From Acaryochloris marina S15 (GTDB lineage: Bacteria; Cyanobacteriota; Cyanobacteriia; Thermosynechococcales; Thermosynechococcaceae): a stretch of DNA of 32,000 nucleotides. The stretch lies in assembly GCF_018336915.1 (NCBI RefSeq), contig NZ_CP064923.1:1260001-1292000 (forward strand), written 5' to 3'. Below the pieces are notes generated by a model. That model was not told the origin of the DNA and did not search any database. It was given only the letters and a program-made list of their open reading frames with translations. The position numbers were made by a program, and so were the translations under genes. The number at the start of each line of letters is the position of its first letter. The first letter of the stretch is position 1. This document shows positions 1-32,000 of this stretch, piece by piece.

Positions 1-819
1 AAACCCCGTGGTTTTCTTCCCTGACTTCTTCTGGCTCTGTGATAAGGCACCCTTGCCAAAGGCGTGTAATTTGCCCTGTTCAGGTTGCGACTCAGTGGGC
101 ATATTTGCCAATTGGCGGATATGCTCCATCCATTCGGGTTCCTGATGCTGAAGTTCTTCTGGAGAAAAGTCGGCTTCTGTTGCCAATCCTAACGAAATCT
201 GCACTCTTGCCCAGCTGCCACAAAACATTTCGTCCATTGGGCCTTCTTTGTAAGCCCGTTCGAGCACACTGGCGGCTCCAGTCGCTTTTAAGTTGAGTAA
301 TTCGCAGACTAAACTTCCATTAGTCTCTGCTGCCTGTTCCTTGTGTCGAGCCAGGGCTGCTGTTAATTCATCAATGCAGTCTTGCCGATAATCAGGATAT
401 CGTTGAGCAATTTTGGTGAGTCCTGAAGCGGCTGTAGATATACCCAGCCAAGGGCGTTTCCCTTCAGCTAGATAATCTGAGAGTGTTGGAATACAGGTTG
501 GACCTATTTTTGCCAAGATGGCGGGCAACTCTTCCCTTAAAAAGTCATACTCACTATCAAAGAGAGCCAACAGTGCTTGAATCGCATTCTCTGTTTTGAG
601 TTGACCTAATGCACGACAAGCATGCATGGGGGAGTAACACTCTCCCTCATCATCCCAGTTCAAGTTTTCTTCAGCAGCGAGCCGACTGAGTTCAGGGATA
701 TGAGCTTCTGTAAATCCAAGGGCTTGAAGATAGTCAATATCTTCAGAGCTGTTTAAATCTGCAGGATATCCTTGGGTGAGGAGTTGGGCTACAGGATCTT
801 GGTAAGCAGGGATAGGCAT
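1..819 (-). CDS. Hypothetical alpha-helical (HEAT-like, DUF1186-like) protein, 3' end runs off the window
   Basis: I translated this by hand; it is not in the ORF track because no stop lies inside the window. The frame is open from ATG at 819 (MPIPAYQDPVAQLLTQGYP...HACRALGQLKTENAIQALLALFDSEYDF...) to position 1. An alternative in-frame ATG lies at 939. The family assignment rests on recollection of similar cyanobacterial proteins only. Confidence 0.5.
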   Translation of the reverse strand, partial: MPIPAYQDPVAQLLTQGYPADLNSSEDIDYLQALGFTEAHIPELSRLAAEENLNWDDEGECYSPMHACRALGQLKTENAIQALLALFDSEYDFLREELPAILAKIGPTCIPTLSDYLAEGKRPWLGISTAASGLTKIAQRYPDYRQDCIDELTAALARHKEQAAETNGSLVCELLNLKATGAASVLERAYKEGPMDEMFCGSWARVQISLGLATEADFSPEELQHQEPEWMEHIRQLANMPTESQPEQGKLHAFGKGALSQSQKKSGKKTTGF

Positions 820-1179
820 AGTTTCAAGAACAGAAGGCGTGTTAATAGTAGCATTGACCCAGTTGGCTTTGTGTGCCCAGGCATTGACCTCGATCAGCAC
901 TCCCCGATCGAGCCCCACAACCGTTTGAATGAAGGTCATCGAGATATATGGTTAACCCTGTCGATGAAAATGCGGGGTACTGCTTTGCCCGATGTTTGAA
1001 ACAATTGGATACACCTTTCCTCCTTGGTTTGGGAAAGATGACTAAAAACAAGACCATCAACAATAGCAGCTCAACTCGATTCCCCATTATTGGGATATCT
1101 GTCACTCTTCTAACTGTTTGGCTAAAGACCCAATAGAGCAGAGTTGAGCAAAGCCAGCCCTTCTAAACTTCGAGTCCTC

Positions 1180-2016
1180 TCACCCTCGATCAATAGGAAC
1201 ATCGGGCAACCGACTCCATTCCTGCCAAGAGCCATCATAGTTACGCACTTGGGGGTAGCCCAACAAATATTTCAAAACAAACCAAACGTAGGCAGAGCGT
1301 CCACCAATGGCACAGTAGGGAAATATTCTCTTATTCGTTGTAATCCCTTGCTGTTGGAAGAGAGCGTGTAACTCATCCGCCGACTTGAACGTTCCATCCT
1401 CATTCAGCGTCTCGGCATGGTCTAGATGCACAGCTCCAGGGATATGTCCCCCAACTTCATCTCCTTGGGTTGGTTCCATCAGATACAGTTCACCCGCATA
1501 TTCAGCCTGTGTTCTTACATCTAGCAAGACTTGATTAGGTCTCTCCAGCGCAGCGAGTACTTCCGCAGACAAGACTCGTAAATTAGCATCAGGTCCTTGC
1601 ACCGGATACAGAGTTGCGGGGAAAGTTGATAACTCCGAAACTACAGGCCCCCTTTGGGCGATCCATTGCTGATATCCCCCATTGAGCACCACTATATTTT
1701 GATGGCCAAAGAGCTGAAATAGCCAAAACATAAATGCCCCCGTACCGGGGTAGCTGCCGTAAGCGACAACGGTTGTAGTTGCGTCAATCCCAGACTTTCC
1801 CAGCAAGGTACTGAAGGCACCAGGATCTAAATTAAGGGACAAATCTGGCATCATCAGTTCTATGCCAATCTGCCAAAAAACTGCACCGGGAATATGGGCA
1901 TTGCTGTAAGTCTCAGGACTCATCTCCACCTCAAGAATGCGAAGATTAGAGTCGTTGAGATGCTCCTTCAGCCATTGTGGATCAACTAAGACTTCGGGAT
2001 TGGCATACTCAGACAT
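1180..2016 (-). CDS. Two-domain rhodanese sulfurtransferase (thiosulfate/3-mercaptopyruvate type)
   Basis: About 280 aa with two rhodanese-like halves. The active-site loop CAIGGRSAYV sits in the C-terminal half, followed by the YDGSWQEWS tail. The track ORF begins at a TTG (2034); the ATG at 2016 (MSEYANPEVLVD) is the likelier start. Confidence 0.85.
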   Translation of the reverse strand: MSEYANPEVLVDPQWLKEHLNDSNLRILEVEMSPETYSNAHIPGAVFWQIGIELMMPDLSLNLDPGAFSTLLGKSGIDATTTVVAYGSYPGTGAFMFWLFQLFGHQNIVVLNGGYQQWIAQRGPVVSELSTFPATLYPVQGPDANLRVLSAEVLAALERPNQVLLDVRTQAEYAGELYLMEPTQGDEVGGHIPGAVHLDHAETLNEDGTFKSADELHALFQQQGITTNKRIFPYCAIGGRSAYVWFVLKYLLGYPQVRNYDGSWQEWSRLPDVPIDRG

Positions 2017-2106
2017 GGGCGATACTCTCGTCAAAAGGACTACCGCTAAGATTAGGGAAGTAGGTCACCTAGACCCAGTCCTCGATCGGGTACTCTTTGA
2101 GGCATT

Positions 2107-2805
2107 GTGATGATCATGATTCAAGAGTTGTTCACCGCCATTCATCAAGCCCCAACTGAACAAGCGTTGCGACAGCAGGTTATTCCCTCGTTGGGGCAGT
2201 ACTTTTCCAGTACACGGCAAGGGCTATTTTTCTTCGATCAGCTTGCCGTGCTAGAGCCTCAGTTGCAACAAGTGATGGACCGTGCCCTCTCCATAGAACA
2301 CAACCCTGTTGTCCGATATATTACTGAGCGCCATGCGCCCGTTCATGAATCTCTGGTCACATCCCCCAAGGTCTGGCGGATGATTTGCCCTCGTCTAGAT
2401 CATTGGCATGTGATGGCAGGGCCATTAGTAAGCCAAGGACGGCTTGTAGGAGCAGTGGGCTTGACCCGTGAACAAGCCAAACCCGCTTTTGATACCCAAG
2501 ACTTAGCGGATTTGAGTGCCATTTGCTTACACCTGTCGACTTGGGTCGCTGCAGTCAAACCTCAGGAAAATGCCCAAAAACGAGAATGCTTAACCCCCCG
2601 TGAATTAGAGATTGCTGAATTGGTGGCATCGGGTTTAACCAATGCAGCCATTGGCAAAGAACTGTGGATTACAGAAAATTCTGTCAAGCAGGCGTTAAAG
2701 CGGATGTTTCGCAAGCTAGAGGTGTCATCACGGGCAGAGTTAGTTGCCCAGATCTTTACAACTACCAGACAAGATGCTGGACAGCACTACAACCTCAGCC
2801 TGTGA
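2107..2805 (+). CDS. LuxR-family transcriptional regulator with N-terminal GAF-like sensor domain
   Basis: The C-terminal helix-turn-helix reads LTPRELEIAELVASGLTNAAIGKELWITENSVKQALKRMFRKLEVSSRAELV. The N-terminal ~160 aa end in a GAF-like GRLVGAVGL motif. GTG at 2107 and ATG at 2110 are adjacent candidate starts. Confidence 0.85.
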   Translation: MMIMIQELFTAIHQAPTEQALRQQVIPSLGQYFSSTRQGLFFFDQLAVLEPQLQQVMDRALSIEHNPVVRYITERHAPVHESLVTSPKVWRMICPRLDHWHVMAGPLVSQGRLVGAVGLTREQAKPAFDTQDLADLSAICLHLSTWVAAVKPQENAQKRECLTPRELEIAELVASGLTNAAIGKELWITENSVKQALKRMFRKLEVSSRAELVAQIFTTTRQDAGQHYNLSL

Positions 2806-3066
2806 CCCAGAAGCAGCGAGCGGGGCTTTGGGCCTATTTTTCAATTAGTAGCGAATAATCGGCTGATATTGGCCTTGAGGCGCAAATGTTGCGGAGTATT
2901 ATGACTCTGTTAAAACTATCAACATTTCAGACCCTCTCCCCCAACCTTATGGGACGATCAAGGGGTAAAGATACGGCAGACTTCCGTATCGCCATCTAGC
3001 AAGCCTCTTCCCAGCTTTTTATGAGTGCAGTTGCCAAGGAAGGGCAATGCTAAAGGAGGATAAGCT

Positions 3067-3498
3067 ATGAAACGCAAACTCTTAGTGGTTTTTGCATTCC
3101 TCACCCCTTTGCTCTGGGCTCGTCCTGTCCAAGCGGCAGATCCTGTTCAGGTCCAGCAGCTTTTAACGACTAACTCCTGCGAAGGGTGTGATCTTTCAGG
3201 TGTAGATCTGCGGCAAGCTCATCTGATTGGAGCTGACTTGCGGAATGCTGATTTGACGGGTGCTCAACTGCAAGAAGCCAATTTAGAAGGCGCAGATTTA
3301 ACTGGGGCGAGTCTGAAGCAAGCCGATTTGACGGATGCCTTTCTCACCAATGCCAGCCTGAATCTCACCCGTTTGGAGTCCGTGAACATGACCCGAGCCC
3401 GACTCTACAATGTCGAAGCGCGGGGAGCAGTTATTGCCAATATTAATCTAACAGATGTCAAAATGTGGGGTACTCCTATTAGCATCGGTGGCGAATAG
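3067..3498 (+). CDS. Secreted pentapeptide-repeat protein
   Basis: Signal peptide MKRKLLVVFAFLTPLLWARPVQA, then tandem A(D/N)Lxx pentapeptides (ADLRNADLTGAQLQEANLEGADLTGASLKQADLTDAFL). An AAGGAGGA Shine-Dalgarno sequence lies just upstream of the ATG. Confidence 0.9.
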   Translation: MKRKLLVVFAFLTPLLWARPVQAADPVQVQQLLTTNSCEGCDLSGVDLRQAHLIGADLRNADLTGAQLQEANLEGADLTGASLKQADLTDAFLTNASLNLTRLESVNMTRARLYNVEARGAVIANINLTDVKMWGTPISIGGE

Positions 3499-3574
3499 GA
3501 GTCCCTGAAAATCGCGACTTGAGCTGGTAATTTCTCCAGTAACGATGAGGTATGAGTTCTAAATCCGCTAGACT

Positions 3575-3621
3575 TTCACACCTATTAATTGAGCCTTTGC
3601 ACCTCAATTAATAGGTGTGAA
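3575..3621. terminator. Perfect 19-bp-stem hairpin between convergent genes (candidate bidirectional terminator)
   Basis: ttcacacctattaattgag (3575-3593) and ctcaattaataggtgtgaa (3603-3621) are exact reverse complements with a 9-nt loop. The hairpin starts 12 nt after the stop of gene G (3633) and 77 nt after the pentapeptide gene stop. Confidence 0.65.
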
Positions 3622-3632
3622 GTGGCAGACAC

Positions 3633-6600
3633 CTACTTTACGTTGGCCCGAAACCGAACGGCACCGTAAGAAGTTGCCGGGGTACCTACGCCCGTTGTCT
3701 GGGGTAAGTCACCTAAGTTAACGACAATGGCACCGTTGTCTTCTGTTTGAGCGGGGGCATTATCACAAACTGCAGGCAAAGAGGAACCCGGTGGGTAATA
3801 CTGAGCGGTATCTCCATCTGCATCGTTGGTAAATGAGAGAAGACTGCCGTTGTATTCGACTGTAATGCCCCGATTAGCTCCGATGCCTCCACTAGGGGCA
3901 GGGGTTACGGCGTTAAACGCATCAGGCACAAAGGTTTGGAAACTGGGAACTTTATCGCAGAATTGGACATCCATGGCCGTTGAAGTACCCGTTGATAGGA
4001 AATAGATGGTGTACTCTATCTCGTCCCCTGGACGGGTTTGACCCCCATTGGTGGCCCCCAGTAAAAAGGTGCTTGGAGTGGGCCAGTATTCTGTATCCAA
4101 GGGAGTTGGCGCAGGGCTATTGAGGGTATTGTCGTCGTACTCATAGCTGGGGTCATCAACGTAAACATTGAGGTTAGTGCCCCCATTCGCTGTGAGACCA
4201 TTTACACGGGTGATCCGCTTGACCAATAACACATTGGGGTTGTTGGTTGCAGGTGGGCAAAGTGAGCGTAACAAGCTGGTCATATCGTCCGCTAAGTCAT
4301 CATAGGTATTGACTTCTACATAATCTGCAGAATTAGCATTATCCAGCGCAGCATTAAATTGCGTGGTATTACTACCATCGGTTATACCCAAGAAATCATT
4401 GATATCTAAATTTTGGATGCCAATTCCATAAACATGAGCACCTGCCTGCTTGAATTGCAATGCTTCATCGTTCGGGCTGCCTCCTGTATTGATATTGCCA
4501 TCTGCGAAGAAGAAAACGGCATCAGGACTGCCAGGTGATACCCCCAGAGAAATAGCCTGCTGGAATCCAGCTTCCCAATTGGTGAAGCCCCCGCCAATAT
4601 TGACATAGTTAGTATTTAGAGCACTTTCGAAGGTGGGTAAATTAGCAGCCGTTACGTCGGTGTAATTAATCACTGTGGCACTGGAAGTATCAAACCGGAC
4701 AATACCAACCCGAGAAGTAATATTGTTATCGACCAAGTAATTGAGCATTGCCATGACCGCATCACGTTGTGCTCGTCGCTCACTGAGATCCACTGAACCA
4801 GATTTATCCAAGATAAACATCATGTCACTGCTCACCTGACAGAAGTTATTATCTATATCTGGATTTTCTGGAGTTGCGATCGCAAGTGTGTAATCTTCTA
4901 CCTCACCATTCCTAGCAAATCCCCCCGGTGTGTTGGCATTGACGTTGACATCTGTGGTGAGGCGAAAACGAGCATAGGTGGTCGTGCCACCTGTCAGCCC
5001 ACTCACGCCGGCCCCAGACCAGGTTAATGCCCCATCTGGAGAACTGTTGCCGCTTTGTACCGTTTGACTGGCATATTCATCAGCCTCAAAAGTGCCATTT
5101 CCATCAAAGTCCACCCAGGCATGTAGGGTAGCCGGCCCCCCAGTATCATTGGTTGCGGAGATATTTGCTGCCTGAATGGTGTAGGAGGTATCGCTGGCGT
5201 TGAGGGCCGCTAAGATCACACCATCCTCATCATCAGGAGAGCCATTGTTATCGTCTCCTAAAGCATTGGCTGTAGGAATGGGACCATTATCGCCATCTCT
5301 TGCAGCACCCAGCTGAAGCGTAGTAGCTGTAGTACCCGCATGGGAGGGAACACCGTAATCGGACGGGGCATCGCTAAAATCGATAACTTGAATATCAGAA
5401 ATATCAAAAGTCCAAGAGTTTTGGCGAGGGCAGCTTGCACCAGAACAGTTGGCAGCCCCCACATCATTCCCAGCAATTATGGTGAAGGTGCTGACCGTGT
5501 CTCCCAGGTAACTATAAACCTCGTAGCGATCGTCTGTGCCAATCCCGTTTTGCACATTCGAAGAATTCTGAATTCGATGACGAATCCCGCCTCCGGTCGG
5601 CGGCACGAGTTCCAACAAGGTTGGATCATCGATAAATACGGTGTCGGCACCGACCACTTCCACAAACTCTCTAACCGCGTTCGCAGCTCCGTTTCCATCA
5701 ACATCCTGAGCACTGAAAAAAACGTTGGTTGCTGCTAAAGGAGTATTTGTTCCTGCTTGAACTAACTGAAAATCAAACTGAATCGAAGAGATGGTATTCG
5801 CTCCGCCATCGTGGCGAATGACCGGCTGAAATCGATCGGGGAACGTATTGTTATCATCCAAGGTGGTGAGGGTGGCATTATTGATATTGCTAACCGTGAC
5901 TAACGCATCAATCCCTTGCCCACCTACGGTAGCGACATTCTGGAAGCGGTAAACGTTCGTTGTGGCGGGCTCTAATGTTGGTGTTGAGTCATTGAAATTT
6001 AGAACGGTAACTTGTAAGAGCTGAGCGTAATTCGACTGCGCTAGTTGCTGAGAAACCATCTGGGGTTCTAGTTCACCCAGCTGATACTCTAAGGTCCAAT
6101 CTCCACCCTGGGTTGCATCACCCGTTGGATTATTGGAGGCAGCCACATCAGCGTTGCTTAGGGCGCTAAGGTTAGAAACAAATGCTTTCCCTTCCGTTGT
6201 CGAGGCAACATTGCATCCATAGAGAAAGATATCTGCCGTTGGCGATAGTGCCGTTTGCCACTGCTGAATTTGTCCCGCCTTTTGGTGGAGAGTGGTTGAA
6301 TTGACCCGTGAGTTTCCCAGATGTAACTGAGCAGCAGATCCATGAGAGATCAAGTGCACTGCTTTAAGATTGCGATAGTTGCTGAGAATATCGCTAATTT
6401 GATCTAGTCCATCTGCGTTTGAATTAATAAAGTGCACAGCAGCCTGGCTAGGCAAATTTTTGAGCAACGCATCTGGGTTGGTTACACCTGCATCAACAAT
6501 AATCACATCCGTCATGGGAGTGGCAAGGAGACGGGTAGAGGTTTGCCCTAAATGAGTTGGAGATTTTGAGTAGGCAGAGACTAGATCATGCTTAGCTTGT

Positions 6601-6740
6601 GGATAAATCTCCATAGCAGCCTGTGAAGGGCTGCTGTAGCCAACACTTCCCACAGCTCCGAATAAAATCAGACCTGCTAATGTCTGCTGGCATTTAGAAG
6701 AGGCGAAGAAGTTTGGCTTGGAAAATCTAGGAAACATCAT
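3633..6740 (-). CDS. Secreted multidomain adhesin-like protein (gene G): DUF4347-like N-domain, GEVED domain, vWA domain with MIDAS, shared C-terminal DUF11-like module
   Basis: Signal peptide ...LAGLILFGAVGSVGYSSPSQA. DUF4347-like block DVIIVDAGV...AVHLISHGSAAQLHLG...IFLYGCNVAS (approx 6096-6512). Literal GEVEDYTL motif preceded by DFSDAPSDYG...AWVDFDGNGTFE (approx 4875-5387). vWA region with DxSxS MIDAS (FILDKSGSV, D at 4806-4808). Last 203 aa are paralogous to the C-terminus of gene F. Confidence 0.85.
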   Translation of the reverse strand: MMFPRFSKPNFFASSKCQQTLAGLILFGAVGSVGYSSPSQAAMEIYPQAKHDLVSAYSKSPTHLGQTSTRLLATPMTDVIIVDAGVTNPDALLKNLPSQAAVHFINSNADGLDQISDILSNYRNLKAVHLISHGSAAQLHLGNSRVNSTTLHQKAGQIQQWQTALSPTADIFLYGCNVASTTEGKAFVSNLSALSNADVAASNNPTGDATQGGDWTLEYQLGELEPQMVSQQLAQSNYAQLLQVTVLNFNDSTPTLEPATTNVYRFQNVATVGGQGIDALVTVSNINNATLTTLDDNNTFPDRFQPVIRHDGGANTISSIQFDFQLVQAGTNTPLAATNVFFSAQDVDGNGAANAVREFVEVVGADTVFIDDPTLLELVPPTGGGIRHRIQNSSNVQNGIGTDDRYEVYSYLGDTVSTFTIIAGNDVGAANCSGASCPRQNSWTFDISDIQVIDFSDAPSDYGVPSHAGTTATTLQLGAARDGDNGPIPTANALGDDNNGSPDDEDGVILAALNASDTSYTIQAANISATNDTGGPATLHAWVDFDGNGTFEADEYASQTVQSGNSSPDGALTWSGAGVSGLTGGTTTYARFRLTTDVNVNANTPGGFARNGEVEDYTLAIATPENPDIDNNFCQVSSDMMFILDKSGSVDLSERRAQRDAVMAMLNYLVDNNITSRVGIVRFDTSSATVINYTDVTAANLPTFESALNTNYVNIGGGFTNWEAGFQQAISLGVSPGSPDAVFFFADGNINTGGSPNDEALQFKQAGAHVYGIGIQNLDINDFLGITDGSNTTQFNAALDNANSADYVEVNTYDDLADDMTSLLRSLCPPATNNPNVLLVKRITRVNGLTANGGTNLNVYVDDPSYEYDDNTLNSPAPTPLDTEYWPTPSTFLLGATNGGQTRPGDEIEYTIYFLSTGTSTAMDVQFCDKVPSFQTFVPDAFNAVTPAPSGGIGANRGITVEYNGSLLSFTNDADGDTAQYYPPGSSLPAVCDNAPAQTEDNGAIVVNLGDLPQTTGVGTPATSYGAVRFRANVK
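3636..4244 (-). repeat. Copy 1 of the shared 203-aa C-terminal module (in gene G)
   Basis: NNPNVLLVKRITRVNG...SYGAVRFRANVK. My manual alignment gives 168/203 identical residues to 7544-8152. Similarity starts abruptly at NNPNVLL. Confidence 0.9.
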
Positions 6741-7052
6741 GAGTCACTGGATGTTGAACAAAATGGAAAAGGGTGTATCCCAAAAAGATAAAACCCCTGA
6801 AATAATGGATAGGTATACGTTTTTTACTTGCGAATAAGAAAAATATGCTGATAAAGCTTGAAATCAGATAAATTTCCCAAAAAAGTCATCTATGGATGTC
6901 TTAAGGTAGAAAGGCTTGCCATCTATTCAGGCAGCAAGAGCTTTTTGCCTAGCAATATCGCAGGTTCTTCCTCCCTCCAATCAGGTAGATAGGAGGCTTC
7001 ACCTCATTCACTCAGAAGAAGTAAAGGGCTATTCAGTAGACTTTTTCTGTAG

Positions 7053-7478
7053 CTATAGTTGACCATTTACAGAGAAAGTCGACCATCTATGGCTATAGTT
7101 GGCCTGCCAAGAGATATTTTTGCCATTAGTAAATAAAAAGACGCATTCACTTTGATGTGCTGCGTCCCGGAATATTACTAGTGGCATGAGCGACTCAAAT
7201 ACCTCGCCTTGGAGCCCATGGCCATATTGATCAAAATTTGCTGGAGACCTGTTAATGCTCTTTAGCAAGCGTTCGTTATTACGAGCTGAACGATCACCAT
7301 AAACAGAAGACGTTGGGTCGTCTTGGTTTGCAATTCATATTTGCGTCCACGGCAACGACCCAAGCCCATACTTAATGTCTATCCCACTCTCACTCCTTGG
7401 GCGGTTATAAACTTGTTCCACGATGCCCACCTCATTGATATCGAGATGGGTGCGTAGGTGGAGAGTAAGCGCTGTCAT
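7053..7478 (-). pseudogene. Unassigned 142-codon frame interrupted by one in-frame TGA (possible gene remnant, or two small ORFs)
   Basis: ATG at 7478 (MTALTLHLRTHLDINEVGIVEQVYNRP...), in-frame TGA at 7335-7337. The same frame continues into track ORF 7053-7268 (..LLKSINRSPANFDQYGHGLQGEVFESLMPLVIF..). I recognise no family. Confidence 0.25.
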
Positions 7479-7540
7479 CAATTCCTGGTAAAGAGCTAGG
7501 CATTTGATGCGGCGTCGATTAGGTATGGAGTCCTAGTGAC

Positions 7541-9778
7541 CTACTTTACCTTGGCCCGGAATTTTAATGCGCCATAGGAAGTGGTAGGGGTTCCTGGAGC
7601 AGTCGATTCAGGTAGATTTCCTAAATTGATCACCACGGCACCATTGTCTTCTGCTTGGGCAGGGGCATTATCACAAGCAGCAGGGAGGGTTGAACCAGGT
7701 GGATAATACTGCGCTGTATCACCATCGGCATCATTGGTATAAGACAAGGGGGTGCCGTTATACTCCACTGCAATGCCTCGATTAGCCCCTACACCACCGC
7801 TGGGAGCTGGGGTTACCGAGTTATAAGCGTCTGGGATAAAAGTCTGAAAGCTGGGGACTTTATCGCATAACTGAACATCTACTGCGGCTTTATCACCTGT
7901 GGATAAGAAATAAATGGTGTACTCAATCTCATCTCCCGGTCGTGTTTCACCCCCATTGGTCGCACCGAGTAGATAGGTGCTGGGAGTTGGCCAATATTCT
8001 GTATCTAGAGGCGTCGGTTCAGGACTATCGAGGGTATTGTCATCGTACGGGTAGTTGGGATCATCAACATAGACATTGAGATTGGTACTGCCATTGGTGG
8101 TGAGGCCATTGACCCGGGTAATGCGCTTAACCAACAACACATTGGGGTTATTGGTGACAGGTGTATCGGTCGTTTCGATAACTAATGGCGTGGTACTACT
8201 ACTGCTGTTGCCGAAAACATAAGTATCGATATGCCGGAGGTTCCCAAATCCACCTGAGCTGAAATTACCCCAGGTGTGCTTACCCGCAGGGGTATTGGAG
8301 AGTGCACCGTTGGGTAACGTCGTGGTCGCACCAGCAGGATTCCCTAGACCCGTAATATCATCCCAATAGACCAGGGTATTACTGGTGTTCGTATTCGAAG
8401 ATGCTCGAAAAATCGTGAGGCCATTTTGTGCGCCACCTCCGCTGGTTTCAGCATCCGTTGCGACAAAGTGATATTCACCCAGTCTGGCTTGCACCTGAGC
8501 GCTGTAATTTCCGACTGGTAGGGTATTGCCGTTAGCATCTTTACCATCCCACTCAACCGATGTCTCCGCATTGGCTTGAGTTGTGCCTAGCAGGAGTACA
8601 TCCCCGGGACCATAGACGCCATCTGGGCCATTGCCATTGCCATCATCTGTGTCAATGATGATGCCATAGGTGCCATCAACGTTACTGGTAAATTTGAAGA
8701 AGCCCGTATCTTGTACACCTGGAGTTGCCGTTGGCGAGAACGTAAAATCAACCCCAGCACTGTCTTCGAATCGTAGATTGGAAATAACTGGGGATTGGGC
8801 GGGGGGTGGACCAATATTGAGGGTTGGATAGCTGAGATAGACCTTATATTGAGGAGTAGCAGAGTTCCCACTGATAGGAACACTCAAACCCGCAACATTG
8901 TTACCCGCAGCATTGGGGGAATCCACCCCCAGCTCATTGGCAATAATCTCGTAGGCAAAACCTGCAAAATTATTCAGGTCCAATTGCCAGACAAAGTTGG
9001 TATTGGGGAAGCCGCCGGGAACTGGAACGTAATAGTTCGTGTCTGCAGCAGAGGCTGAGTTAAATGAATTACCTCGAAACCCCCACACATAAGTCCAGAG
9101 ACGCCCCTGATTGAGTCTAGGATCTGGATCTGTTGCAGTGTCTGGGGTGAGGGTGATATCAAAACGGTTCAGCGTACCATTATTCCCATTTTGAGAGGTG
9201 TTGAACAAGCGGATCTCATACGTACCAGCCCCTTGTCCACCTGCGGCACTATCAGAGTCATACCGAACTAGCGGGTTGGTAATGACACCATTCATATCAC
9301 TAGTGCAAGAAATATTGTTACCAACAGAGCCAGTATCTGCGACTTTAGTGCCTAGAGGGGGAAGGGTCGTGAACTCATTAAAGGTTCCGGGAGGATGGTA
9401 ATAAATTTCTACTTCAACTGAATCAGCATTACCCCGTCCACAGGCAGAGACGTTAATGACTTCCCCAGCCTGAACGTCAACATACAATGGTCTATCCTTC
9501 TGGGTGATGCCTGAAGAAGAAGCACCACTATAGGTCGAATCATACTCTAGCAAGCCTTGAAATTGAGTAGGGACAGAGTTGGTTTCATCGCGAAGTTCAA
9601 GCTGATAGGAACCTTCTGCCAGAGCTTTAGAGGGTACCCACAACATTCCCAGGGTTGTCCCTGCCAGGGCTACTTTGGTGATCCAAGATGGGACCCGAAG
9701 GTACGTTCGATTCTTGTTTGATGTTGAAAAATTTTGATGAGAATTTAGTTTTCTCGCAATTGCATAAAGGTGGTTCAT
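7541..9778 (-). CDS. Secreted adhesin-like protein (gene F) with FlgD-Ig-like segment and shared C-terminal DUF11-like module
   Basis: ATG at 9778 (MNHLYAIARKL...); the track start at 9817 is a TTG. Long signal sequence ends ...VALAGTTLGMLWVPSKALA. Contains a VEWDGKDANGNTLPVGNYSAQVQA motif (FlgD Ig-like pattern). Last 203 aa are paralogous to gene G. Confidence 0.85.
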   Translation of the reverse strand: MNHLYAIARKLNSHQNFSTSNKNRTYLRVPSWITKVALAGTTLGMLWVPSKALAEGSYQLELRDETNSVPTQFQGLLEYDSTYSGASSSGITQKDRPLYVDVQAGEVINVSACGRGNADSVEVEIYYHPPGTFNEFTTLPPLGTKVADTGSVGNNISCTSDMNGVITNPLVRYDSDSAAGGQGAGTYEIRLFNTSQNGNNGTLNRFDITLTPDTATDPDPRLNQGRLWTYVWGFRGNSFNSASAADTNYYVPVPGGFPNTNFVWQLDLNNFAGFAYEIIANELGVDSPNAAGNNVAGLSVPISGNSATPQYKVYLSYPTLNIGPPPAQSPVISNLRFEDSAGVDFTFSPTATPGVQDTGFFKFTSNVDGTYGIIIDTDDGNGNGPDGVYGPGDVLLLGTTQANAETSVEWDGKDANGNTLPVGNYSAQVQARLGEYHFVATDAETSGGGAQNGLTIFRASSNTNTSNTLVYWDDITGLGNPAGATTTLPNGALSNTPAGKHTWGNFSSGGFGNLRHIDTYVFGNSSSSTTPLVIETTDTPVTNNPNVLLVKRITRVNGLTTNGSTNLNVYVDDPNYPYDDNTLDSPEPTPLDTEYWPTPSTYLLGATNGGETRPGDEIEYTIYFLSTGDKAAVDVQLCDKVPSFQTFIPDAYNSVTPAPSGGVGANRGIAVEYNGTPLSYTNDADGDTAQYYPPGSTLPAACDNAPAQAEDNGAVVINLGNLPESTAPGTPTTSYGALKFRAKVK
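7544..8152 (-). repeat. Copy 2 of the shared 203-aa C-terminal module (in gene F)
   Basis: NNPNVLLVKRITRVNG...SYGALKFRAKVK. Both Cys (FCDKVP/LCDKVP and AVCDNAP/AACDNAP) are conserved between copies. The DNA copies differ at many third-codon positions. Confidence 0.9.
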
Positions 9779-9919
9779 AATTCTAACAGAGGAAAATGGA
9801 GACGTTCTACCACCCAAATCGAGCCTTAACCAGAATTATTCACAGTTGATATAAGCATTCATGAGGAAAGTCCTAACAGCAGCCTGAAATAGGCTAGTGT
9901 AGGGCTCCACACAAATGGC

Positions 9920-9938
9920 TTTCGAGAACTTCTCGAAA
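9920..9938. promoter_or_regulatory. 19-nt palindrome (9-bp arms, 1-nt centre) between genes E and F
   Basis: tttcgagaa-c-ttctcgaaa. It lies 55 nt downstream of the gene E stop and about 140 nt upstream of the gene F ATG. It could be a terminator stem or a dimeric-regulator operator. Confidence 0.3.
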
Positions 9939-9992
9939 TCGTCGTGAATAATTCAGTTAAGGGGAATTAAGCAATTTAGGTTTTATGTTTGG

Positions 9993-11693
9993 CTACTTAA
10001 GGTCTATTACGACCGCATTGCGGGCCGGTTCAGACGTTCCATAGTCAGGGTGAATTGCGATCGCACTGAATCGATCACCTGCATTGGCATCCGTGAGAGT
10101 GATGGCAAACCGCCCCTCTTCATCGGATTTGACCATGGTCACTGGCTCATTGAGAGGACCTTGCTTACCCTCTTCCATGACCTTGTACAGCACAATTTCT
10201 GTCCCTGGATCGGCTTCCCCATCTAGGTTGACCGCCCCCTCCATTAAATAAAATTCGGAGCTGAGAAACTGAGGCGTATTAAGGCCTCGGTTGGCGGTAT
10301 CGCGCTTACGTTGGTCTGAATTGCGTAAGGGATTTGGACCATCCCCTACTTGGTAGTCTTGCACTCTAGTATTGGATCGAGACGCTAAGTCCACGCGGTT
10401 GATGGAGATGCGAGAGAAGCGGTCGAGAAAACGGTTTTCGCGAGCAATCAAATCGATGCTGAGGCCGTCAAGATTGGCAAATCGATTGTCGAGGATAAAG
10501 TTGCGCTGGCTCGTGGGATAGGAGGTGATTACAACACCCGGACCCGGTTGGTCTTGGATGGTGTTGTTGACGACATGGTGATTGTCACCCATCAGCAGGA
10601 TGGCGGCCCGACGGAATCGTTGGCCATTGTCGGCGATCAGATTTTTCTCAATCATGACCGACCCTTCGGGCTTGAAAAGGTAAACAGCGCTGCCCGCATT
10701 CTGTTGAATCTGGTTGGTATGGATTTTGGTGCCATCAATATCGCCTTCTAGGCGGATGGCATCGGGCATGCCGGCCAAGCCATTCTGTTCAATGATGTTG
10801 TTGGCAATCTCAGTTTGTTCGGCGCGGACGCTGGTAATCACGGCGCTACCGTCGTGATGGGCAATCTGGTTGTTGAGAATGCGCGTGCCAATGGCGTTGT
10901 AGATGGAGACCCCAAAGGCGGATCGAGAACCGGTAGGGGCTGTGCCTTGGGGCGTAATTCCTAAATAGCTATCCTCAATGAGAATTCCTTGGGGGGGAAG
11001 ATCCCGCTCGTCATCGTAGGGATAGGTGACTTGGGGGTTATCTTCTTTAAGACGTTTGGAAGGCAGAAGCCGATGGGCAATAAAAATATCTGCAGGGGGG
11101 GTTGTGGCAGTGGTTTGATGGATGGAGGTAAATCCATAGAGACTCAAGGCTCTGACATGGACCTTATCCGCTGCGAGGGTTAATCCCCGAAAGACTTCTG
11201 TATCCTCGGCTGGGGTCAGGGCAACTACAGGGGCAGGGGCACTGGCATCCCCCTCGGCGAGGGTATAGCCAGCTTGGCTAGTGCCATCAATTAATAGACC
11301 GGGGTTAGTGACGGTGGGCAGCAGGGCCTGCAGGCGAATCGTGGTGTTGTCCCTAGGTAAGTCAAAATCAATCCGGCTATGATCTGTGCTAGGAGTGATT
11401 TGAGCCCGTTCTGCTTCACTCAGGTCGCCTTTGTTAAGCACGCCGTTGGTAATTGCGATCGCTTCTCTTAAGGTAACCACCTCATCGGCCTTAATTTCGC
11501 CATCTAAAGGACTATTAACCGTGACTTGCACCGGAGCAGTAGTCGCTCTAACGGTCTGCGCATGGGCATTTTGGTAAGTACTGATTAGCCCTGCGATGGC
11601 CAGGAAAGAGGTTAAGGAAGCCCAGGCAATAGCCATTCCTGAAGATGGATGGGGAAGGCGGGGAGTTGATTGGAGCGTGCCGCGAGATTTCAT
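9993..11693 (-). CDS. Secreted right-handed parallel beta-helix repeat protein (gene E)
   Basis: ATG at 11693 (MKSRGTLQSTPRLPHPSSGMAIAWASLTSFLAIAGLISTYQNAHA). N-terminal LREAIAITNG...IDFDL...IRLQALLPTV...IDG block. It then has repeated I-x-N-N-x-I turns (ILNNQIAHHDGSAV, IANNIIEQNG, IHTNQIQQNAGSAV, IEKNLIADNG, VVNNTIQDQPGPGV, ILDNRFANLDG). The C-terminus is Ig-like (EIVLYKV...DEEGRFAITL). Confidence 0.8.
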   Translation of the reverse strand: MKSRGTLQSTPRLPHPSSGMAIAWASLTSFLAIAGLISTYQNAHAQTVRATTAPVQVTVNSPLDGEIKADEVVTLREAIAITNGVLNKGDLSEAERAQITPSTDHSRIDFDLPRDNTTIRLQALLPTVTNPGLLIDGTSQAGYTLAEGDASAPAPVVALTPAEDTEVFRGLTLAADKVHVRALSLYGFTSIHQTTATTPPADIFIAHRLLPSKRLKEDNPQVTYPYDDERDLPPQGILIEDSYLGITPQGTAPTGSRSAFGVSIYNAIGTRILNNQIAHHDGSAVITSVRAEQTEIANNIIEQNGLAGMPDAIRLEGDIDGTKIHTNQIQQNAGSAVYLFKPEGSVMIEKNLIADNGQRFRRAAILLMGDNHHVVNNTIQDQPGPGVVITSYPTSQRNFILDNRFANLDGLSIDLIARENRFLDRFSRISINRVDLASRSNTRVQDYQVGDGPNPLRNSDQRKRDTANRGLNTPQFLSSEFYLMEGAVNLDGEADPGTEIVLYKVMEEGKQGPLNEPVTMVKSDEEGRFAITLTDANAGDRFSAIAIHPDYGTSEPARNAVVIDLK

Positions 11694-11725
11694 TATTACC
11701 TCTTGGGGATACAAACTAGGTAGGG

Positions 11726-11763
11726 ATTTAATAGGTGTGATGTCATTTAATAGGTGTGATGTC
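11726..11763. repeat. Perfect tandem direct repeat, 2 x 19 bp (atttaataggtgtgatgtc)
   Basis: Units at 11726-11744 and 11745-11763 are identical. They lie between the gene D hairpin and the gene E start codon. They share the 13-nt core ttaataggtgtga with both arms of the 3575-3621 hairpin. Confidence 0.9.
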
Positions 11764-11771
11764 GGAGATAG

Positions 11772-11809
11772 CACTAAACCTGTCGTTCAGAAGAATGACA
11801 GGTTTAGTG
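11772..11809 (-). terminator. 13-bp perfect stem hairpin immediately after gene D
   Basis: cactaaacctgtc (11772-11784) pairs with gacaggtttagtg (11797-11809), with a 12-nt loop. It begins 7 nt after the gene D stop codon (11816-11818). No clear U-tract follows. Confidence 0.5.
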
Positions 11810-11815
11810 GTTCAG

Positions 11816-14800
11816 CTATCGGACGACTTCAAAACTGGGTTGAGTTTGGGACGCTGCTGGCTCCACGACAACCTCGGGTTCAGACTTGGTATCCACGAGT
11901 TCAGCCTTAGGCTTGGAGACTTTAACTTCAGGCTTAGACTTAACTTCAGGCTTGGAAACGTTCGCTTCAGAGGGAGAAGCAGGGTTTGAAGCTTCTTGGA
12001 CCTGGCCGTTATCTGGTGCAGACTCTTGCTGCTGCGGGGGCGCTACCTTATTTTCACCGAAGCCAAAATCATCAAAGAGATTGTTGTCTAGCTTCAGGGT
12101 GACGCCAAAGTAAGGACCGCTGGCAGAGCGAGAGTTACCAAAGTCACGGTCTCCCACATCTCCAAAAGCGTATCCAGCCGCCAATCGTAAGTTGGGATTG
12201 AGGTAGTAACCGACTTCCGCAGAAGCGCCCACCTCATTAAACCCAGTACTATTTTGGCGAATCCAGCGAACTTCACCGCCAATATCCCAACGGTAGCTAA
12301 TTCGATAGGTGGCCCGCATTTGAGCCAAGGAAATGCTACTAGTGCCGATTAAATCCTGAGCCAGGTAAGACTTGCTATGTCGCCAGCCAAACTTGCCGTA
12401 GAGTTCCCAGCGCCAGTTGGGGGCATAGATAGCCTCTGCTGAGATCAGATGATCCGTGGAGCCGGTGCCGTTGGCAAATAGTAAGGTATCAGGAATCGTG
12501 GAGGGATTCTCGCGATACTCATAGCGGAGTAAGGCGTTGAACTTATCACTATCGGGATTCCGATAGGCCACACCCACTTTCAAGTCTCGGGTTGTACCCA
12601 ACCCAGCCAGGGTTTGGTTCGAAGCACTAGCTTGTTGGTAGCTGGCCAAAACCGTGAGGTCACGGGTGGCTCGACCCAAGGCATTGGCTGTGATGATGGT
12701 ATTGCTGCCCTGAGCGGTATCACTGTACTCAAAACGAGCATTGGCTTGGAAATCAGGGTTGTCTGTATAGGCTAAACCGAGGCTAAAGCTATCGCCGGGG
12801 GTTAAGCCCAAGGCGGAAGCACCAGACCCTAAAGCAAAGGGTTGGGCAAACTGTTGACTGGCAGCGGTTTGTTGCAATGCAGTGTTAAATACATGCTCGT
12901 AGGAGAAATCAGCCCGGAGACCGGGAGCGATGGTCAAGCCCTGCTCAACCCCGAAGTAACCGGCCATGCCCAAGTCACCCATCATGGAGAATTGGCCCCG
13001 AAGGGTGGTATCCGTGGAGAAGGTATGTTGTCCGGCGATATCTAGACTAGTAATAAAGTCATCATCAAACTGGCCCCCGGTCAAGTAGGTGTTATTCAGA
13101 CCAATGGTGACCCCAGGATAAACCTCATATTCCAGACCCACCGAGGTGCGGTTGGGATAAATGGGATCAATTTCCGAAGAGAAGGTGGTCTCGTTCAAGG
13201 CCCGCAAGGTCAGTTTCCGCGTGATCGGTATCCGGGCGGTAGAGCGAATTTGGTCAGTGGTGATGTCCTGGCCCGTGAGACGATCCGTGCGATCGCGTCG
13301 GACGTAGTCCAGACTTACTTCAGAATCGCCGATCCGCTGGAGAACCCCTGCCGTAATCGTGGTCAGAGAGTTATTAACGGGATTACCAGGAGTGGCGGAG
13401 AAACCGGGTTGAATTAAATCTTCAAACAGATCAAGCGGACGAGGCGCAACGCCAAAATTATCCTCATGGTCATAACTGGCTCGCAGCTTAGTATTCCGAG
13501 AGACCGCTGCTAGGACTTCTGCCCCGTAGCGCGTTTGCCCAGGAACAAAGCTAGTGGTGGCATTGTTGGAGAAGCCCACATCAGCCCGCTTAAAATAAGC
13601 TCGACCAGTAATGTCATCTGTCGGCTTCGCTTCAATTTCAACCCGGTAAGCATTGCCGCTCACCGGAGTGGCGAAATCAAGGGAATTATTAGAACGAGCA
13701 TATTCCGCAACTAGGTAGTTATCCTTGCCGAAGGAAACCAACGCATCAGCACCATAGAGTTCAAAGTCTTGGCTACCGCGATTTTCACGGAAATAGGTGG
13801 CCCCCACCCAGCTTTCCTGATCTAAGTTCCGAGAGAACGTATACTGGGCGCGACCACCGAAGGTATCGGTATCCGCATTTTCGCCTTCAAATTGGTAAGT
13901 GGTGACGATTCGGCGAACCAGCACATAGCCATCATCATCGACATCCGTGCGGAGAATCGGGCGTTGGAATTTCAACGTACCGCGATCATAATCTACTTCA
14001 TAGTCAGCCCCGCGACTTAACCGCTCTCGCTTCAATACAGTACCGGGGCGATTGAGTTCTTCCAGCTCTAGGTAAACTTGCTCACTCCCTGGAATCAGCA
14101 ACCGTCGAGATAAGAAATAAAATCCGCTAGTCCCATCGGGAGCAATGGTATCTCGCTGGAAGCCTTCAGTGTTATTGCCGTACAGTGCCGTGAGCTGCAG
14201 ATTACCGATGTTGTAATTGCCCTTAAAGCCATGTAAAGAGCGGCTGGTGGCGGTAAATAACTGAGACGAACGAGAAAATTCTTCCGTATTGTAATCACCC
14301 CACATGAAGTAATCACTGCCGGCACCGGGGACCGGTGAGGTCCGTTCTAACCGTACAAATAAGTTATCGGTGGACGGAGCCGTCACATCCGTGATTGAGT
14401 TATCCCCGTAGGTGGCGTAATTGTTGTAATCACATTCTGTCCCAGAGGCTTTGAACAGGGTCGTTTCGCCGTTGCAGTCCTCATTTAGGGGGCGAGCGCT
14501 ATTAAAGGCACCGGTCAATAACCAATCGCCAATGGAGGTAATACCAAAGGCTTGGGCACGAGCATCGACTTCATACCCATTGTCACCGTCTACAGGTAGG
14601 AACTCGCGGAAGCTGTCGTAAAAGTTGGTGCCCCGACGACCGATCCGGACATCTACAACCCCGGTTAACAGGGCCGAAGGCCGAATGGGAGTGGAAAACT
14701 GAAACTGATGGAACCCTTCCATATTGGCAGCGGTGGCCCGAACTCGCACCAACCCTGCACTAATGCTCGACTGTAAGTCAGCGGTGAATTTACCATCAAT

Positions 14801-15904
14801 GGCTTCCACCTGGAACCCAGGAACATCGGGTTTGTTATCGGTACCAACGAATTTTCCTGATGTGGCTTCTAGGGTGACAATCGCATCCCAGTTCGACTGG
14901 TTACCATTCGAGTCCAGCAAGTAACCCAAGACCTGAGCCGTGGACCGACCATCAGCAGGAACTTTGTTTTGAGCTGTGCGCACCTTAATCTGGGTAGGTT
15001 CACCAGGAACTTCTACCTGGATGGTGGCACTGGGGGTCTCTTGACCGACTTCGTTCACCGTAATGGTATTGACGCCTGCGTCTAGGATGACCCCATACCA
15101 GGTTTGCCGAGTTTTCTGAGTAGCAGAATTGGTCTCAGTTCGACCCACTTGAGCGCTATCAACAGTCTTACCATTGACCCGTAGCTCAACTTTTTGCTCC
15201 GTGCCAAATTCAATAATGACGGTTGCAGAAGGTTTATCAACAACGCTGCCTGGTCCAGGGGTCAGAATTGAAATGCCTGAAGCTGGCGTAGTCGCTGGAG
15301 CTTGAGCTGTTGTAGGTGCTTCAGAAGAAGCAGAAGCAGGTGTCTCAGGCACATCCGAAACTTGGGGCGTGTCCTTAAGGGGTGATGTTTGGGGCTGAGG
15401 TGTGGCAACCGCAGGTTGTGTTTTAGCGGCTGCCTCTTCAGCGATGGCTTCAGTTGTCACTGCTTCTTGTGGGATGGCTTCAGTGGCAACTGCATCTTCA
15501 GCGGGTTGATCACCAACGAGGAGTGTCTCTTGCGCCAGGCTTTCAGGGGCAGCTTCTGCAGCAGGAGTTATTTCCGCTTTAGGGGCAACTGGCTGGGGTT
15601 CCCTAGCGGTTGTTTGGGGTTCACTAACCGTCTGAGGTTCGCCAGCAATGCCAGAATCAGCCACGACCTCTTCGATAATAGGCTCTGGGGTAAGAGCTTC
15701 GTTAATGGACGGCTTTTCGACACTTAAGGTTGGTTCAGCTTGGCTAACGGATGGCTTTTCTGCACTCAGGGTTGATTCGTCTGCAGGCTTAACTTCTTCA
15801 ATGGCTTGGGCATTGGCCAGAGTAGGGGTTAAGACAACACTGGTGCCTGCGACAATTCCGAGAAGTCCAGTTTGCATCCACTGGGAAGAACGTTGATGTT
15901 TCAT
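11816..15904 (-). CDS. Giant predicted outer-membrane beta-barrel protein (gene D) with N-terminal Pro/Glu/Ala-rich spacer, two Ig-like domains and a C-terminal repeat tail
   Basis: Signal peptide MKHQRSSQWMQTGLLGIVAGTSVVLTPTLANA. Residues ~33-205 are P/E/A/T-rich low complexity. Residues ~211-300 are Ig-like. Residues ~301-403 are Big_1-like (VPADGRSTAQVLGYLLDSNGN...VTLEATSGKF...GLVRVRATA). Residues ~405-1282 show alternating amphipathic strand/turn patterns typical of OM barrels, ending ...YFGVTLKLDNNLFDDFGF. An ~80-aa tail follows with SKPEVK repeats. Confidence 0.8.
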   Translation of the reverse strand: MKHQRSSQWMQTGLLGIVAGTSVVLTPTLANAQAIEEVKPADESTLSAEKPSVSQAEPTLSVEKPSINEALTPEPIIEEVVADSGIAGEPQTVSEPQTTAREPQPVAPKAEITPAAEAAPESLAQETLLVGDQPAEDAVATEAIPQEAVTTEAIAEEAAAKTQPAVATPQPQTSPLKDTPQVSDVPETPASASSEAPTTAQAPATTPASGISILTPGPGSVVDKPSATVIIEFGTEQKVELRVNGKTVDSAQVGRTETNSATQKTRQTWYGVILDAGVNTITVNEVGQETPSATIQVEVPGEPTQIKVRTAQNKVPADGRSTAQVLGYLLDSNGNQSNWDAIVTLEATSGKFVGTDNKPDVPGFQVEAIDGKFTADLQSSISAGLVRVRATAANMEGFHQFQFSTPIRPSALLTGVVDVRIGRRGTNFYDSFREFLPVDGDNGYEVDARAQAFGITSIGDWLLTGAFNSARPLNEDCNGETTLFKASGTECDYNNYATYGDNSITDVTAPSTDNLFVRLERTSPVPGAGSDYFMWGDYNTEEFSRSSQLFTATSRSLHGFKGNYNIGNLQLTALYGNNTEGFQRDTIAPDGTSGFYFLSRRLLIPGSEQVYLELEELNRPGTVLKRERLSRGADYEVDYDRGTLKFQRPILRTDVDDDGYVLVRRIVTTYQFEGENADTDTFGGRAQYTFSRNLDQESWVGATYFRENRGSQDFELYGADALVSFGKDNYLVAEYARSNNSLDFATPVSGNAYRVEIEAKPTDDITGRAYFKRADVGFSNNATTSFVPGQTRYGAEVLAAVSRNTKLRASYDHEDNFGVAPRPLDLFEDLIQPGFSATPGNPVNNSLTTITAGVLQRIGDSEVSLDYVRRDRTDRLTGQDITTDQIRSTARIPITRKLTLRALNETTFSSEIDPIYPNRTSVGLEYEVYPGVTIGLNNTYLTGGQFDDDFITSLDIAGQHTFSTDTTLRGQFSMMGDLGMAGYFGVEQGLTIAPGLRADFSYEHVFNTALQQTAASQQFAQPFALGSGASALGLTPGDSFSLGLAYTDNPDFQANARFEYSDTAQGSNTIITANALGRATRDLTVLASYQQASASNQTLAGLGTTRDLKVGVAYRNPDSDKFNALLRYEYRENPSTIPDTLLFANGTGSTDHLISAEAIYAPNWRWELYGKFGWRHSKSYLAQDLIGTSSISLAQMRATYRISYRWDIGGEVRWIRQNSTGFNEVGASAEVGYYLNPNLRLAAGYAFGDVGDRDFGNSRSASGPYFGVTLKLDNNLFDDFGFGENKVAPPQQQESAPDNGQVQEASNPASPSEANVSKPEVKSKPEVKVSKPKAELVDTKSEPEVVVEPAASQTQPSFEVVR

Positions 15905-17502
15905 TATTTGGACTCCTCCTGGAAGGTAGGTGTGACACCGAAGTTCATGCGTACACTGCTACCGGGAGAGAGTTTGACCAAACGCGAAGGGCTATTGCTT
16001 TCTATAAATTGGAGATTGGGTGCCAAGGTGTAACCGGGCAATGTGGTTAGGTCCAGAGCGCCGGTGCGAGGTCCAGGCAACACACATCTGACATGGAAGA
16101 GGCCATTCTCATCGGTTGTAATGCGATTGCCGTCATCCATCCAGACCACAGCATTGGGAACGCCAGGTTCTCCCGTTTGCTGTTCGCCATCAAAGTTTTT
16201 GTCAACAAAGACTCGACCTAAAATATTGCCACAGTCTGTAAGAATGCCTGGGTTCACCCGTACGCGGTGAACTACGGGGCCATCCCGGACATCTAGGTTG
16301 TTATCCACTCGGAATCCTAGAACCGAGGCGGAATTTCTGCCATCGCCTCTAATCGCATCTGGGGTGAGTTGGGCCGCATAGACGACATTGATCACGCCTT
16401 CTAAGGGGATGACTGCGTCGGTTCTAAAGGTTAGATTTTGGCCGTTTTGCTCAACCGTAATGGGAACTTCTGTTCCGTCTAGCGCCCCCCTGACTGAGTT
16501 GGGGAGTAACTTAAATCCGGCGGGTAAAATATCCTGCACCGAGATGGTGTCTAGCTCTCCATCCGACAGGTTGCGCAGGGTCAGACGGTAAATCACTGAA
16601 TCTCCGGGGGCAGCATTGGCCCGGTCCCCAGATTTACTGATTTGAATCTGATTGGTCTGGCATAGGGCGGAAGAGAAGTTTAGGGCCAATAACTGCAACG
16701 AGATTCGCTCAGCATCGCCAATGGTGGTTACCGTATCTTCAAAGTTGATGGCTCCTTCTGCGGCGATGGGCAAACCATCGAGGGAAGTAGCTGTATAGGT
16801 AACTAAGTTACGGTTGCCCGTCGGTATGATAGATGTAATCGTCAGACGAACTCGGCGCTGATTGTAGATGGACGCGTCCGGTGGTGTGACGACTAAGATG
16901 TAAGATTGACCAACAGAGAGCTGTCCCCGGCTAGGATCTAATAGATAGCTATAGGTCCCTTGGTCTGCATTGCTAAGGGGGAACGGATTTAAGTTAGACC
17001 CATTGGGGGTGATTCCCAGGGGAATACCATTATTGGGTAGATCAGGAACTTCTGTTCGAGTCAGTGAAACTAAACTACCCAGTTCCGATTGGGTTGGATC
17101 GGTGGGATCGATATTGTAGAGACCGACCGTAAATCCGGTATAGTCTGCCAGAGGTTCTCCGCCACAACCTAAGACTTGTCCACGGGGGTCGAGTAACGAA
17201 GGGTCCAACACGTTTGAAATCGGATTGGTGAAGCTTTCGATCAGCGTGTCAGTATTGGGATTGGTGTAGGAATATGAAGCGGTGTTATTGAGCAGATCTC
17301 TGGAATCTTCTTCCTCCGTTGTTTGGGCCCAAGATATTGCAGAACTCGAGAATAAACTGCTCAAAACCAAGGTTGAGGTCAGAGCACGAGCCCACCTGGG
17401 GAAGGATTGATTGGGGAATGGCAAGTGAGGTGGTCTCACGGGAGATATCTCCTCTGGAACAATCGGATAGAATCGCTGACTCTTTACAAGGTTGAAAAAC
17501 AC
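15904..17502 (-). CDS. Secreted three-module protein (gene C): prealbumin/CnaB-like, DUF11-like and SdrD-B-like domains
   Basis: Contains DPRGQVLGCGGEPLADYTGFTVGLYN, QISKSGDRANAAPGDSVIYRLTLRNLSDGELDTISVQDILPAGF (DUF11 pattern) and GRVFVDKNFDGEQQTGEPGVPNAVVWMDDGNRITTDENGLFHV (SdrD B-like pattern). The signal-like segment is RWARALTSTLVLSSLFSSSAISWA. The start is uncertain: GTG at 17502, no ATG upstream of the signal peptide. The stop overlaps the gene D start (TAATG). Confidence 0.75.
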   Translation of the reverse strand: MFFNLVKSQRFYPIVPEEISPVRPPHLPFPNQSFPRWARALTSTLVLSSLFSSSAISWAQTTEEEDSRDLLNNTASYSYTNPNTDTLIESFTNPISNVLDPSLLDPRGQVLGCGGEPLADYTGFTVGLYNIDPTDPTQSELGSLVSLTRTEVPDLPNNGIPLGITPNGSNLNPFPLSNADQGTYSYLLDPSRGQLSVGQSYILVVTPPDASIYNQRRVRLTITSIIPTGNRNLVTYTATSLDGLPIAAEGAINFEDTVTTIGDAERISLQLLALNFSSALCQTNQIQISKSGDRANAAPGDSVIYRLTLRNLSDGELDTISVQDILPAGFKLLPNSVRGALDGTEVPITVEQNGQNLTFRTDAVIPLEGVINVVYAAQLTPDAIRGDGRNSASVLGFRVDNNLDVRDGPVVHRVRVNPGILTDCGNILGRVFVDKNFDGEQQTGEPGVPNAVVWMDDGNRITTDENGLFHVRCVLPGPRTGALDLTTLPGYTLAPNLQFIESNSPSRLVKLSPGSSVRMNFGVTPTFQEESK

Positions 17503-17680
17503 TGTTTTTCAGGTTCAAAAAGATGTAAATGCAGTATTTTTGGATATAGGATCCCTATCAGGCCGCGATTTGAGCCTGAAAGCAGCATTTTTGCTGAAAA
17601 ATAATAAAGCTTAAGGCAGTTTGACCAGAGCTATGGATGAACCGAGGGAATGCTGGGATTCACCCATAGCTCCAAATTCG

Positions 17681-18241
17681 TTACTGAACTGCTACTTCAT
17701 AGACAGCTTGTACAGAAGCCATGGGCTTGAGGGATTCACTATAATCCCACTGAACATGGGTGTAAGCTTCAGCAGGAGCGGGCTCCATTTTGACTGTGCC
17801 GTCGGGCTGAGTTACTTCAACCATGGGCTTTTCAGAATAGCTTTGGCCACCGTCAATGCTATAGGTGAGCTTGGCACCGTTGGCGCGAGCAGAGTCCAAA
17901 ACAAAAGCAGTTTTGTTCGGAATAGGCTGGTTGATGGTTAGCTCAGCAGCAGACTTGTCTCCAGCATTCTCACTCAGCAAGGTATAGCGGAGGACATCAC
18001 CAGGACGGACAGTGACATTGCCTTCTACAGCATCCCAGGAGATTTCTTGCTTACCTTCAGCATCAGTCGTAACGATTTGCTTCTCTGCCGAGAGCACCAT
18101 CTTTACCTTGGGCTGGAGGATTTGCTGGACGAGAGCTTCGCCTGCTTTCTGCAAATTGGCAAGAACAGGAGTGCTGCTAGCGAAAGGAATGGCGACGGCT
18201 ACTGCTAAGACACCGAGACCGATTGATAGACGACGTTTCAT
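17681..18241 (-). CDS. Small secreted single-domain DUF11-like protein (gene B)
   Basis: Signal peptide MKRRLSIGLGVLAVAVAIPFASSTPVLA. One module follows with RPGDVLRYTLLSENAG...LTINQPIPNKTAFV...KLTYSIDGG...VYEVAVQ. Confidence 0.8.
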   Translation of the reverse strand: MKRRLSIGLGVLAVAVAIPFASSTPVLANLQKAGEALVQQILQPKVKMVLSAEKQIVTTDAEGKQEISWDAVEGNVTVRPGDVLRYTLLSENAGDKSAAELTINQPIPNKTAFVLDSARANGAKLTYSIDGGQSYSEKPMVEVTQPDGTVKMEPAPAEAYTHVQWDYSESLKPMASVQAVYEVAVQ

Positions 18242-18303
18242 GATGGGAAAACCTTTTGAATTCAGAAAAATGCTTTAACAAAATTGGTGTGAGACCGCGA
18301 TAA

Positions 18304-18340
18304 GAGTCAGGAAGTTGAAGTTGCCTTCACTTCCTGACTC
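18304..18340 (-). terminator. Strong hairpin 6 nt after the gene A stop (candidate terminator/attenuator)
   Basis: gagtcaggaagt (18304-18315) pairs with acttcctgactc (18329-18340). The inner gaag/cttc pairs extend the stem to 16 bp with a one-nt bulge and a ttgc loop. Gene B starts about 60 nt further downstream. Confidence 0.55.
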
Positions 18341-18346
18341 AATGCA

Positions 18347-21001
18347 TTACTGGATGCGACGGCGGAACTGGAATTGACCGGTTTGACCGGGGTCAACTTG
18401 ACCAACGGGGTTCTCATACTTATCCACTTTGGTTCCAGCAATGGGATCTGCAGTGGTTAAAGGAGCACCATCAGTGCTGTTGGTGAAATATTCCACTGTG
18501 CCTTGGTCAGCACTGGTGTTTTGCTCGTGGTCAGTAAAGGACGCCCAGTTGTTGTTGACGTTCTGCTCACCAGTACCCGCGTTTACAACAGGATTTCCAT
18601 CTTCAACAATCTCGAAGTTAAAGGCAGTTAGAGTGGTATTACCACTACCGACAACATCTGTCGAGAGGTTTTCATAGGTAATCCGGTACTCAATTTGGTA
18701 GTCCGGCTGCAGAGCAGTAGCAGGAGTATTATTCAAATTGTCCAGTACTGTTTGGTCCGAAGTCCAAGCTTGGATCAGTACACCATTCTCATCTAGAATC
18801 TGTACTTCCTTAGTCAACTTCATGAAGCCTGTATAGAGGCGATCAAGAGTTATGTTCGTAGTTGATTCAGGAGTACCGGTAAAGTTATACCCAGGAGAGC
18901 TAGTAGGATTATCATCTGCAAAGGCAAGGATGGGAACAGGAATCTCATCATTCGGGAGAACATCATCTGCAGTACCCGCTGCACTACCATCAGGTAAATC
19001 AACGACTGTCGTGTAATTTAAGGTGTCACCTGCATTTAAGTCACCGACATTAACATGTTTGAAGTTACCTGCAGTCTCAGGAGTTCCATCAGTACTGCTA
19101 CCGGTCAGGTCAAAGGTTGTCCCGTTATAAGTATATGTAGCAGACTGAACAACACCAGCATCGTCAGTCGCAGTAATCGTGACAGTTGTGCCAGTAGGGA
19201 TATCGCTGTTAGCGCCATATTGACCTGTTAATGTACTGTCATCCGTAGACTCTGCCTGGGTGGGAGAAATGGGTTGCAAGGTTACGTTCGAAATAAATCC
19301 AGAGCTAGCCGGATTTTGAATCGTGTTGTTAAAGGTTTCAGGTGCAGGGTCAAAGATATCGGTTGGACCCACCCCAGCAGGAACATCTGTGGTCTGATTG
19401 GTGAAATCATCGTTATCGTCCGTGGGACCGACAGCGCCAGGGACAGTATTTGGACCATTGAGGAGGTCGTCAGTACCCGCAGCGTCACCGATATTGACAA
19501 CGTTGTCTTCACCATCGGGGCCAGTACCCGTGTTGTTATTGCCGGTATCAGTTCCTTGGGTTACAGGGTCTGCAACACCAGTATCTCCAGTATTGGCGGT
19601 TGGGTCATAATTAGTACCCGTTGGATCCGGTGGGGTGCCATCATCGTTGAAGTTATTGGGATTGCTGTCACCAGACTCATCGTAAACAACTTCATCGTCA
19701 GGATCGCCGACGGTTTCACCAAATACCTGGGCAATGTTAGCAACCTGTCCACCAGTAGTCGGTAGACCATTAGTCACTACGGTGAACTGGAAAGGTCCCT
19801 GTACTGGATCTGTCCGAAGTACCTGTGGGTTTGTGTCACTTAAAGCTGCATCGTTATGGATAAAACCAATTCGAGTGACATCAGTTAATCCACCTGCCGG
19901 TAGGGCAGTGGTCCATAGGGCATTAGTTGCTGTGGTGGTCAGTGCTGTTTCGGTATAAACAACGGTCCAGCCAGCGGGGGCAGTCCCTGCCGCAGATAAT
20001 TCAGTACCAGCTGGAATTGCATCAGAGACTAAGATCTGAGGAGCGATTGTCCCATTGACACTAATATCTGTTCCTTCTAGATCAGCCGGAGTGAAAGCAG
20101 CATTAGGAGACGTATTTTCTACCGTTAGCCCTAAGTCATAGGTAATCAAATCGTCATTAGCAGCAGCCGTTGCACCAGGAGCGAGATTAGATGCAATTTT
20201 GGTGACAGTTGCTAAGGCTAAGGGACGGACGGAGCTAGCAAAAGGAATGCTGTTCTCGGCACTTGCTTCACGCTCGCCGTTGACGGGAGCACCATTGCCA
20301 GGATTCGCATCGATGGTACGAATGTCTCCTGTATTGGTATTTCCAGCTGCTGGATCTCCATCGCCTGTATCGGGTTGGTTTTGAGTGCTGGGGCTGTTGT
20401 TGTCAGGACCAGTACTACCCAAGGTGACGCCGACATCTGCACCTGCAGAGGTGCCAGCGGCAGGGGTACCTGTGACTTTCACTTTTAGAACAGTGTCAGG
20501 AGCCAGAGCGGCTAAGTTAATACCGGCTGCATCTAATAAGTTACCACCAGCGGCTGGAACTGTTGCGATGACTGCGCCTGTACCATCAATAATCTGAACT
20601 AGTGATGGAGTGAAGTTCTCAGTACCAATATTGTCAATACCTGGAATAAAAAGATCTGTCGCTGCGTTACCCACGTTAGTAACGTCGAAAACGAATTCTA
20701 AGGTATCACCAGCTTCAACAGCACCGCCATCTAAGTCAGTGAAACCGGCAGGAACTGCGGTCACACCTGCAACTTCTGCAACGGTGACGGTAACCGTATT
20801 AGATGTTGCATCAATGGTGGGTCCACCATTGGTTTCTGAATAGGTTGCAGTCGCGGTGTTACTGATTTGTTGACCAGCGGCTGTTCCGGCGGCGAAGGCT
20901 GGAAGAAGAGGTTGGACTAGGCCACCTGCCAATAAGGCTGCAATGGTAAGAGGGCCAAGCTTTCGTGGTCGTCTAGGGGACTTTGGTGTATCTTGAGTCA
21001 T
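18347..21001 (-). CDS. Secreted multi-module DUF11-repeat protein with acidic Asp/Gly/Thr/Asn/Pro-rich insert (gene A; candidate major surface subunit)
   Basis: ATG at 21001 (MTQDTPKSPRRPRKLGPLTIAALLAGGLVQPLLPAFA); an upstream in-frame ATG at 21085 is the track start. Modules begin ISNTATATYSE...TVTVAEVAGV and ATVTKIAS...ITYDLGLTVENTS...FQFTVVTNG. The C-terminal module reads MKLTKEV...PDYQIEYRITYENLS...TVEYF...GQFQFRRRIQ. The mature protein has no Cys. Confidence 0.8.
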   Translation of the reverse strand: MTQDTPKSPRRPRKLGPLTIAALLAGGLVQPLLPAFAAGTAAGQQISNTATATYSETNGGPTIDATSNTVTVTVAEVAGVTAVPAGFTDLDGGAVEAGDTLEFVFDVTNVGNAATDLFIPGIDNIGTENFTPSLVQIIDGTGAVIATVPAAGGNLLDAAGINLAALAPDTVLKVKVTGTPAAGTSAGADVGVTLGSTGPDNNSPSTQNQPDTGDGDPAAGNTNTGDIRTIDANPGNGAPVNGEREASAENSIPFASSVRPLALATVTKIASNLAPGATAAANDDLITYDLGLTVENTSPNAAFTPADLEGTDISVNGTIAPQILVSDAIPAGTELSAAGTAPAGWTVVYTETALTTTATNALWTTALPAGGLTDVTRIGFIHNDAALSDTNPQVLRTDPVQGPFQFTVVTNGLPTTGGQVANIAQVFGETVGDPDDEVVYDESGDSNPNNFNDDGTPPDPTGTNYDPTANTGDTGVADPVTQGTDTGNNNTGTGPDGEDNVVNIGDAAGTDDLLNGPNTVPGAVGPTDDNDDFTNQTTDVPAGVGPTDIFDPAPETFNNTIQNPASSGFISNVTLQPISPTQAESTDDSTLTGQYGANSDIPTGTTVTITATDDAGVVQSATYTYNGTTFDLTGSSTDGTPETAGNFKHVNVGDLNAGDTLNYTTVVDLPDGSAAGTADDVLPNDEIPVPILAFADDNPTSSPGYNFTGTPESTTNITLDRLYTGFMKLTKEVQILDENGVLIQAWTSDQTVLDNLNNTPATALQPDYQIEYRITYENLSTDVVGSGNTTLTAFNFEIVEDGNPVVNAGTGEQNVNNNWASFTDHEQNTSADQGTVEYFTNSTDGAPLTTADPIAGTKVDKYENPVGQVDPGQTGQFQFRRRIQ

Positions 21002-21085
21002 ATGATGTCGTCTTTGAGTTCTTGGTAATGGACAATAGGAAGATAGACATCTTCCGGCAGAGATGAGTTGTAACTGACCCGCCAT

Positions 21086-22405
21086 TGGCTGGGTTGGTTT
21101 CCTGTGGTTTTGAGCTGGACCCTCAAAACTTAGGGGTTATGGCTCAGTCTCTGCCTTCATCTCTAAGTGAGATTTTTAGAATTAAGAGCTTAAGCCAGTG
21201 AGCTGAAAAGTGGCGACTAATCCTTTCTTTGAAAGCCTGTTTTGGATTGAAAGCAACGCCTTACAGAATTATCAGTTCACCCAGGGGTTATTAACTTATT
21301 TATCAGTCTAGATTCAGTATGCCCTTTTTGGAATCCGGGATGACACCTAATTCTGGATAGTGAAGAGGTCGAATTGATTGTTGGTATTTGTTGAATGTTT
21401 GAAAATTATTCTACCTCAGTAAAAAAGCTTTTATAGAGAACGTTGGCATAAGTTGTCTATGCTAGTAAAAATCATAAAAGCTTTTCTAGTAAAGGATTAA
21501 TTCTCTTGTCGTGGTTGATGTATTAATGAATATCTAAGCTTTTATATATTTTTAAGTCAACGGATTTTGTGCTTTAATTTATAGCTACTTAAATAAGCCT
21601 ATTTTTTGAGGTCAGTATATATACAGAGAAGATTCAATAACGGATAAAAGATGGAAAGAAGTATTTGAATCCGTAGGTATAAAAAATAGAATCTCAGTGG
21701 TAATACTGATGGCTATGATGTGTGCATCCATAAATAAATCTCTATAGCTACCTTAGGGAGAGGATTGTAGCTTTTGTCACAGCTCAGGGCAGTGAATACC
21801 TTTTTGGTCCATAGATTGGGGTGCTAGTGGTTCTAGCTGTTCAGAAGAAGTGTGATCGGTCGGATCTTGCTATGGCTCAGGTCTGAAGTGGGTAGCTAGC
21901 AGGATTGTATGTAAGGTTTATGGATGGCTTGGGGAACTTTTGGGTAGAGTTGCCATCCCCAGCTTCTGAGCTATAACGATCGGCTACCTAACGATACGAT
22001 TACTCGGTGCTAACCTGTCAGTCCTCATCTTTCATCTTGCTTACTGTTGCAGATCTTCTGACAGAACTGGCTTTTTGCCTAAAGCAATGTTGGCTAAGTT
22101 AGCCGAAAAGATTATTTTGGTTTCGCGATGGTTCTCTAAACGATAGCTCCGAGCTATGGTTTGCGAGACATGAGTAACCGTAACCTTGACGGAGTCACCA
22201 TCAAAAGCTAGAGAAGTGGCGAATCAATGCAATCCTGCGGAGATCTAGAGACCATGCCTAGCTCTCTTTGAAGGTAAAAGAGGTATGAACAATCGCAATA
22301 TATGACTCTGCTCAGGCAGATTAGGTGTCGCTCCTTATTATTCAGGAGAAAACGTTGATTGTCGCCCTATTCCGCTATCTAGTTTCTACTGAAAGGCTTT
22401 TGGGT
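21086..22405. promoter_or_regulatory. 1.3-kb stretch with no ORF of 60 aa or more, upstream of gene A, with very AT-rich core
   Basis: No six-frame ORF of 60 aa or more is listed here. My hand count over 21421-21720 gives 87/300 G+C (about 29%). There are two perfect AAAAGCTTTT palindromes (21423-21432, 21476-21485) and a partial third (AAGCTTTT, 21536-21543). Confidence 0.5.
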
Positions 22406-24292
22406 TTAGGCTGTTTTGTTGTGGGCCGTTTCTTGAAAAGGGTCTTCTGTCTGTCGATGCCATTCGGTGAGGTGTGAATGCACATCGACGGTATAAAGGG
22501 TTGCAGATTGTTCTGACCAGGTGCCGACCATGAATCCTTGCCCAGCCCCGGCACAAACTGCGATCTTTTCGTTGGCGCCTATCGGCAACTGGAAGTGGCT
22601 TAAGGGATGTCCATTATGGCTAAGGACTAGAACTTGATGGGTTGCTAACAACACATATCCCCAAGGGGTGGCAAGAATTTGTTCTGGTTGAAGTGCTAAA
22701 GATAGTTTCGTGAGTCGCCAAGGTTTTAAATCAATTAAGAAGGCAGTCTGAGGATCCTGCTTGCTCACGGCCAATAATCGATAGGGGTTGGCAACACTTT
22801 GAGTAATCTGTTGCAGGGGGATGGGAACCGAAAAGGGTTGGAAGCTGTTGCCTTTGCGAGTAAATCCCTGAAAATGACTTTGGTCCTCGTCTACGGAAAT
22901 GGCGACACCAAAACGGGAGTCCAATACAAATAGCCAGTTGGGTTTACGAATCAAAACAGGCTGGTGGATGGGCTGCATCTGGGGCCATTGGAAAATTTGT
23001 AATAGAGCTTGACTGCCTAGTTCAGCTCCTTGAACAGCCTCGAAGGATTGCTGGCCGCAGGCAATGGCCAGCCAGTTCTGTTCGGGTCGCCAGCCAATTT
23101 TGTTGTTCTGCCCCCAATCAATACCTGAGAGGTTTTCGATGGTGGGTAGATCGCAGGGTTGGGAATCTACTGTATTTTTCAGGGATAAGGGATGTAGGCG
23201 AGAGGGTTGTTTGAAGGTGTTGCCCTGGATGGTACGGACCCAGGCTTGGCCACCTCCCCAGAATAAGTCCGTGACCGGTAGTGCGAACTGCCACTGCTGC
23301 TTTTGAAATGGACCCGGTGCTGGAAAATCCGTGGAATAGGATCGGCAAATGACCTTGTTGTGGCTACCTAAGTAAACTTGATGGTCCTGTATGTGTAGAC
23401 AGTGGATAGGACTCGGATATTGCTCTTGTTGAATATTGAGCAAGTCAGGATTCTCTGGCCATCGCTGGCTAGGAGCAAGGGTACAGTTAGGATCCTCTGA
23501 CGCTAAAATATCTGCAGCAAGCACGACGGCATTGAGCATGTCCGTTGCGCTCTTAAAACGTTTCTGAGGGAGTTTTTGCAGAGCAGTTTTGAGAACTGAA
23601 CGCAGTAGAAAGGGAACATCCTGAGGAATCTGAGCGGCTTCATTCAGATGGGCGGTCATCAGTTCGCCAGGCAGTCCGATGAAGGGACGTTTGTTCATTA
23701 ATAACTCATACAGCATGACGCCGACCGCATAGAGATCCGAGGCGTAGGAATGTTGACTGTAAAATCGTTCGGGTGCCATATAGGCTGGAGATCCAGTGTC
23801 TCCCTGACCTAAGACACCAAATCCTGCTTCTTCGGCTAATCGAGCTATACCAAAATCGGTGATTCTAGCGGTTGTCCCATTCTCGGTATGGGTGAGTAAG
23901 ATATTTTCTGGTTTGAGGTCGCAGTGAATGATGTCGTTCTGGTGGGCATATTCCAACCCTTTGAGCACATCGATGATGAGCTGCAACCGTTGCTGAAAGC
24001 TGAGGTGTACGGGATGTATGAGTAAATCTCGTAAGGTGCCACCCTCGCAATAGTCCATGACCAAATACCGTTCTGTGGCGGTGTAGGTAATGGTCTGAAC
24101 CGAGACAATGTTGGGATGTTGCAAACTGGCGAGTAACCGCAACTCCCGCAGAAAAAAGCGAGTCGGAAGCTCTCGTTTGTTGAGTACTTTGAGGGCCACT
24201 AATGATCCAGTGTTGCGATCGCGAGCACAAAGCACTCGACCAAATTGGCCCTGACCAACCAGCCCTAAAATGCGATATTGAGTGGGAGACAT
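22406..24292 (-). CDS. Hanks-type Ser/Thr protein kinase with ~330-aa unassigned C-terminal domain
   Basis: Contains GQGQFGRV, VALKV, HCDLKPENILL, DFGIA and SPAYMAPE motifs. ATG at 24292 (MSPTQYRILG); the track start at 24310 is a TTG. The C-terminal half has no obvious hydrophobic TM segment and is W/Q-rich, possibly a beta-propeller-like repeat. Confidence 0.9.
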   Translation of the reverse strand: MSPTQYRILGLVGQGQFGRVLCARDRNTGSLVALKVLNKRELPTRFFLRELRLLASLQHPNIVSVQTITYTATERYLVMDYCEGGTLRDLLIHPVHLSFQQRLQLIIDVLKGLEYAHQNDIIHCDLKPENILLTHTENGTTARITDFGIARLAEEAGFGVLGQGDTGSPAYMAPERFYSQHSYASDLYAVGVMLYELLMNKRPFIGLPGELMTAHLNEAAQIPQDVPFLLRSVLKTALQKLPQKRFKSATDMLNAVVLAADILASEDPNCTLAPSQRWPENPDLLNIQQEQYPSPIHCLHIQDHQVYLGSHNKVICRSYSTDFPAPGPFQKQQWQFALPVTDLFWGGGQAWVRTIQGNTFKQPSRLHPLSLKNTVDSQPCDLPTIENLSGIDWGQNNKIGWRPEQNWLAIACGQQSFEAVQGAELGSQALLQIFQWPQMQPIHQPVLIRKPNWLFVLDSRFGVAISVDEDQSHFQGFTRKGNSFQPFSVPIPLQQITQSVANPYRLLAVSKQDPQTAFLIDLKPWRLTKLSLALQPEQILATPWGYVLLATHQVLVLSHNGHPLSHFQLPIGANEKIAVCAGAGQGFMVGTWSEQSATLYTVDVHSHLTEWHRQTEDPFQETAHNKTA

Positions 24293-24405
24293 CCCAGCCC
24301 ATGGCCTCAAAATGATTATGTTCTTATTGAGCCCAGATGGATGGGGTGACCTATCAAAAAATATCTATGATTAGATAGATAGAGCGTATATCCGCCGGAT
24401 TTACC

Positions 24406-25161
24406 TTAGGTCAAGGCAGTTGGCTGGTAGCTTTTGATGATCCGGCCTGCGCCATGGATCTGGCTATAGTAAGCTTGGGTGACCGCATCTCCAGAGGGGG
24501 AGAGTAAGTCAATACCGATGCCATTGCGGCCTTGCTCCGTACCTGAACTATGAATATATTTGCCGTCGCCCAGGTACAAAGCAACATGATTTGCTTTTTC
24601 AATGGGGCCAAAAAAGATTAAATCGCCTGTTTGCAGGATCTGGGTAAAGTCTTGGACTTCAGAACCAGGGTTCGTGAGGGTTTGGGTAAATGCTTCCTGT
24701 TGATAGGCATCTCGGGGCAGCCAAATACCTTGTTCTGCAAAGGCTCGCTGCATGAGTCCTGAGCAGTCAAAGTTAGGACCGATGGTGCCTCCCCATAAAT
24801 ACTGATTGGGTTGGTCCATGGCTGCCAACATAAAGGCAATCACATATTGCAGCCGAGACGAAATTTGATCGCGGGTGAGAGAGGAGGCTTGATAGGACTG
24901 GGCTGCAGGTTCGAGTGTAGTGAGTGCCTGAGGTCCAAGCCAACCGGGATAGTCATCTTCGCAAAGGCGAACAGCCAGGGTTTGTTCTGCTTGGGGCAGG
25001 TCGGACAAACAGAACTTCAACTGTCGACCTGGCCAAGCCTGGGTTGCTAAAGCTTTGGAGGTTGGAGCATCCAGTAAATCAAGGGGGGCGCCAAGGCGAT
25101 ACTCAACCGAAGATAAAACGCCGTCTTTTAGCTGCGCTTTCAGCGTATCAATGGACACCAT
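24406..25161 (-). CDS. NlpC/P60 family cell-wall peptidase
   Basis: Catalytic region NFDCSGLMQRAF...GDLIFFG...ANHVALYLGDGKYIHSSG (Cys-His pattern) with an N-terminal SH3-like region. ATG at 25161; the alternative TTG at 25173 is the track start. Confidence 0.85.
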   Translation of the reverse strand: MVSIDTLKAQLKDGVLSSVEYRLGAPLDLLDAPTSKALATQAWPGRQLKFCLSDLPQAEQTLAVRLCEDDYPGWLGPQALTTLEPAAQSYQASSLTRDQISSRLQYVIAFMLAAMDQPNQYLWGGTIGPNFDCSGLMQRAFAEQGIWLPRDAYQQEAFTQTLTNPGSEVQDFTQILQTGDLIFFGPIEKANHVALYLGDGKYIHSSGTEQGRNGIGIDLLSPSGDAVTQAYYSQIHGAGRIIKSYQPTALT

Positions 25162-25227
25162 AACAATGGACAAGGTTGCGATCGCAACTCAAATGCATCT
25201 CGATCAATGAGCCTGGAAGCGTTAGGG

Positions 25228-25452
25228 TTACTTTTTGCGTAAGCGGTAGGTAATCCGTCCTTTGGTGAGATCGTAGGGAGTCAGCTCTACCTTGACACGA
25301 TCACCGGGCAAAATTTTGATGTAGTTTCGCCGAATCTTGCCAGAGATATGGGCTAGAACATTAAACCCGTTATCTAGGTCCACGCGAAACATGGCATTCG
25401 GTAACGATTCTGTGACCGTACCTTCCATTTCAATCGCATCTTGCTTAGCCAA
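25228..25452 (-). CDS. infA: Translation initiation factor IF-1
   Basis: [74 protein letters not shown] aligns end to end with bacterial IF-1. The start codon is TTG, preceded by TAGGAGGA. Confidence 0.97.
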
Positions 25453-25536
25453 AAAGTTGATCCTCCTAGGGATGAGTTAGTACCGATTTATCGGTAGAGT
25501 GATTATCCAAGGTTTCTACACAAAAAGTATAAAGAA

Positions 25537-26097
25537 TTATGTGAGATCTGCCAAAGCGGCTTTGATTCGATCCGTCACTGCTTCCACAGTTGCATCGCCA
25601 TCAATATCTACTAAGCAGTTACGCTCACGATAAAAATTTAAAACGGGAGCTGTTTCTCGATGATAAATCTGAAGACGATCTTGGATAACGGCTTCGGAAT
25701 CATCTTTGCGGCCTCGGCTGAGTAAGCGGGCCACTAAATTCTGTTCGGGAACCTGGAGATTGATGACGCGATCGCAACTTTGGTTCATCTCTTGCAAAAG
25801 CTTATCCAAGGTTTGAGCTTGGGGAATGGTTCGAGGAAATCCATCCAATAACCATCCGCTCGCAGTATCGGGTTGAGCCAATCGCTCTTTCACCATATCA
25901 ATCACCACTTGGTCTGGGACCAGTTGGCCTTGATCCATATAGGACTGCACTTTCAACCCCAAAGGTGTTTTACCCGAAATGGCAGCTCGGAACAAATCTC
26001 CAGTTGAGATATGAGGGATATTATAGTCTGCAGCTAGAGAAACGGCTTGTGTCCCTTTGCCCGCACCAGGTGGCCCAAACAGAATTAAACGTGCCAC
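25537..26097 (-). CDS. adk: Adenylate kinase
   Basis: MARLILFGPPGAGKGTQA P-loop and full-length Adk similarity. The GTG start overlaps the secY stop by 1 nt (TAGTG). Confidence 0.97.
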   Translation of the reverse strand: MARLILFGPPGAGKGTQAVSLAADYNIPHISTGDLFRAAISGKTPLGLKVQSYMDQGQLVPDQVVIDMVKERLAQPDTASGWLLDGFPRTIPQAQTLDKLLQEMNQSCDRVINLQVPEQNLVARLLSRGRKDDSEAVIQDRLQIYHRETAPVLNFYRERNCLVDIDGDATVEAVTDRIKAALADLT

Positions 26098-27404
26098 TAC
26101 TGTTTCACCATCCCTTCATACCGTTGGGAAATCACATAGGTCTGAATTTGCTTGGCCGTATCAATCGCAACACCCACCAAAATCAGAAGTGATGTGGCTC
26201 CAAAACCAGAAAAGATACCGCCACCGACGACCCTCTCTGCAGCCACTGGAACCAATACGACAGCACCTAGGAAGAAAGCACCGAGAAGTGTTAATCGATT
26301 CAAAACCTTCTCTACATATTCCGTCGTTGCCCGTCCAGGACGAATCCCTGGAATACTTGCTCCCATCTTCTTCAAGTTCTGAGACATATCAATGGGATTG
26401 ACCACCAAAGATGCGTAGAAATAACTGAAGAAAACAATCATCGATAGATAGAAAATCACATAGACCCAAGGCAACGAACTATTGGGGCTAAGATACCCAG
26501 CAAATTCAATGATGGTTGGGTTGTTGGTTAGTCCTGCTAAAGTTCCAGGCAGAATCAACATAGCCGAGGCGAAAATAATGGGCATCACCCCACCCGAGTT
26601 TAATCGAAGAGGCAGATAACTTTTTTGCTCTTGATAGGTTCGACGTCCTACTTGTCGTCGAGCATAGACGATAGGAATTCGACGAGTTCCTTCCTGGACA
26701 AACACAATACCCACAATCATCAGGATGAAAACGGAAATCAAAATGATGACTTTAGAGACTTCGCCTTGCTCAGCAATCTGTAAAGCGTTACCTAGAGTGC
26801 TGGGCAAACCAGAAACAATACTCAAAAAGATTAGTAAGGAAGCACCGTTACCTACTCCTCTTTCAGTAATCAGCTCACCCACCCACATCACAAACATGGA
26901 ACCAGCCGTTAAGGCTACTACCATCTGAACGATGAAGATAGTACCAGGATTGAAAACCACACCCTCAGCACTATTAATGAGAATGGCAAACCCAGTACTC
27001 TGAATGATGGCCCATCCCAAAGCTACGTAGCGAGTGATTTGGGAGATTTTCCGGCGTCCTGCTTCCCCTTCATCTTTTTGCAAGCGCTCCAAAGAAGGCA
27101 GCGCAGCCGTTAACAACTGCAAAATGATAGAGGCATTAATAAAGGGAATAATCCCTAAAGCAAAAATCCCTAGGGCAGAAAAACCACCACCAGAGAAAAA
27201 GTCCAAAAAACCAAAAACAGGGTTACCAGCAAAGGTTGATGTAAAGGCGGCGCGGTTGATACCTGGAACGGGCAATCGAACACCCAGTCGGACCAGAATC
27301 AATAGCCCAAGGGTAATAAAAACCCGACCTCTAAGCCCAGCTGCCTGGGCCATTTGCATAAAAGTCTCTTGGGCGGATGGTGTTTTACCTCTGCTGACAA
27401 CCAT
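26097..27404 (-). CDS. secY: Preprotein translocase subunit SecY
   Basis: 435-aa polytopic membrane protein in the canonical position between rplO and adk. Contains SecY motifs such as GIFALGIIPFINASIILQLL. Confidence 0.97.
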   Translation of the reverse strand: MVVSRGKTPSAQETFMQMAQAAGLRGRVFITLGLLILVRLGVRLPVPGINRAAFTSTFAGNPVFGFLDFFSGGGFSALGIFALGIIPFINASIILQLLTAALPSLERLQKDEGEAGRRKISQITRYVALGWAIIQSTGFAILINSAEGVVFNPGTIFIVQMVVALTAGSMFVMWVGELITERGVGNGASLLIFLSIVSGLPSTLGNALQIAEQGEVSKVIILISVFILMIVGIVFVQEGTRRIPIVYARRQVGRRTYQEQKSYLPLRLNSGGVMPIIFASAMLILPGTLAGLTNNPTIIEFAGYLSPNSSLPWVYVIFYLSMIVFFSYFYASLVVNPIDMSQNLKKMGASIPGIRPGRATTEYVEKVLNRLTLLGAFFLGAVVLVPVAAERVVGGGIFSGFGATSLLILVGVAIDTAKQIQTYVISQRYEGMVKQ

Positions 27405-27446
27405 GTCAGGGATACCTCTCTAAAAGCCGATTAAAAATGAAAGATG

Positions 27447-27896
27447 TTAAGACTCAGTAGATTGAAAGCTACCACCGGCCCCTTCGATTTTGGCGATCGC
27501 AGATTTAGTTGCTGCCGCTGCTTGCACATTGAGTGCAACCGTTAGCTCACCATCTCCTAATACTTTCAAAGGCCCATCATTGGATGTAATGATGCCTTCG
27601 GTCATCAGAGACTCAAGGGTGACATCGGACTTTGCTTTCAATTCATTAAGCTTACCTACATTAATCGTAGTGTATTGCTTCTGATTGATCAGCGTAAAAT
27701 GCTTTAACTTAGGTACTCGACGGTACAAAGGGTTTTGTCCACCCTCAAATCCAGGGCGAGTCGGGCGACCTGAACGAGATTTTTGACCGCGCATCCCAAA
27801 GCCACAGCTAGCACCTTGGCCAGCAGCGATTCCTCGGCCTACACGGCGACGTCGATGTTGGGAACCGGTTTTGGGTTTAGGATCGTTTAGTCTCAT
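27447..27896 (-). CDS. rplO: 50S ribosomal protein L15
   Basis: [43 protein letters not shown]... in spc-operon context. Confidence 0.97.
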
Positions 27897-27956
27897 GATC
27901 TTGTTAAGTCAGGGGCTAGAGGTTAATAAACTGTTTTGCTTAGGCTATTTAGAGCA

Positions 27957-28490
27957 CTAAGTGGCAGCATAGAGTTTTTCCACTGCAATGCCTCGTTCAC
28001 TGGCCACCTCAGAAAAGGTGCGGAGAGATGACAGGGCATTAAGAGTCGCACGAGCATTATTCAAAGGATTATCGGAACCCAACTGTTTCGCTAGTACATT
28101 GCGAACGCCAGCTAGTTCTAGAACAGTGCGAACTGCACCACCAGCAATCACACCCGTACCAGGTGCGGCAGGGCGCATCATCACTTTTGCGGCTCCTCCC
28201 CGACCGATCATTGGATGGGGAATTGAGTTGGATCGGGTCAAAGGAACTTCGACTAGCTGCTTCTTGCCATCGGCAACGCCTTTGCGAACGGCACCAATCA
28301 CATCGCTGGCTTTACCCACGCCGACGCCTACTTGGCCCCGCTCATTTCCAACCACAACAATGGCTCTAAAACTGAGTTTTTTACCACCCTTGACGACCTT
28401 CGAGACTCGCCGAATTTGGACGACTCGCTCTTGCCAGGTGGAGTCTTTTTCTTTGTTACGGTTGTTTTTGCGACGATTTTCCTTTGCCAT
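27957..28490 (-). CDS. rpsE: 30S ribosomal protein S5
   Basis: ...[40 protein letters not shown]... in operon context. Confidence 0.97.
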
Positions 28491-28504
28491 GGATAATATC
28501 CTAC

Positions 28505-28861
28505 TTAAAATTCTAAGCCAGCTTCACGAGCAGCATCAGCCAAAGCCTTGACTCGCCCGTGATATAAATTACCGCCGCGATCGAAGACTACGGCCTTGAC
28601 GCCTTTTTCAATCGCTCGCTCAGCCACCAACTTGCCTACTGCAGTAGAGGCATCACAGGTTGCCCCTGAAGATGATTTGAGGTCAGATTCGACGGTTGAT
28701 GCTGCAGCCAAGGTATGGTGCTGGGCATCATCAATCACCTGAGCATAAATATGATGATTCGATCGAAATACGGCTAACCGAGGTCTCTCAGCAGTTCCCG
28801 CAACCTTACGGCGAACTCGCTTATGTCGACTACGGGTTGCATCTTTGCGAGTGGTTTTCAT
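28505..28861 (-). CDS. rplR: 50S ribosomal protein L18
   Basis: ...[20 protein letters not shown]...[27 protein letters not shown]. The start overlaps the rplF stop (TAATG). Confidence 0.97.
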
Positions 28862-29400
28862 TATTTCTTACCTGCCTTACCAACCTTACGGCGGACAAAC
28901 TCATCGGCGTAGCGAATCCCCTTGCCCTTATAGGGTTCGGGAGGACGTACTGCCCGAATCCGAGCAGCGGTGTTGCCGACTACTTCTTTATTAATGCCAC
29001 TGACAGTGACATTCGTGTTGCTGTCTACAGCCACTTGGATGCCTTCGGGTGGCTCAATGGTGACGGGATTGCTGTAGCCGACGTTCAAAATTAAATTACG
29101 GCCTTGAACCTGAGCTCGATATCCCACCCCTTGGATTTGCAATTTCTTCTCAAATCCTTTGGAGACCCCTTCAACCATGTTGGCAATCAGCGTTCGGGAT
29201 AAACCGTGGCGCTGGCGAGCAACTCGCGATTCGTTCCGACGCGTCACTGTGACCACATTGTCGGCCTGATCAATGGCGACTTCTGGGGTTAACTCTCTGG
29301 ATAACTCTCCTTTAGGGCCTTTTACAGTAACGGCTTGCCCTTTAATCGTGACATTCACTTTGTCAGGAATAGGAATGGGTACCTTACCGATGCGAGACAT
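28861..29400 (-). CDS. rplF: 50S ribosomal protein L6
   Basis: [33 protein letters not shown]... in operon context. Confidence 0.97.
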
Positions 29401-29438
29401 AGTCTAACTCCGTGTCAATAACTGCAAGAGGGCTGGGT

Positions 29439-29840
29439 TTACCACACATAGCAAAGGACTTCTCCACCAACCCCTGTTTGGCGGGCGTCTCGATCGGTCA
29501 TGATGCCACTGGATGTGGAAACAATCGCGATGCCGATGCCGCCTAAGACTCTCGGTAAGTCACGTCGATTGGAGTAGACTCTAAGACCCGGCTTACTGAT
29601 GCGCTTCAAGGTGTTGATGATCGGCTGCCGGTTTTTGCCACGATACTTCAGCGTAATGACTAGGCGCCGTTCTACCCCTTCGCCAGACTCTTCAAAGCTG
29701 GTAATAAAGCCTTCATCCTTTAGCACCGAAGCTACGCTTCGGGTCATTCGGGTCGACATGACTTGTGTCGTTTGATGCCGTGCTAGATTCGCATTGCGGA
29801 TCCGCGTGAGCATATCACCAATAGTGTCATTAGCTGCCAT
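29439..29840 (-). CDS. rpsH: 30S ribosomal protein S8
   Basis: ...[18 protein letters not shown]...GGEVLCYVW. Confidence 0.97.
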
Positions 29841-29875
29841 AATTACTCCTTATGAACCGCCCCCTTCGAAACAAC

Positions 29876-30421
29876 TTAATTTTCACGGAAGGGCATTCCC
29901 AAAACTTTTAACAGGGCACGACCTTCTTCATCGGTTTTGGCAGTCGTGATAATCGAAATATCCATACCTCGAATTTGATCAATGCTGTCGTAATCAACTT
30001 CAGGAAAGATGAGTTGTTCTCGCAATCCTAAAGTGTAATTCCCCCGACCATCGAAACTTTTGGGACTTACCCCACGAAAGTCGCGAATTCTTGGCAAAGC
30101 GAGATTTACCAATCGATCGAGAAAAGCATACATCCGCTCTCCTCTGAGGGTAACCATGACCCCGACGGGCATCCCTTGCCGAATTTTGAAGCCTGCAATC
30201 GCTTTCTTGGCTCGGGTCACCACAGGTCGTTGACCTGTAATCACCGCTAATTCTGCCAGGGAGCGTTCGAGAGCTTTCGCGTTTTGTGATGCTTCGCCCA
30301 AACCTCGGTTAACCGAAACCTTGGCTACTTTGGGGATTTCATGGGCATTTTTATACTTAAACTGTTCCTGTAATTTGGGAACGGCAGTATCGAGATAGAG
30401 GGTTTTTAGTCGGACTGTCAT
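29876..30421 (-). CDS. rplE: 50S ribosomal protein L5
   Basis: ...[16 protein letters not shown]...[27 protein letters not shown]. Confidence 0.97.
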
Positions 30422-30477
30422 TACTTTTCTATCCTGTAGCGCCCTGGGCTTGGTCAGGGCAAAAATGAGCGTTGTCG

Positions 30478-30825
30478 CTAGTCAATGATTTCACCAGTTT
30501 TTTTCAGCATTCTGACCTTGCGGCCTGAATCGTCAAAGGTATAGCAAACCCGGCTAGCTACGTTTTCTTTGTTGGAGTACAGCATCACATTGGAACTATG
30601 GATGGGGAACTCTACCGTAGAAATCTGACCTGATTCACTTTCAGAGCGAGGTTTGACATGCTTTGTTTTGATGTTGACGCCTTCAACCACAACTTGACTG
30701 AGCTTGGGTAAAACATCAATCACTTCACCCACTTTGGCCTTGTCTTTGCCAGCGATGACTTGGACTGTGTCTCCCTTCTTGACGTGCATCTTGAAGCGTT
30801 TAATAGTTGACTTTTTCTTAGCCAT
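30478..30825 (-). CDS. rplX: 50S ribosomal protein L24
   Basis: ...[23 protein letters not shown]... KOW motif. The start overlaps the rplN stop (TAATG). Confidence 0.96.
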
Positions 30826-31193
30826 TAGAGCACCTCTGGCGCGAGAGAAACGATTTTAGTGAAGCTCTTGTCGCGGAGCTCACGAGCGACGGGGCCAAAC
30901 ACACGCGTGCCTCTGGGATTGCCATCTGGGTTAATTAATACCGCGGCATTGTCGTCGAAGCGAATACTCATGCCGCTATCTCGACAAATAGATTTGCGAG
31001 TACGGACGATAACGGCTCTGACCACATCAGATTTTTTGACAGGCATGTTTGGGGTTGCATCTTTGACGGTGGCAATAATGACATCGCCAACGCCACCATA
31101 TCGACGGTTGCCGCCACCGATAACCCGGATGCACAACAAGCGTTTAGCGCCGCTGTTGTCCGCAACATTAAGTGTGGTTTCTTGTTGAATCAT
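30825..31193 (-). CDS. rplN: 50S ribosomal protein L14
   Basis: [24 protein letters not shown]...SLAPEVL. Confidence 0.98.
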
Positions 31194-31204
31194 GATTCAG
31201 GTTC

Positions 31205-31456
31205 CTAGGGTCGATTAGCAGCCACTAAAACATCTGTTACCGTCCACCGCTTGGTGCGACTTAGGGGACGAGATTCTCGGATGCGCACGCGGTCACCAAC
31301 ATGGCAGGCATTTTCCTCGTCATGCACCTTATACCGGCGAGTTTGACCCACGATTTTTCCATACTTTCTATGAGGAACGCGGTTGGACACAGCGACTACA
31401 GCTGTTTTGTCCATCTTGTCACTGACAACAACCCCAATTCTTTCCTTAATAGCCAT
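31205..31456 (-). CDS. rpsQ: 30S ribosomal protein S17
   Basis: ...[16 protein letters not shown]...[30 protein letters not shown]. Confidence 0.97.
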
Positions 31457-31511
31457 TTTTTCTTACTCCAATAGTCCAAATCCGACGCATATATTTTGAA
31501 AAGCCGAGGTG

Positions 31512-31709
31512 TTAACTTTGCTGCTGCTGTTTCAAGGTCAGAAGCTGGGCGATTTGATGCTGGATATGCTTGAACTGATGGGGTGCAATGGTTTCTTTGG
31601 TTGCTTTTTGAAAGCGAAGATCAAAAAGCTCTTTTTTCAACTCTTGAACCTTGGCATCTACTTCTTCTGCAGACAGGTTTTGCAAATCAGCCATTTTTGA
31701 GAATGCCAT
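31512..31709 (-). CDS. rpmC: 50S ribosomal protein L29
   Basis: ...LSAEEVDAKVQELKKELFDLRFQKATKETIAPHQFKHIQHQIAQLLT. Confidence 0.95.
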   Translation of the reverse strand: MAFSKMADLQNLSAEEVDAKVQELKKELFDLRFQKATKETIAPHQFKHIQHQIAQLLTLKQQQQS

Positions 31710-31712
31710 GAC

Positions 31713-32000
31713 TTAGGACTCCTCCTTGGGACGCGCAACGAATTTAGTTTTGATGGGCATCTTGAAGGCTGCCAGTCTCATGGCTTCCCGAGCTGTCTCT
31801 TCATTAACACCGTTCATTTCATACATGATCCGACCCGGCTTGACCACGGCCACCCAATATTCAGGGGCACCTTTACCAGAACCCATCCGGGTTTCTGCGG
31901 GGCGCATGGTGACAGGCTTGTCTGGGAAGATGCGAATCCAAATGTTTCCACCCCGGCGGACGTAGCGGGTCATGGCTCGTCGTCCTGCTTCAATTTGACG
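31713..32000 (-). CDS. rplP: 50S ribosomal protein L16 (5' end outside window)
   Basis: The frame stays open to position 32000 ([31 protein letters not shown]...). The Met at 31973 is internal to L16. Confidence 0.96.

Follow-up and report, generated by a model that had tools for sequence, protein, structure and literature searches.

The locus that we analyzed in Acaryochloris marina S15 is one copy of a widespread, conserved, and undescribed gene cassette, which we are somewhat inclined to regard as building an outer-membrane-anchored surface fiber with interchangeable adhesin heads, without a sortase or a chaperone. Established here are the set of genes and how it is conserved, the folds of the products, the fusion of two of them in other phyla, and complementary invariant residues. 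Conservation, folds, and the fusion also support the initial annotation, made from the sequence alone, which had suggested a fiber/adhesin assembly system; the function itself is what these features point to. That annotation had taken the system to be undescribed, and our literature search found no paper describing the cassette.

Positions are counted within the window, i.e., the whole 32,000-nt stretch analyzed (1,260,001 to 1,292,000 of contig NZ_CP064923.1, assembly GCF_018336915.1). ORF calling recovered the seven consecutive genes reported earlier, A to G, within 3633 to 21085, all on the minus strand, as are all features described below. They encode a secreted, multidomain protein of ∼884 aa (A, 18347 to 21001), a secreted 186-aa single-module protein (B, 17681 to 18241), a three-domain, pilin-like protein of ∼511 aa (C, 15904 to 17439), a predicted outer membrane protein of 1362 aa (D, 11816 to 15904), a secreted right-handed β-helix protein that is accessory and non-core (E, 9993 to 11693), and two proteins with a head and a C-terminal domain (F, 7541 to 9778, with a variable head; G, 3633 to 6740, with a DUF4347 + GEVED + vWA head). 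For A, E, and F, we preferred the starts at 21001, 11693, and 9778 over the maximal ones at 21085, 11774, and 9817 because they better fit the position of the signal peptide. C probably starts at 17439 (GTG) rather than at 17502, since a 99%-identical homolog has 511 aa, and its stop codon overlaps the start codon of D (ATGA). All seven proteins begin with a hydrophobic stretch that precedes an AxA-type site, in line with the signal-like sequences noted before. A scan of the seven revealed neither a further transmembrane-like segment nor a C-terminal LPXTG signal; the only LPTTG in A is internal. The lack of a sortase, a chaperone-sized gene, an ATPase, and an ABC/MFP pair at the locus was confirmed, and none of these is conserved around D in 80 related loci.

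Profile searches assigned DUF7925 to A (E, 1e-62), a DUF11 repeat to B, DUF11 and a weak SdrD_B match to C, Beta_helix and NosD to E, and a DUF11 repeat within the C-terminal domain to F and G, the latter also matching DUF4347, GEVED, and VWA. The DUF11-type calls made by eye were thus upheld as DUF7925/DUF11, which are CLIPPER isopeptide folds (the DUF7925/CLIPPER family is defined in PMC12617251), as were the parallel β-helix of E and the vWA domain of G (4332 to 4826; Pfam VWA, E, 4.7e-13). The latter had been credited with an intact MIDAS, and its DKSGS start fits DxSxS by eye in the translation. The PGDxIxYxI-type motif has four matches, in B, C, F, and G, versus 0.05 expected in shuffled sequences; A, the fifth protein for which it had been proposed, carries degenerate versions only. 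Profile-profile comparison interlinked B, the middle domain of C, the C-terminal domain of F/G, and the N-terminal module of A with probabilities of 65 to 96%. Complete triads were found in the DUF7925 domain of A (19649 to 20215; Lys296/Asp355/Asn450, of the intramolecular isopeptide type) and in the CLIPPER/DUF11 domain of C (16258 to 16647; Lys290/Asp324/Asn390), which covers positions 2 to 112 of the 114 in Pfam DUF11. Across orthologs of C, this triad is invariant (Lys290, 77/77; Asp324, 77/77; Asn390, 78/78).

A neighborhood survey of 80 cyanobacterial D loci found C in 75, A in 71, and B in 70, in constant order and strand, with A directly upstream of B in 71 loci; where A, B, or C is missing, the absence falls at contig ends. 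This tight clustering agrees with the expectation that homologs of these genes co-localize. Beyond A-B-C-D, the 80 loci share no other conserved neighbor. Proteins with the F/G-type C-terminal domain are encoded downstream of D in 59 of them (one to three per locus); all 69 lie on the strand of D and carry the domain at the C terminus or at most 2 residues from it. Their heads vary (vWA, GEVED, LTD, DUF7933, DUF11), and in A. marina MBIC11017, another head takes the place of that of F. Such exchanges occur between close relatives. The number of loci in which E directly follows D varies with the method from ∼18 to 27 out of 80. The cassette is not specific to cyanobacteria; Smithella and an unclassified bacterial metagenome-assembled genome (MAG) have it as well.

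D consists of a signal peptide, a Pro/Glu/Ala-rich linker, two Ig-like domains (14705 to 15271; sub-threshold Big_1/Invasin_D3/GH2_C5 type), a predicted giant barrel (12035 to 14692; aa 405 to 1290), and a disordered tail. Its AlphaFold2 model (pLDDT 77) comprises two Ig-like sandwiches and ∼40 long β-strands, and thus likewise predicts the outer membrane barrel proposed before. The barrel region is matched by 1963 representative clusters at an E value of ≤1e-3, and the same Ig-like domain precedes the barrel in distant homologs. D matches no Pfam family above threshold and no NCBIfam model, and Foldseek returned no close PDB fold (TM-score of ≤0.27 to known barrels, FimD included). We rejected the assignment of D as an usher, porin, or TonB-dependent receptor, given this TM-score and the lack of a Plug, TonB_dep_Rec, or Usher match, and found no family match that would make it a member of the SprA or autotransporter families. 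Some distant homologs bear SLH, OmpA, or SPOR peptidoglycan-binding modules between an array and the barrel; the topology is therefore unproven, and a periplasmic structure would fit too.

C is the partner of D. Its AlphaFold2 model (pLDDT 77) finds its best Foldseek matches among backbone and basal pilins of Gram-positive sortase pili, along with the CLIPPER structure 9ifr. In Smithella (L081) and the unclassified MAG (L083), the C and D parts reside in a single polypeptide that combines a donor hairpin, a CLIPPER array, a C-like region (E, 2e-23 and 1e-17, respectively), and D-like Ig and barrel regions (E, 6e-70 and 4e-71). Both fused genes are preceded by genes for an acceptor-only head protein, a B homolog (E, 1e-19 in Smithella and 4e-25 in L083), and a donor-plus-acceptor protein.

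The subunits further exhibit a donor/acceptor complementarity that is new and absent from the initial annotation. Directly behind the signal peptide, A and C each carry an orphan N-terminal hairpin, the proposed donor (A, 20780 to 20890, ISNTATATY...SNTVTVTV; C, 17194 to 17295, LLNNTASYSYT...). In A, this hairpin is the most conserved stretch of the protein, with Asn76 in 72/72 ungapped orthologs, and its counterpart in C retains Asn73 in 76/76. The two are homologous to each other (hhalign probability, 96%; E, 2.6e-9). A hairpin HMM matched 72/76 A and 74/78 C proteins, at the N terminus every time, as well as 18/68 distant giant barrel proteins (residues 12 to 60), and did not match any B, D, or E protein. 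Conversely, the C-terminal module of A (18350 to 18865), B, and the 206-aa C-terminal domain of F (7544 to 8161) and G (3636 to 4253) are, as judged from their sequences, CLIPPER-like modules that stop before the final hairpin while keeping the first-strand Lys. Such truncated modules are the proposed acceptors. A ends in GQFQFRRRIQ, ahead of the Asn hairpin that a complete CLIPPER domain would have, and in the AlphaFold2 model of C, the complete domain continues for two extra strands past the strand at which A, B, and the F/G-type domain terminate. F and G have only these last 206 aa in common (83% identity). The catalytic acid is retained in the A module (Lys759, 74/74; Glu828, 70/73) and in the F/G-type domain (Lys, Cys, and Asp, each 71/71) but not in B, where Lys54 (70/71) and Gln105 (71/71) are conserved and the catalytic position is occupied by Gln, Asp, or Asn depending on the lineage. 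The orphan hairpins of A and C resemble the final hairpin in a CLIPPER (DUF11) domain. We infer this equivalence from motif, position, and orphan invariant residues; the profile comparison between the N-terminal hairpin and the missing final one, both short pieces, was not significant. Orphan Asn hairpins together with truncated Lys modules suggest head-to-tail complementation by donor hairpins.

In the fiber model, all parts would cross the inner membrane via Sec. D would form a very large outer membrane barrel, with its linker and Ig-like domains at the N terminus in the periplasm, and would hold C as the base subunit. The hairpin of one subunit would then complete the truncated domain of its outward neighbor (donor-strand complementation), and a spontaneous intermolecular Lys-Asn isopeptide bond may lock the joint ("exchange and lock"). 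From the outside in, the tip would be F or G (or B), followed by A, with both donor and acceptor, as the shaft, then C as the base, and D as conduit and anchor; F and G, as acceptors only, would be distal adhesins. Export would be powered by folding on complementation rather than by ATP. The exoproteome of Synechococcus PCC 11901 lists 185-aa and adjacent 512-aa DUF11 proteins that, judged by size, annotation, and adjacency, are likely homologs of B and C; the surface placement in the initial annotation is thus not contradicted, and we infer surface location, polymerization, covalent locking, and passage through the barrel. Several points speak against this model. The A/C hairpin could pack in cis on its own first domain, and truncated domains would have to stay soluble without a dedicated chaperone. 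B lacks a head and, having no donor hairpin, would be unable to polymerize; it may be a cap or a holder. It also lacks the conserved acid, yet the B-like protein appears more abundant in the exoproteome than the C-like one.

In a rival arrangement, which we consider doubtful, no fiber is made and D is both translocon and anchor, with the F/G domain and the A/B ends acting as sorting or docking signals that D or C recognizes, much as SprA/PorV recognize the C-terminal domain of type IX cargo. Each protein would be exported and held singly. The C-terminal placement of the conserved domain in all 69 variable-head proteins, the appearance of SprA among the Foldseek matches of D, and the absence of a chaperone are as such a system would have them. 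However, it leaves unaccounted for the orphan Asn hairpins at the N termini of A and C and of the fused barrel proteins, as well as the Lys and acid that are invariant in domains without a cis Asn. Moreover, D and SprA superimpose with a TM-score of only 0.09 to 0.16, and PorU/PorV/GldKLMN-type genes are absent from the cassette.

Less probable still is an envelope scaffold, in which the barrel and CLIPPER proteins tie the outer membrane to peptidoglycan or form a surface or periplasmic layer, adhesion being secondary, as likened to the SlpA/SDBC complex of Deinococcus or OmcB of Chlamydia. SlpA/SDBC are the top Foldseek matches of D (E, 1e-10), and distant homologs contribute the SLH, OmpA, or SPOR modules and a faint Chlam_OMP6 match. 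Yet the TM-score to SlpA is only ∼0.2, D itself contains neither an SLH domain nor a coiled coil, the rapidly swapped heads of the F/G type (vWA with MIDAS, GEVED, LTD) are typical of exposed adhesins, and the likely B and C homologs are found in an exoproteome. We give hardly any credence to a coincidental neighborhood of an ordinary nutrient channel or TonB-dependent receptor with unrelated adhesins (A, B, C, F, and G) that use other export routes. The NCBI pipeline often names D homologs "TonB-dependent receptor," but D has no Plug, TonB_dep_Rec, or NCBIfam match, and this explanation is already contradicted by the fusion of C-like and D-like parts in one protein and by strict synteny over 80 species and in other phyla.

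Among known systems, the fiber that we favor would, like the Microcystis CT pilus, be a cyanobacterial surface filament; the CT cluster is reported to encode a β-rich adhesin as well as a porin of the outer membrane that is proposed to serve as assembly platform, and its pilin MrpC is a small, heavily O-glycosylated hairpin-plus-helix protein of unique fold (PMC12397347). The CT cluster also has glycosyltransferases and methyltransferases, and the cassette has neither these enzymes nor an MrpC-like gene. Single-chain barrels with 38 or 40 strands, which exceed the 36-strand SprA, were predicted computationally as a superfamily of outer membrane proteins by Roumia et al. (PNAS 2021; PMC8346858), with no function, partners, or gene context assigned; D has a similar predicted strand number (∼40). 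With type IX secretion, the cassette shares a very large single-chain barrel (here predicted) and variable-head cargo whose conserved Ig-like domain lies at the very C terminus, but that domain is a 200-aa CLIPPER-like module instead of one of 80 to 100 aa, D is not homologous to SprA, and the accessory genes named above are lacking. As in type V secretion (autotransporters; intimin/invasin), distant homologs unite a barrel with a long array of Ig repeats in one polypeptide, a Big_1/Invasin_D3-like Ig domain adjoins the barrel, and export is proposed to be driven by folding; in contrast, the D barrel has ∼40 predicted strands over 880 residues versus 12 to 16 strands, D has no Autotransporter or IAT_beta match, the cassette has several separate subunits, and some D homologs place peptidoglycan-binding modules between array and barrel.

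Parallels with chaperone-usher pili (FimD/PapC, FimC/PapD) comprise an outer membrane barrel with periplasmic Ig-like domains (here predicted), incomplete Ig-fold subunits completed by the N-terminal extension of the next subunit (as would occur here), a two-part tip adhesin with a variable head and a C-terminal "pilin" domain without donor strand, a terminating base subunit, and, as proposed for the cassette, no ATP at the outer membrane. Nonetheless, the cassette has no PapD-like chaperone, D has ∼40 predicted strands versus 24 and neither an Usher-family match nor structural similarity to FimD (TM-score of ≤0.27), the donor is a two-strand hairpin instead of a single strand, the subunits have CLIPPER/CnaA-CnaB folds with isopeptide triads, and in other phyla the barrel and the base subunit form a single chain. 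Sortase pili (SpaA, RrgB, BcpA, EbpB) include the best structural matches of C and share domains with intramolecular Lys-Asp/Glu-Asn isopeptides, a tip protein with a vWA domain (RrgA; the tip is proposed here), and covalent intersubunit links, which are only proposed for the cassette. They differ in that the cassette has neither sortase nor LPXTG, belongs to a diderm host, and includes an outer membrane barrel partner; its link would be self-catalyzed in the completed domain, not made by sortase transpeptidation. Precedents for exchange and lock are Clostridium perfringens BsaA (bioRxiv 10.1101/2024.11.04.621531) and the Sulfolobus thread (PMC9715654). Their subunits have TasA-like and thread folds, unlike the CLIPPER folds of the cassette, and their hosts are monoderm or archaeal, without an outer membrane component. 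In both, as conservation suggests for the cassette, an N-terminal Asn donor segment meets the Lys and acid of the next subunit to form an N-E/D-K triad in trans, without a dedicated polymerase.

All seven consecutive minus-strand ORFs proposed in the initial annotation were found at the expected positions (A, 18347-21001; B, 17681-18241; C, 15904-17439, the latter being its probable start; D, 11816-15904; E, 9993-11693; F, 7541-9778; and G, 3633-6740). Their supposed signal-like N termini took the same form in every product, i.e., a hydrophobic segment with an AxA-type site behind it, and the shorter starts assigned to A, E, and F agree with the signal peptides. A second membrane-spanning segment is absent from all seven products, as is an LPXTG signal at the C terminus. 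Of the five proteins assigned to the DUF11 pattern, profile searches upheld B, C, F, and G as carriers of repeats of DUF11 or CLIPPER type (CLIPPER being a DUF11-type isopeptide fold), whereas A matched DUF7925 instead (E = 1e-62, Pfam/NCBIfam profiles), a CnaA-like isopeptide domain defined on a Nostoc protein (PMC12617251). C additionally showed a weak match to the CnaB-like SdrD_B domain. The same approach assigned E, previously described as a parallel beta-helix, to the right-handed beta-helix proteins and recovered the predicted vWA domain of G alongside DUF4347 and GEVED. Proteins A to E are 84-95% identical to those of A. marina MBIC11017 (NC_009925), and the similarity between F and G is limited to their last 206 residues (83% identity). 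A contains 112 Asp+Glu versus 27 Lys+Arg residues. Its residues ~480-560 (window 19400-19650) form a strongly acidic low-complexity stretch rich in Asp, Asn, Gly, Thr, and Pro, which possibly acts as a linker that is flexible or binds cations. An LPTTG motif lies within the DUF7925 domain of A (residues 441-445 of the 912-aa ORF; window 19763-19777) but is no sorting signal, because no C-terminal hydrophobic and basic tail follows it.

In a collection of genomes, one per species, D relatives were encoded on at least 577 stretches. The best 80 of these loci were analyzed; all are cyanobacterial and come, among others, from symbiotic Nostoc and from PCC 11901, a production strain. The co-localization expected of a functional unit was evident across these genomes: A, B, C, and D are encoded at 71, 70, 75, and 80 of the 80 loci, respectively, in the same order and on the same strand, and the gaps at loci without A, B, or C fall at contig ends. 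The 80 loci revealed no further conserved neighbor of A-B-C-D, the recurrent ones being clade-specific housekeeping genes. The sortase, chaperone, and ATPase reported as missing were found neither at the locus nor among the conserved neighbors; since no additional gene is conserved in the 80 loci, their lack is a property of the cassette. In roughly one locus in four, E comes directly after D. Proteins ending in the 206-aa C-terminal domain shared by F and G (F/G-type domain) occur in 59 loci, at one to three per locus, on the strand of D and downstream of it; the domain lies ≤2 residues from the C terminus in 69/69 of them, and the heads that it carries differ (vWA, GEVED, LTD, DUF7933, or DUF11). 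In A. marina MBIC11017, the protein at the position of F (L001 15979-18477, compared with window 7541-9817) bears a different 832-aa head, and its alignment with F is confined to the C-terminal domain (69% identity). As judged from these sequences, cassette heads are exchanged between close relatives.

Upstream of A, a 1.3-kb AT-rich non-coding stretch (21086-22405; GC about 0.39 versus about 0.49 elsewhere) contains short ORFs only and may serve the cassette as a long leader or a regulatory region. Rfam and tRNA scans detected no RNA genes in the window, this stretch included, and a promoter/terminator scan of positions 3000-22500 returned counts not above those of shuffled sequences. Beyond this stretch lie a Ser/Thr protein kinase gene (22406-24310, minus strand), whose product has a C-terminal region of ~370 aa without a family match, and the housekeeping genes for an NlpC/P60 peptidase (24406-25173) and the end of the ribosomal-protein operon (25537-31193, minus strand; ribosomal proteins, secY, and adk). 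The kinase and a LuxR-type gene were considered as cassette-associated regulators and discarded, as neither is conserved beside the cassette elsewhere. Immediately downstream of G, the plus strand encodes a small pentapeptide-repeat protein that is secreted and has a signal peptide (3067-3498); its gene is likewise not conserved beside the cassette elsewhere.

The 1,362-aa product of D had been predicted to be an outer membrane barrel. An AlphaFold2 model of residues 205-1300 (63 sequences, pLDDT 77) is consistent with this, showing two Ig-like sandwiches followed by ~40 long strands in a barrel region of about 880 aa. No Pfam or NCBIfam family scored above threshold, and a check for membership in a characterized family returned no Plug, TonB_dep_Rec, Usher, or autotransporter match in these databases. 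Foldseek comparison with the PDB disclosed a generic likeness to the largest barrels (SlpA/SDBC, SprA, MtrB, FimD, and TonB-dependent receptors), with TM scores ≤0.27. Sequence searches of solved structures with A, C, and D and with profiles of B and D proved unhelpful: apart from chance matches, they retrieved only a GH2 Ig domain and a designed barrel. Many D homologs in NCBI records (P0005, P0009, P0012, and others) are named "TonB-dependent receptor"; because D lacks Plug and TonB_dep_Rec, this name is probably a systematic misannotation. A tandem multi-barrel architecture of the kind treated in PMC8346858 may also be considered for D; that paper predicts single-barrel families of 38 and 40 strands as well, to which D may belong, and assigns them no function. 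Both ends of D are of low complexity and rich in Pro, Glu, and Ala (residues ~31-210 and 1291-1362; window 15275-15814 and 11819-12034), with repeated SKPEVK-like units in the C-terminal tail. They may be periplasm-spanning tethers; in their place, some homologs carry OmpA, SLH, or SPOR domains.

The stop codon of C overlaps the start of D, and the two proteins are about equally conserved across loci (50-57% identity), A (32-45%) and B (37-60%) being more variable. An exhaustive search with the D barrel alone as query returned 1,963 representative clusters at E ≤1e-3. Outside the cyanobacterial set, these are mostly proteins of 1,600-2,770 residues with a C-terminal barrel, and Smithella, a deltaproteobacterium, and Geminicoccaceae are among the sources named. 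The four distant homologs that were scanned have N-terminal arrays of CLIPPER-type, SdrD_B, and SpaA domains, followed by the Ig domain type of D and the barrel; some of the four also have OmpA or three SLH domains, and further distant homologs bear SPOR-domain protein names. In Smithella (L081) and an unclassified bacterial MAG (L083), a single polypeptide joins a C-like region (E = 2e-23 and 1e-17, respectively) to a D-like part of Ig domains and barrel (6e-70 and 4e-71), and this fusion indicates that C works physically with D. The three genes preceding the fused protein encode a large CLIPPER protein, a B homolog of ~170 aa (E = 1e-19, L081 7482-8000; E = 4e-25, L083 6607-7110), and a CLIPPER protein of ~600 aa. 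Hence, the cassette predates the cyanobacteria and extends beyond them.

The cassette subunits have complementary ends, putatively donor and acceptor, a feature that is new in this analysis. The reference is the middle domain of C, a complete CLIPPER domain that runs from a first-strand Lys through PGDxIxY, the Asp of "vvtDxlP", and "NG..W" to "Y/F-x-V-x-V" and then adds two extra strands, which open with the bond Asn. Its triad is conserved in the orthologs (Lys290, 77/77; Asp324, 77/77; Asn390, 78/78), as is that of A (K296/D355/N450), and the model of C (pLDDT 77) is closest to sortase-pilus pilins of the backbone and basal kinds (T6, BcpA, EbpB, SpaD, and RrgB) and to a solved CLIPPER domain. 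B, the F/G-type domain, and the C-terminal module of A each end at the "x-V-x-V" strand, which is also the end of the protein (...YEVAVQ, ...FRAKVK, and ...FQFRRRIQ, respectively). Their Lys is retained in 70/71, 71/71, and 74/74 sequences, in the same order; the acid is Asp in the F/G-type domain (71/71) and Glu in the A module (70/73). At the catalytic-Asp position of B (Gln105, window 17927-17929), all 71 cyanobacterial sequences have Gln, Smithella has Asp, and L083 has Asn, the B Lys being nearly invariant, a pattern that may reflect binding of hairpins without bond formation. Asn residues in cis were examined as bond partners in the acceptor modules and dismissed: N175/N177 of the F/G-type domain (65/71) and N845 of A sit at the "NG..W-strand" turn, which the complete C domain also has.

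The converse end is an orphan hairpin at the start of mature A (ISNTATATY...SNTVTVTV) and mature C (LxNQATYTYTD). The two hairpins are homologous (hhalign probability 96%, E = 2.6e-9), and this is the best-conserved part of A. The hairpin Asn is kept without exception in A (72/72) as well as C (76/76), and neither protein has a Lys and acid partner for it downstream in cis. A hairpin HMM matched 72 of 76 A and 74 of 78 C proteins, N-terminally every time, and never B, D, or E. It also matched the N termini of shaft-like and barrel proteins in Smithella and L083 and, at residues 12-60, 18 of 68 distant giant barrel proteins; the Smithella barrel protein begins with IINTATATY, and its internal DUF11 domains end in ITNTASVT and VSNTASVT. 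Pfam returned no match to the isolated hairpins or the A C-terminal module. When the donor hairpins were aligned, profile against profile, with the last hairpins of the complete C and A domains, nothing significant emerged; the test is powerless, because even these two canonical hairpins fail to match each other. Seven extra Nostoc proteins combine a donor hairpin with an F/G-type C-terminal domain (L005 17853-20666; L016 17405-20203; L018 18496-20631 and 20728-23520; L021 16685-18820 and 18920-21712; L023 6932-10783) and would be additional shaft-type subunits. A Geminicoccaceae MAG has a reduced system (L084 7920-14091), in which a 341-aa donor-hairpin protein with an acceptor-type end directly precedes a 1,696-aa protein with C-like and D-like parts; no B homolog was detected near these genes.

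In the mechanism that we propose, the N-terminal hairpin of one subunit would complete the truncated domain in the next outward subunit by adding the two strands that it lacks. The donor Asn would then lie beside the acceptor Lys and acid, and such adjacency would make an intermolecular isopeptide bond possible. F and G, with heads and an acceptor only, would be tips; A, with donor and acceptor, would form the shaft; C, a donor only, would be the base on D; and B, a headless acceptor, might serve as a cap or hairpin holder. PG-binding modules between array and barrel in distant homologs suggest a periplasmic C/D junction, with the stalk running through the lumen of the barrel. A bolder reading, which we regard as possible but less likely than not, is an unrecognized class of diderm pilus that needs neither sortase nor dedicated chaperone. 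Its CLIPPER-fold subunits would each insert a hairpin into a truncated neighbor and be locked by a self-catalyzed Lys-Asn isopeptide bond, the fiber being threaded through and anchored by an outer membrane barrel of ~40 strands, larger than any solved single-chain barrel and fused to the base in some phyla. Such pili would be spread over hundreds of cyanobacterial species and would extend to Desulfobacterota, Alphaproteobacteria, and unclassified lineages. The invariant orphan residues set the proposed mechanism apart from two other readings that leave them unexplained, namely, a display system in which the C-terminal domain would be the driver and no polymer would form, which we consider unlikely, and an envelope scaffold of the SlpA type, which seems more doubtful still. 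That the genes are neighbors by coincidence is extremely improbable, being ruled out by the C-D fusion together with synteny.

The exoproteome of Synechococcus PCC 11901 lists an adjacent pair of DUF11 proteins of 185 and 512 aa; we infer them to be B and C homologs solely from their sizes, annotation, and adjacency. Another study made use of the signal peptide of a DUF11 protein from this strain. A literature search that covered few subscription journals found no published description of the cassette. Known routes to diderm fibers are chaperone-usher, type IV, curli, and type V pili and adhesins secreted by type V and IX systems; to our knowledge, isopeptide-stabilized pilins are regarded as a sortase-dependent speciality of Gram-positive bacteria. 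In the cassette, pilin folds of Gram-positive style lie behind an outer membrane and are accompanied by a new giant barrel, sortase and chaperone both being absent. Should the pilus model hold, it would define a new pilus and secretion class, give a function to the largest class of outer membrane barrels, and provide a two-part covalent "tag/catcher" pair of natural origin. It would also reveal a major unstudied adhesion apparatus of cyanobacteria, with a bearing on biofilms, mats, symbiosis, and cell harvesting.

Chaperone-usher systems pair a 24-strand barrel of the Usher family, which has a plug and N- and C-terminal domains, with a PapD-like periplasmic chaperone. D has no Usher match in Pfam or NCBIfam, ~40 predicted strands, and TM scores of 0.17-0.27 to FimD (Foldseek), and a PapD-like chaperone domain occurs in none of the seven proteins, nor is there a conserved gene for one in the 80 loci. 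The subunits of these systems, whose incomplete Ig fold is completed by the N-terminal extension of the next subunit, may have counterparts in the truncated modules and orphan hairpins, with their invariant Lys/acid and Asn, and the polarity of the proposed fiber would be identical to that of type 1 pili, which is well established. Relative to sortase pili, the cassette has CnaA/CnaB-type domains with isopeptide triads in A and C, and the C model matches pilins, but a pilus-specific sortase gene is found neither in the window nor among conserved neighbors, and the C-terminal LPXTG with hydrophobic and basic tail is missing, the internal LPTTG of A being the only such motif and no protein having a hydrophobic segment at its C terminus. 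TonB-dependent receptors consist of a Plug and a 22-strand TonB_dep_Rec barrel with a TonB box, whereas D, with its ~880-aa, ~40-strand barrel region, has no Plug, TonB_dep_Rec, or NCBIfam match. Type V secretion relies on barrels of 12 (Va, Ve) or 16 (Vb) strands from the Autotransporter, IAT_beta, and ShlB families; the D barrel matches no family, and its Ig domain only reaches Big_1/Invasin_D3 below threshold. D also differs from type IX secretion (SprA/Sov with a C-terminal sorting domain), with no Pfam or NCBIfam match, TM scores of 0.09-0.16 to SprA, and no PorU/PorV or GldKLMN genes found nearby. Deinococcus SlpA/SDBC, a trimer with an N-terminal SLH domain, a long coiled coil, and a 30-strand barrel, is the top Foldseek match of D (E = 1e-10) at a TM score of about 0.2; D has neither SLH domain nor coiled coil, although SLH is present in some distant homologs. 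The CT pilus of Microcystis (PMC12397347) was rejected as a counterpart for its different pilin fold and gene set, the MrpC-type pilin, O-GlcNAc transferase, and FkbM methyltransferase being absent from the window and related loci. CLIPPER fibrillar adhesins, which are secreted, elongated surface proteins, share with the cassette proteins the isopeptide domains of CLIPPER/DUF11 type; they are a family defined by domain rather than by system, with intramolecular bonds only and no barrel partner (PMC12617251). In exchange-and-lock assembly of the BsaA type, the Asn of an N-terminal donor segment meets the Lys and acid of the next subunit, giving heat- and SDS-stable oligomers (10.1101/2024.11.04.621531). 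BsaA and the archaeal thread (PMC9715654) are precedents for the proposed chemistry, whose residue pattern, at the level of sequence, is present and invariant in the cassette.

What the first reader, a model, noticed from the sequence alone, without database searches (positions are those of the whole stretch)
3636..8152. A sharply bounded 203-aa C-terminal module shared by two otherwise unrelated secreted proteins (candidate sorting, anchoring or polymerisation domain)
Seen in sequence: the last 203 residues of G (3636-4244) and of F (7544-8152) align without gaps, with 168/203 identical by my manual count. Similarity begins abruptly at NNPNVLLVKRITRVNG, and upstream sequences are unrelated (DDMTSLLRSLCPPAT versus PLVIETTDTPVT). 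Both Cys residues are conserved. The DNA copies differ mainly at synonymous positions, which argues for an old duplication under purifying selection rather than recent gene conversion. The C-terminal ~160 aa of A and the single domain of B show the same motif order in much more diverged form.

Inference: variable heads sit on a conserved C-terminal module. This is the pattern expected for a domain recognised by a common export/attachment machine (compare T9SS C-terminal domains or pilin polymerisation domains). F and G could be interchangeable distal adhesins.
Basis: partly seen in the sequence, partly recalled or inferred. Interest (0 to 1): 0.75.

Follow-up and report, generated by a model that had tools for sequence, protein, structure and literature searches.

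The report
Conserved C-terminal docking domain on cyanobacterial adhesins
Two otherwise unrelated secreted proteins of an Acaryochloris marina strain end in the same 203-residue beta-sandwich domain, which across cyanobacteria always sits at the very C-terminus of variable adhesin-like proteins encoded just downstream of a giant outer-membrane barrel, so it is probably the handle that couples these proteins to an uncharacterised surface-assembly machine.

Summary
The last 203 residues of G (3636-4244) and F (7544-8152) align without gaps at 168/203 identity (BLASTP E=2e-116). Nothing upstream aligns. Synonymous sites are saturated (dN 0.10, dS 2.6-3.6, omega about 0.03).

The module is a divergent DUF11/TIGR01451-type beta-sandwich (AF2 pLDDT 91) with a conserved 60-residue insertion and a conserved Cys pair. 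It has no close solved structure, and Pfam DUF11 scores below threshold.

- **Position:** in 76 cyanobacterial genome loci, 128 of 128 copies lie at the extreme C-terminus of ORFs of 218-1932 aa.
- **Heads:** they are highly diverse (SdrD_B, SpaA, GEVED, VWA, DUF4347 and others).
- **Linkage:** of 58 loci with enough upstream flank, 35 have a homologue of the giant barrel protein D within 10 kb, always on the same strand.
- **Gene order:** A-B-C-D-(E)-cargo is conserved.
- **Other lineages:** related heads there end in RTX, T9SS or LPXTG signals.

Best reading: a docking or anchoring domain for a D-centred outer-membrane apparatus. It would be analogous to the FimH pilin domain or a T9SS CTD, but it belongs to neither family. 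This function is inferred, not shown. I found no paper on this system.

One nuance: F's module is a mosaic, and its head differs from the one at that position in strain MBIC11017.

The parts
3636..4244 (-). C-terminal module (CTD) of G, 203 aa. DUF11-class beta-sandwich that ends the protein at ...YGAVRFRANVK-stop.
   Evidence: 83% identical to the F module. (TIGR01451 26.4 bits at aa 903-940). (AF2 pLDDT 91.3, 9 strands). (invariant K9, R10, T12, Y78, T79, I80, C96, D97, D145, G171, G194, F198, V202).
4245..6740 (-). Head of G. Sec signal peptide, DUF4347 (aa 79-242, nt 6015-6506), GEVED (aa 539-619, nt 4884-5126) and VWA (aa 639-803, nt 4332-4826).
   Evidence: Pfam E=4.9e-55, 1.4e-11 and 4.7e-13. 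(100% identical protein P0294 named 'DUF4347 domain-containing protein [Acaryochloris marina]').
7544..8152 (-). C-terminal module (CTD) of F, 203 aa. It is a mosaic: the N-terminal half is G-type, and the C-terminal half is closest to the module at the F position in A. marina MBIC11017.
   Evidence: Mosaic.
8153..9817 (-). Head of F. Signal peptide followed by a beta-rich region with a FlgD_ig-like segment (aa 413-445). It is unrelated to G's head, and absent from the same position in MBIC11017.
   Evidence: FlgD_ig E=6.5e-7. (no similarity to G's head). (no nucleotide homology to L004 at this position). (related heads at 45-48% identity in L012 and L018, 37% in L051).
9993..11774 (-). E: secreted right-handed beta-helix protein. 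Present between D and the module-bearing genes in about half of the related loci that carry D.
   Evidence: Beta_helix E=2e-10, NosD E=1.3e-7. (E homologues directly after D in many loci).
11816..15904 (-). D: 1362-aa outer-membrane protein. Signal peptide, Pro/Glu/Ala-rich linker, Ig-like domains (Big_1/invasin-like, aa 303-396), then a very large beta-barrel region.
   Evidence: weak Big_1, Invasin_D3 and DUF2490 hits. (at least 1624 homologues; all named sources are cyanobacteria; NCBI names them 'TonB-dependent receptor' or 'Ig-like domain-containing'). (AF2 pLDDT 71, about 46 strands after the Ig domain). (Foldseek: SlpA, SprA, MtrB, FimD, LptD, TBDTs).
15904..17502 (-). C: secreted protein with a DUF11 domain and a SdrD_B-like C-terminal domain. 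Its stop codon overlaps D's start codon by one base, which suggests translational coupling.
   Evidence: coordinates. (DUF11 E=8e-7, TIGR01451 E=2e-11, SdrD_B E=5e-4). (about 52% identity in other orders, always just before D).
17681..18241 (-). B: 186-aa secreted protein with a single DUF11 domain.
   Evidence: TIGR01451 30 bits. (shares only the DUF11 core with the module).
18347..21085 (-). A: first gene of the cluster. N-terminal domain (about aa 30-280), DUF7925 (aa 291-479), low-complexity linker, and a C-terminal beta-rich domain that ends the protein. Its N-terminal domain recurs as the head of 22 of 127 plus-strand module-bearing ORFs in other genomes.
   Evidence: DUF7925 E=1e-62. 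(the A N-terminal domain at the N-terminus of module-bearing ORFs). (C-terminus related to the module only at motif level).

Best explanation
The 203-aa module is a specialised, strictly C-terminal DUF11-class beta-sandwich domain. It probably couples variable, Sec-exported, adhesin-like heads to a conserved cyanobacterial outer-membrane apparatus. That apparatus is encoded by the A-B-C-D-(E) cluster and centres on the giant barrel protein D.

Proposed sequence of events:
1. F and G cross the inner membrane by Sec; both have signal peptides.
2. Their common C-terminal domain is recognised at the periplasmic face or in the lumen of D, possibly with C and/or B acting as partner or chaperone.
3. 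The beta-rich head is passed outward.
4. The module stays at the base as the anchor or joining element.

F and G would then be alternative tips displayed on one platform. The gene order (first A, then small B, then C translationally coupled to barrel D, then adhesins with an N-terminal head and a C-terminal common domain) mirrors fimA-I-C-D-F-G-H. I therefore favour an usher-like assembly and anchoring role over a cleaved secretion tag.

**Shown:** the domain, its boundaries, purifying selection, its C-terminal position, head diversity, and synteny with D.

**Inferred:** recognition by D or C, surface display, and anchoring.
For: 1. **Discrete, constrained domain.** F and G share 168/203 residues with unrelated heads. 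Omega is 0.03-0.04 with saturated dS. Between the window and MBIC11017, G's module is 95% identical while its head is 80%.

2. **Always at the extreme C-terminus.** This holds for 128 of 128 copies in 76 genome loci, with only 0-6 residues after the last aligned position. Host reading frames span 218-1932 aa, with up to four module-bearing genes in tandem. All full-length hits among 1.84 billion representative proteins also end at the C-terminus.

3. **Variable heads typical of fibrillar adhesins.** Among 43 proteins scanned: DUF11 in 22, SdrD_B in 22, DUF7619 in 15, SpaA in 14, CarboxypepD_reg in 13, GEVED in 12, plus VWA, DUF4347, beta-helix and bMG3.

4. **Physical linkage to the machine.** Of 58 loci with at least 9 kb of upstream flank, 35 carry a D homologue within 10 kb. 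All 35 are on the same strand and 34 are upstream. The order A-B-C-D-(E)-cargo is conserved from Acaryochloris to Nostocales.

5. **Evolves at the rate of the core parts.** Across orders the module is 45-57% identical, similar to D (50-56%) and C (about 52%). A (about 35%) and B (about 41%) are less conserved.

6. **D is a very large outer-membrane barrel.** Its nearest structural matches include protein-translocating or surface-layer barrels: SlpA, T9SS SprA and the FimD usher. C's stop overlaps D's start.

7. **'Choice-of-anchor' pattern.** Close cyanobacterial homologues of G's head all carry the module. Remote DUF4347 or GEVED heads in other lineages end in RTX repeats (T1SS), a T9SS Por_Secre_tail (P0374) or an LPXTG tail (P0372).

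8. **Envelope location is plausible.** The Cys pair is conserved and every cluster protein has a signal peptide.

9. **Heads are exchanged on a conserved module.** The head at the F position differs between the window strain and MBIC11017, while the 3' part of the module is retained at 80% nucleotide identity.
Against: - There is no experimental or structural evidence of any contact between the module and D, C or B.
- No paper on this operon was found.
- 23 of 58 informative loci have no D within 10 kb. An example is a solitary copy in Mastigocoleus next to a transposase. Genome-wide co-occurrence could not be tested.
- The AF2 model is a complete sandwich that uses its own first and last strands at high confidence. 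This gives no sign of the missing strand expected for donor-strand polymerisation.
- Foldseek finds only weak, generic beta-sandwich matches, with TM about 0.3.
- D's model has only moderate confidence (pLDDT 71), and its structural matches are generic large barrels with TM about 0.2.
- The cluster encodes no inner-membrane or energy-coupling component.
- DUF11 domains are common passive 'beads' in surface proteins (bioRxiv 10.1101/2025.08.19.671072).
Confidence: 0.55

Rival explanations
1. T9SS-like secretion tag. The module is a C-terminal signal read by the giant barrel D acting as a translocon. It is then cleaved or exchanged for a lipid or glycan anchor after export, and cargo genes may lie anywhere in the genome.
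For: - The module is a strictly C-terminal beta-sandwich on very diverse cargo.
- D is among the largest predicted barrels, and SprA is its second-best Foldseek match.
- Some cargo arrays and solitary copies lie away from D.
- A GEVED-head homologue elsewhere carries a true T9SS tail.
Against: - There is no hit to T9SS CTD models.
- No T9SS CTD appears among the top 50 Foldseek matches.
- At 203 aa the module is twice the size of a T9SS CTD.
- The cluster has no motor, sortase-like or PorV-like gene.
- There are only about 1-4 cargo genes per locus, mostly in the operon.
- The very strong constraint over the whole 203 aa (omega 0.03) suits a retained structural part better than a discarded tag.
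Confidence: 0.2
2. Machine-independent wall, outer-membrane or matrix-binding stalk domain. The module is a conserved Ig-like base that binds LPS, the S-layer, peptidoglycan or exopolysaccharide, possibly through Ca2+. The synteny with D would reflect co-regulation only.
For: - It belongs to the DUF11 class, a generic bead domain of surface filaments.
- It has conserved acidic DDN, DGD and DTD-type loops and invariant K9 and R10.
- 23 of 58 informative loci have no D nearby.
Against: - Ordinary DUF11 beads occur in internal tandem arrays. Such giant repeat proteins match only the core of the profile (positions about 94-206), whereas the full module is single-copy and terminal.
- The same-strand, immediately downstream position after D or E in 34 loci across several orders is hard to explain by co-regulation alone.
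Confidence: 0.15
3. Polymerisation (pilin) domain. Modules join head-to-tail with each other or with A or B, by strand exchange or a covalent bond through the invariant lysine, and build a fibre whose tips are F and G.
For: - The best, though weak, Foldseek matches are Gram-positive pilus backbone proteins: 4uzg, RrgB and GBS.
- K9 is invariant in the first strand.
- VWA-containing heads resemble the tip pilins of sortase pili (own knowledge).
- A, B, F and G all end in a beta-rich or DUF11-like domain.
- The gene order resembles the fim operon.
Against: - There is no LPXTG motif and no sortase.
- The last strand has no conserved Asn or Asp that could serve as an isopeptide partner.
- The AF2 fold is self-complete.
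- The module cannot be related to A's C-terminus by profile comparison, and shares only the DUF11 core with B.
- A two-domain protein with a single module could only cap a polymer, not build one.
Confidence: 0.1

Closest known systems
DUF11 / TIGR01451 'B_ant_repeat' domain (PF01345)
   Same: They share the core motif PGD-x-[IV]-x-Y-x-[IV] followed by the x-D-x-[IV]-P strand, and the Ig-like beta-sandwich fold. TIGR01451 scores 26.4 bits on G against a cut-off of 24. 17 of 27 family members give weak PF01345 hits.
   Different: - Only about 40 of the 203 residues match the models. PF01345 scores 14.7 bits against a cut-off of 24.6, and F falls below the TIGR01451 cut-off.
- The module has a conserved 60-residue insertion after strand 1, a conserved Cys pair and a fixed ...RF[RQK]xxV[KR] C-terminus.
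- It is single-copy and terminal rather than an internal tandem repeat.
Pilin domain of two-domain chaperone-usher adhesins (FimH, PapG) within fim- or pap-type operons
   Same: The architecture is the same: a variable N-terminal binding head on a conserved C-terminal domain. The adhesin genes lie last in an operon ordered structural gene(s), periplasmic beta-sandwich protein, large outer-membrane barrel, adhesins. FimD complexes appear among D's Foldseek matches.
   Different: - No PapD-like chaperone or usher Pfam family matches C or D.
- D is far larger than a 24-strand usher.
- The module is about 200 aa and predicted to be self-complete, not a roughly 150-aa Ig fold that lacks its last strand.
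Type IX secretion C-terminal domains (TIGR04183 / PF18962) and the SprA translocon
   Same: Both are strictly C-terminal beta-sandwich domains on highly diverse cargo, paired with an exceptionally large outer-membrane barrel. SprA is the second-best structural match of D.
   Different: - No sequence or fold match to T9SS CTDs.
- The module is twice as long.
- No GldKLMN, PorV or PorU-type partners are present in the cluster.
- Cargo genes are few and mostly encoded in the operon.
Gram-positive sortase pilins and VWA tip adhesins (RrgA, SpaC, GBS104; backbone pilins RrgB, SAK_1440)
   Same: The best Foldseek matches of the module are pilus backbone domains (4uzg, 2x9y, 2xtl). G combines a VWA head with Ig-like stalk and base domains. 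SpaA and SdrD_B domains are common in the heads.
   Different: - The matches are weak (E at best 5e-3, TM about 0.27).
- There is no LPXTG motif, no sortase, and no canonical Lys-Asn/Glu isopeptide triad.
- The organism is diderm and has a dedicated outer-membrane barrel.
Cyanobacterial tubular (CT) pilus cluster of Microcystis aeruginosa (Ricca et al. 2025, PMC12397347)
   Same: It is a cyanobacteria-specific surface-appendage cluster. The paper describes a beta-rich adhesin-like protein, a cell-surface protein and an outer-membrane porin proposed as an usher-like platform.
   Different: - The CT cluster is defined by a 12-kDa pilin, a pilin-like protein, an O-GlcNAc transferase and an FkbM methyltransferase. 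None of these is present here.
- Sequence searches of the PDB with the module profile and with B found nothing, including no CT pilin.

Membership tests
DUF11 (Pfam PF01345) / TIGR01451 repeat | HMM match at or above the curated cut-off | tested here: inconclusive
   TIGR01451 scores 26.4 bits on G (cut-off 24) and 22.9 bits on F, which is below it. PF01345 scores 14.7 bits on the module (cut-off 24.6) and covers only aa 69-110. This is superfamily-level membership, not a canonical member.
DUF11 (Pfam PF01345) / TIGR01451 repeat | Ig-like beta-sandwich of about 100-115 aa, usually in tandem arrays | tested here: not met
   The module is 203 aa with a 60-aa insertion. It is single-copy and terminal in 128 of 128 cases. 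Tandem-repeat giants match only the core of the profile.
T9SS C-terminal sorting domain | Match to TIGR04183, TIGR04131 or PF18962 | tested here: not met
   No such hit in Pfam or NCBIfam at E<=0.1.
T9SS C-terminal sorting domain | Structural similarity to solved T9SS CTDs (about 80-100 aa, 7-stranded sandwich) | tested here: not met
   No T9SS CTD among the top 50 Foldseek PDB matches. The module is 203 aa.
T9SS C-terminal sorting domain | Genome encodes the T9SS core (SprA, PorV, GldK/L/M/N, PorU) | not testable with these tools
   Only a 32-kb window was available, and none of these genes is in it. D resembles SprA only as a generic large barrel.
Chaperone-usher pilus adhesin (pilin domain) | Cognate PapD-like chaperone (PF00345/PF02753) and usher (PF00577) in the operon | tested here: not met
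   C, B and D give no hit to these families.
Chaperone-usher pilus adhesin (pilin domain) | Incomplete Ig fold that is completed by a donor strand | tested here: inconclusive
   The AF2 monomer is a complete sandwich whose own first strand (5-14) and last strand (193-202) have pLDDT of 90 or more. A monomer prediction cannot exclude strand exchange.
Sortase-assembled pilin / LPXTG surface protein | C-terminal LPXTG-type motif, hydrophobic segment and charged tail | tested here: not met
   All copies end in ...RF[RQK]xxV[KRDN] with no hydrophobic tail.
Microcystis CT pilus system | CT pilin or pilin-like gene with adjacent OGT and FkbM methyltransferase | tested here: not met
   The cluster composition differs. 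PDB sequence searches with the module profile and with B found nothing.

The most novel reading that the evidence does not exclude
The conserved A-B-C-D-(E) cluster, together with proteins tagged by this C-terminal domain, is a previously undescribed and apparently cyanobacteria-wide outer-membrane protein display or assembly pathway. A giant barrel, among the largest single-chain barrels predicted, would act as usher or translocon. The 203-aa DUF11-derived domain would be its universal docking signal, and heads would be exchanged between strains by recombination within that domain.
Probability: 0.4. Interest if true: 0.85.

Novelty: new variant of a known kind. Interest (0 to 1): 0.62.

Why it matters
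How cyanobacteria place large adhesins on their surface is poorly understood. They lack T9SS and classical chaperone-usher systems for such proteins.

If this reading is right, there is a family-wide rule: a variable head, a fixed 203-aa C-terminal domain, and a giant barrel encoded upstream. The barrel family has at least 1,600 homologues (90%-identity clusters), and every source name given is cyanobacterial. The module family has more than 1,000 representative (50%-identity) clusters. Such a rule would define a new surface-display route.

That would make the adhesin repertoire of cyanobacteria predictable from sequence. It would explain strain-level head swapping. It would also offer a portable tag for surface display in cyanobacterial biotechnology.

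Tried and rejected
- **Recent gene conversion or a recent duplicate.** Rejected. dS between the two copies is saturated (2.6-3.6), against about 0.2 between orthologues of two strains.
- **Simple old duplication.** Refined. F's module is a mosaic.
- **A's C-terminus is a diverged copy of the module.** Not supported by BLASTP or by local or global hhalign.
- **T9SS CTD, chaperone-usher pilin or LPXTG pilin.** Membership tests failed.
- **Identity with the Microcystis CT-pilus cluster.** Rejected after reading the paper. The components differ and there is no PDB sequence match.
- **PDB sequence search with the module profile and with B.** No hits.
- **Foldseek of the module.** Only weak, generic sandwich matches.
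- **Plasmid collection.** Two weak hits, unannotated or 'hypothetical protein', so uninformative.
- **Promoter and terminator scan of 2800-22500.** Counts equal the shuffled expectation, so it gave no information on operon structure.
- **Neighbourhoods of three database homologues.** One was not on record. One was solitary beside a transposase. One sat in an SdrD_B gene array without D.
- **Literature searches** on DUF11, TIGR01451, cyanobacteria, usher and sorting domain. Nothing on this operon.
- **Isopeptide or disulfide geometry in the model.** Could not be measured, because model coordinates are not exposed.

Full report
**1. The observation**

All relevant genes lie on the minus strand:

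| Gene | Coordinates | Length (aa) |
|---|---|---|
| G | 3633-6740 | 1035 |
| F | 7541-9817 | 758 |
| E | 9993-11774 | 593 |
| D | 11816-15904 | 1362 |
| C | 15904-17502 | 532 |
| B | 17681-18241 | 186 |
| A | 18347-21085 | 912 |

BLASTP of the whole proteins gives one significant HSP: G 830-1035 against F 553-758, 83% identity, E=2e-116. Nothing else scores better than E=0.87.

At the DNA level 457/609 positions are identical. The differences fall 30/14/108 on codon positions 1/2/3. In 30-nt windows, identity rises from 6-9 of 30 to 21-26 of 30 exactly at the module start, and it drops again after the stop codon.

dN is 0.10, dS is 2.6 (NG86) or 3.6 (ML), and omega is 0.03-0.04. The G orthologue of A. 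marina MBIC11017 differs from the window's G at only dS about 0.2.

**2. Source organism**

G is 100% identical to a protein that NCBI names 'DUF4347 domain-containing protein [Acaryochloris marina]', on a 5.88-Mb contig. The locus is syntenic with A. marina MBIC11017 at 83-87% nucleotide identity.

**3. What the module is**

NCBIfam places a 38-residue stretch (G 903-940) in TIGR01451, the DUF11-type repeat. It scores 26.4 bits for G and 22.9 bits for F, against a cut-off of 24. Pfam DUF11 scores only 14.7 bits against a cut-off of 24.6, and it covers residues 69-110 of the module.

AlphaFold2 with a 27-sequence alignment gives a confident model (pLDDT 91.3, pTM 0.89). It has nine strands. 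The first is residues 5-14 (VLLVKRITRV) and the last is 193-202 (YGAVRFRANV). A well-ordered, mostly non-regular 60-residue insertion (15-74) lies between strands 1 and 2.

These positions are invariant across the 27 homologues: K9, R10, T12, Y78, T79, I80, C96, D97, D145, G171, G194, F198 and V202. C160 is present in at least 90%.

Foldseek against the PDB finds only weak matches. The best is a group B streptococcal pilus backbone protein (E=5e-3, TM 0.27), followed by TTHA1873, RrgB and generic sandwiches. A profile search of PDB sequences finds nothing.

The module is therefore a divergent, elaborated member of the DUF11 Ig-like superfamily, and no close relative has been solved.

**4. Distribution, position and heads**

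- **Genome scan.** A scan of 185,579 species genomes with the motif EYTIYF[LI]SxG returned 484 confirmed loci. Of the 76 loci kept, 72 are labelled cyanobacterial and three only 'uncultured bacterium'. The remaining one, a MAG labelled 'Gracilibacteria', carries the whole cyanobacterial operon.
- **Position.** In those 76 loci I found 128 module copies. Every copy lies at the extreme C-terminus, with 0-6 residues after the aligned end. The host open frames range from 218 to 1932 aa, and up to four module-bearing genes sit in tandem.
- **Profile search.** A search of 1.84 billion representative proteins gave 7079 hits at E<=1e-3 and 1166 at E<=1e-30. All listed full-length matches end at the protein's C-terminus. 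Giant multi-repeat DUF11 proteins match only the core of the profile.
- **Heads.** Among 43 such proteins the heads are very diverse: DUF11 in 22, SdrD_B in 22, DUF7619 in 15, SpaA in 14, CarboxypepD_reg in 13, GEVED in 12, plus DUF6923, DUF7927, bMG3, beta-helix, VWA and DUF4347.
- **A-type heads.** 22 of 127 plus-strand module-bearing ORFs begin with a domain homologous to the N-terminal 250 aa or so of A. One open frame of 516 aa is essentially that domain plus the module.

**5. Linkage to the D cluster**

I ran tblastn of A-E against the loci. Of 58 loci with at least 9 kb of upstream flank, 35 have a D homologue within 10 kb. All 35 are on the same strand and 34 are upstream. The order A-B-C-D-(E)-cargo is conserved from Acaryochloris to Nostoc, Calothrix, Scytonema, Anabaena, Chamaesiphon and Leptolyngbya-like genomes.

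Of the 23 loci without D, 15 are arrays of two to four module-bearing genes. Solitary copies also exist, for example in Mastigocoleus beside a transposase, and that genome also has a locus with D, E and a cargo gene.

Across orders the module is 45-57% identical. D is 50-56%, C about 52%, A about 35% and B about 41%. Between the two Acaryochloris strains, G's module is 95% identical and its head 80%.

**6. The machine**

D has at least 1624 homologues, and every source name given is cyanobacterial. NCBI calls them 'TonB-dependent receptor' or 'Ig-like domain-containing protein'. Pfam gives only weak Big_1, Invasin_D3 and DUF2490 hits.

An AF2 model of residues 300-1300 (pLDDT 71) shows an Ig domain followed by about 46 strands. 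Foldseek matches it to large outer-membrane barrels. These include Deinococcus SlpA (3.8e-10), T9SS SprA (1.9e-9), MtrB, the FimD usher, LptD and TonB-dependent transporters, all at low TM (about 0.2).

C contains a DUF11 domain and a SdrD_B-like domain, and its stop codon overlaps D's start codon. B is a single DUF11 domain. E is a beta-helix protein. All seven proteins start with Sec-type signal peptides by inspection. The cluster has no inner-membrane or ATPase component.

**7. Relation to B and A**

The module and B share only the DUF11 core (BLASTP E=6e-5; hhalign probability 84%, 44 columns). The module and C likewise share only the core (E=4e-4).

The module and A's C-terminal domain align only over the PGD-x-IEY motif (hhalign probability 11%), and a global alignment fails. 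By eye, A does end in ...FQFRRRIQ, and its last domain starts with ...MKLTKEV. This resembles the module's ends, but it is a lead, not a result.

**8. History of the two copies**

In MBIC11017 the gene at F's position is 832 aa. Its head is unrelated to F's head, and its module is 63% identical to G's.

Window-against-MBIC nucleotide alignment shows D-E at 87% and G at 83%. At the F position only the 3' 438 nt of the module are homologous, at 80%.

| Part of F's module | Closest relative | Identity | dS |
|---|---|---|---|
| N-terminal half | G type | 89.5% aa to MBIC G (76-82% nt) | 2.0 vs window G |
| N-terminal half | MBIC F-position module | 48-62% nt | - |
| C-terminal half | MBIC F-position module | 83.6% aa | 0.84 |
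| C-terminal half | window G | - | 4.2 |

F therefore carries a mosaic module, and its head was replaced by recombination with a breakpoint inside the module. This is consistent with the module acting as the constant part of a head-swapping cassette.

**9. Choice-of-anchor evidence**

Homologues of G's head split into two groups. Close cyanobacterial ones, apart from two truncated entries, carry the module at their C-terminus. Remote DUF4347 or GEVED heads end in RTX repeats (PF00353), a T9SS Por_Secre_tail (P0374), an LPXTG-type tail (P0372) or other tails. The module thus occupies the position that export or anchor signals occupy in other lineages.

**10. Interpretation**

The best-supported reading is that the module is the constant docking or anchoring domain that couples variable, adhesin-like heads to the D-centred outer-membrane apparatus.

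Two features resemble fim- and pap-type chaperone-usher operons. One is the gene order: structural genes, then a beta-sandwich protein translationally coupled to a large barrel, then two-domain adhesins. The other is the small number of cargo genes per locus.

Two other features resemble T9SS. One is the terminal beta-sandwich on diverse cargo. The other is the very large barrel.

Membership in either family fails on every tested defining feature. The recently described Microcystis CT pilus cluster is a different system.

I found no paper on this operon in the held library. That library is incomplete, so prior description elsewhere cannot be excluded.

**11. Limits**

- Function is inferred from synteny, architecture and analogy only.
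- Genome-wide co-occurrence of the module and D could not be tested.
- No complex prediction was available.
- The D model has moderate confidence.
- Model coordinates could not be inspected for disulfide or lysine geometry.

Noticed in passing
window 7544-9817 compared with L004:4624-7137 (A. marina MBIC11017): The gene at the F position carries a completely different head in the two Acaryochloris strains. F's module is a mosaic: its 5' half is G-type, and its 3' half is orthologous to the MBIC11017 gene at the F position. This indicates head replacement by recombination inside the module.
   Followed up: yes
window 11816-15904: D is predicted to have about 46 beta-strands after its Ig domains. 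That would make it one of the largest single-chain outer-membrane barrels, in the size class of SprA and SlpA. NCBI annotates the family as 'TonB-dependent receptor', which is probably a misnomer, since Pfam and NCBIfam gave no TonB-dependent-receptor family hit.
   Followed up: partly
window 15902-15906: The stop codon of C overlaps the start codon of D by one base. This suggests translational coupling and a stoichiometric C-D pair.
   Followed up: no
L016, L071, L076, L078 and other loci: A second, more divergent subfamily of the C-terminal module exists. It is 30-38% identical to G's module and ends in ...[FY]FRF[TV]TKV[DNKE]x. It often alternates with the RFRxxVK type in tandem cargo arrays downstream of D-E.
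   Followed up: partly
window 18347-21085 (A, aa about 30-280), and for example L076:9095-10642: A's N-terminal domain recurs as the N-terminal head of 22 of 127 plus-strand module-bearing ORFs in other genomes. The smallest such ORF is little more than this domain plus the module. A therefore looks like a cargo paralogue with a different C-terminal domain.
   Followed up: partly
L027 (JAAUUT010000017.1): A contig assigned to a 'Candidatus Gracilibacteria' MAG carries the full cyanobacterial C-D-E-cargo locus at about 50% identity. The contig is probably mis-binned.
   Followed up: no
window 21086-22405: A 1.3-kb non-coding stretch upstream of A has unusually low G+C (0.387, against about 0.48-0.52 elsewhere). 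It is the likely regulatory region of the cluster. No ORF of 80 aa or more is found there.
   Followed up: no
window 6741-7540: An 800-bp spacer lies between F and G, with no ORF of 80 aa or more. Only about 225 nt of it (6929-7153) is weakly conserved (68%) with MBIC11017.
   Followed up: no
window 1180-3498 and 22406-32000: The flanking genes are ordinary. They encode a rhodanese, a LuxR-type regulator, a secreted pentapeptide-repeat protein (3067-3498, plus strand), a Ser/Thr kinase with a long C-terminal region (22406-24310), an NlpC/P60 peptidase with an SH3 domain (24406-25173), adenylate kinase and SecY. A run of short ORFs that were not scanned follows SecY; by position next to secY and adk they are probably ribosomal-protein genes.
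   Followed up: partly
P0297-P0302: Other Acaryochloris proteins share G's DUF4347-GEVED N-terminus at 79-99% identity. They lack the VWA domain but still end in the module, which shows shuffling within the heads as well.
   Followed up: no

Follow-up and report, generated by a model that had tools for sequence, protein, structure and literature searches.

In the 32,000-nucleotide stretch of Acaryochloris marina S15 DNA analysed here (the window), gene D encodes a protein that, on the basis of predicted structures, can be firmly assigned to the outer-membrane (OM) beta-barrels and that belongs to a large, uncharacterised family. From gene context and structural models we propose that this family may supply adhesin fibres of the isopeptide type with a giant conduit and anchor, a reading to which we give a probability of about one half. 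The strongest evidence is the gene context, which lies outside the coordinates covered by the original prediction for this gene.

Domain architecture of the gene D protein

Gene D starts with an ATG codon and is considered a real gene because homologs with 47-90% identity are present in well over 100 cyanobacteria. Its product begins with a signal peptide and a 172-aa spacer rich in Pro, Glu, Ala and Thr; two Ig-like domains, an amphipathic beta-strand region of about 880 residues and a tail of 80 aa follow in this order (Table 1). Residues 1-33, as read by eye, look like a Sec signal peptide with the hydrophobic core LLGIVAGTSVVL followed by A-x-A. The low-complexity spacer (A 19%, E 15%, P 14%, T 11%) contains the internal repeats described in the original prediction, namely the pairs TLSAEKPSVSQAEP/TLSVEKPSINEALTP (15686-15772) and ATEAIPQEAV/TTEAIAEEAA (15428-15487), and a 42-nt tandem array in two copies was detected by TRF at 15695-15778. 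The two predicted Ig-like domains were recovered as beta sandwiches by AF2. For the first of them, the family profile aligns with the GH2 C-terminal Ig pair of 7cwd (E = 1.2e-4). The second resembles Big_1, as had been proposed, at a score below threshold; its match to Glyco_hydro2_C5 falls just short of the cut-off (31.8 vs 32 bits), and those to Invasin_D3 and Big_1 are also sub-threshold.

The strand region had been expected to end in FDDFGF. The barrel strands were indeed found, but the final predicted wall strand is GPYFGVTLKL (residues 1263-1272), and FDDFGF (residues 1277-1282, DNA 12059-12076) is located just past it in a low-confidence AF2 segment, with 80 residues beyond. A post-barrel motif, LF(D/K)GFG..APPQQQES, is conserved across homologs. 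The tail carries SKPEVK twice, encoded by tandem 18-nt units as predicted, although their coordinates (11939-11956 and 11921-11938) are shifted by 3 nt from those given before; the array at 11909-11956 has a period of 18 and 2.5 copies (TRF).

This architecture had been regarded as atypical, its domain order as reversed and its tail as a break of the rule that OM barrels end on an aromatic beta-signal. Within the family, however, the same features are standard: the pre-Ig spacer has a median length of 115 aa across homologs (range 0-476 aa), and 90 of 103 homologs carry a tail of 20 aa or more. The proposed comparison of tail lengths gave 50-102 aa for the closest relatives, with length and repeat number both variable. 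As to the rule itself, proteobacterial members do terminate on an aromatic residue (..GKF, ..AKY), and in some members an OmpA domain follows the barrel. Relatives whose Ig-Ig-barrel module is preceded by fused adhesin repeats account for the domain order: they show the passenger-then-barrel arrangement of classical autotransporters.

Table 1. Features of gene D and of its operon in the window
Feature	Position	Strand	Basis
Gene D, giant outer-membrane barrel protein, 1362 aa	11816..15904	(-)	ORF, homologs, AF2, Foldseek
Putative Sec signal peptide, residues 1-33, ..TPTLANA/QA	15806..15904	(-)	read by eye from sequence
Pro/Glu/Ala/Thr-rich disordered spacer, residues 34-205	15290..15805	(-)	composition, TRF, family alignment
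Ig-like domain 1, residues 206-300	15005..15289	(-)	AF2 beta sandwich, pLDDT about 85-90
Ig-like domain 2, residues 301-398, Big_1 / Invasin_D3 / GH2_C5-like	14711..15004	(-)	sub-threshold Pfam matches; AF2
Predicted beta-barrel, residues about 399-1272	12089..14710	(-)	DSSP of two AF2 models, amphipathicity, Foldseek
Conserved insert domain, residues 577-660, GFQRD..DGTSGFYFLSRR..GADYEVDYDRGTL	13925..14176	(-)	conservation, AF2
Post-barrel conserved motif, residues 1273-1295, ..NNLFDDFGFGENKVAPPQQQES	12020..12088	(-)	conserved among cyanobacterial homologs
Variable low-complexity C-terminal tail, residues 1296-1362	11819..12019	(-)	sequence, TRF, homolog comparison
Stable RNA hairpin directly 3' of gene D stop codon	11773..11808	(-)	dG = -23.1 kcal/mol, z = -8.7
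Gene A, secreted DUF7925 protein (CnaA-like isopeptide-domain family), 912 aa	18347..21085	(-)	Pfam E = 1e-62
Gene B, secreted, 186 aa, single CLIPPER-type domain	17681..18241	(-)	TIGR01451, 30 bits vs cut-off 24
Gene C, secreted DUF11/CLIPPER + SdrD_B protein	15904..17502	(-)	Pfam/NCBIfam
Gene E, secreted right-handed beta-helix (NosD-like) protein	9993..11693	(-)	Pfam
Gene F, secreted, FlgD_ig-like region + 206-aa C-terminal CLIPPER-type module	7541..9817	(-)	Pfam/NCBIfam, F-G comparison
Gene G, secreted DUF4347 + GEVED + VWA protein	3633..6740	(-)	domain search, F-G comparison

A predicted barrel of 39 or 40 strands

In the AF2 model of gene D (pLDDT 80.3, pTM 0.74) the barrel consists of 39 long beta strands, or 40 if the short strand 582-587 is included, and the 39-strand pattern was reproduced between two independent AF2 runs. 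The number (39 or 40) is derived from DSSP strings and an argument from loop-length parity: if 40 strands are counted, the ten loops that have at least 10 residues all fall on one side, and the opposite turns all have at most 7 residues. Hydrophobic and polar faces alternate in most strands. Gene D was placed among the OM barrels because Foldseek, run with the barrel-only model, matched OM barrels exclusively, with SlpA, MtrB, TonB-dependent receptors, FimD, SprA and LptD in the lead; a structurally close relative was not found by Foldseek, all TM scores being at most 0.29. The barrel is, as predicted, far larger than the usher and intimin templates. The largest solved barrel is that of SprA with 36 strands (preprint 10.64898/2026.03.07.710327), and the predicted gene D barrel exceeds any solved one; if circular, its lumen would measure about 7-8 nm backbone to backbone.

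The insert domain is the best-conserved segment of gene D, with 48% of its columns at least 90% conserved, and its conservation extends to distant relatives. The strands in it are short, most of them lack amphipathicity, and no Pfam match was obtained at E <= 10. It lies early in the barrel, probably on a periplasmic turn, and is a candidate for a plug or a docking domain.

No curated Pfam or NCBIfam family reaches threshold for gene D, and none of the identities considered (TonB-dependent receptor, usher, autotransporter, intimin, SprA, LptD) fits. Many homologs have been named 'TonB-dependent receptor' by NCBI, and such receptors are found by Foldseek at E of about 1e-7; together with a weak Porin_4 match in two homologs and sub-threshold DUF2490 matches in several, this would suit a solute or nutrient channel, either a TonB-dependent receptor or a very large porin. 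Failed membership tests disfavour this reading, which we consider very improbable: neither Plug (PF07715) nor TonB_dep_Rec (PF00593) was detected at E <= 0.01, there were zero NCBIfam matches, about 40 strands compare with 22, the TM score against TonB-dependent receptors is at most 0.27, and no tonB/exbBD or substrate-binding genes accompany gene D, its conserved neighbours being of the adhesin type.

Barrels of this size have been predicted before, namely in a 'superfamily of large OMBBs' with 38 and 40 strands (families 003 and 002; Solan et al. 2021, PMC8346858) and as three 38-strand barrels of Deinococcus radiodurans (PMC9388160). Like gene D, whose 39-40 strands place it in the same size class, they are single chains predicted to surpass the 36 strands of SprA; unlike gene D, they were described without assigned function, adhesin coupling or domain context. 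Compared by strand number alone, the barrel class of gene D may already have been predicted computationally (PMC8346858). The original suggestion of a new translocon or anchor class is retained in part: translocon or anchor is also our best explanation and no curated family covers gene D, but the barrel class is perhaps not new. Gene D is not a routine member of a curated OM protein family with such extensions, although its own large family commonly bears them.

Conserved coupling to adhesin genes

A Sec-like N-terminus was recognised in each of the seven proteins of the operon. The order A-B-C-D is retained in 73-77 of 81 cyanobacterial loci (A in 74, B in 73, C in 77), forming a fixed operon of a DUF7925 protein, a small CLIPPER protein, a CLIPPER/SdrD_B protein and the barrel. 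The TAA stop codon of gene C overlaps the ATG of gene D (TAATG), and a GGAGG Shine-Dalgarno sequence lies within the last codons of C. Gene E, whose true start is likely the ATG at 11693, is an optional member found in only 15 of the 81 loci; its Calothrix counterpart bears an OmpA domain. The 206-aa C-terminal module is 83% identical between F and G beneath unrelated heads, and 62 of the 81 loci have a module of this type downstream of the barrel. Conserved strands end the proteins of A type (..F.F[RQ]R.[IV]N), B type (..Y.V.V[KR]) and F/G type (..SYGF[VI]RF[RQ]..V[KN]). By synteny and their shared C-terminal motifs, A, B, F and G may be tied to the barrel. G is a candidate adhesive head.

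In every context examined, a gene with CLIPPER and SdrD_B immediately precedes the barrel gene, usually overlapping it, or is fused to it. DUF11 is fused to the barrel N-terminus in all 24 long relatives scanned, 21 of which also carry SdrD_B. In Mesorhizobium (4339 aa), Sulfuriferula (2605 aa) and Aestuariivirga (1818 aa) the adhesin is encoded by a gene of its own, which shares 4 nt with the start of the barrel gene. The C-terminal module of these giant proteobacterial adhesins has 33% identity to C (E about 1e-21). In other phyla, the module represented here by C is fused to the barrel. The partner adhesins of 1,800-4,300 aa have GEVED heads and dozens of stalk domains. Operons of a similar kind are present in L083 and L088.

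Family and orientation in the membrane

The family profile is matched by 1,410 cluster representatives at E <= 1e-30, a safer number than the 3,513 matches at E <= 0.001, which may contain Ig-only ones since the profile took in the Ig domains. The family occurs in Cyanobacteria, Proteobacteria, Thermodesulfobacteriota and Lentisphaerae. Four betaproteobacterial-type relatives carry an OmpA domain on the N-terminal side of the barrel, P0213 and P0092 carry one on its C-terminal side, and three SLH domains directly precede the Ig-barrel in P0215 and P0175. These domains at either end suggest that both barrel ends are periplasmic, so that not only the Ig domains of gene D but also its spacer and tail would be periplasmic. 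The spacer, which has the same position as the inter-module linker in the consensus of the fused relatives, would then be its counterpart, and, because some relatives bear OmpA after the barrel, a periplasmic extension is the best reading of the cyanobacterial tail.

The SLH and OmpA domains of relatives suit a purely structural tether role equally well. The barrel would then be a mere anchor linking the outer membrane to peptidoglycan, as an alternative to OmpM/SlpA or OmpA, with the Ig, CLIPPER and SdrD_B domains as a periplasmic scaffold; the long disordered Pro-rich spacer and the tail could span the periplasm. The best Foldseek match is SlpA (30 strands, 8ae1), which together with OmpM represents the OM-peptidoglycan connectors of diderm Terrabacteria, and both systems place a large barrel after periplasmic modules, in a few gene D relatives including SLH. 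Gene D itself, however, has neither SLH nor a coiled coil and no peptidoglycan-binding domain (P0092 is the sole carrier among the directly scanned cyanobacterial homologs), the TM score is only about 0.2, and the strict coupling to adhesin genes is particular to gene D. Moreover, about 40 strands are unnecessary for an anchor, F and G bear heads of the adhesive type (VWA, GEVED), a periplasmic location appears implausible for the giant partner adhesins, and strings of DUF11 domains have been observed to form extracellular filaments (PMC13319060). We therefore regard a tether as unlikely compared with the conduit.

Comparison with secretion and pilus systems

Gene D could also act as an usher-like platform at the outer membrane on which a pilus is polymerised by strand exchange, with B as major subunit and A, F and G in tip or minor positions; subunits would be recruited by the periplasmic Ig domains, and the insert domain would serve as plug. 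Like FimD/PapC, it combines a large barrel with beta-sandwich domains, here N-terminal and probably periplasmic, and a small domain in an early periplasmic turn; the usher plug is located in the beta6-beta7 turn. Ig-fold fibre subunits are encoded in the same operon in both systems, here a small single-domain protein (B) and larger ones, all with a conserved terminal strand, FimD is among the Foldseek matches, and the VWA head of G recalls the tip pilins of sortase pili and Mfa5 (PMC12617251). Nevertheless, we rate this reading as unlikely. Sequence homology to FimD is absent (hhalign probability 0.07%), the TM score is at most 0.29, the strand numbers are 24 vs about 40, and Pfam matches to Usher, PapC_N and PapC_C, and with them the C-terminal usher domains, are missing. 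A PapD-like or other candidate chaperone was not found in the operon, and other phyla use one giant polypeptide or a barrel fusion as partner, for which polymerisation is not required.

Autotransporters and two-partner secretion systems share with the gene D family the fused form with N-terminal passenger and C-terminal barrel, the split form with adjacent, translationally coupled genes and the lack of a dedicated encoded energy source. They differ in having 12 or 16 strands instead of about 40 and POTRA instead of Ig-like domains; in addition, the isopeptide-type Ig-like passenger domains of the gene D system would be expected to fold in the periplasm, unlike in type V secretion. Autotransporter, POTRA or ShlB-type Pfam matches were not obtained for gene D, and no homology to type V secretion was detected. 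The inverse autotransporters intimin and invasin likewise have a Big_1 or Invasin_D3-like Ig domain beside the barrel, but in the opposite order and with 12 strands, and gene D has no IAT_beta match and only a sub-threshold Big_1 score. SprA, the type 9 secretion (T9SS) translocon, likewise forms a very large barrel from a single chain, through which folded proteins are believed to pass, and a conserved C-terminal domain is found on its cargo as on the putative cargo of gene D. However, gene D has no SprA Pfam match (TM about 0.1-0.2), its neighbours lack Por_secre_tail, other T9SS genes are absent nearby, and the family occurs in phyla without T9SS.

Proposed role of the gene D family

The isopeptide domains CLIPPER, DUF7925 and DUF7933 are of the CnaA-like kind and belong to pilins and fibrillar adhesins (PMC12617251). 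In our preferred reading, gene D would be the outer-membrane part of a dedicated surface-display system for fibre or adhesin proteins of this type (CLIPPER/DUF11, DUF7925, DUF7933). If the pre-barrel region is periplasmic, fused adhesin repeats would have to thread back through the lumen, as is assumed here; its width would let Ig-like adhesin domains leave the periplasm for the cell exterior in an already folded state. That neither a chaperone nor an energy source nor a polymerising enzyme is encoded in the operon counts against this reading. The proximal CLIPPER/SdrD_B module, protein C, would remain docked at the periplasmic Ig domains and the insert domain and act as a stopper, thereby anchoring the fibre inside the barrel. 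A, B, F and G, each terminating exactly on a conserved amphipathic beta strand, may be additional fibre components or cargo, in which a shared C-terminal module bears variable heads (VWA, GEVED). The spacer may be a remnant of the linker found between the two modules where these are fused, and the tail may take the place that OmpA occupies in some relatives.

In a training set of fibrillar adhesins, only about half could be assigned a known anchor, and unrecognised anchor domains are suspected (PMC9210967). If our proposal is true, the gene D barrel would be the pore and the anchor by which adhesin fibres reach the cell surface.

The analysis of gene D and its relatives shows a giant predicted beta-barrel that is equipped with two Ig-like domains, most likely on the periplasmic side, and with a conserved inserted domain (the insert), and that is obligatorily coupled to adhesin proteins of the isopeptide type. 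Judging from this architecture and from the gene context, there is a roughly even chance that the barrel serves as both conduit and anchor for an isopeptide-type adhesin fibre.

Architecture and predicted fold of D

The reading frame, the PEA-rich repeats of the spacer, the two Ig-like domains, the long beta region and the repeat-bearing tail were all found as described in the original prediction (see table). The imperfect spacer repeats are encoded in part by a tandem array of two 42-nt units. In the tail, two SKPEVK units are encoded by 18-nt units, which are present as proposed but offset by 3 nt. Ig domain 2 scores 31.8 bits for Glyco_hydro2_C5 (cut-off 32), with matches to Invasin_D3 and Big_1 also near threshold.

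Two AF2 models of D were obtained. Model 1, covering the Ig domains and the barrel (residues 205-1300, alignment depth 104 sequences), has a mean pLDDT of 80.3 and a pTM of 0.74; the barrel-only model 2 (residues 399-1300, depth 30 sequences) has values of 71.3 and 0.61. Both agree on 7 long strands followed by several short ones that cluster in the insert, and then 32 long strands, most of the long strands having one hydrophobic face alternating with one polar face. The last wall strand in both models is GPYFGVTLKL (residues 1263-1272). The motif FDDFGF, previously taken for the end of the barrel, is present but lies just past this strand within a segment of low confidence. When the barrel-only model was compared to the PDB with Foldseek, every match was an OM barrel, in the order Deinococcus SlpA (30 strands), MtrB (26), TonB-dependent receptors (22), FimD (24), SprA (36) and LptD (26). 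The E-values of 1e-10 to 1e-5, yet TM-scores of at most 0.29, make the fold class of the modelled region certain, that of an OM barrel, without a close structural relative. This was also the outcome of the Foldseek check that had been suggested for the predicted barrel region. Thus, a signal-peptide-like N-terminus, 39 long strands and structural matches to OM barrels only, the generic features of an outer-membrane beta-barrel, are all found in D.

To derive the strand number, the DSSP strings of the AF2 models were read together with loop-length parity and the amphipathicity of the strands. The count is 39 if only long strands are taken, or 40 if the short strand 582-587 is included, which comes after strand 7 via a 5-residue connection and is then counted as strand 8. 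In OM barrels the extracellular loops are usually long and the periplasmic turns short. With 40 strands, the ten connections of at least 10 residues (20, 46, 16, 15, 17, 10, 29, 12, 13 and 12) all fall on one side, and those on the other side have 2-7 residues each, the insert excepted; a count of 39 would put the first three of the long loops on the wrong side. Domain evidence from relatives would likewise require an even number. A peptidoglycan-binding OmpA domain is located N-terminal to the barrel (residues ~100-240) in four of four betaproteobacterial-type members with a match and C-terminal to it in the homologs P0213 and P0092, and three SLH domains immediately precede the Ig-barrel module in the homologs P0215 and P0175. 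This placement makes it most likely that the barrel module has both of its ends in the periplasm, so that the spacer, the Ig domains and the tail of D would be located there and the insert on the turn that joins strands 8 and 9 on the periplasmic side. For a circular barrel of 40 strands, the standard barrel-geometry formula would give a backbone-to-backbone diameter of roughly 7-8 nm.

Features of gene D, its product and its surroundings
Feature	Position	Strand	Description
ORF D	11816..15904	minus	1362 aa
D signal peptide	residues 1-33		Sec-type, LLGIVAGTSVVL...ANA/QA, by inspection
D spacer	residues 34-205		Ala/Glu/Pro/Thr-rich (19/15/14/11 %)
D Ig-like domain 1	residues 206-300
D Ig-like domain 2	residues 301-398
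D beta region	residues 399-1272		nearly all beta structure
D insert	residues ~577-660		cluster of short strands
D post-barrel motif	residues 1273-1295		conserved; FDDFGF = 1277-1282
D tail	residues 1296-1362		rich in Val/Glu/Pro/Ser/Lys
Spacer array	15695-15778	minus	42 nt x2
SKPEVK-coding units	11921-11956	minus	18 nt x2
C-D overlap	15902-15906	minus	TAATG
A	18347-21085	minus	C-terminus ..F.F[RQ]R.[IV]N
B	17681-18241	minus	C-terminus ..Y.V.V[KR]
C	15904-17502	minus	DUF11/CLIPPER + SdrD_B
E	9993-11693	minus	beta-helix; ATG start 11693, alternative GTG 11774
F	7541-9817	minus	C-terminus ..SYGF[VI]RF[RQ]..V[KN]
G	3633-6740	minus	C-terminus as F
DNA repeat of G and F	3612-3911 / 7520-7819		300 nt, 72% identity
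D-E gap	11694-11815	minus
Hairpin after D	11808-11797 / 11784-11773	minus	stem
Tandem direct repeat	11763-11726	minus	19 nt x2, GACATCACACCTATTAAAT
Gap upstream of A	21086-22405		~1.3 kb, non-coding
Most AT-rich kilobase	21001-22000		GC 0.387
Ser/Thr protein kinase gene	22406-24310
Flank	1180-3498		rhodanese, LuxR/GAF regulator, pentapeptide-repeat genes
Flank	24406-31193		NlpC/P60, adenylate kinase, SecY, ribosomal proteins L15 and S5

Comparison with known barrel families

Scanning D against Pfam and NCBIfam returned no family at threshold; DUF2490, GH2_C5, Invasin_D3 and Big_1 appeared below it. No Pfam match at E ≤ 10 was obtained with the insert alone or the tail alone. The sole match of the single D sequence among PDB sequences was a de novo designed barrel (E = 0.006), and the family profile matched only the C-terminal Ig domains of GH2 enzymes there. 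The expectation that D would fit neither the usher nor the intimin template was borne out, as no curated family reaches threshold and the defining features of both are absent.

A TonB-dependent receptor was rejected on the grounds that neither the Plug domain PF07715 (E ≤ 0.01) nor an NCBIfam match was found and that the N-terminus consists of a low-complexity spacer and two Ig domains. The barrel itself has no PF00593/TonB_dep_Rec_b-barrel match, 39-40 strands versus 22, and TM-scores of at most 0.27. With these membership tests failed, a nutrient channel or TonB-dependent receptor is a very improbable identity for D. Many homologs (P0005, P0009, P0012, P0016, P0305, P0311 and others) are named 'TonB-dependent receptor' by NCBI; 'OmpA family protein' and 'Ig-like domain-containing protein' occur as well. 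For the D family the name 'TonB-dependent receptor' is unsupported, since both defining tests fail.

D is similar to ushers in having periplasmic beta-sandwich domains and a domain inserted early in the barrel, but the defining usher features are absent: PF00577, PapC_N and PapC_C were not matched, and comparing the family profile with E. coli FimD by hhalign gave a probability of 0.07%. No PapD-like chaperone is encoded among the neighbours in the window, nor in the Calothrix, Mesorhizobium, Sulfuriferula and Aestuariivirga contexts. A variant of D that polymerizes subunits in the manner of an usher is therefore improbable, given the missing chaperone, the lack of homology to ushers and the fact that the partners elsewhere are single polypeptides.

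In its gene logic the D family resembles type V or two-partner secretion, but the defining features of these systems are absent. An inverse autotransporter was excluded because there is no IAT_beta domain, the Ig domains precede the barrel, and Big_1 reaches 18.7-22 bits compared with a cut-off of 34.9; a classical autotransporter because there is no PF03797 match and the barrel comprises ~880 residues and 39-40 strands as compared to 12. SprA is similar to D in size, but its defining features are likewise absent, with neither SprA_N nor Por_secre_tail matched in D or its neighbours, and a TM-score to SprA of 0.09-0.19, arguing against a T9SS translocon. Finally, a tether of the OmpM/SlpA type is not supported, as D contains no SLH domain and only two of the relatives examined do. 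A preprint (10.64898/2026.03.07.710327) describes SprA, with 36 strands, as the largest barrel known. Computational work has predicted single barrels of 38 and 40 strands (families 003 and 002 of a large-OMBB superfamily, PMC8346858), a size class to which D may belong, and three 38-strand barrels in Deinococcus (PMC9388160).

Distribution and conservation of the D family

Homologs with 47-90% identity to D were detected throughout the cyanobacteria by a word-indexed search. In a scan of species-representative genomes, at least 593 of 600 pattern-matching stretches were confirmed as relatives; the best 80 of these are all cyanobacterial (Nostocales, Leptolyngbyales, Nodosilinea, Thermosynechococcaceae and Acaryochloris). 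When 1.84 billion cluster representatives were searched exhaustively with HMMER, 3,513 matched at E ≤ 0.001, of which 1,410 reached E ≤ 1e-30; as the profile also covered the Ig domains, the weaker matches may involve these domains only. The members that are named belong to Thermodesulfobacteriota, Deltaproteobacteria, Syntrophaceae and Lentisphaerae, to the alphaproteobacteria Mesorhizobium, Nitratireductor, Chelativorans and Aestuariivirga, and to the betaproteobacterial Gallionella, Sulfuriferula and Nitrosomonadales, a taxonomic breadth based on metagenome-derived proteins with sparse names. The non-cyanobacterial named members bear generic names throughout.

Among 103 aligned homologs, the region preceding the Ig domains has 0-476 residues (median 115), and in 90 the barrel is followed by a tail of 20 residues or more. 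Spacer and tail, which had been regarded as atypical for an OM barrel, are thus traits of the family. Following the last strand, LF(D/K)GFG..APPQQQES is conserved and the remaining tail is not. As had been suspected, tail length is not constant: it ranges from 50 to 102 residues even in the nearest relatives from Acaryochloris, which have one SKPEVK-like unit versus two in the window. The insert is the best conserved part of D, with 48% of its columns at least 90% conserved as compared to 16-34% in barrel segments. Its motif G.SG.Y.L....G.E.....R.R......R......DY.(I/V)DY..G...F is kept from cyanobacteria to Thermodesulfobacteriota, including the most distant relatives. The family can accordingly be delineated by an Ig-Ig-barrel module with this motif that is either fused to a DUF11/CLIPPER plus SdrD_B module or located directly downstream of one, as is the case for D.

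Gene context and fused forms

The gene upstream of D, C, codes for a secreted protein with DUF11/CLIPPER and SdrD_B domains. The stop codon of C overlaps the start codon of D, and a GGAGG Shine-Dalgarno sequence is located within the last codons of C, an arrangement that is typical of translational coupling and suggests it here. In 81 cyanobacterial loci the order is A, B, C, D, with A (DUF7925) present in 74, B (~186 aa with one CLIPPER-type domain) in 73, C in 77 and D in 81; among the rows inspected, gaps in A-B-C belong to loci with a contig end close to the barrel gene. Proteins with the 206-aa C-terminal module of F and G are encoded downstream in ~61 of the 81 loci. E follows D in only 15 and was therefore ruled out as a core component.

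In other phyla, Ig-Ig-barrel forms the C-terminal ~1,050 residues of proteins of 1,600-2,900 aa, whose N-terminal parts are strings of DUF11/CLIPPER, CLIPPER_2, DUF7619, DUF7927, cadherin/Big_9, CarboxypepD_reg and SdrD_B domains. Of the long fused representatives scanned, 24 of 24 contain DUF11 and 21 of 24 SdrD_B. The consensus directly before Ig1 in the fused forms matches the C-terminal SdrD_B module of C from the window, placing the spacer of D exactly at the inter-module linker of the fused proteins. Chlam_OMP6, the family of the cysteine-rich OM protein OmcB of Chlamydia, was matched in 7 of 24 fused relatives (alignment A4), which probably reflects shared DUF11-type repeats and not a specific relationship.

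Split forms occur as well. In Mesorhizobium (4,339 aa), Sulfuriferula (2,605 aa) and Aestuariivirga (1,818 aa) the adhesin gene ends 4 nt past the start of the barrel gene; these proteobacterial overlaps (ATGA) are equivalent to the C-D overlap. All three adhesins contain CLIPPER repeats and variously GEVED, SpaA_2/4, DUF7927, DUF7933, SdrD_B and CLIPPER_2, and a module near the C-terminus of the Mesorhizobium and Sulfuriferula proteins is 33% identical to residues ~290-524 of C (E ~1e-21). Among metagenomic loci, L083 has small CLIPPER genes together with the barrel gene and L088 the full cyanobacterial gene order. Overall, the barrel is paired with a CLIPPER-type protein in every inspected context with upstream sequence or a fusion. 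Adhesins of 4,000 aa, like the 40-strand barrel, are hard to square with a purely structural strut between OM and peptidoglycan, a role that the OmpA and SLH domains of relatives would favour and that we consider unlikely.

Partner proteins and surroundings of the operon

DUF11 (now CLIPPER), DUF7925 and DUF7933 are CnaA-like domains with predicted or shown intramolecular isopeptide bonds, and pilins and fibrillar adhesins are the proteins in which they typically occur (PMC12617251). Imaging has shown extracellular filaments made up of DUF11 domain strings (PMC13319060). By eye, all seven proteins of the window cluster have Sec-like N-termini. A, B and the F/G-type proteins end in a conserved amphipathic strand (see table); C, the member fused to the barrel elsewhere, differs by a short extra peptide at its end. 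B had no significant match among PDB sequences. The last 206 codons of F and G are 83% identical at the amino-acid level and their N-terminal parts are unrelated, those of G including DUF4347, GEVED and VWA domains. This looks like a head-swapping cassette arrangement, in which variable adhesive heads would be combined with a constant C-terminal module. A DNA repeat at the ends of the two genes extends ~20 nt beyond their stop codons.

E is a NosD-like right-handed beta-helix protein, with an OmpA domain in its Calothrix counterpart. The GTG start of its mechanically called ORF is probably too far upstream; the alternative ATG is preceded by AGAGG and yields MKSRG... followed by a signal-peptide-like stretch. 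The D-E gap contains a very stable hairpin directly after the D stop codon (dG -23.1 kcal/mol, z -8.7), with no T-run after it, and then a perfect tandem direct repeat. These elements could serve in attenuation, in stabilizing the mRNA or in binding a regulator. The long non-coding gap upstream of A, which contains the most AT-rich kilobase and adjoins a Ser/Thr protein kinase gene, is probably the promoter and regulatory region of the operon. A promoter and terminator scan over the operon gave counts at chance level. The genes flanking the cluster are listed in the table. A plasmid origin was rejected, as the plasmid collection contains nothing closely matching the window, in which genes for SecY, Adk and ribosomal proteins are present.

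Proposed function and significance

We infer that D is the dedicated OM barrel partner of an adhesin. Ig-like domains of the isopeptide type should fold in the periplasm, and a type V barrel of 12-16 strands would then not let them through; a barrel of ~40 strands would be a wide enough conduit for them. The proximal CLIPPER/SdrD_B module, represented by C, would stay at the periplasmic mouth and anchor the fibre. Its link to the barrel would be covalent where the two are fused; in the split forms it would dock on Ig1, Ig2 or the insert. The cyanobacterial fibre would be divided among the secreted proteins A, B, F and G, with variable heads and common C-terminal modules.

More tentatively, and short of favouring it, we propose that the D family may be the OM core of a distinct, previously unrecognized export and anchoring pathway of diderm bacteria, in which a single chain of ~40 strands, the largest class known, would pass isopeptide-stabilized Ig-like domains already folded in the periplasm and retain the fibre by docking its proximal CLIPPER/SdrD_B module on the periplasmic Ig domains and the insert. 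In the full-text literature, we found neither a functional study of the barrel family or the cyanobacterial operon nor a description of a giant barrel coupled to CLIPPER adhesins. Two leads from this search were discarded: the 'DUF11' match in a Brucella review is actually DUF1134, and a paper on Synechococcus PCC 11901 uses the signal peptide of a DUF11 protein and nothing more.

If this holds true, the D family would supply the anchor that is missing from the known parts of many Gram-negative fibrillar adhesins. In a survey of fibrillar adhesins a known anchor was present in only about half of the training set, which led to the suspicion of further anchor domains yet to be recognized (PMC9210967); Gram-negative CLIPPER adhesins were described without an export route in the survey of isopeptide domains (PMC12617251). 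Being fused to or translationally coupled with CLIPPER adhesins in at least four phyla, the D family is a concrete candidate. A barrel of 40 strands would also exceed SprA, the largest solved single-chain barrel, raising the question of its assembly by BAM. For cyanobacteria, A, B, C and F/G would constitute a new surface fibre with several subunits. Hundreds of cyanobacterial genomes have kept the operon, among them those of Nostoc and Anabaena relatives amenable to genetics, and with its VWA- and GEVED-headed proteins it provides a testable candidate for a surface fibre in adhesion, biofilm formation or symbiosis.
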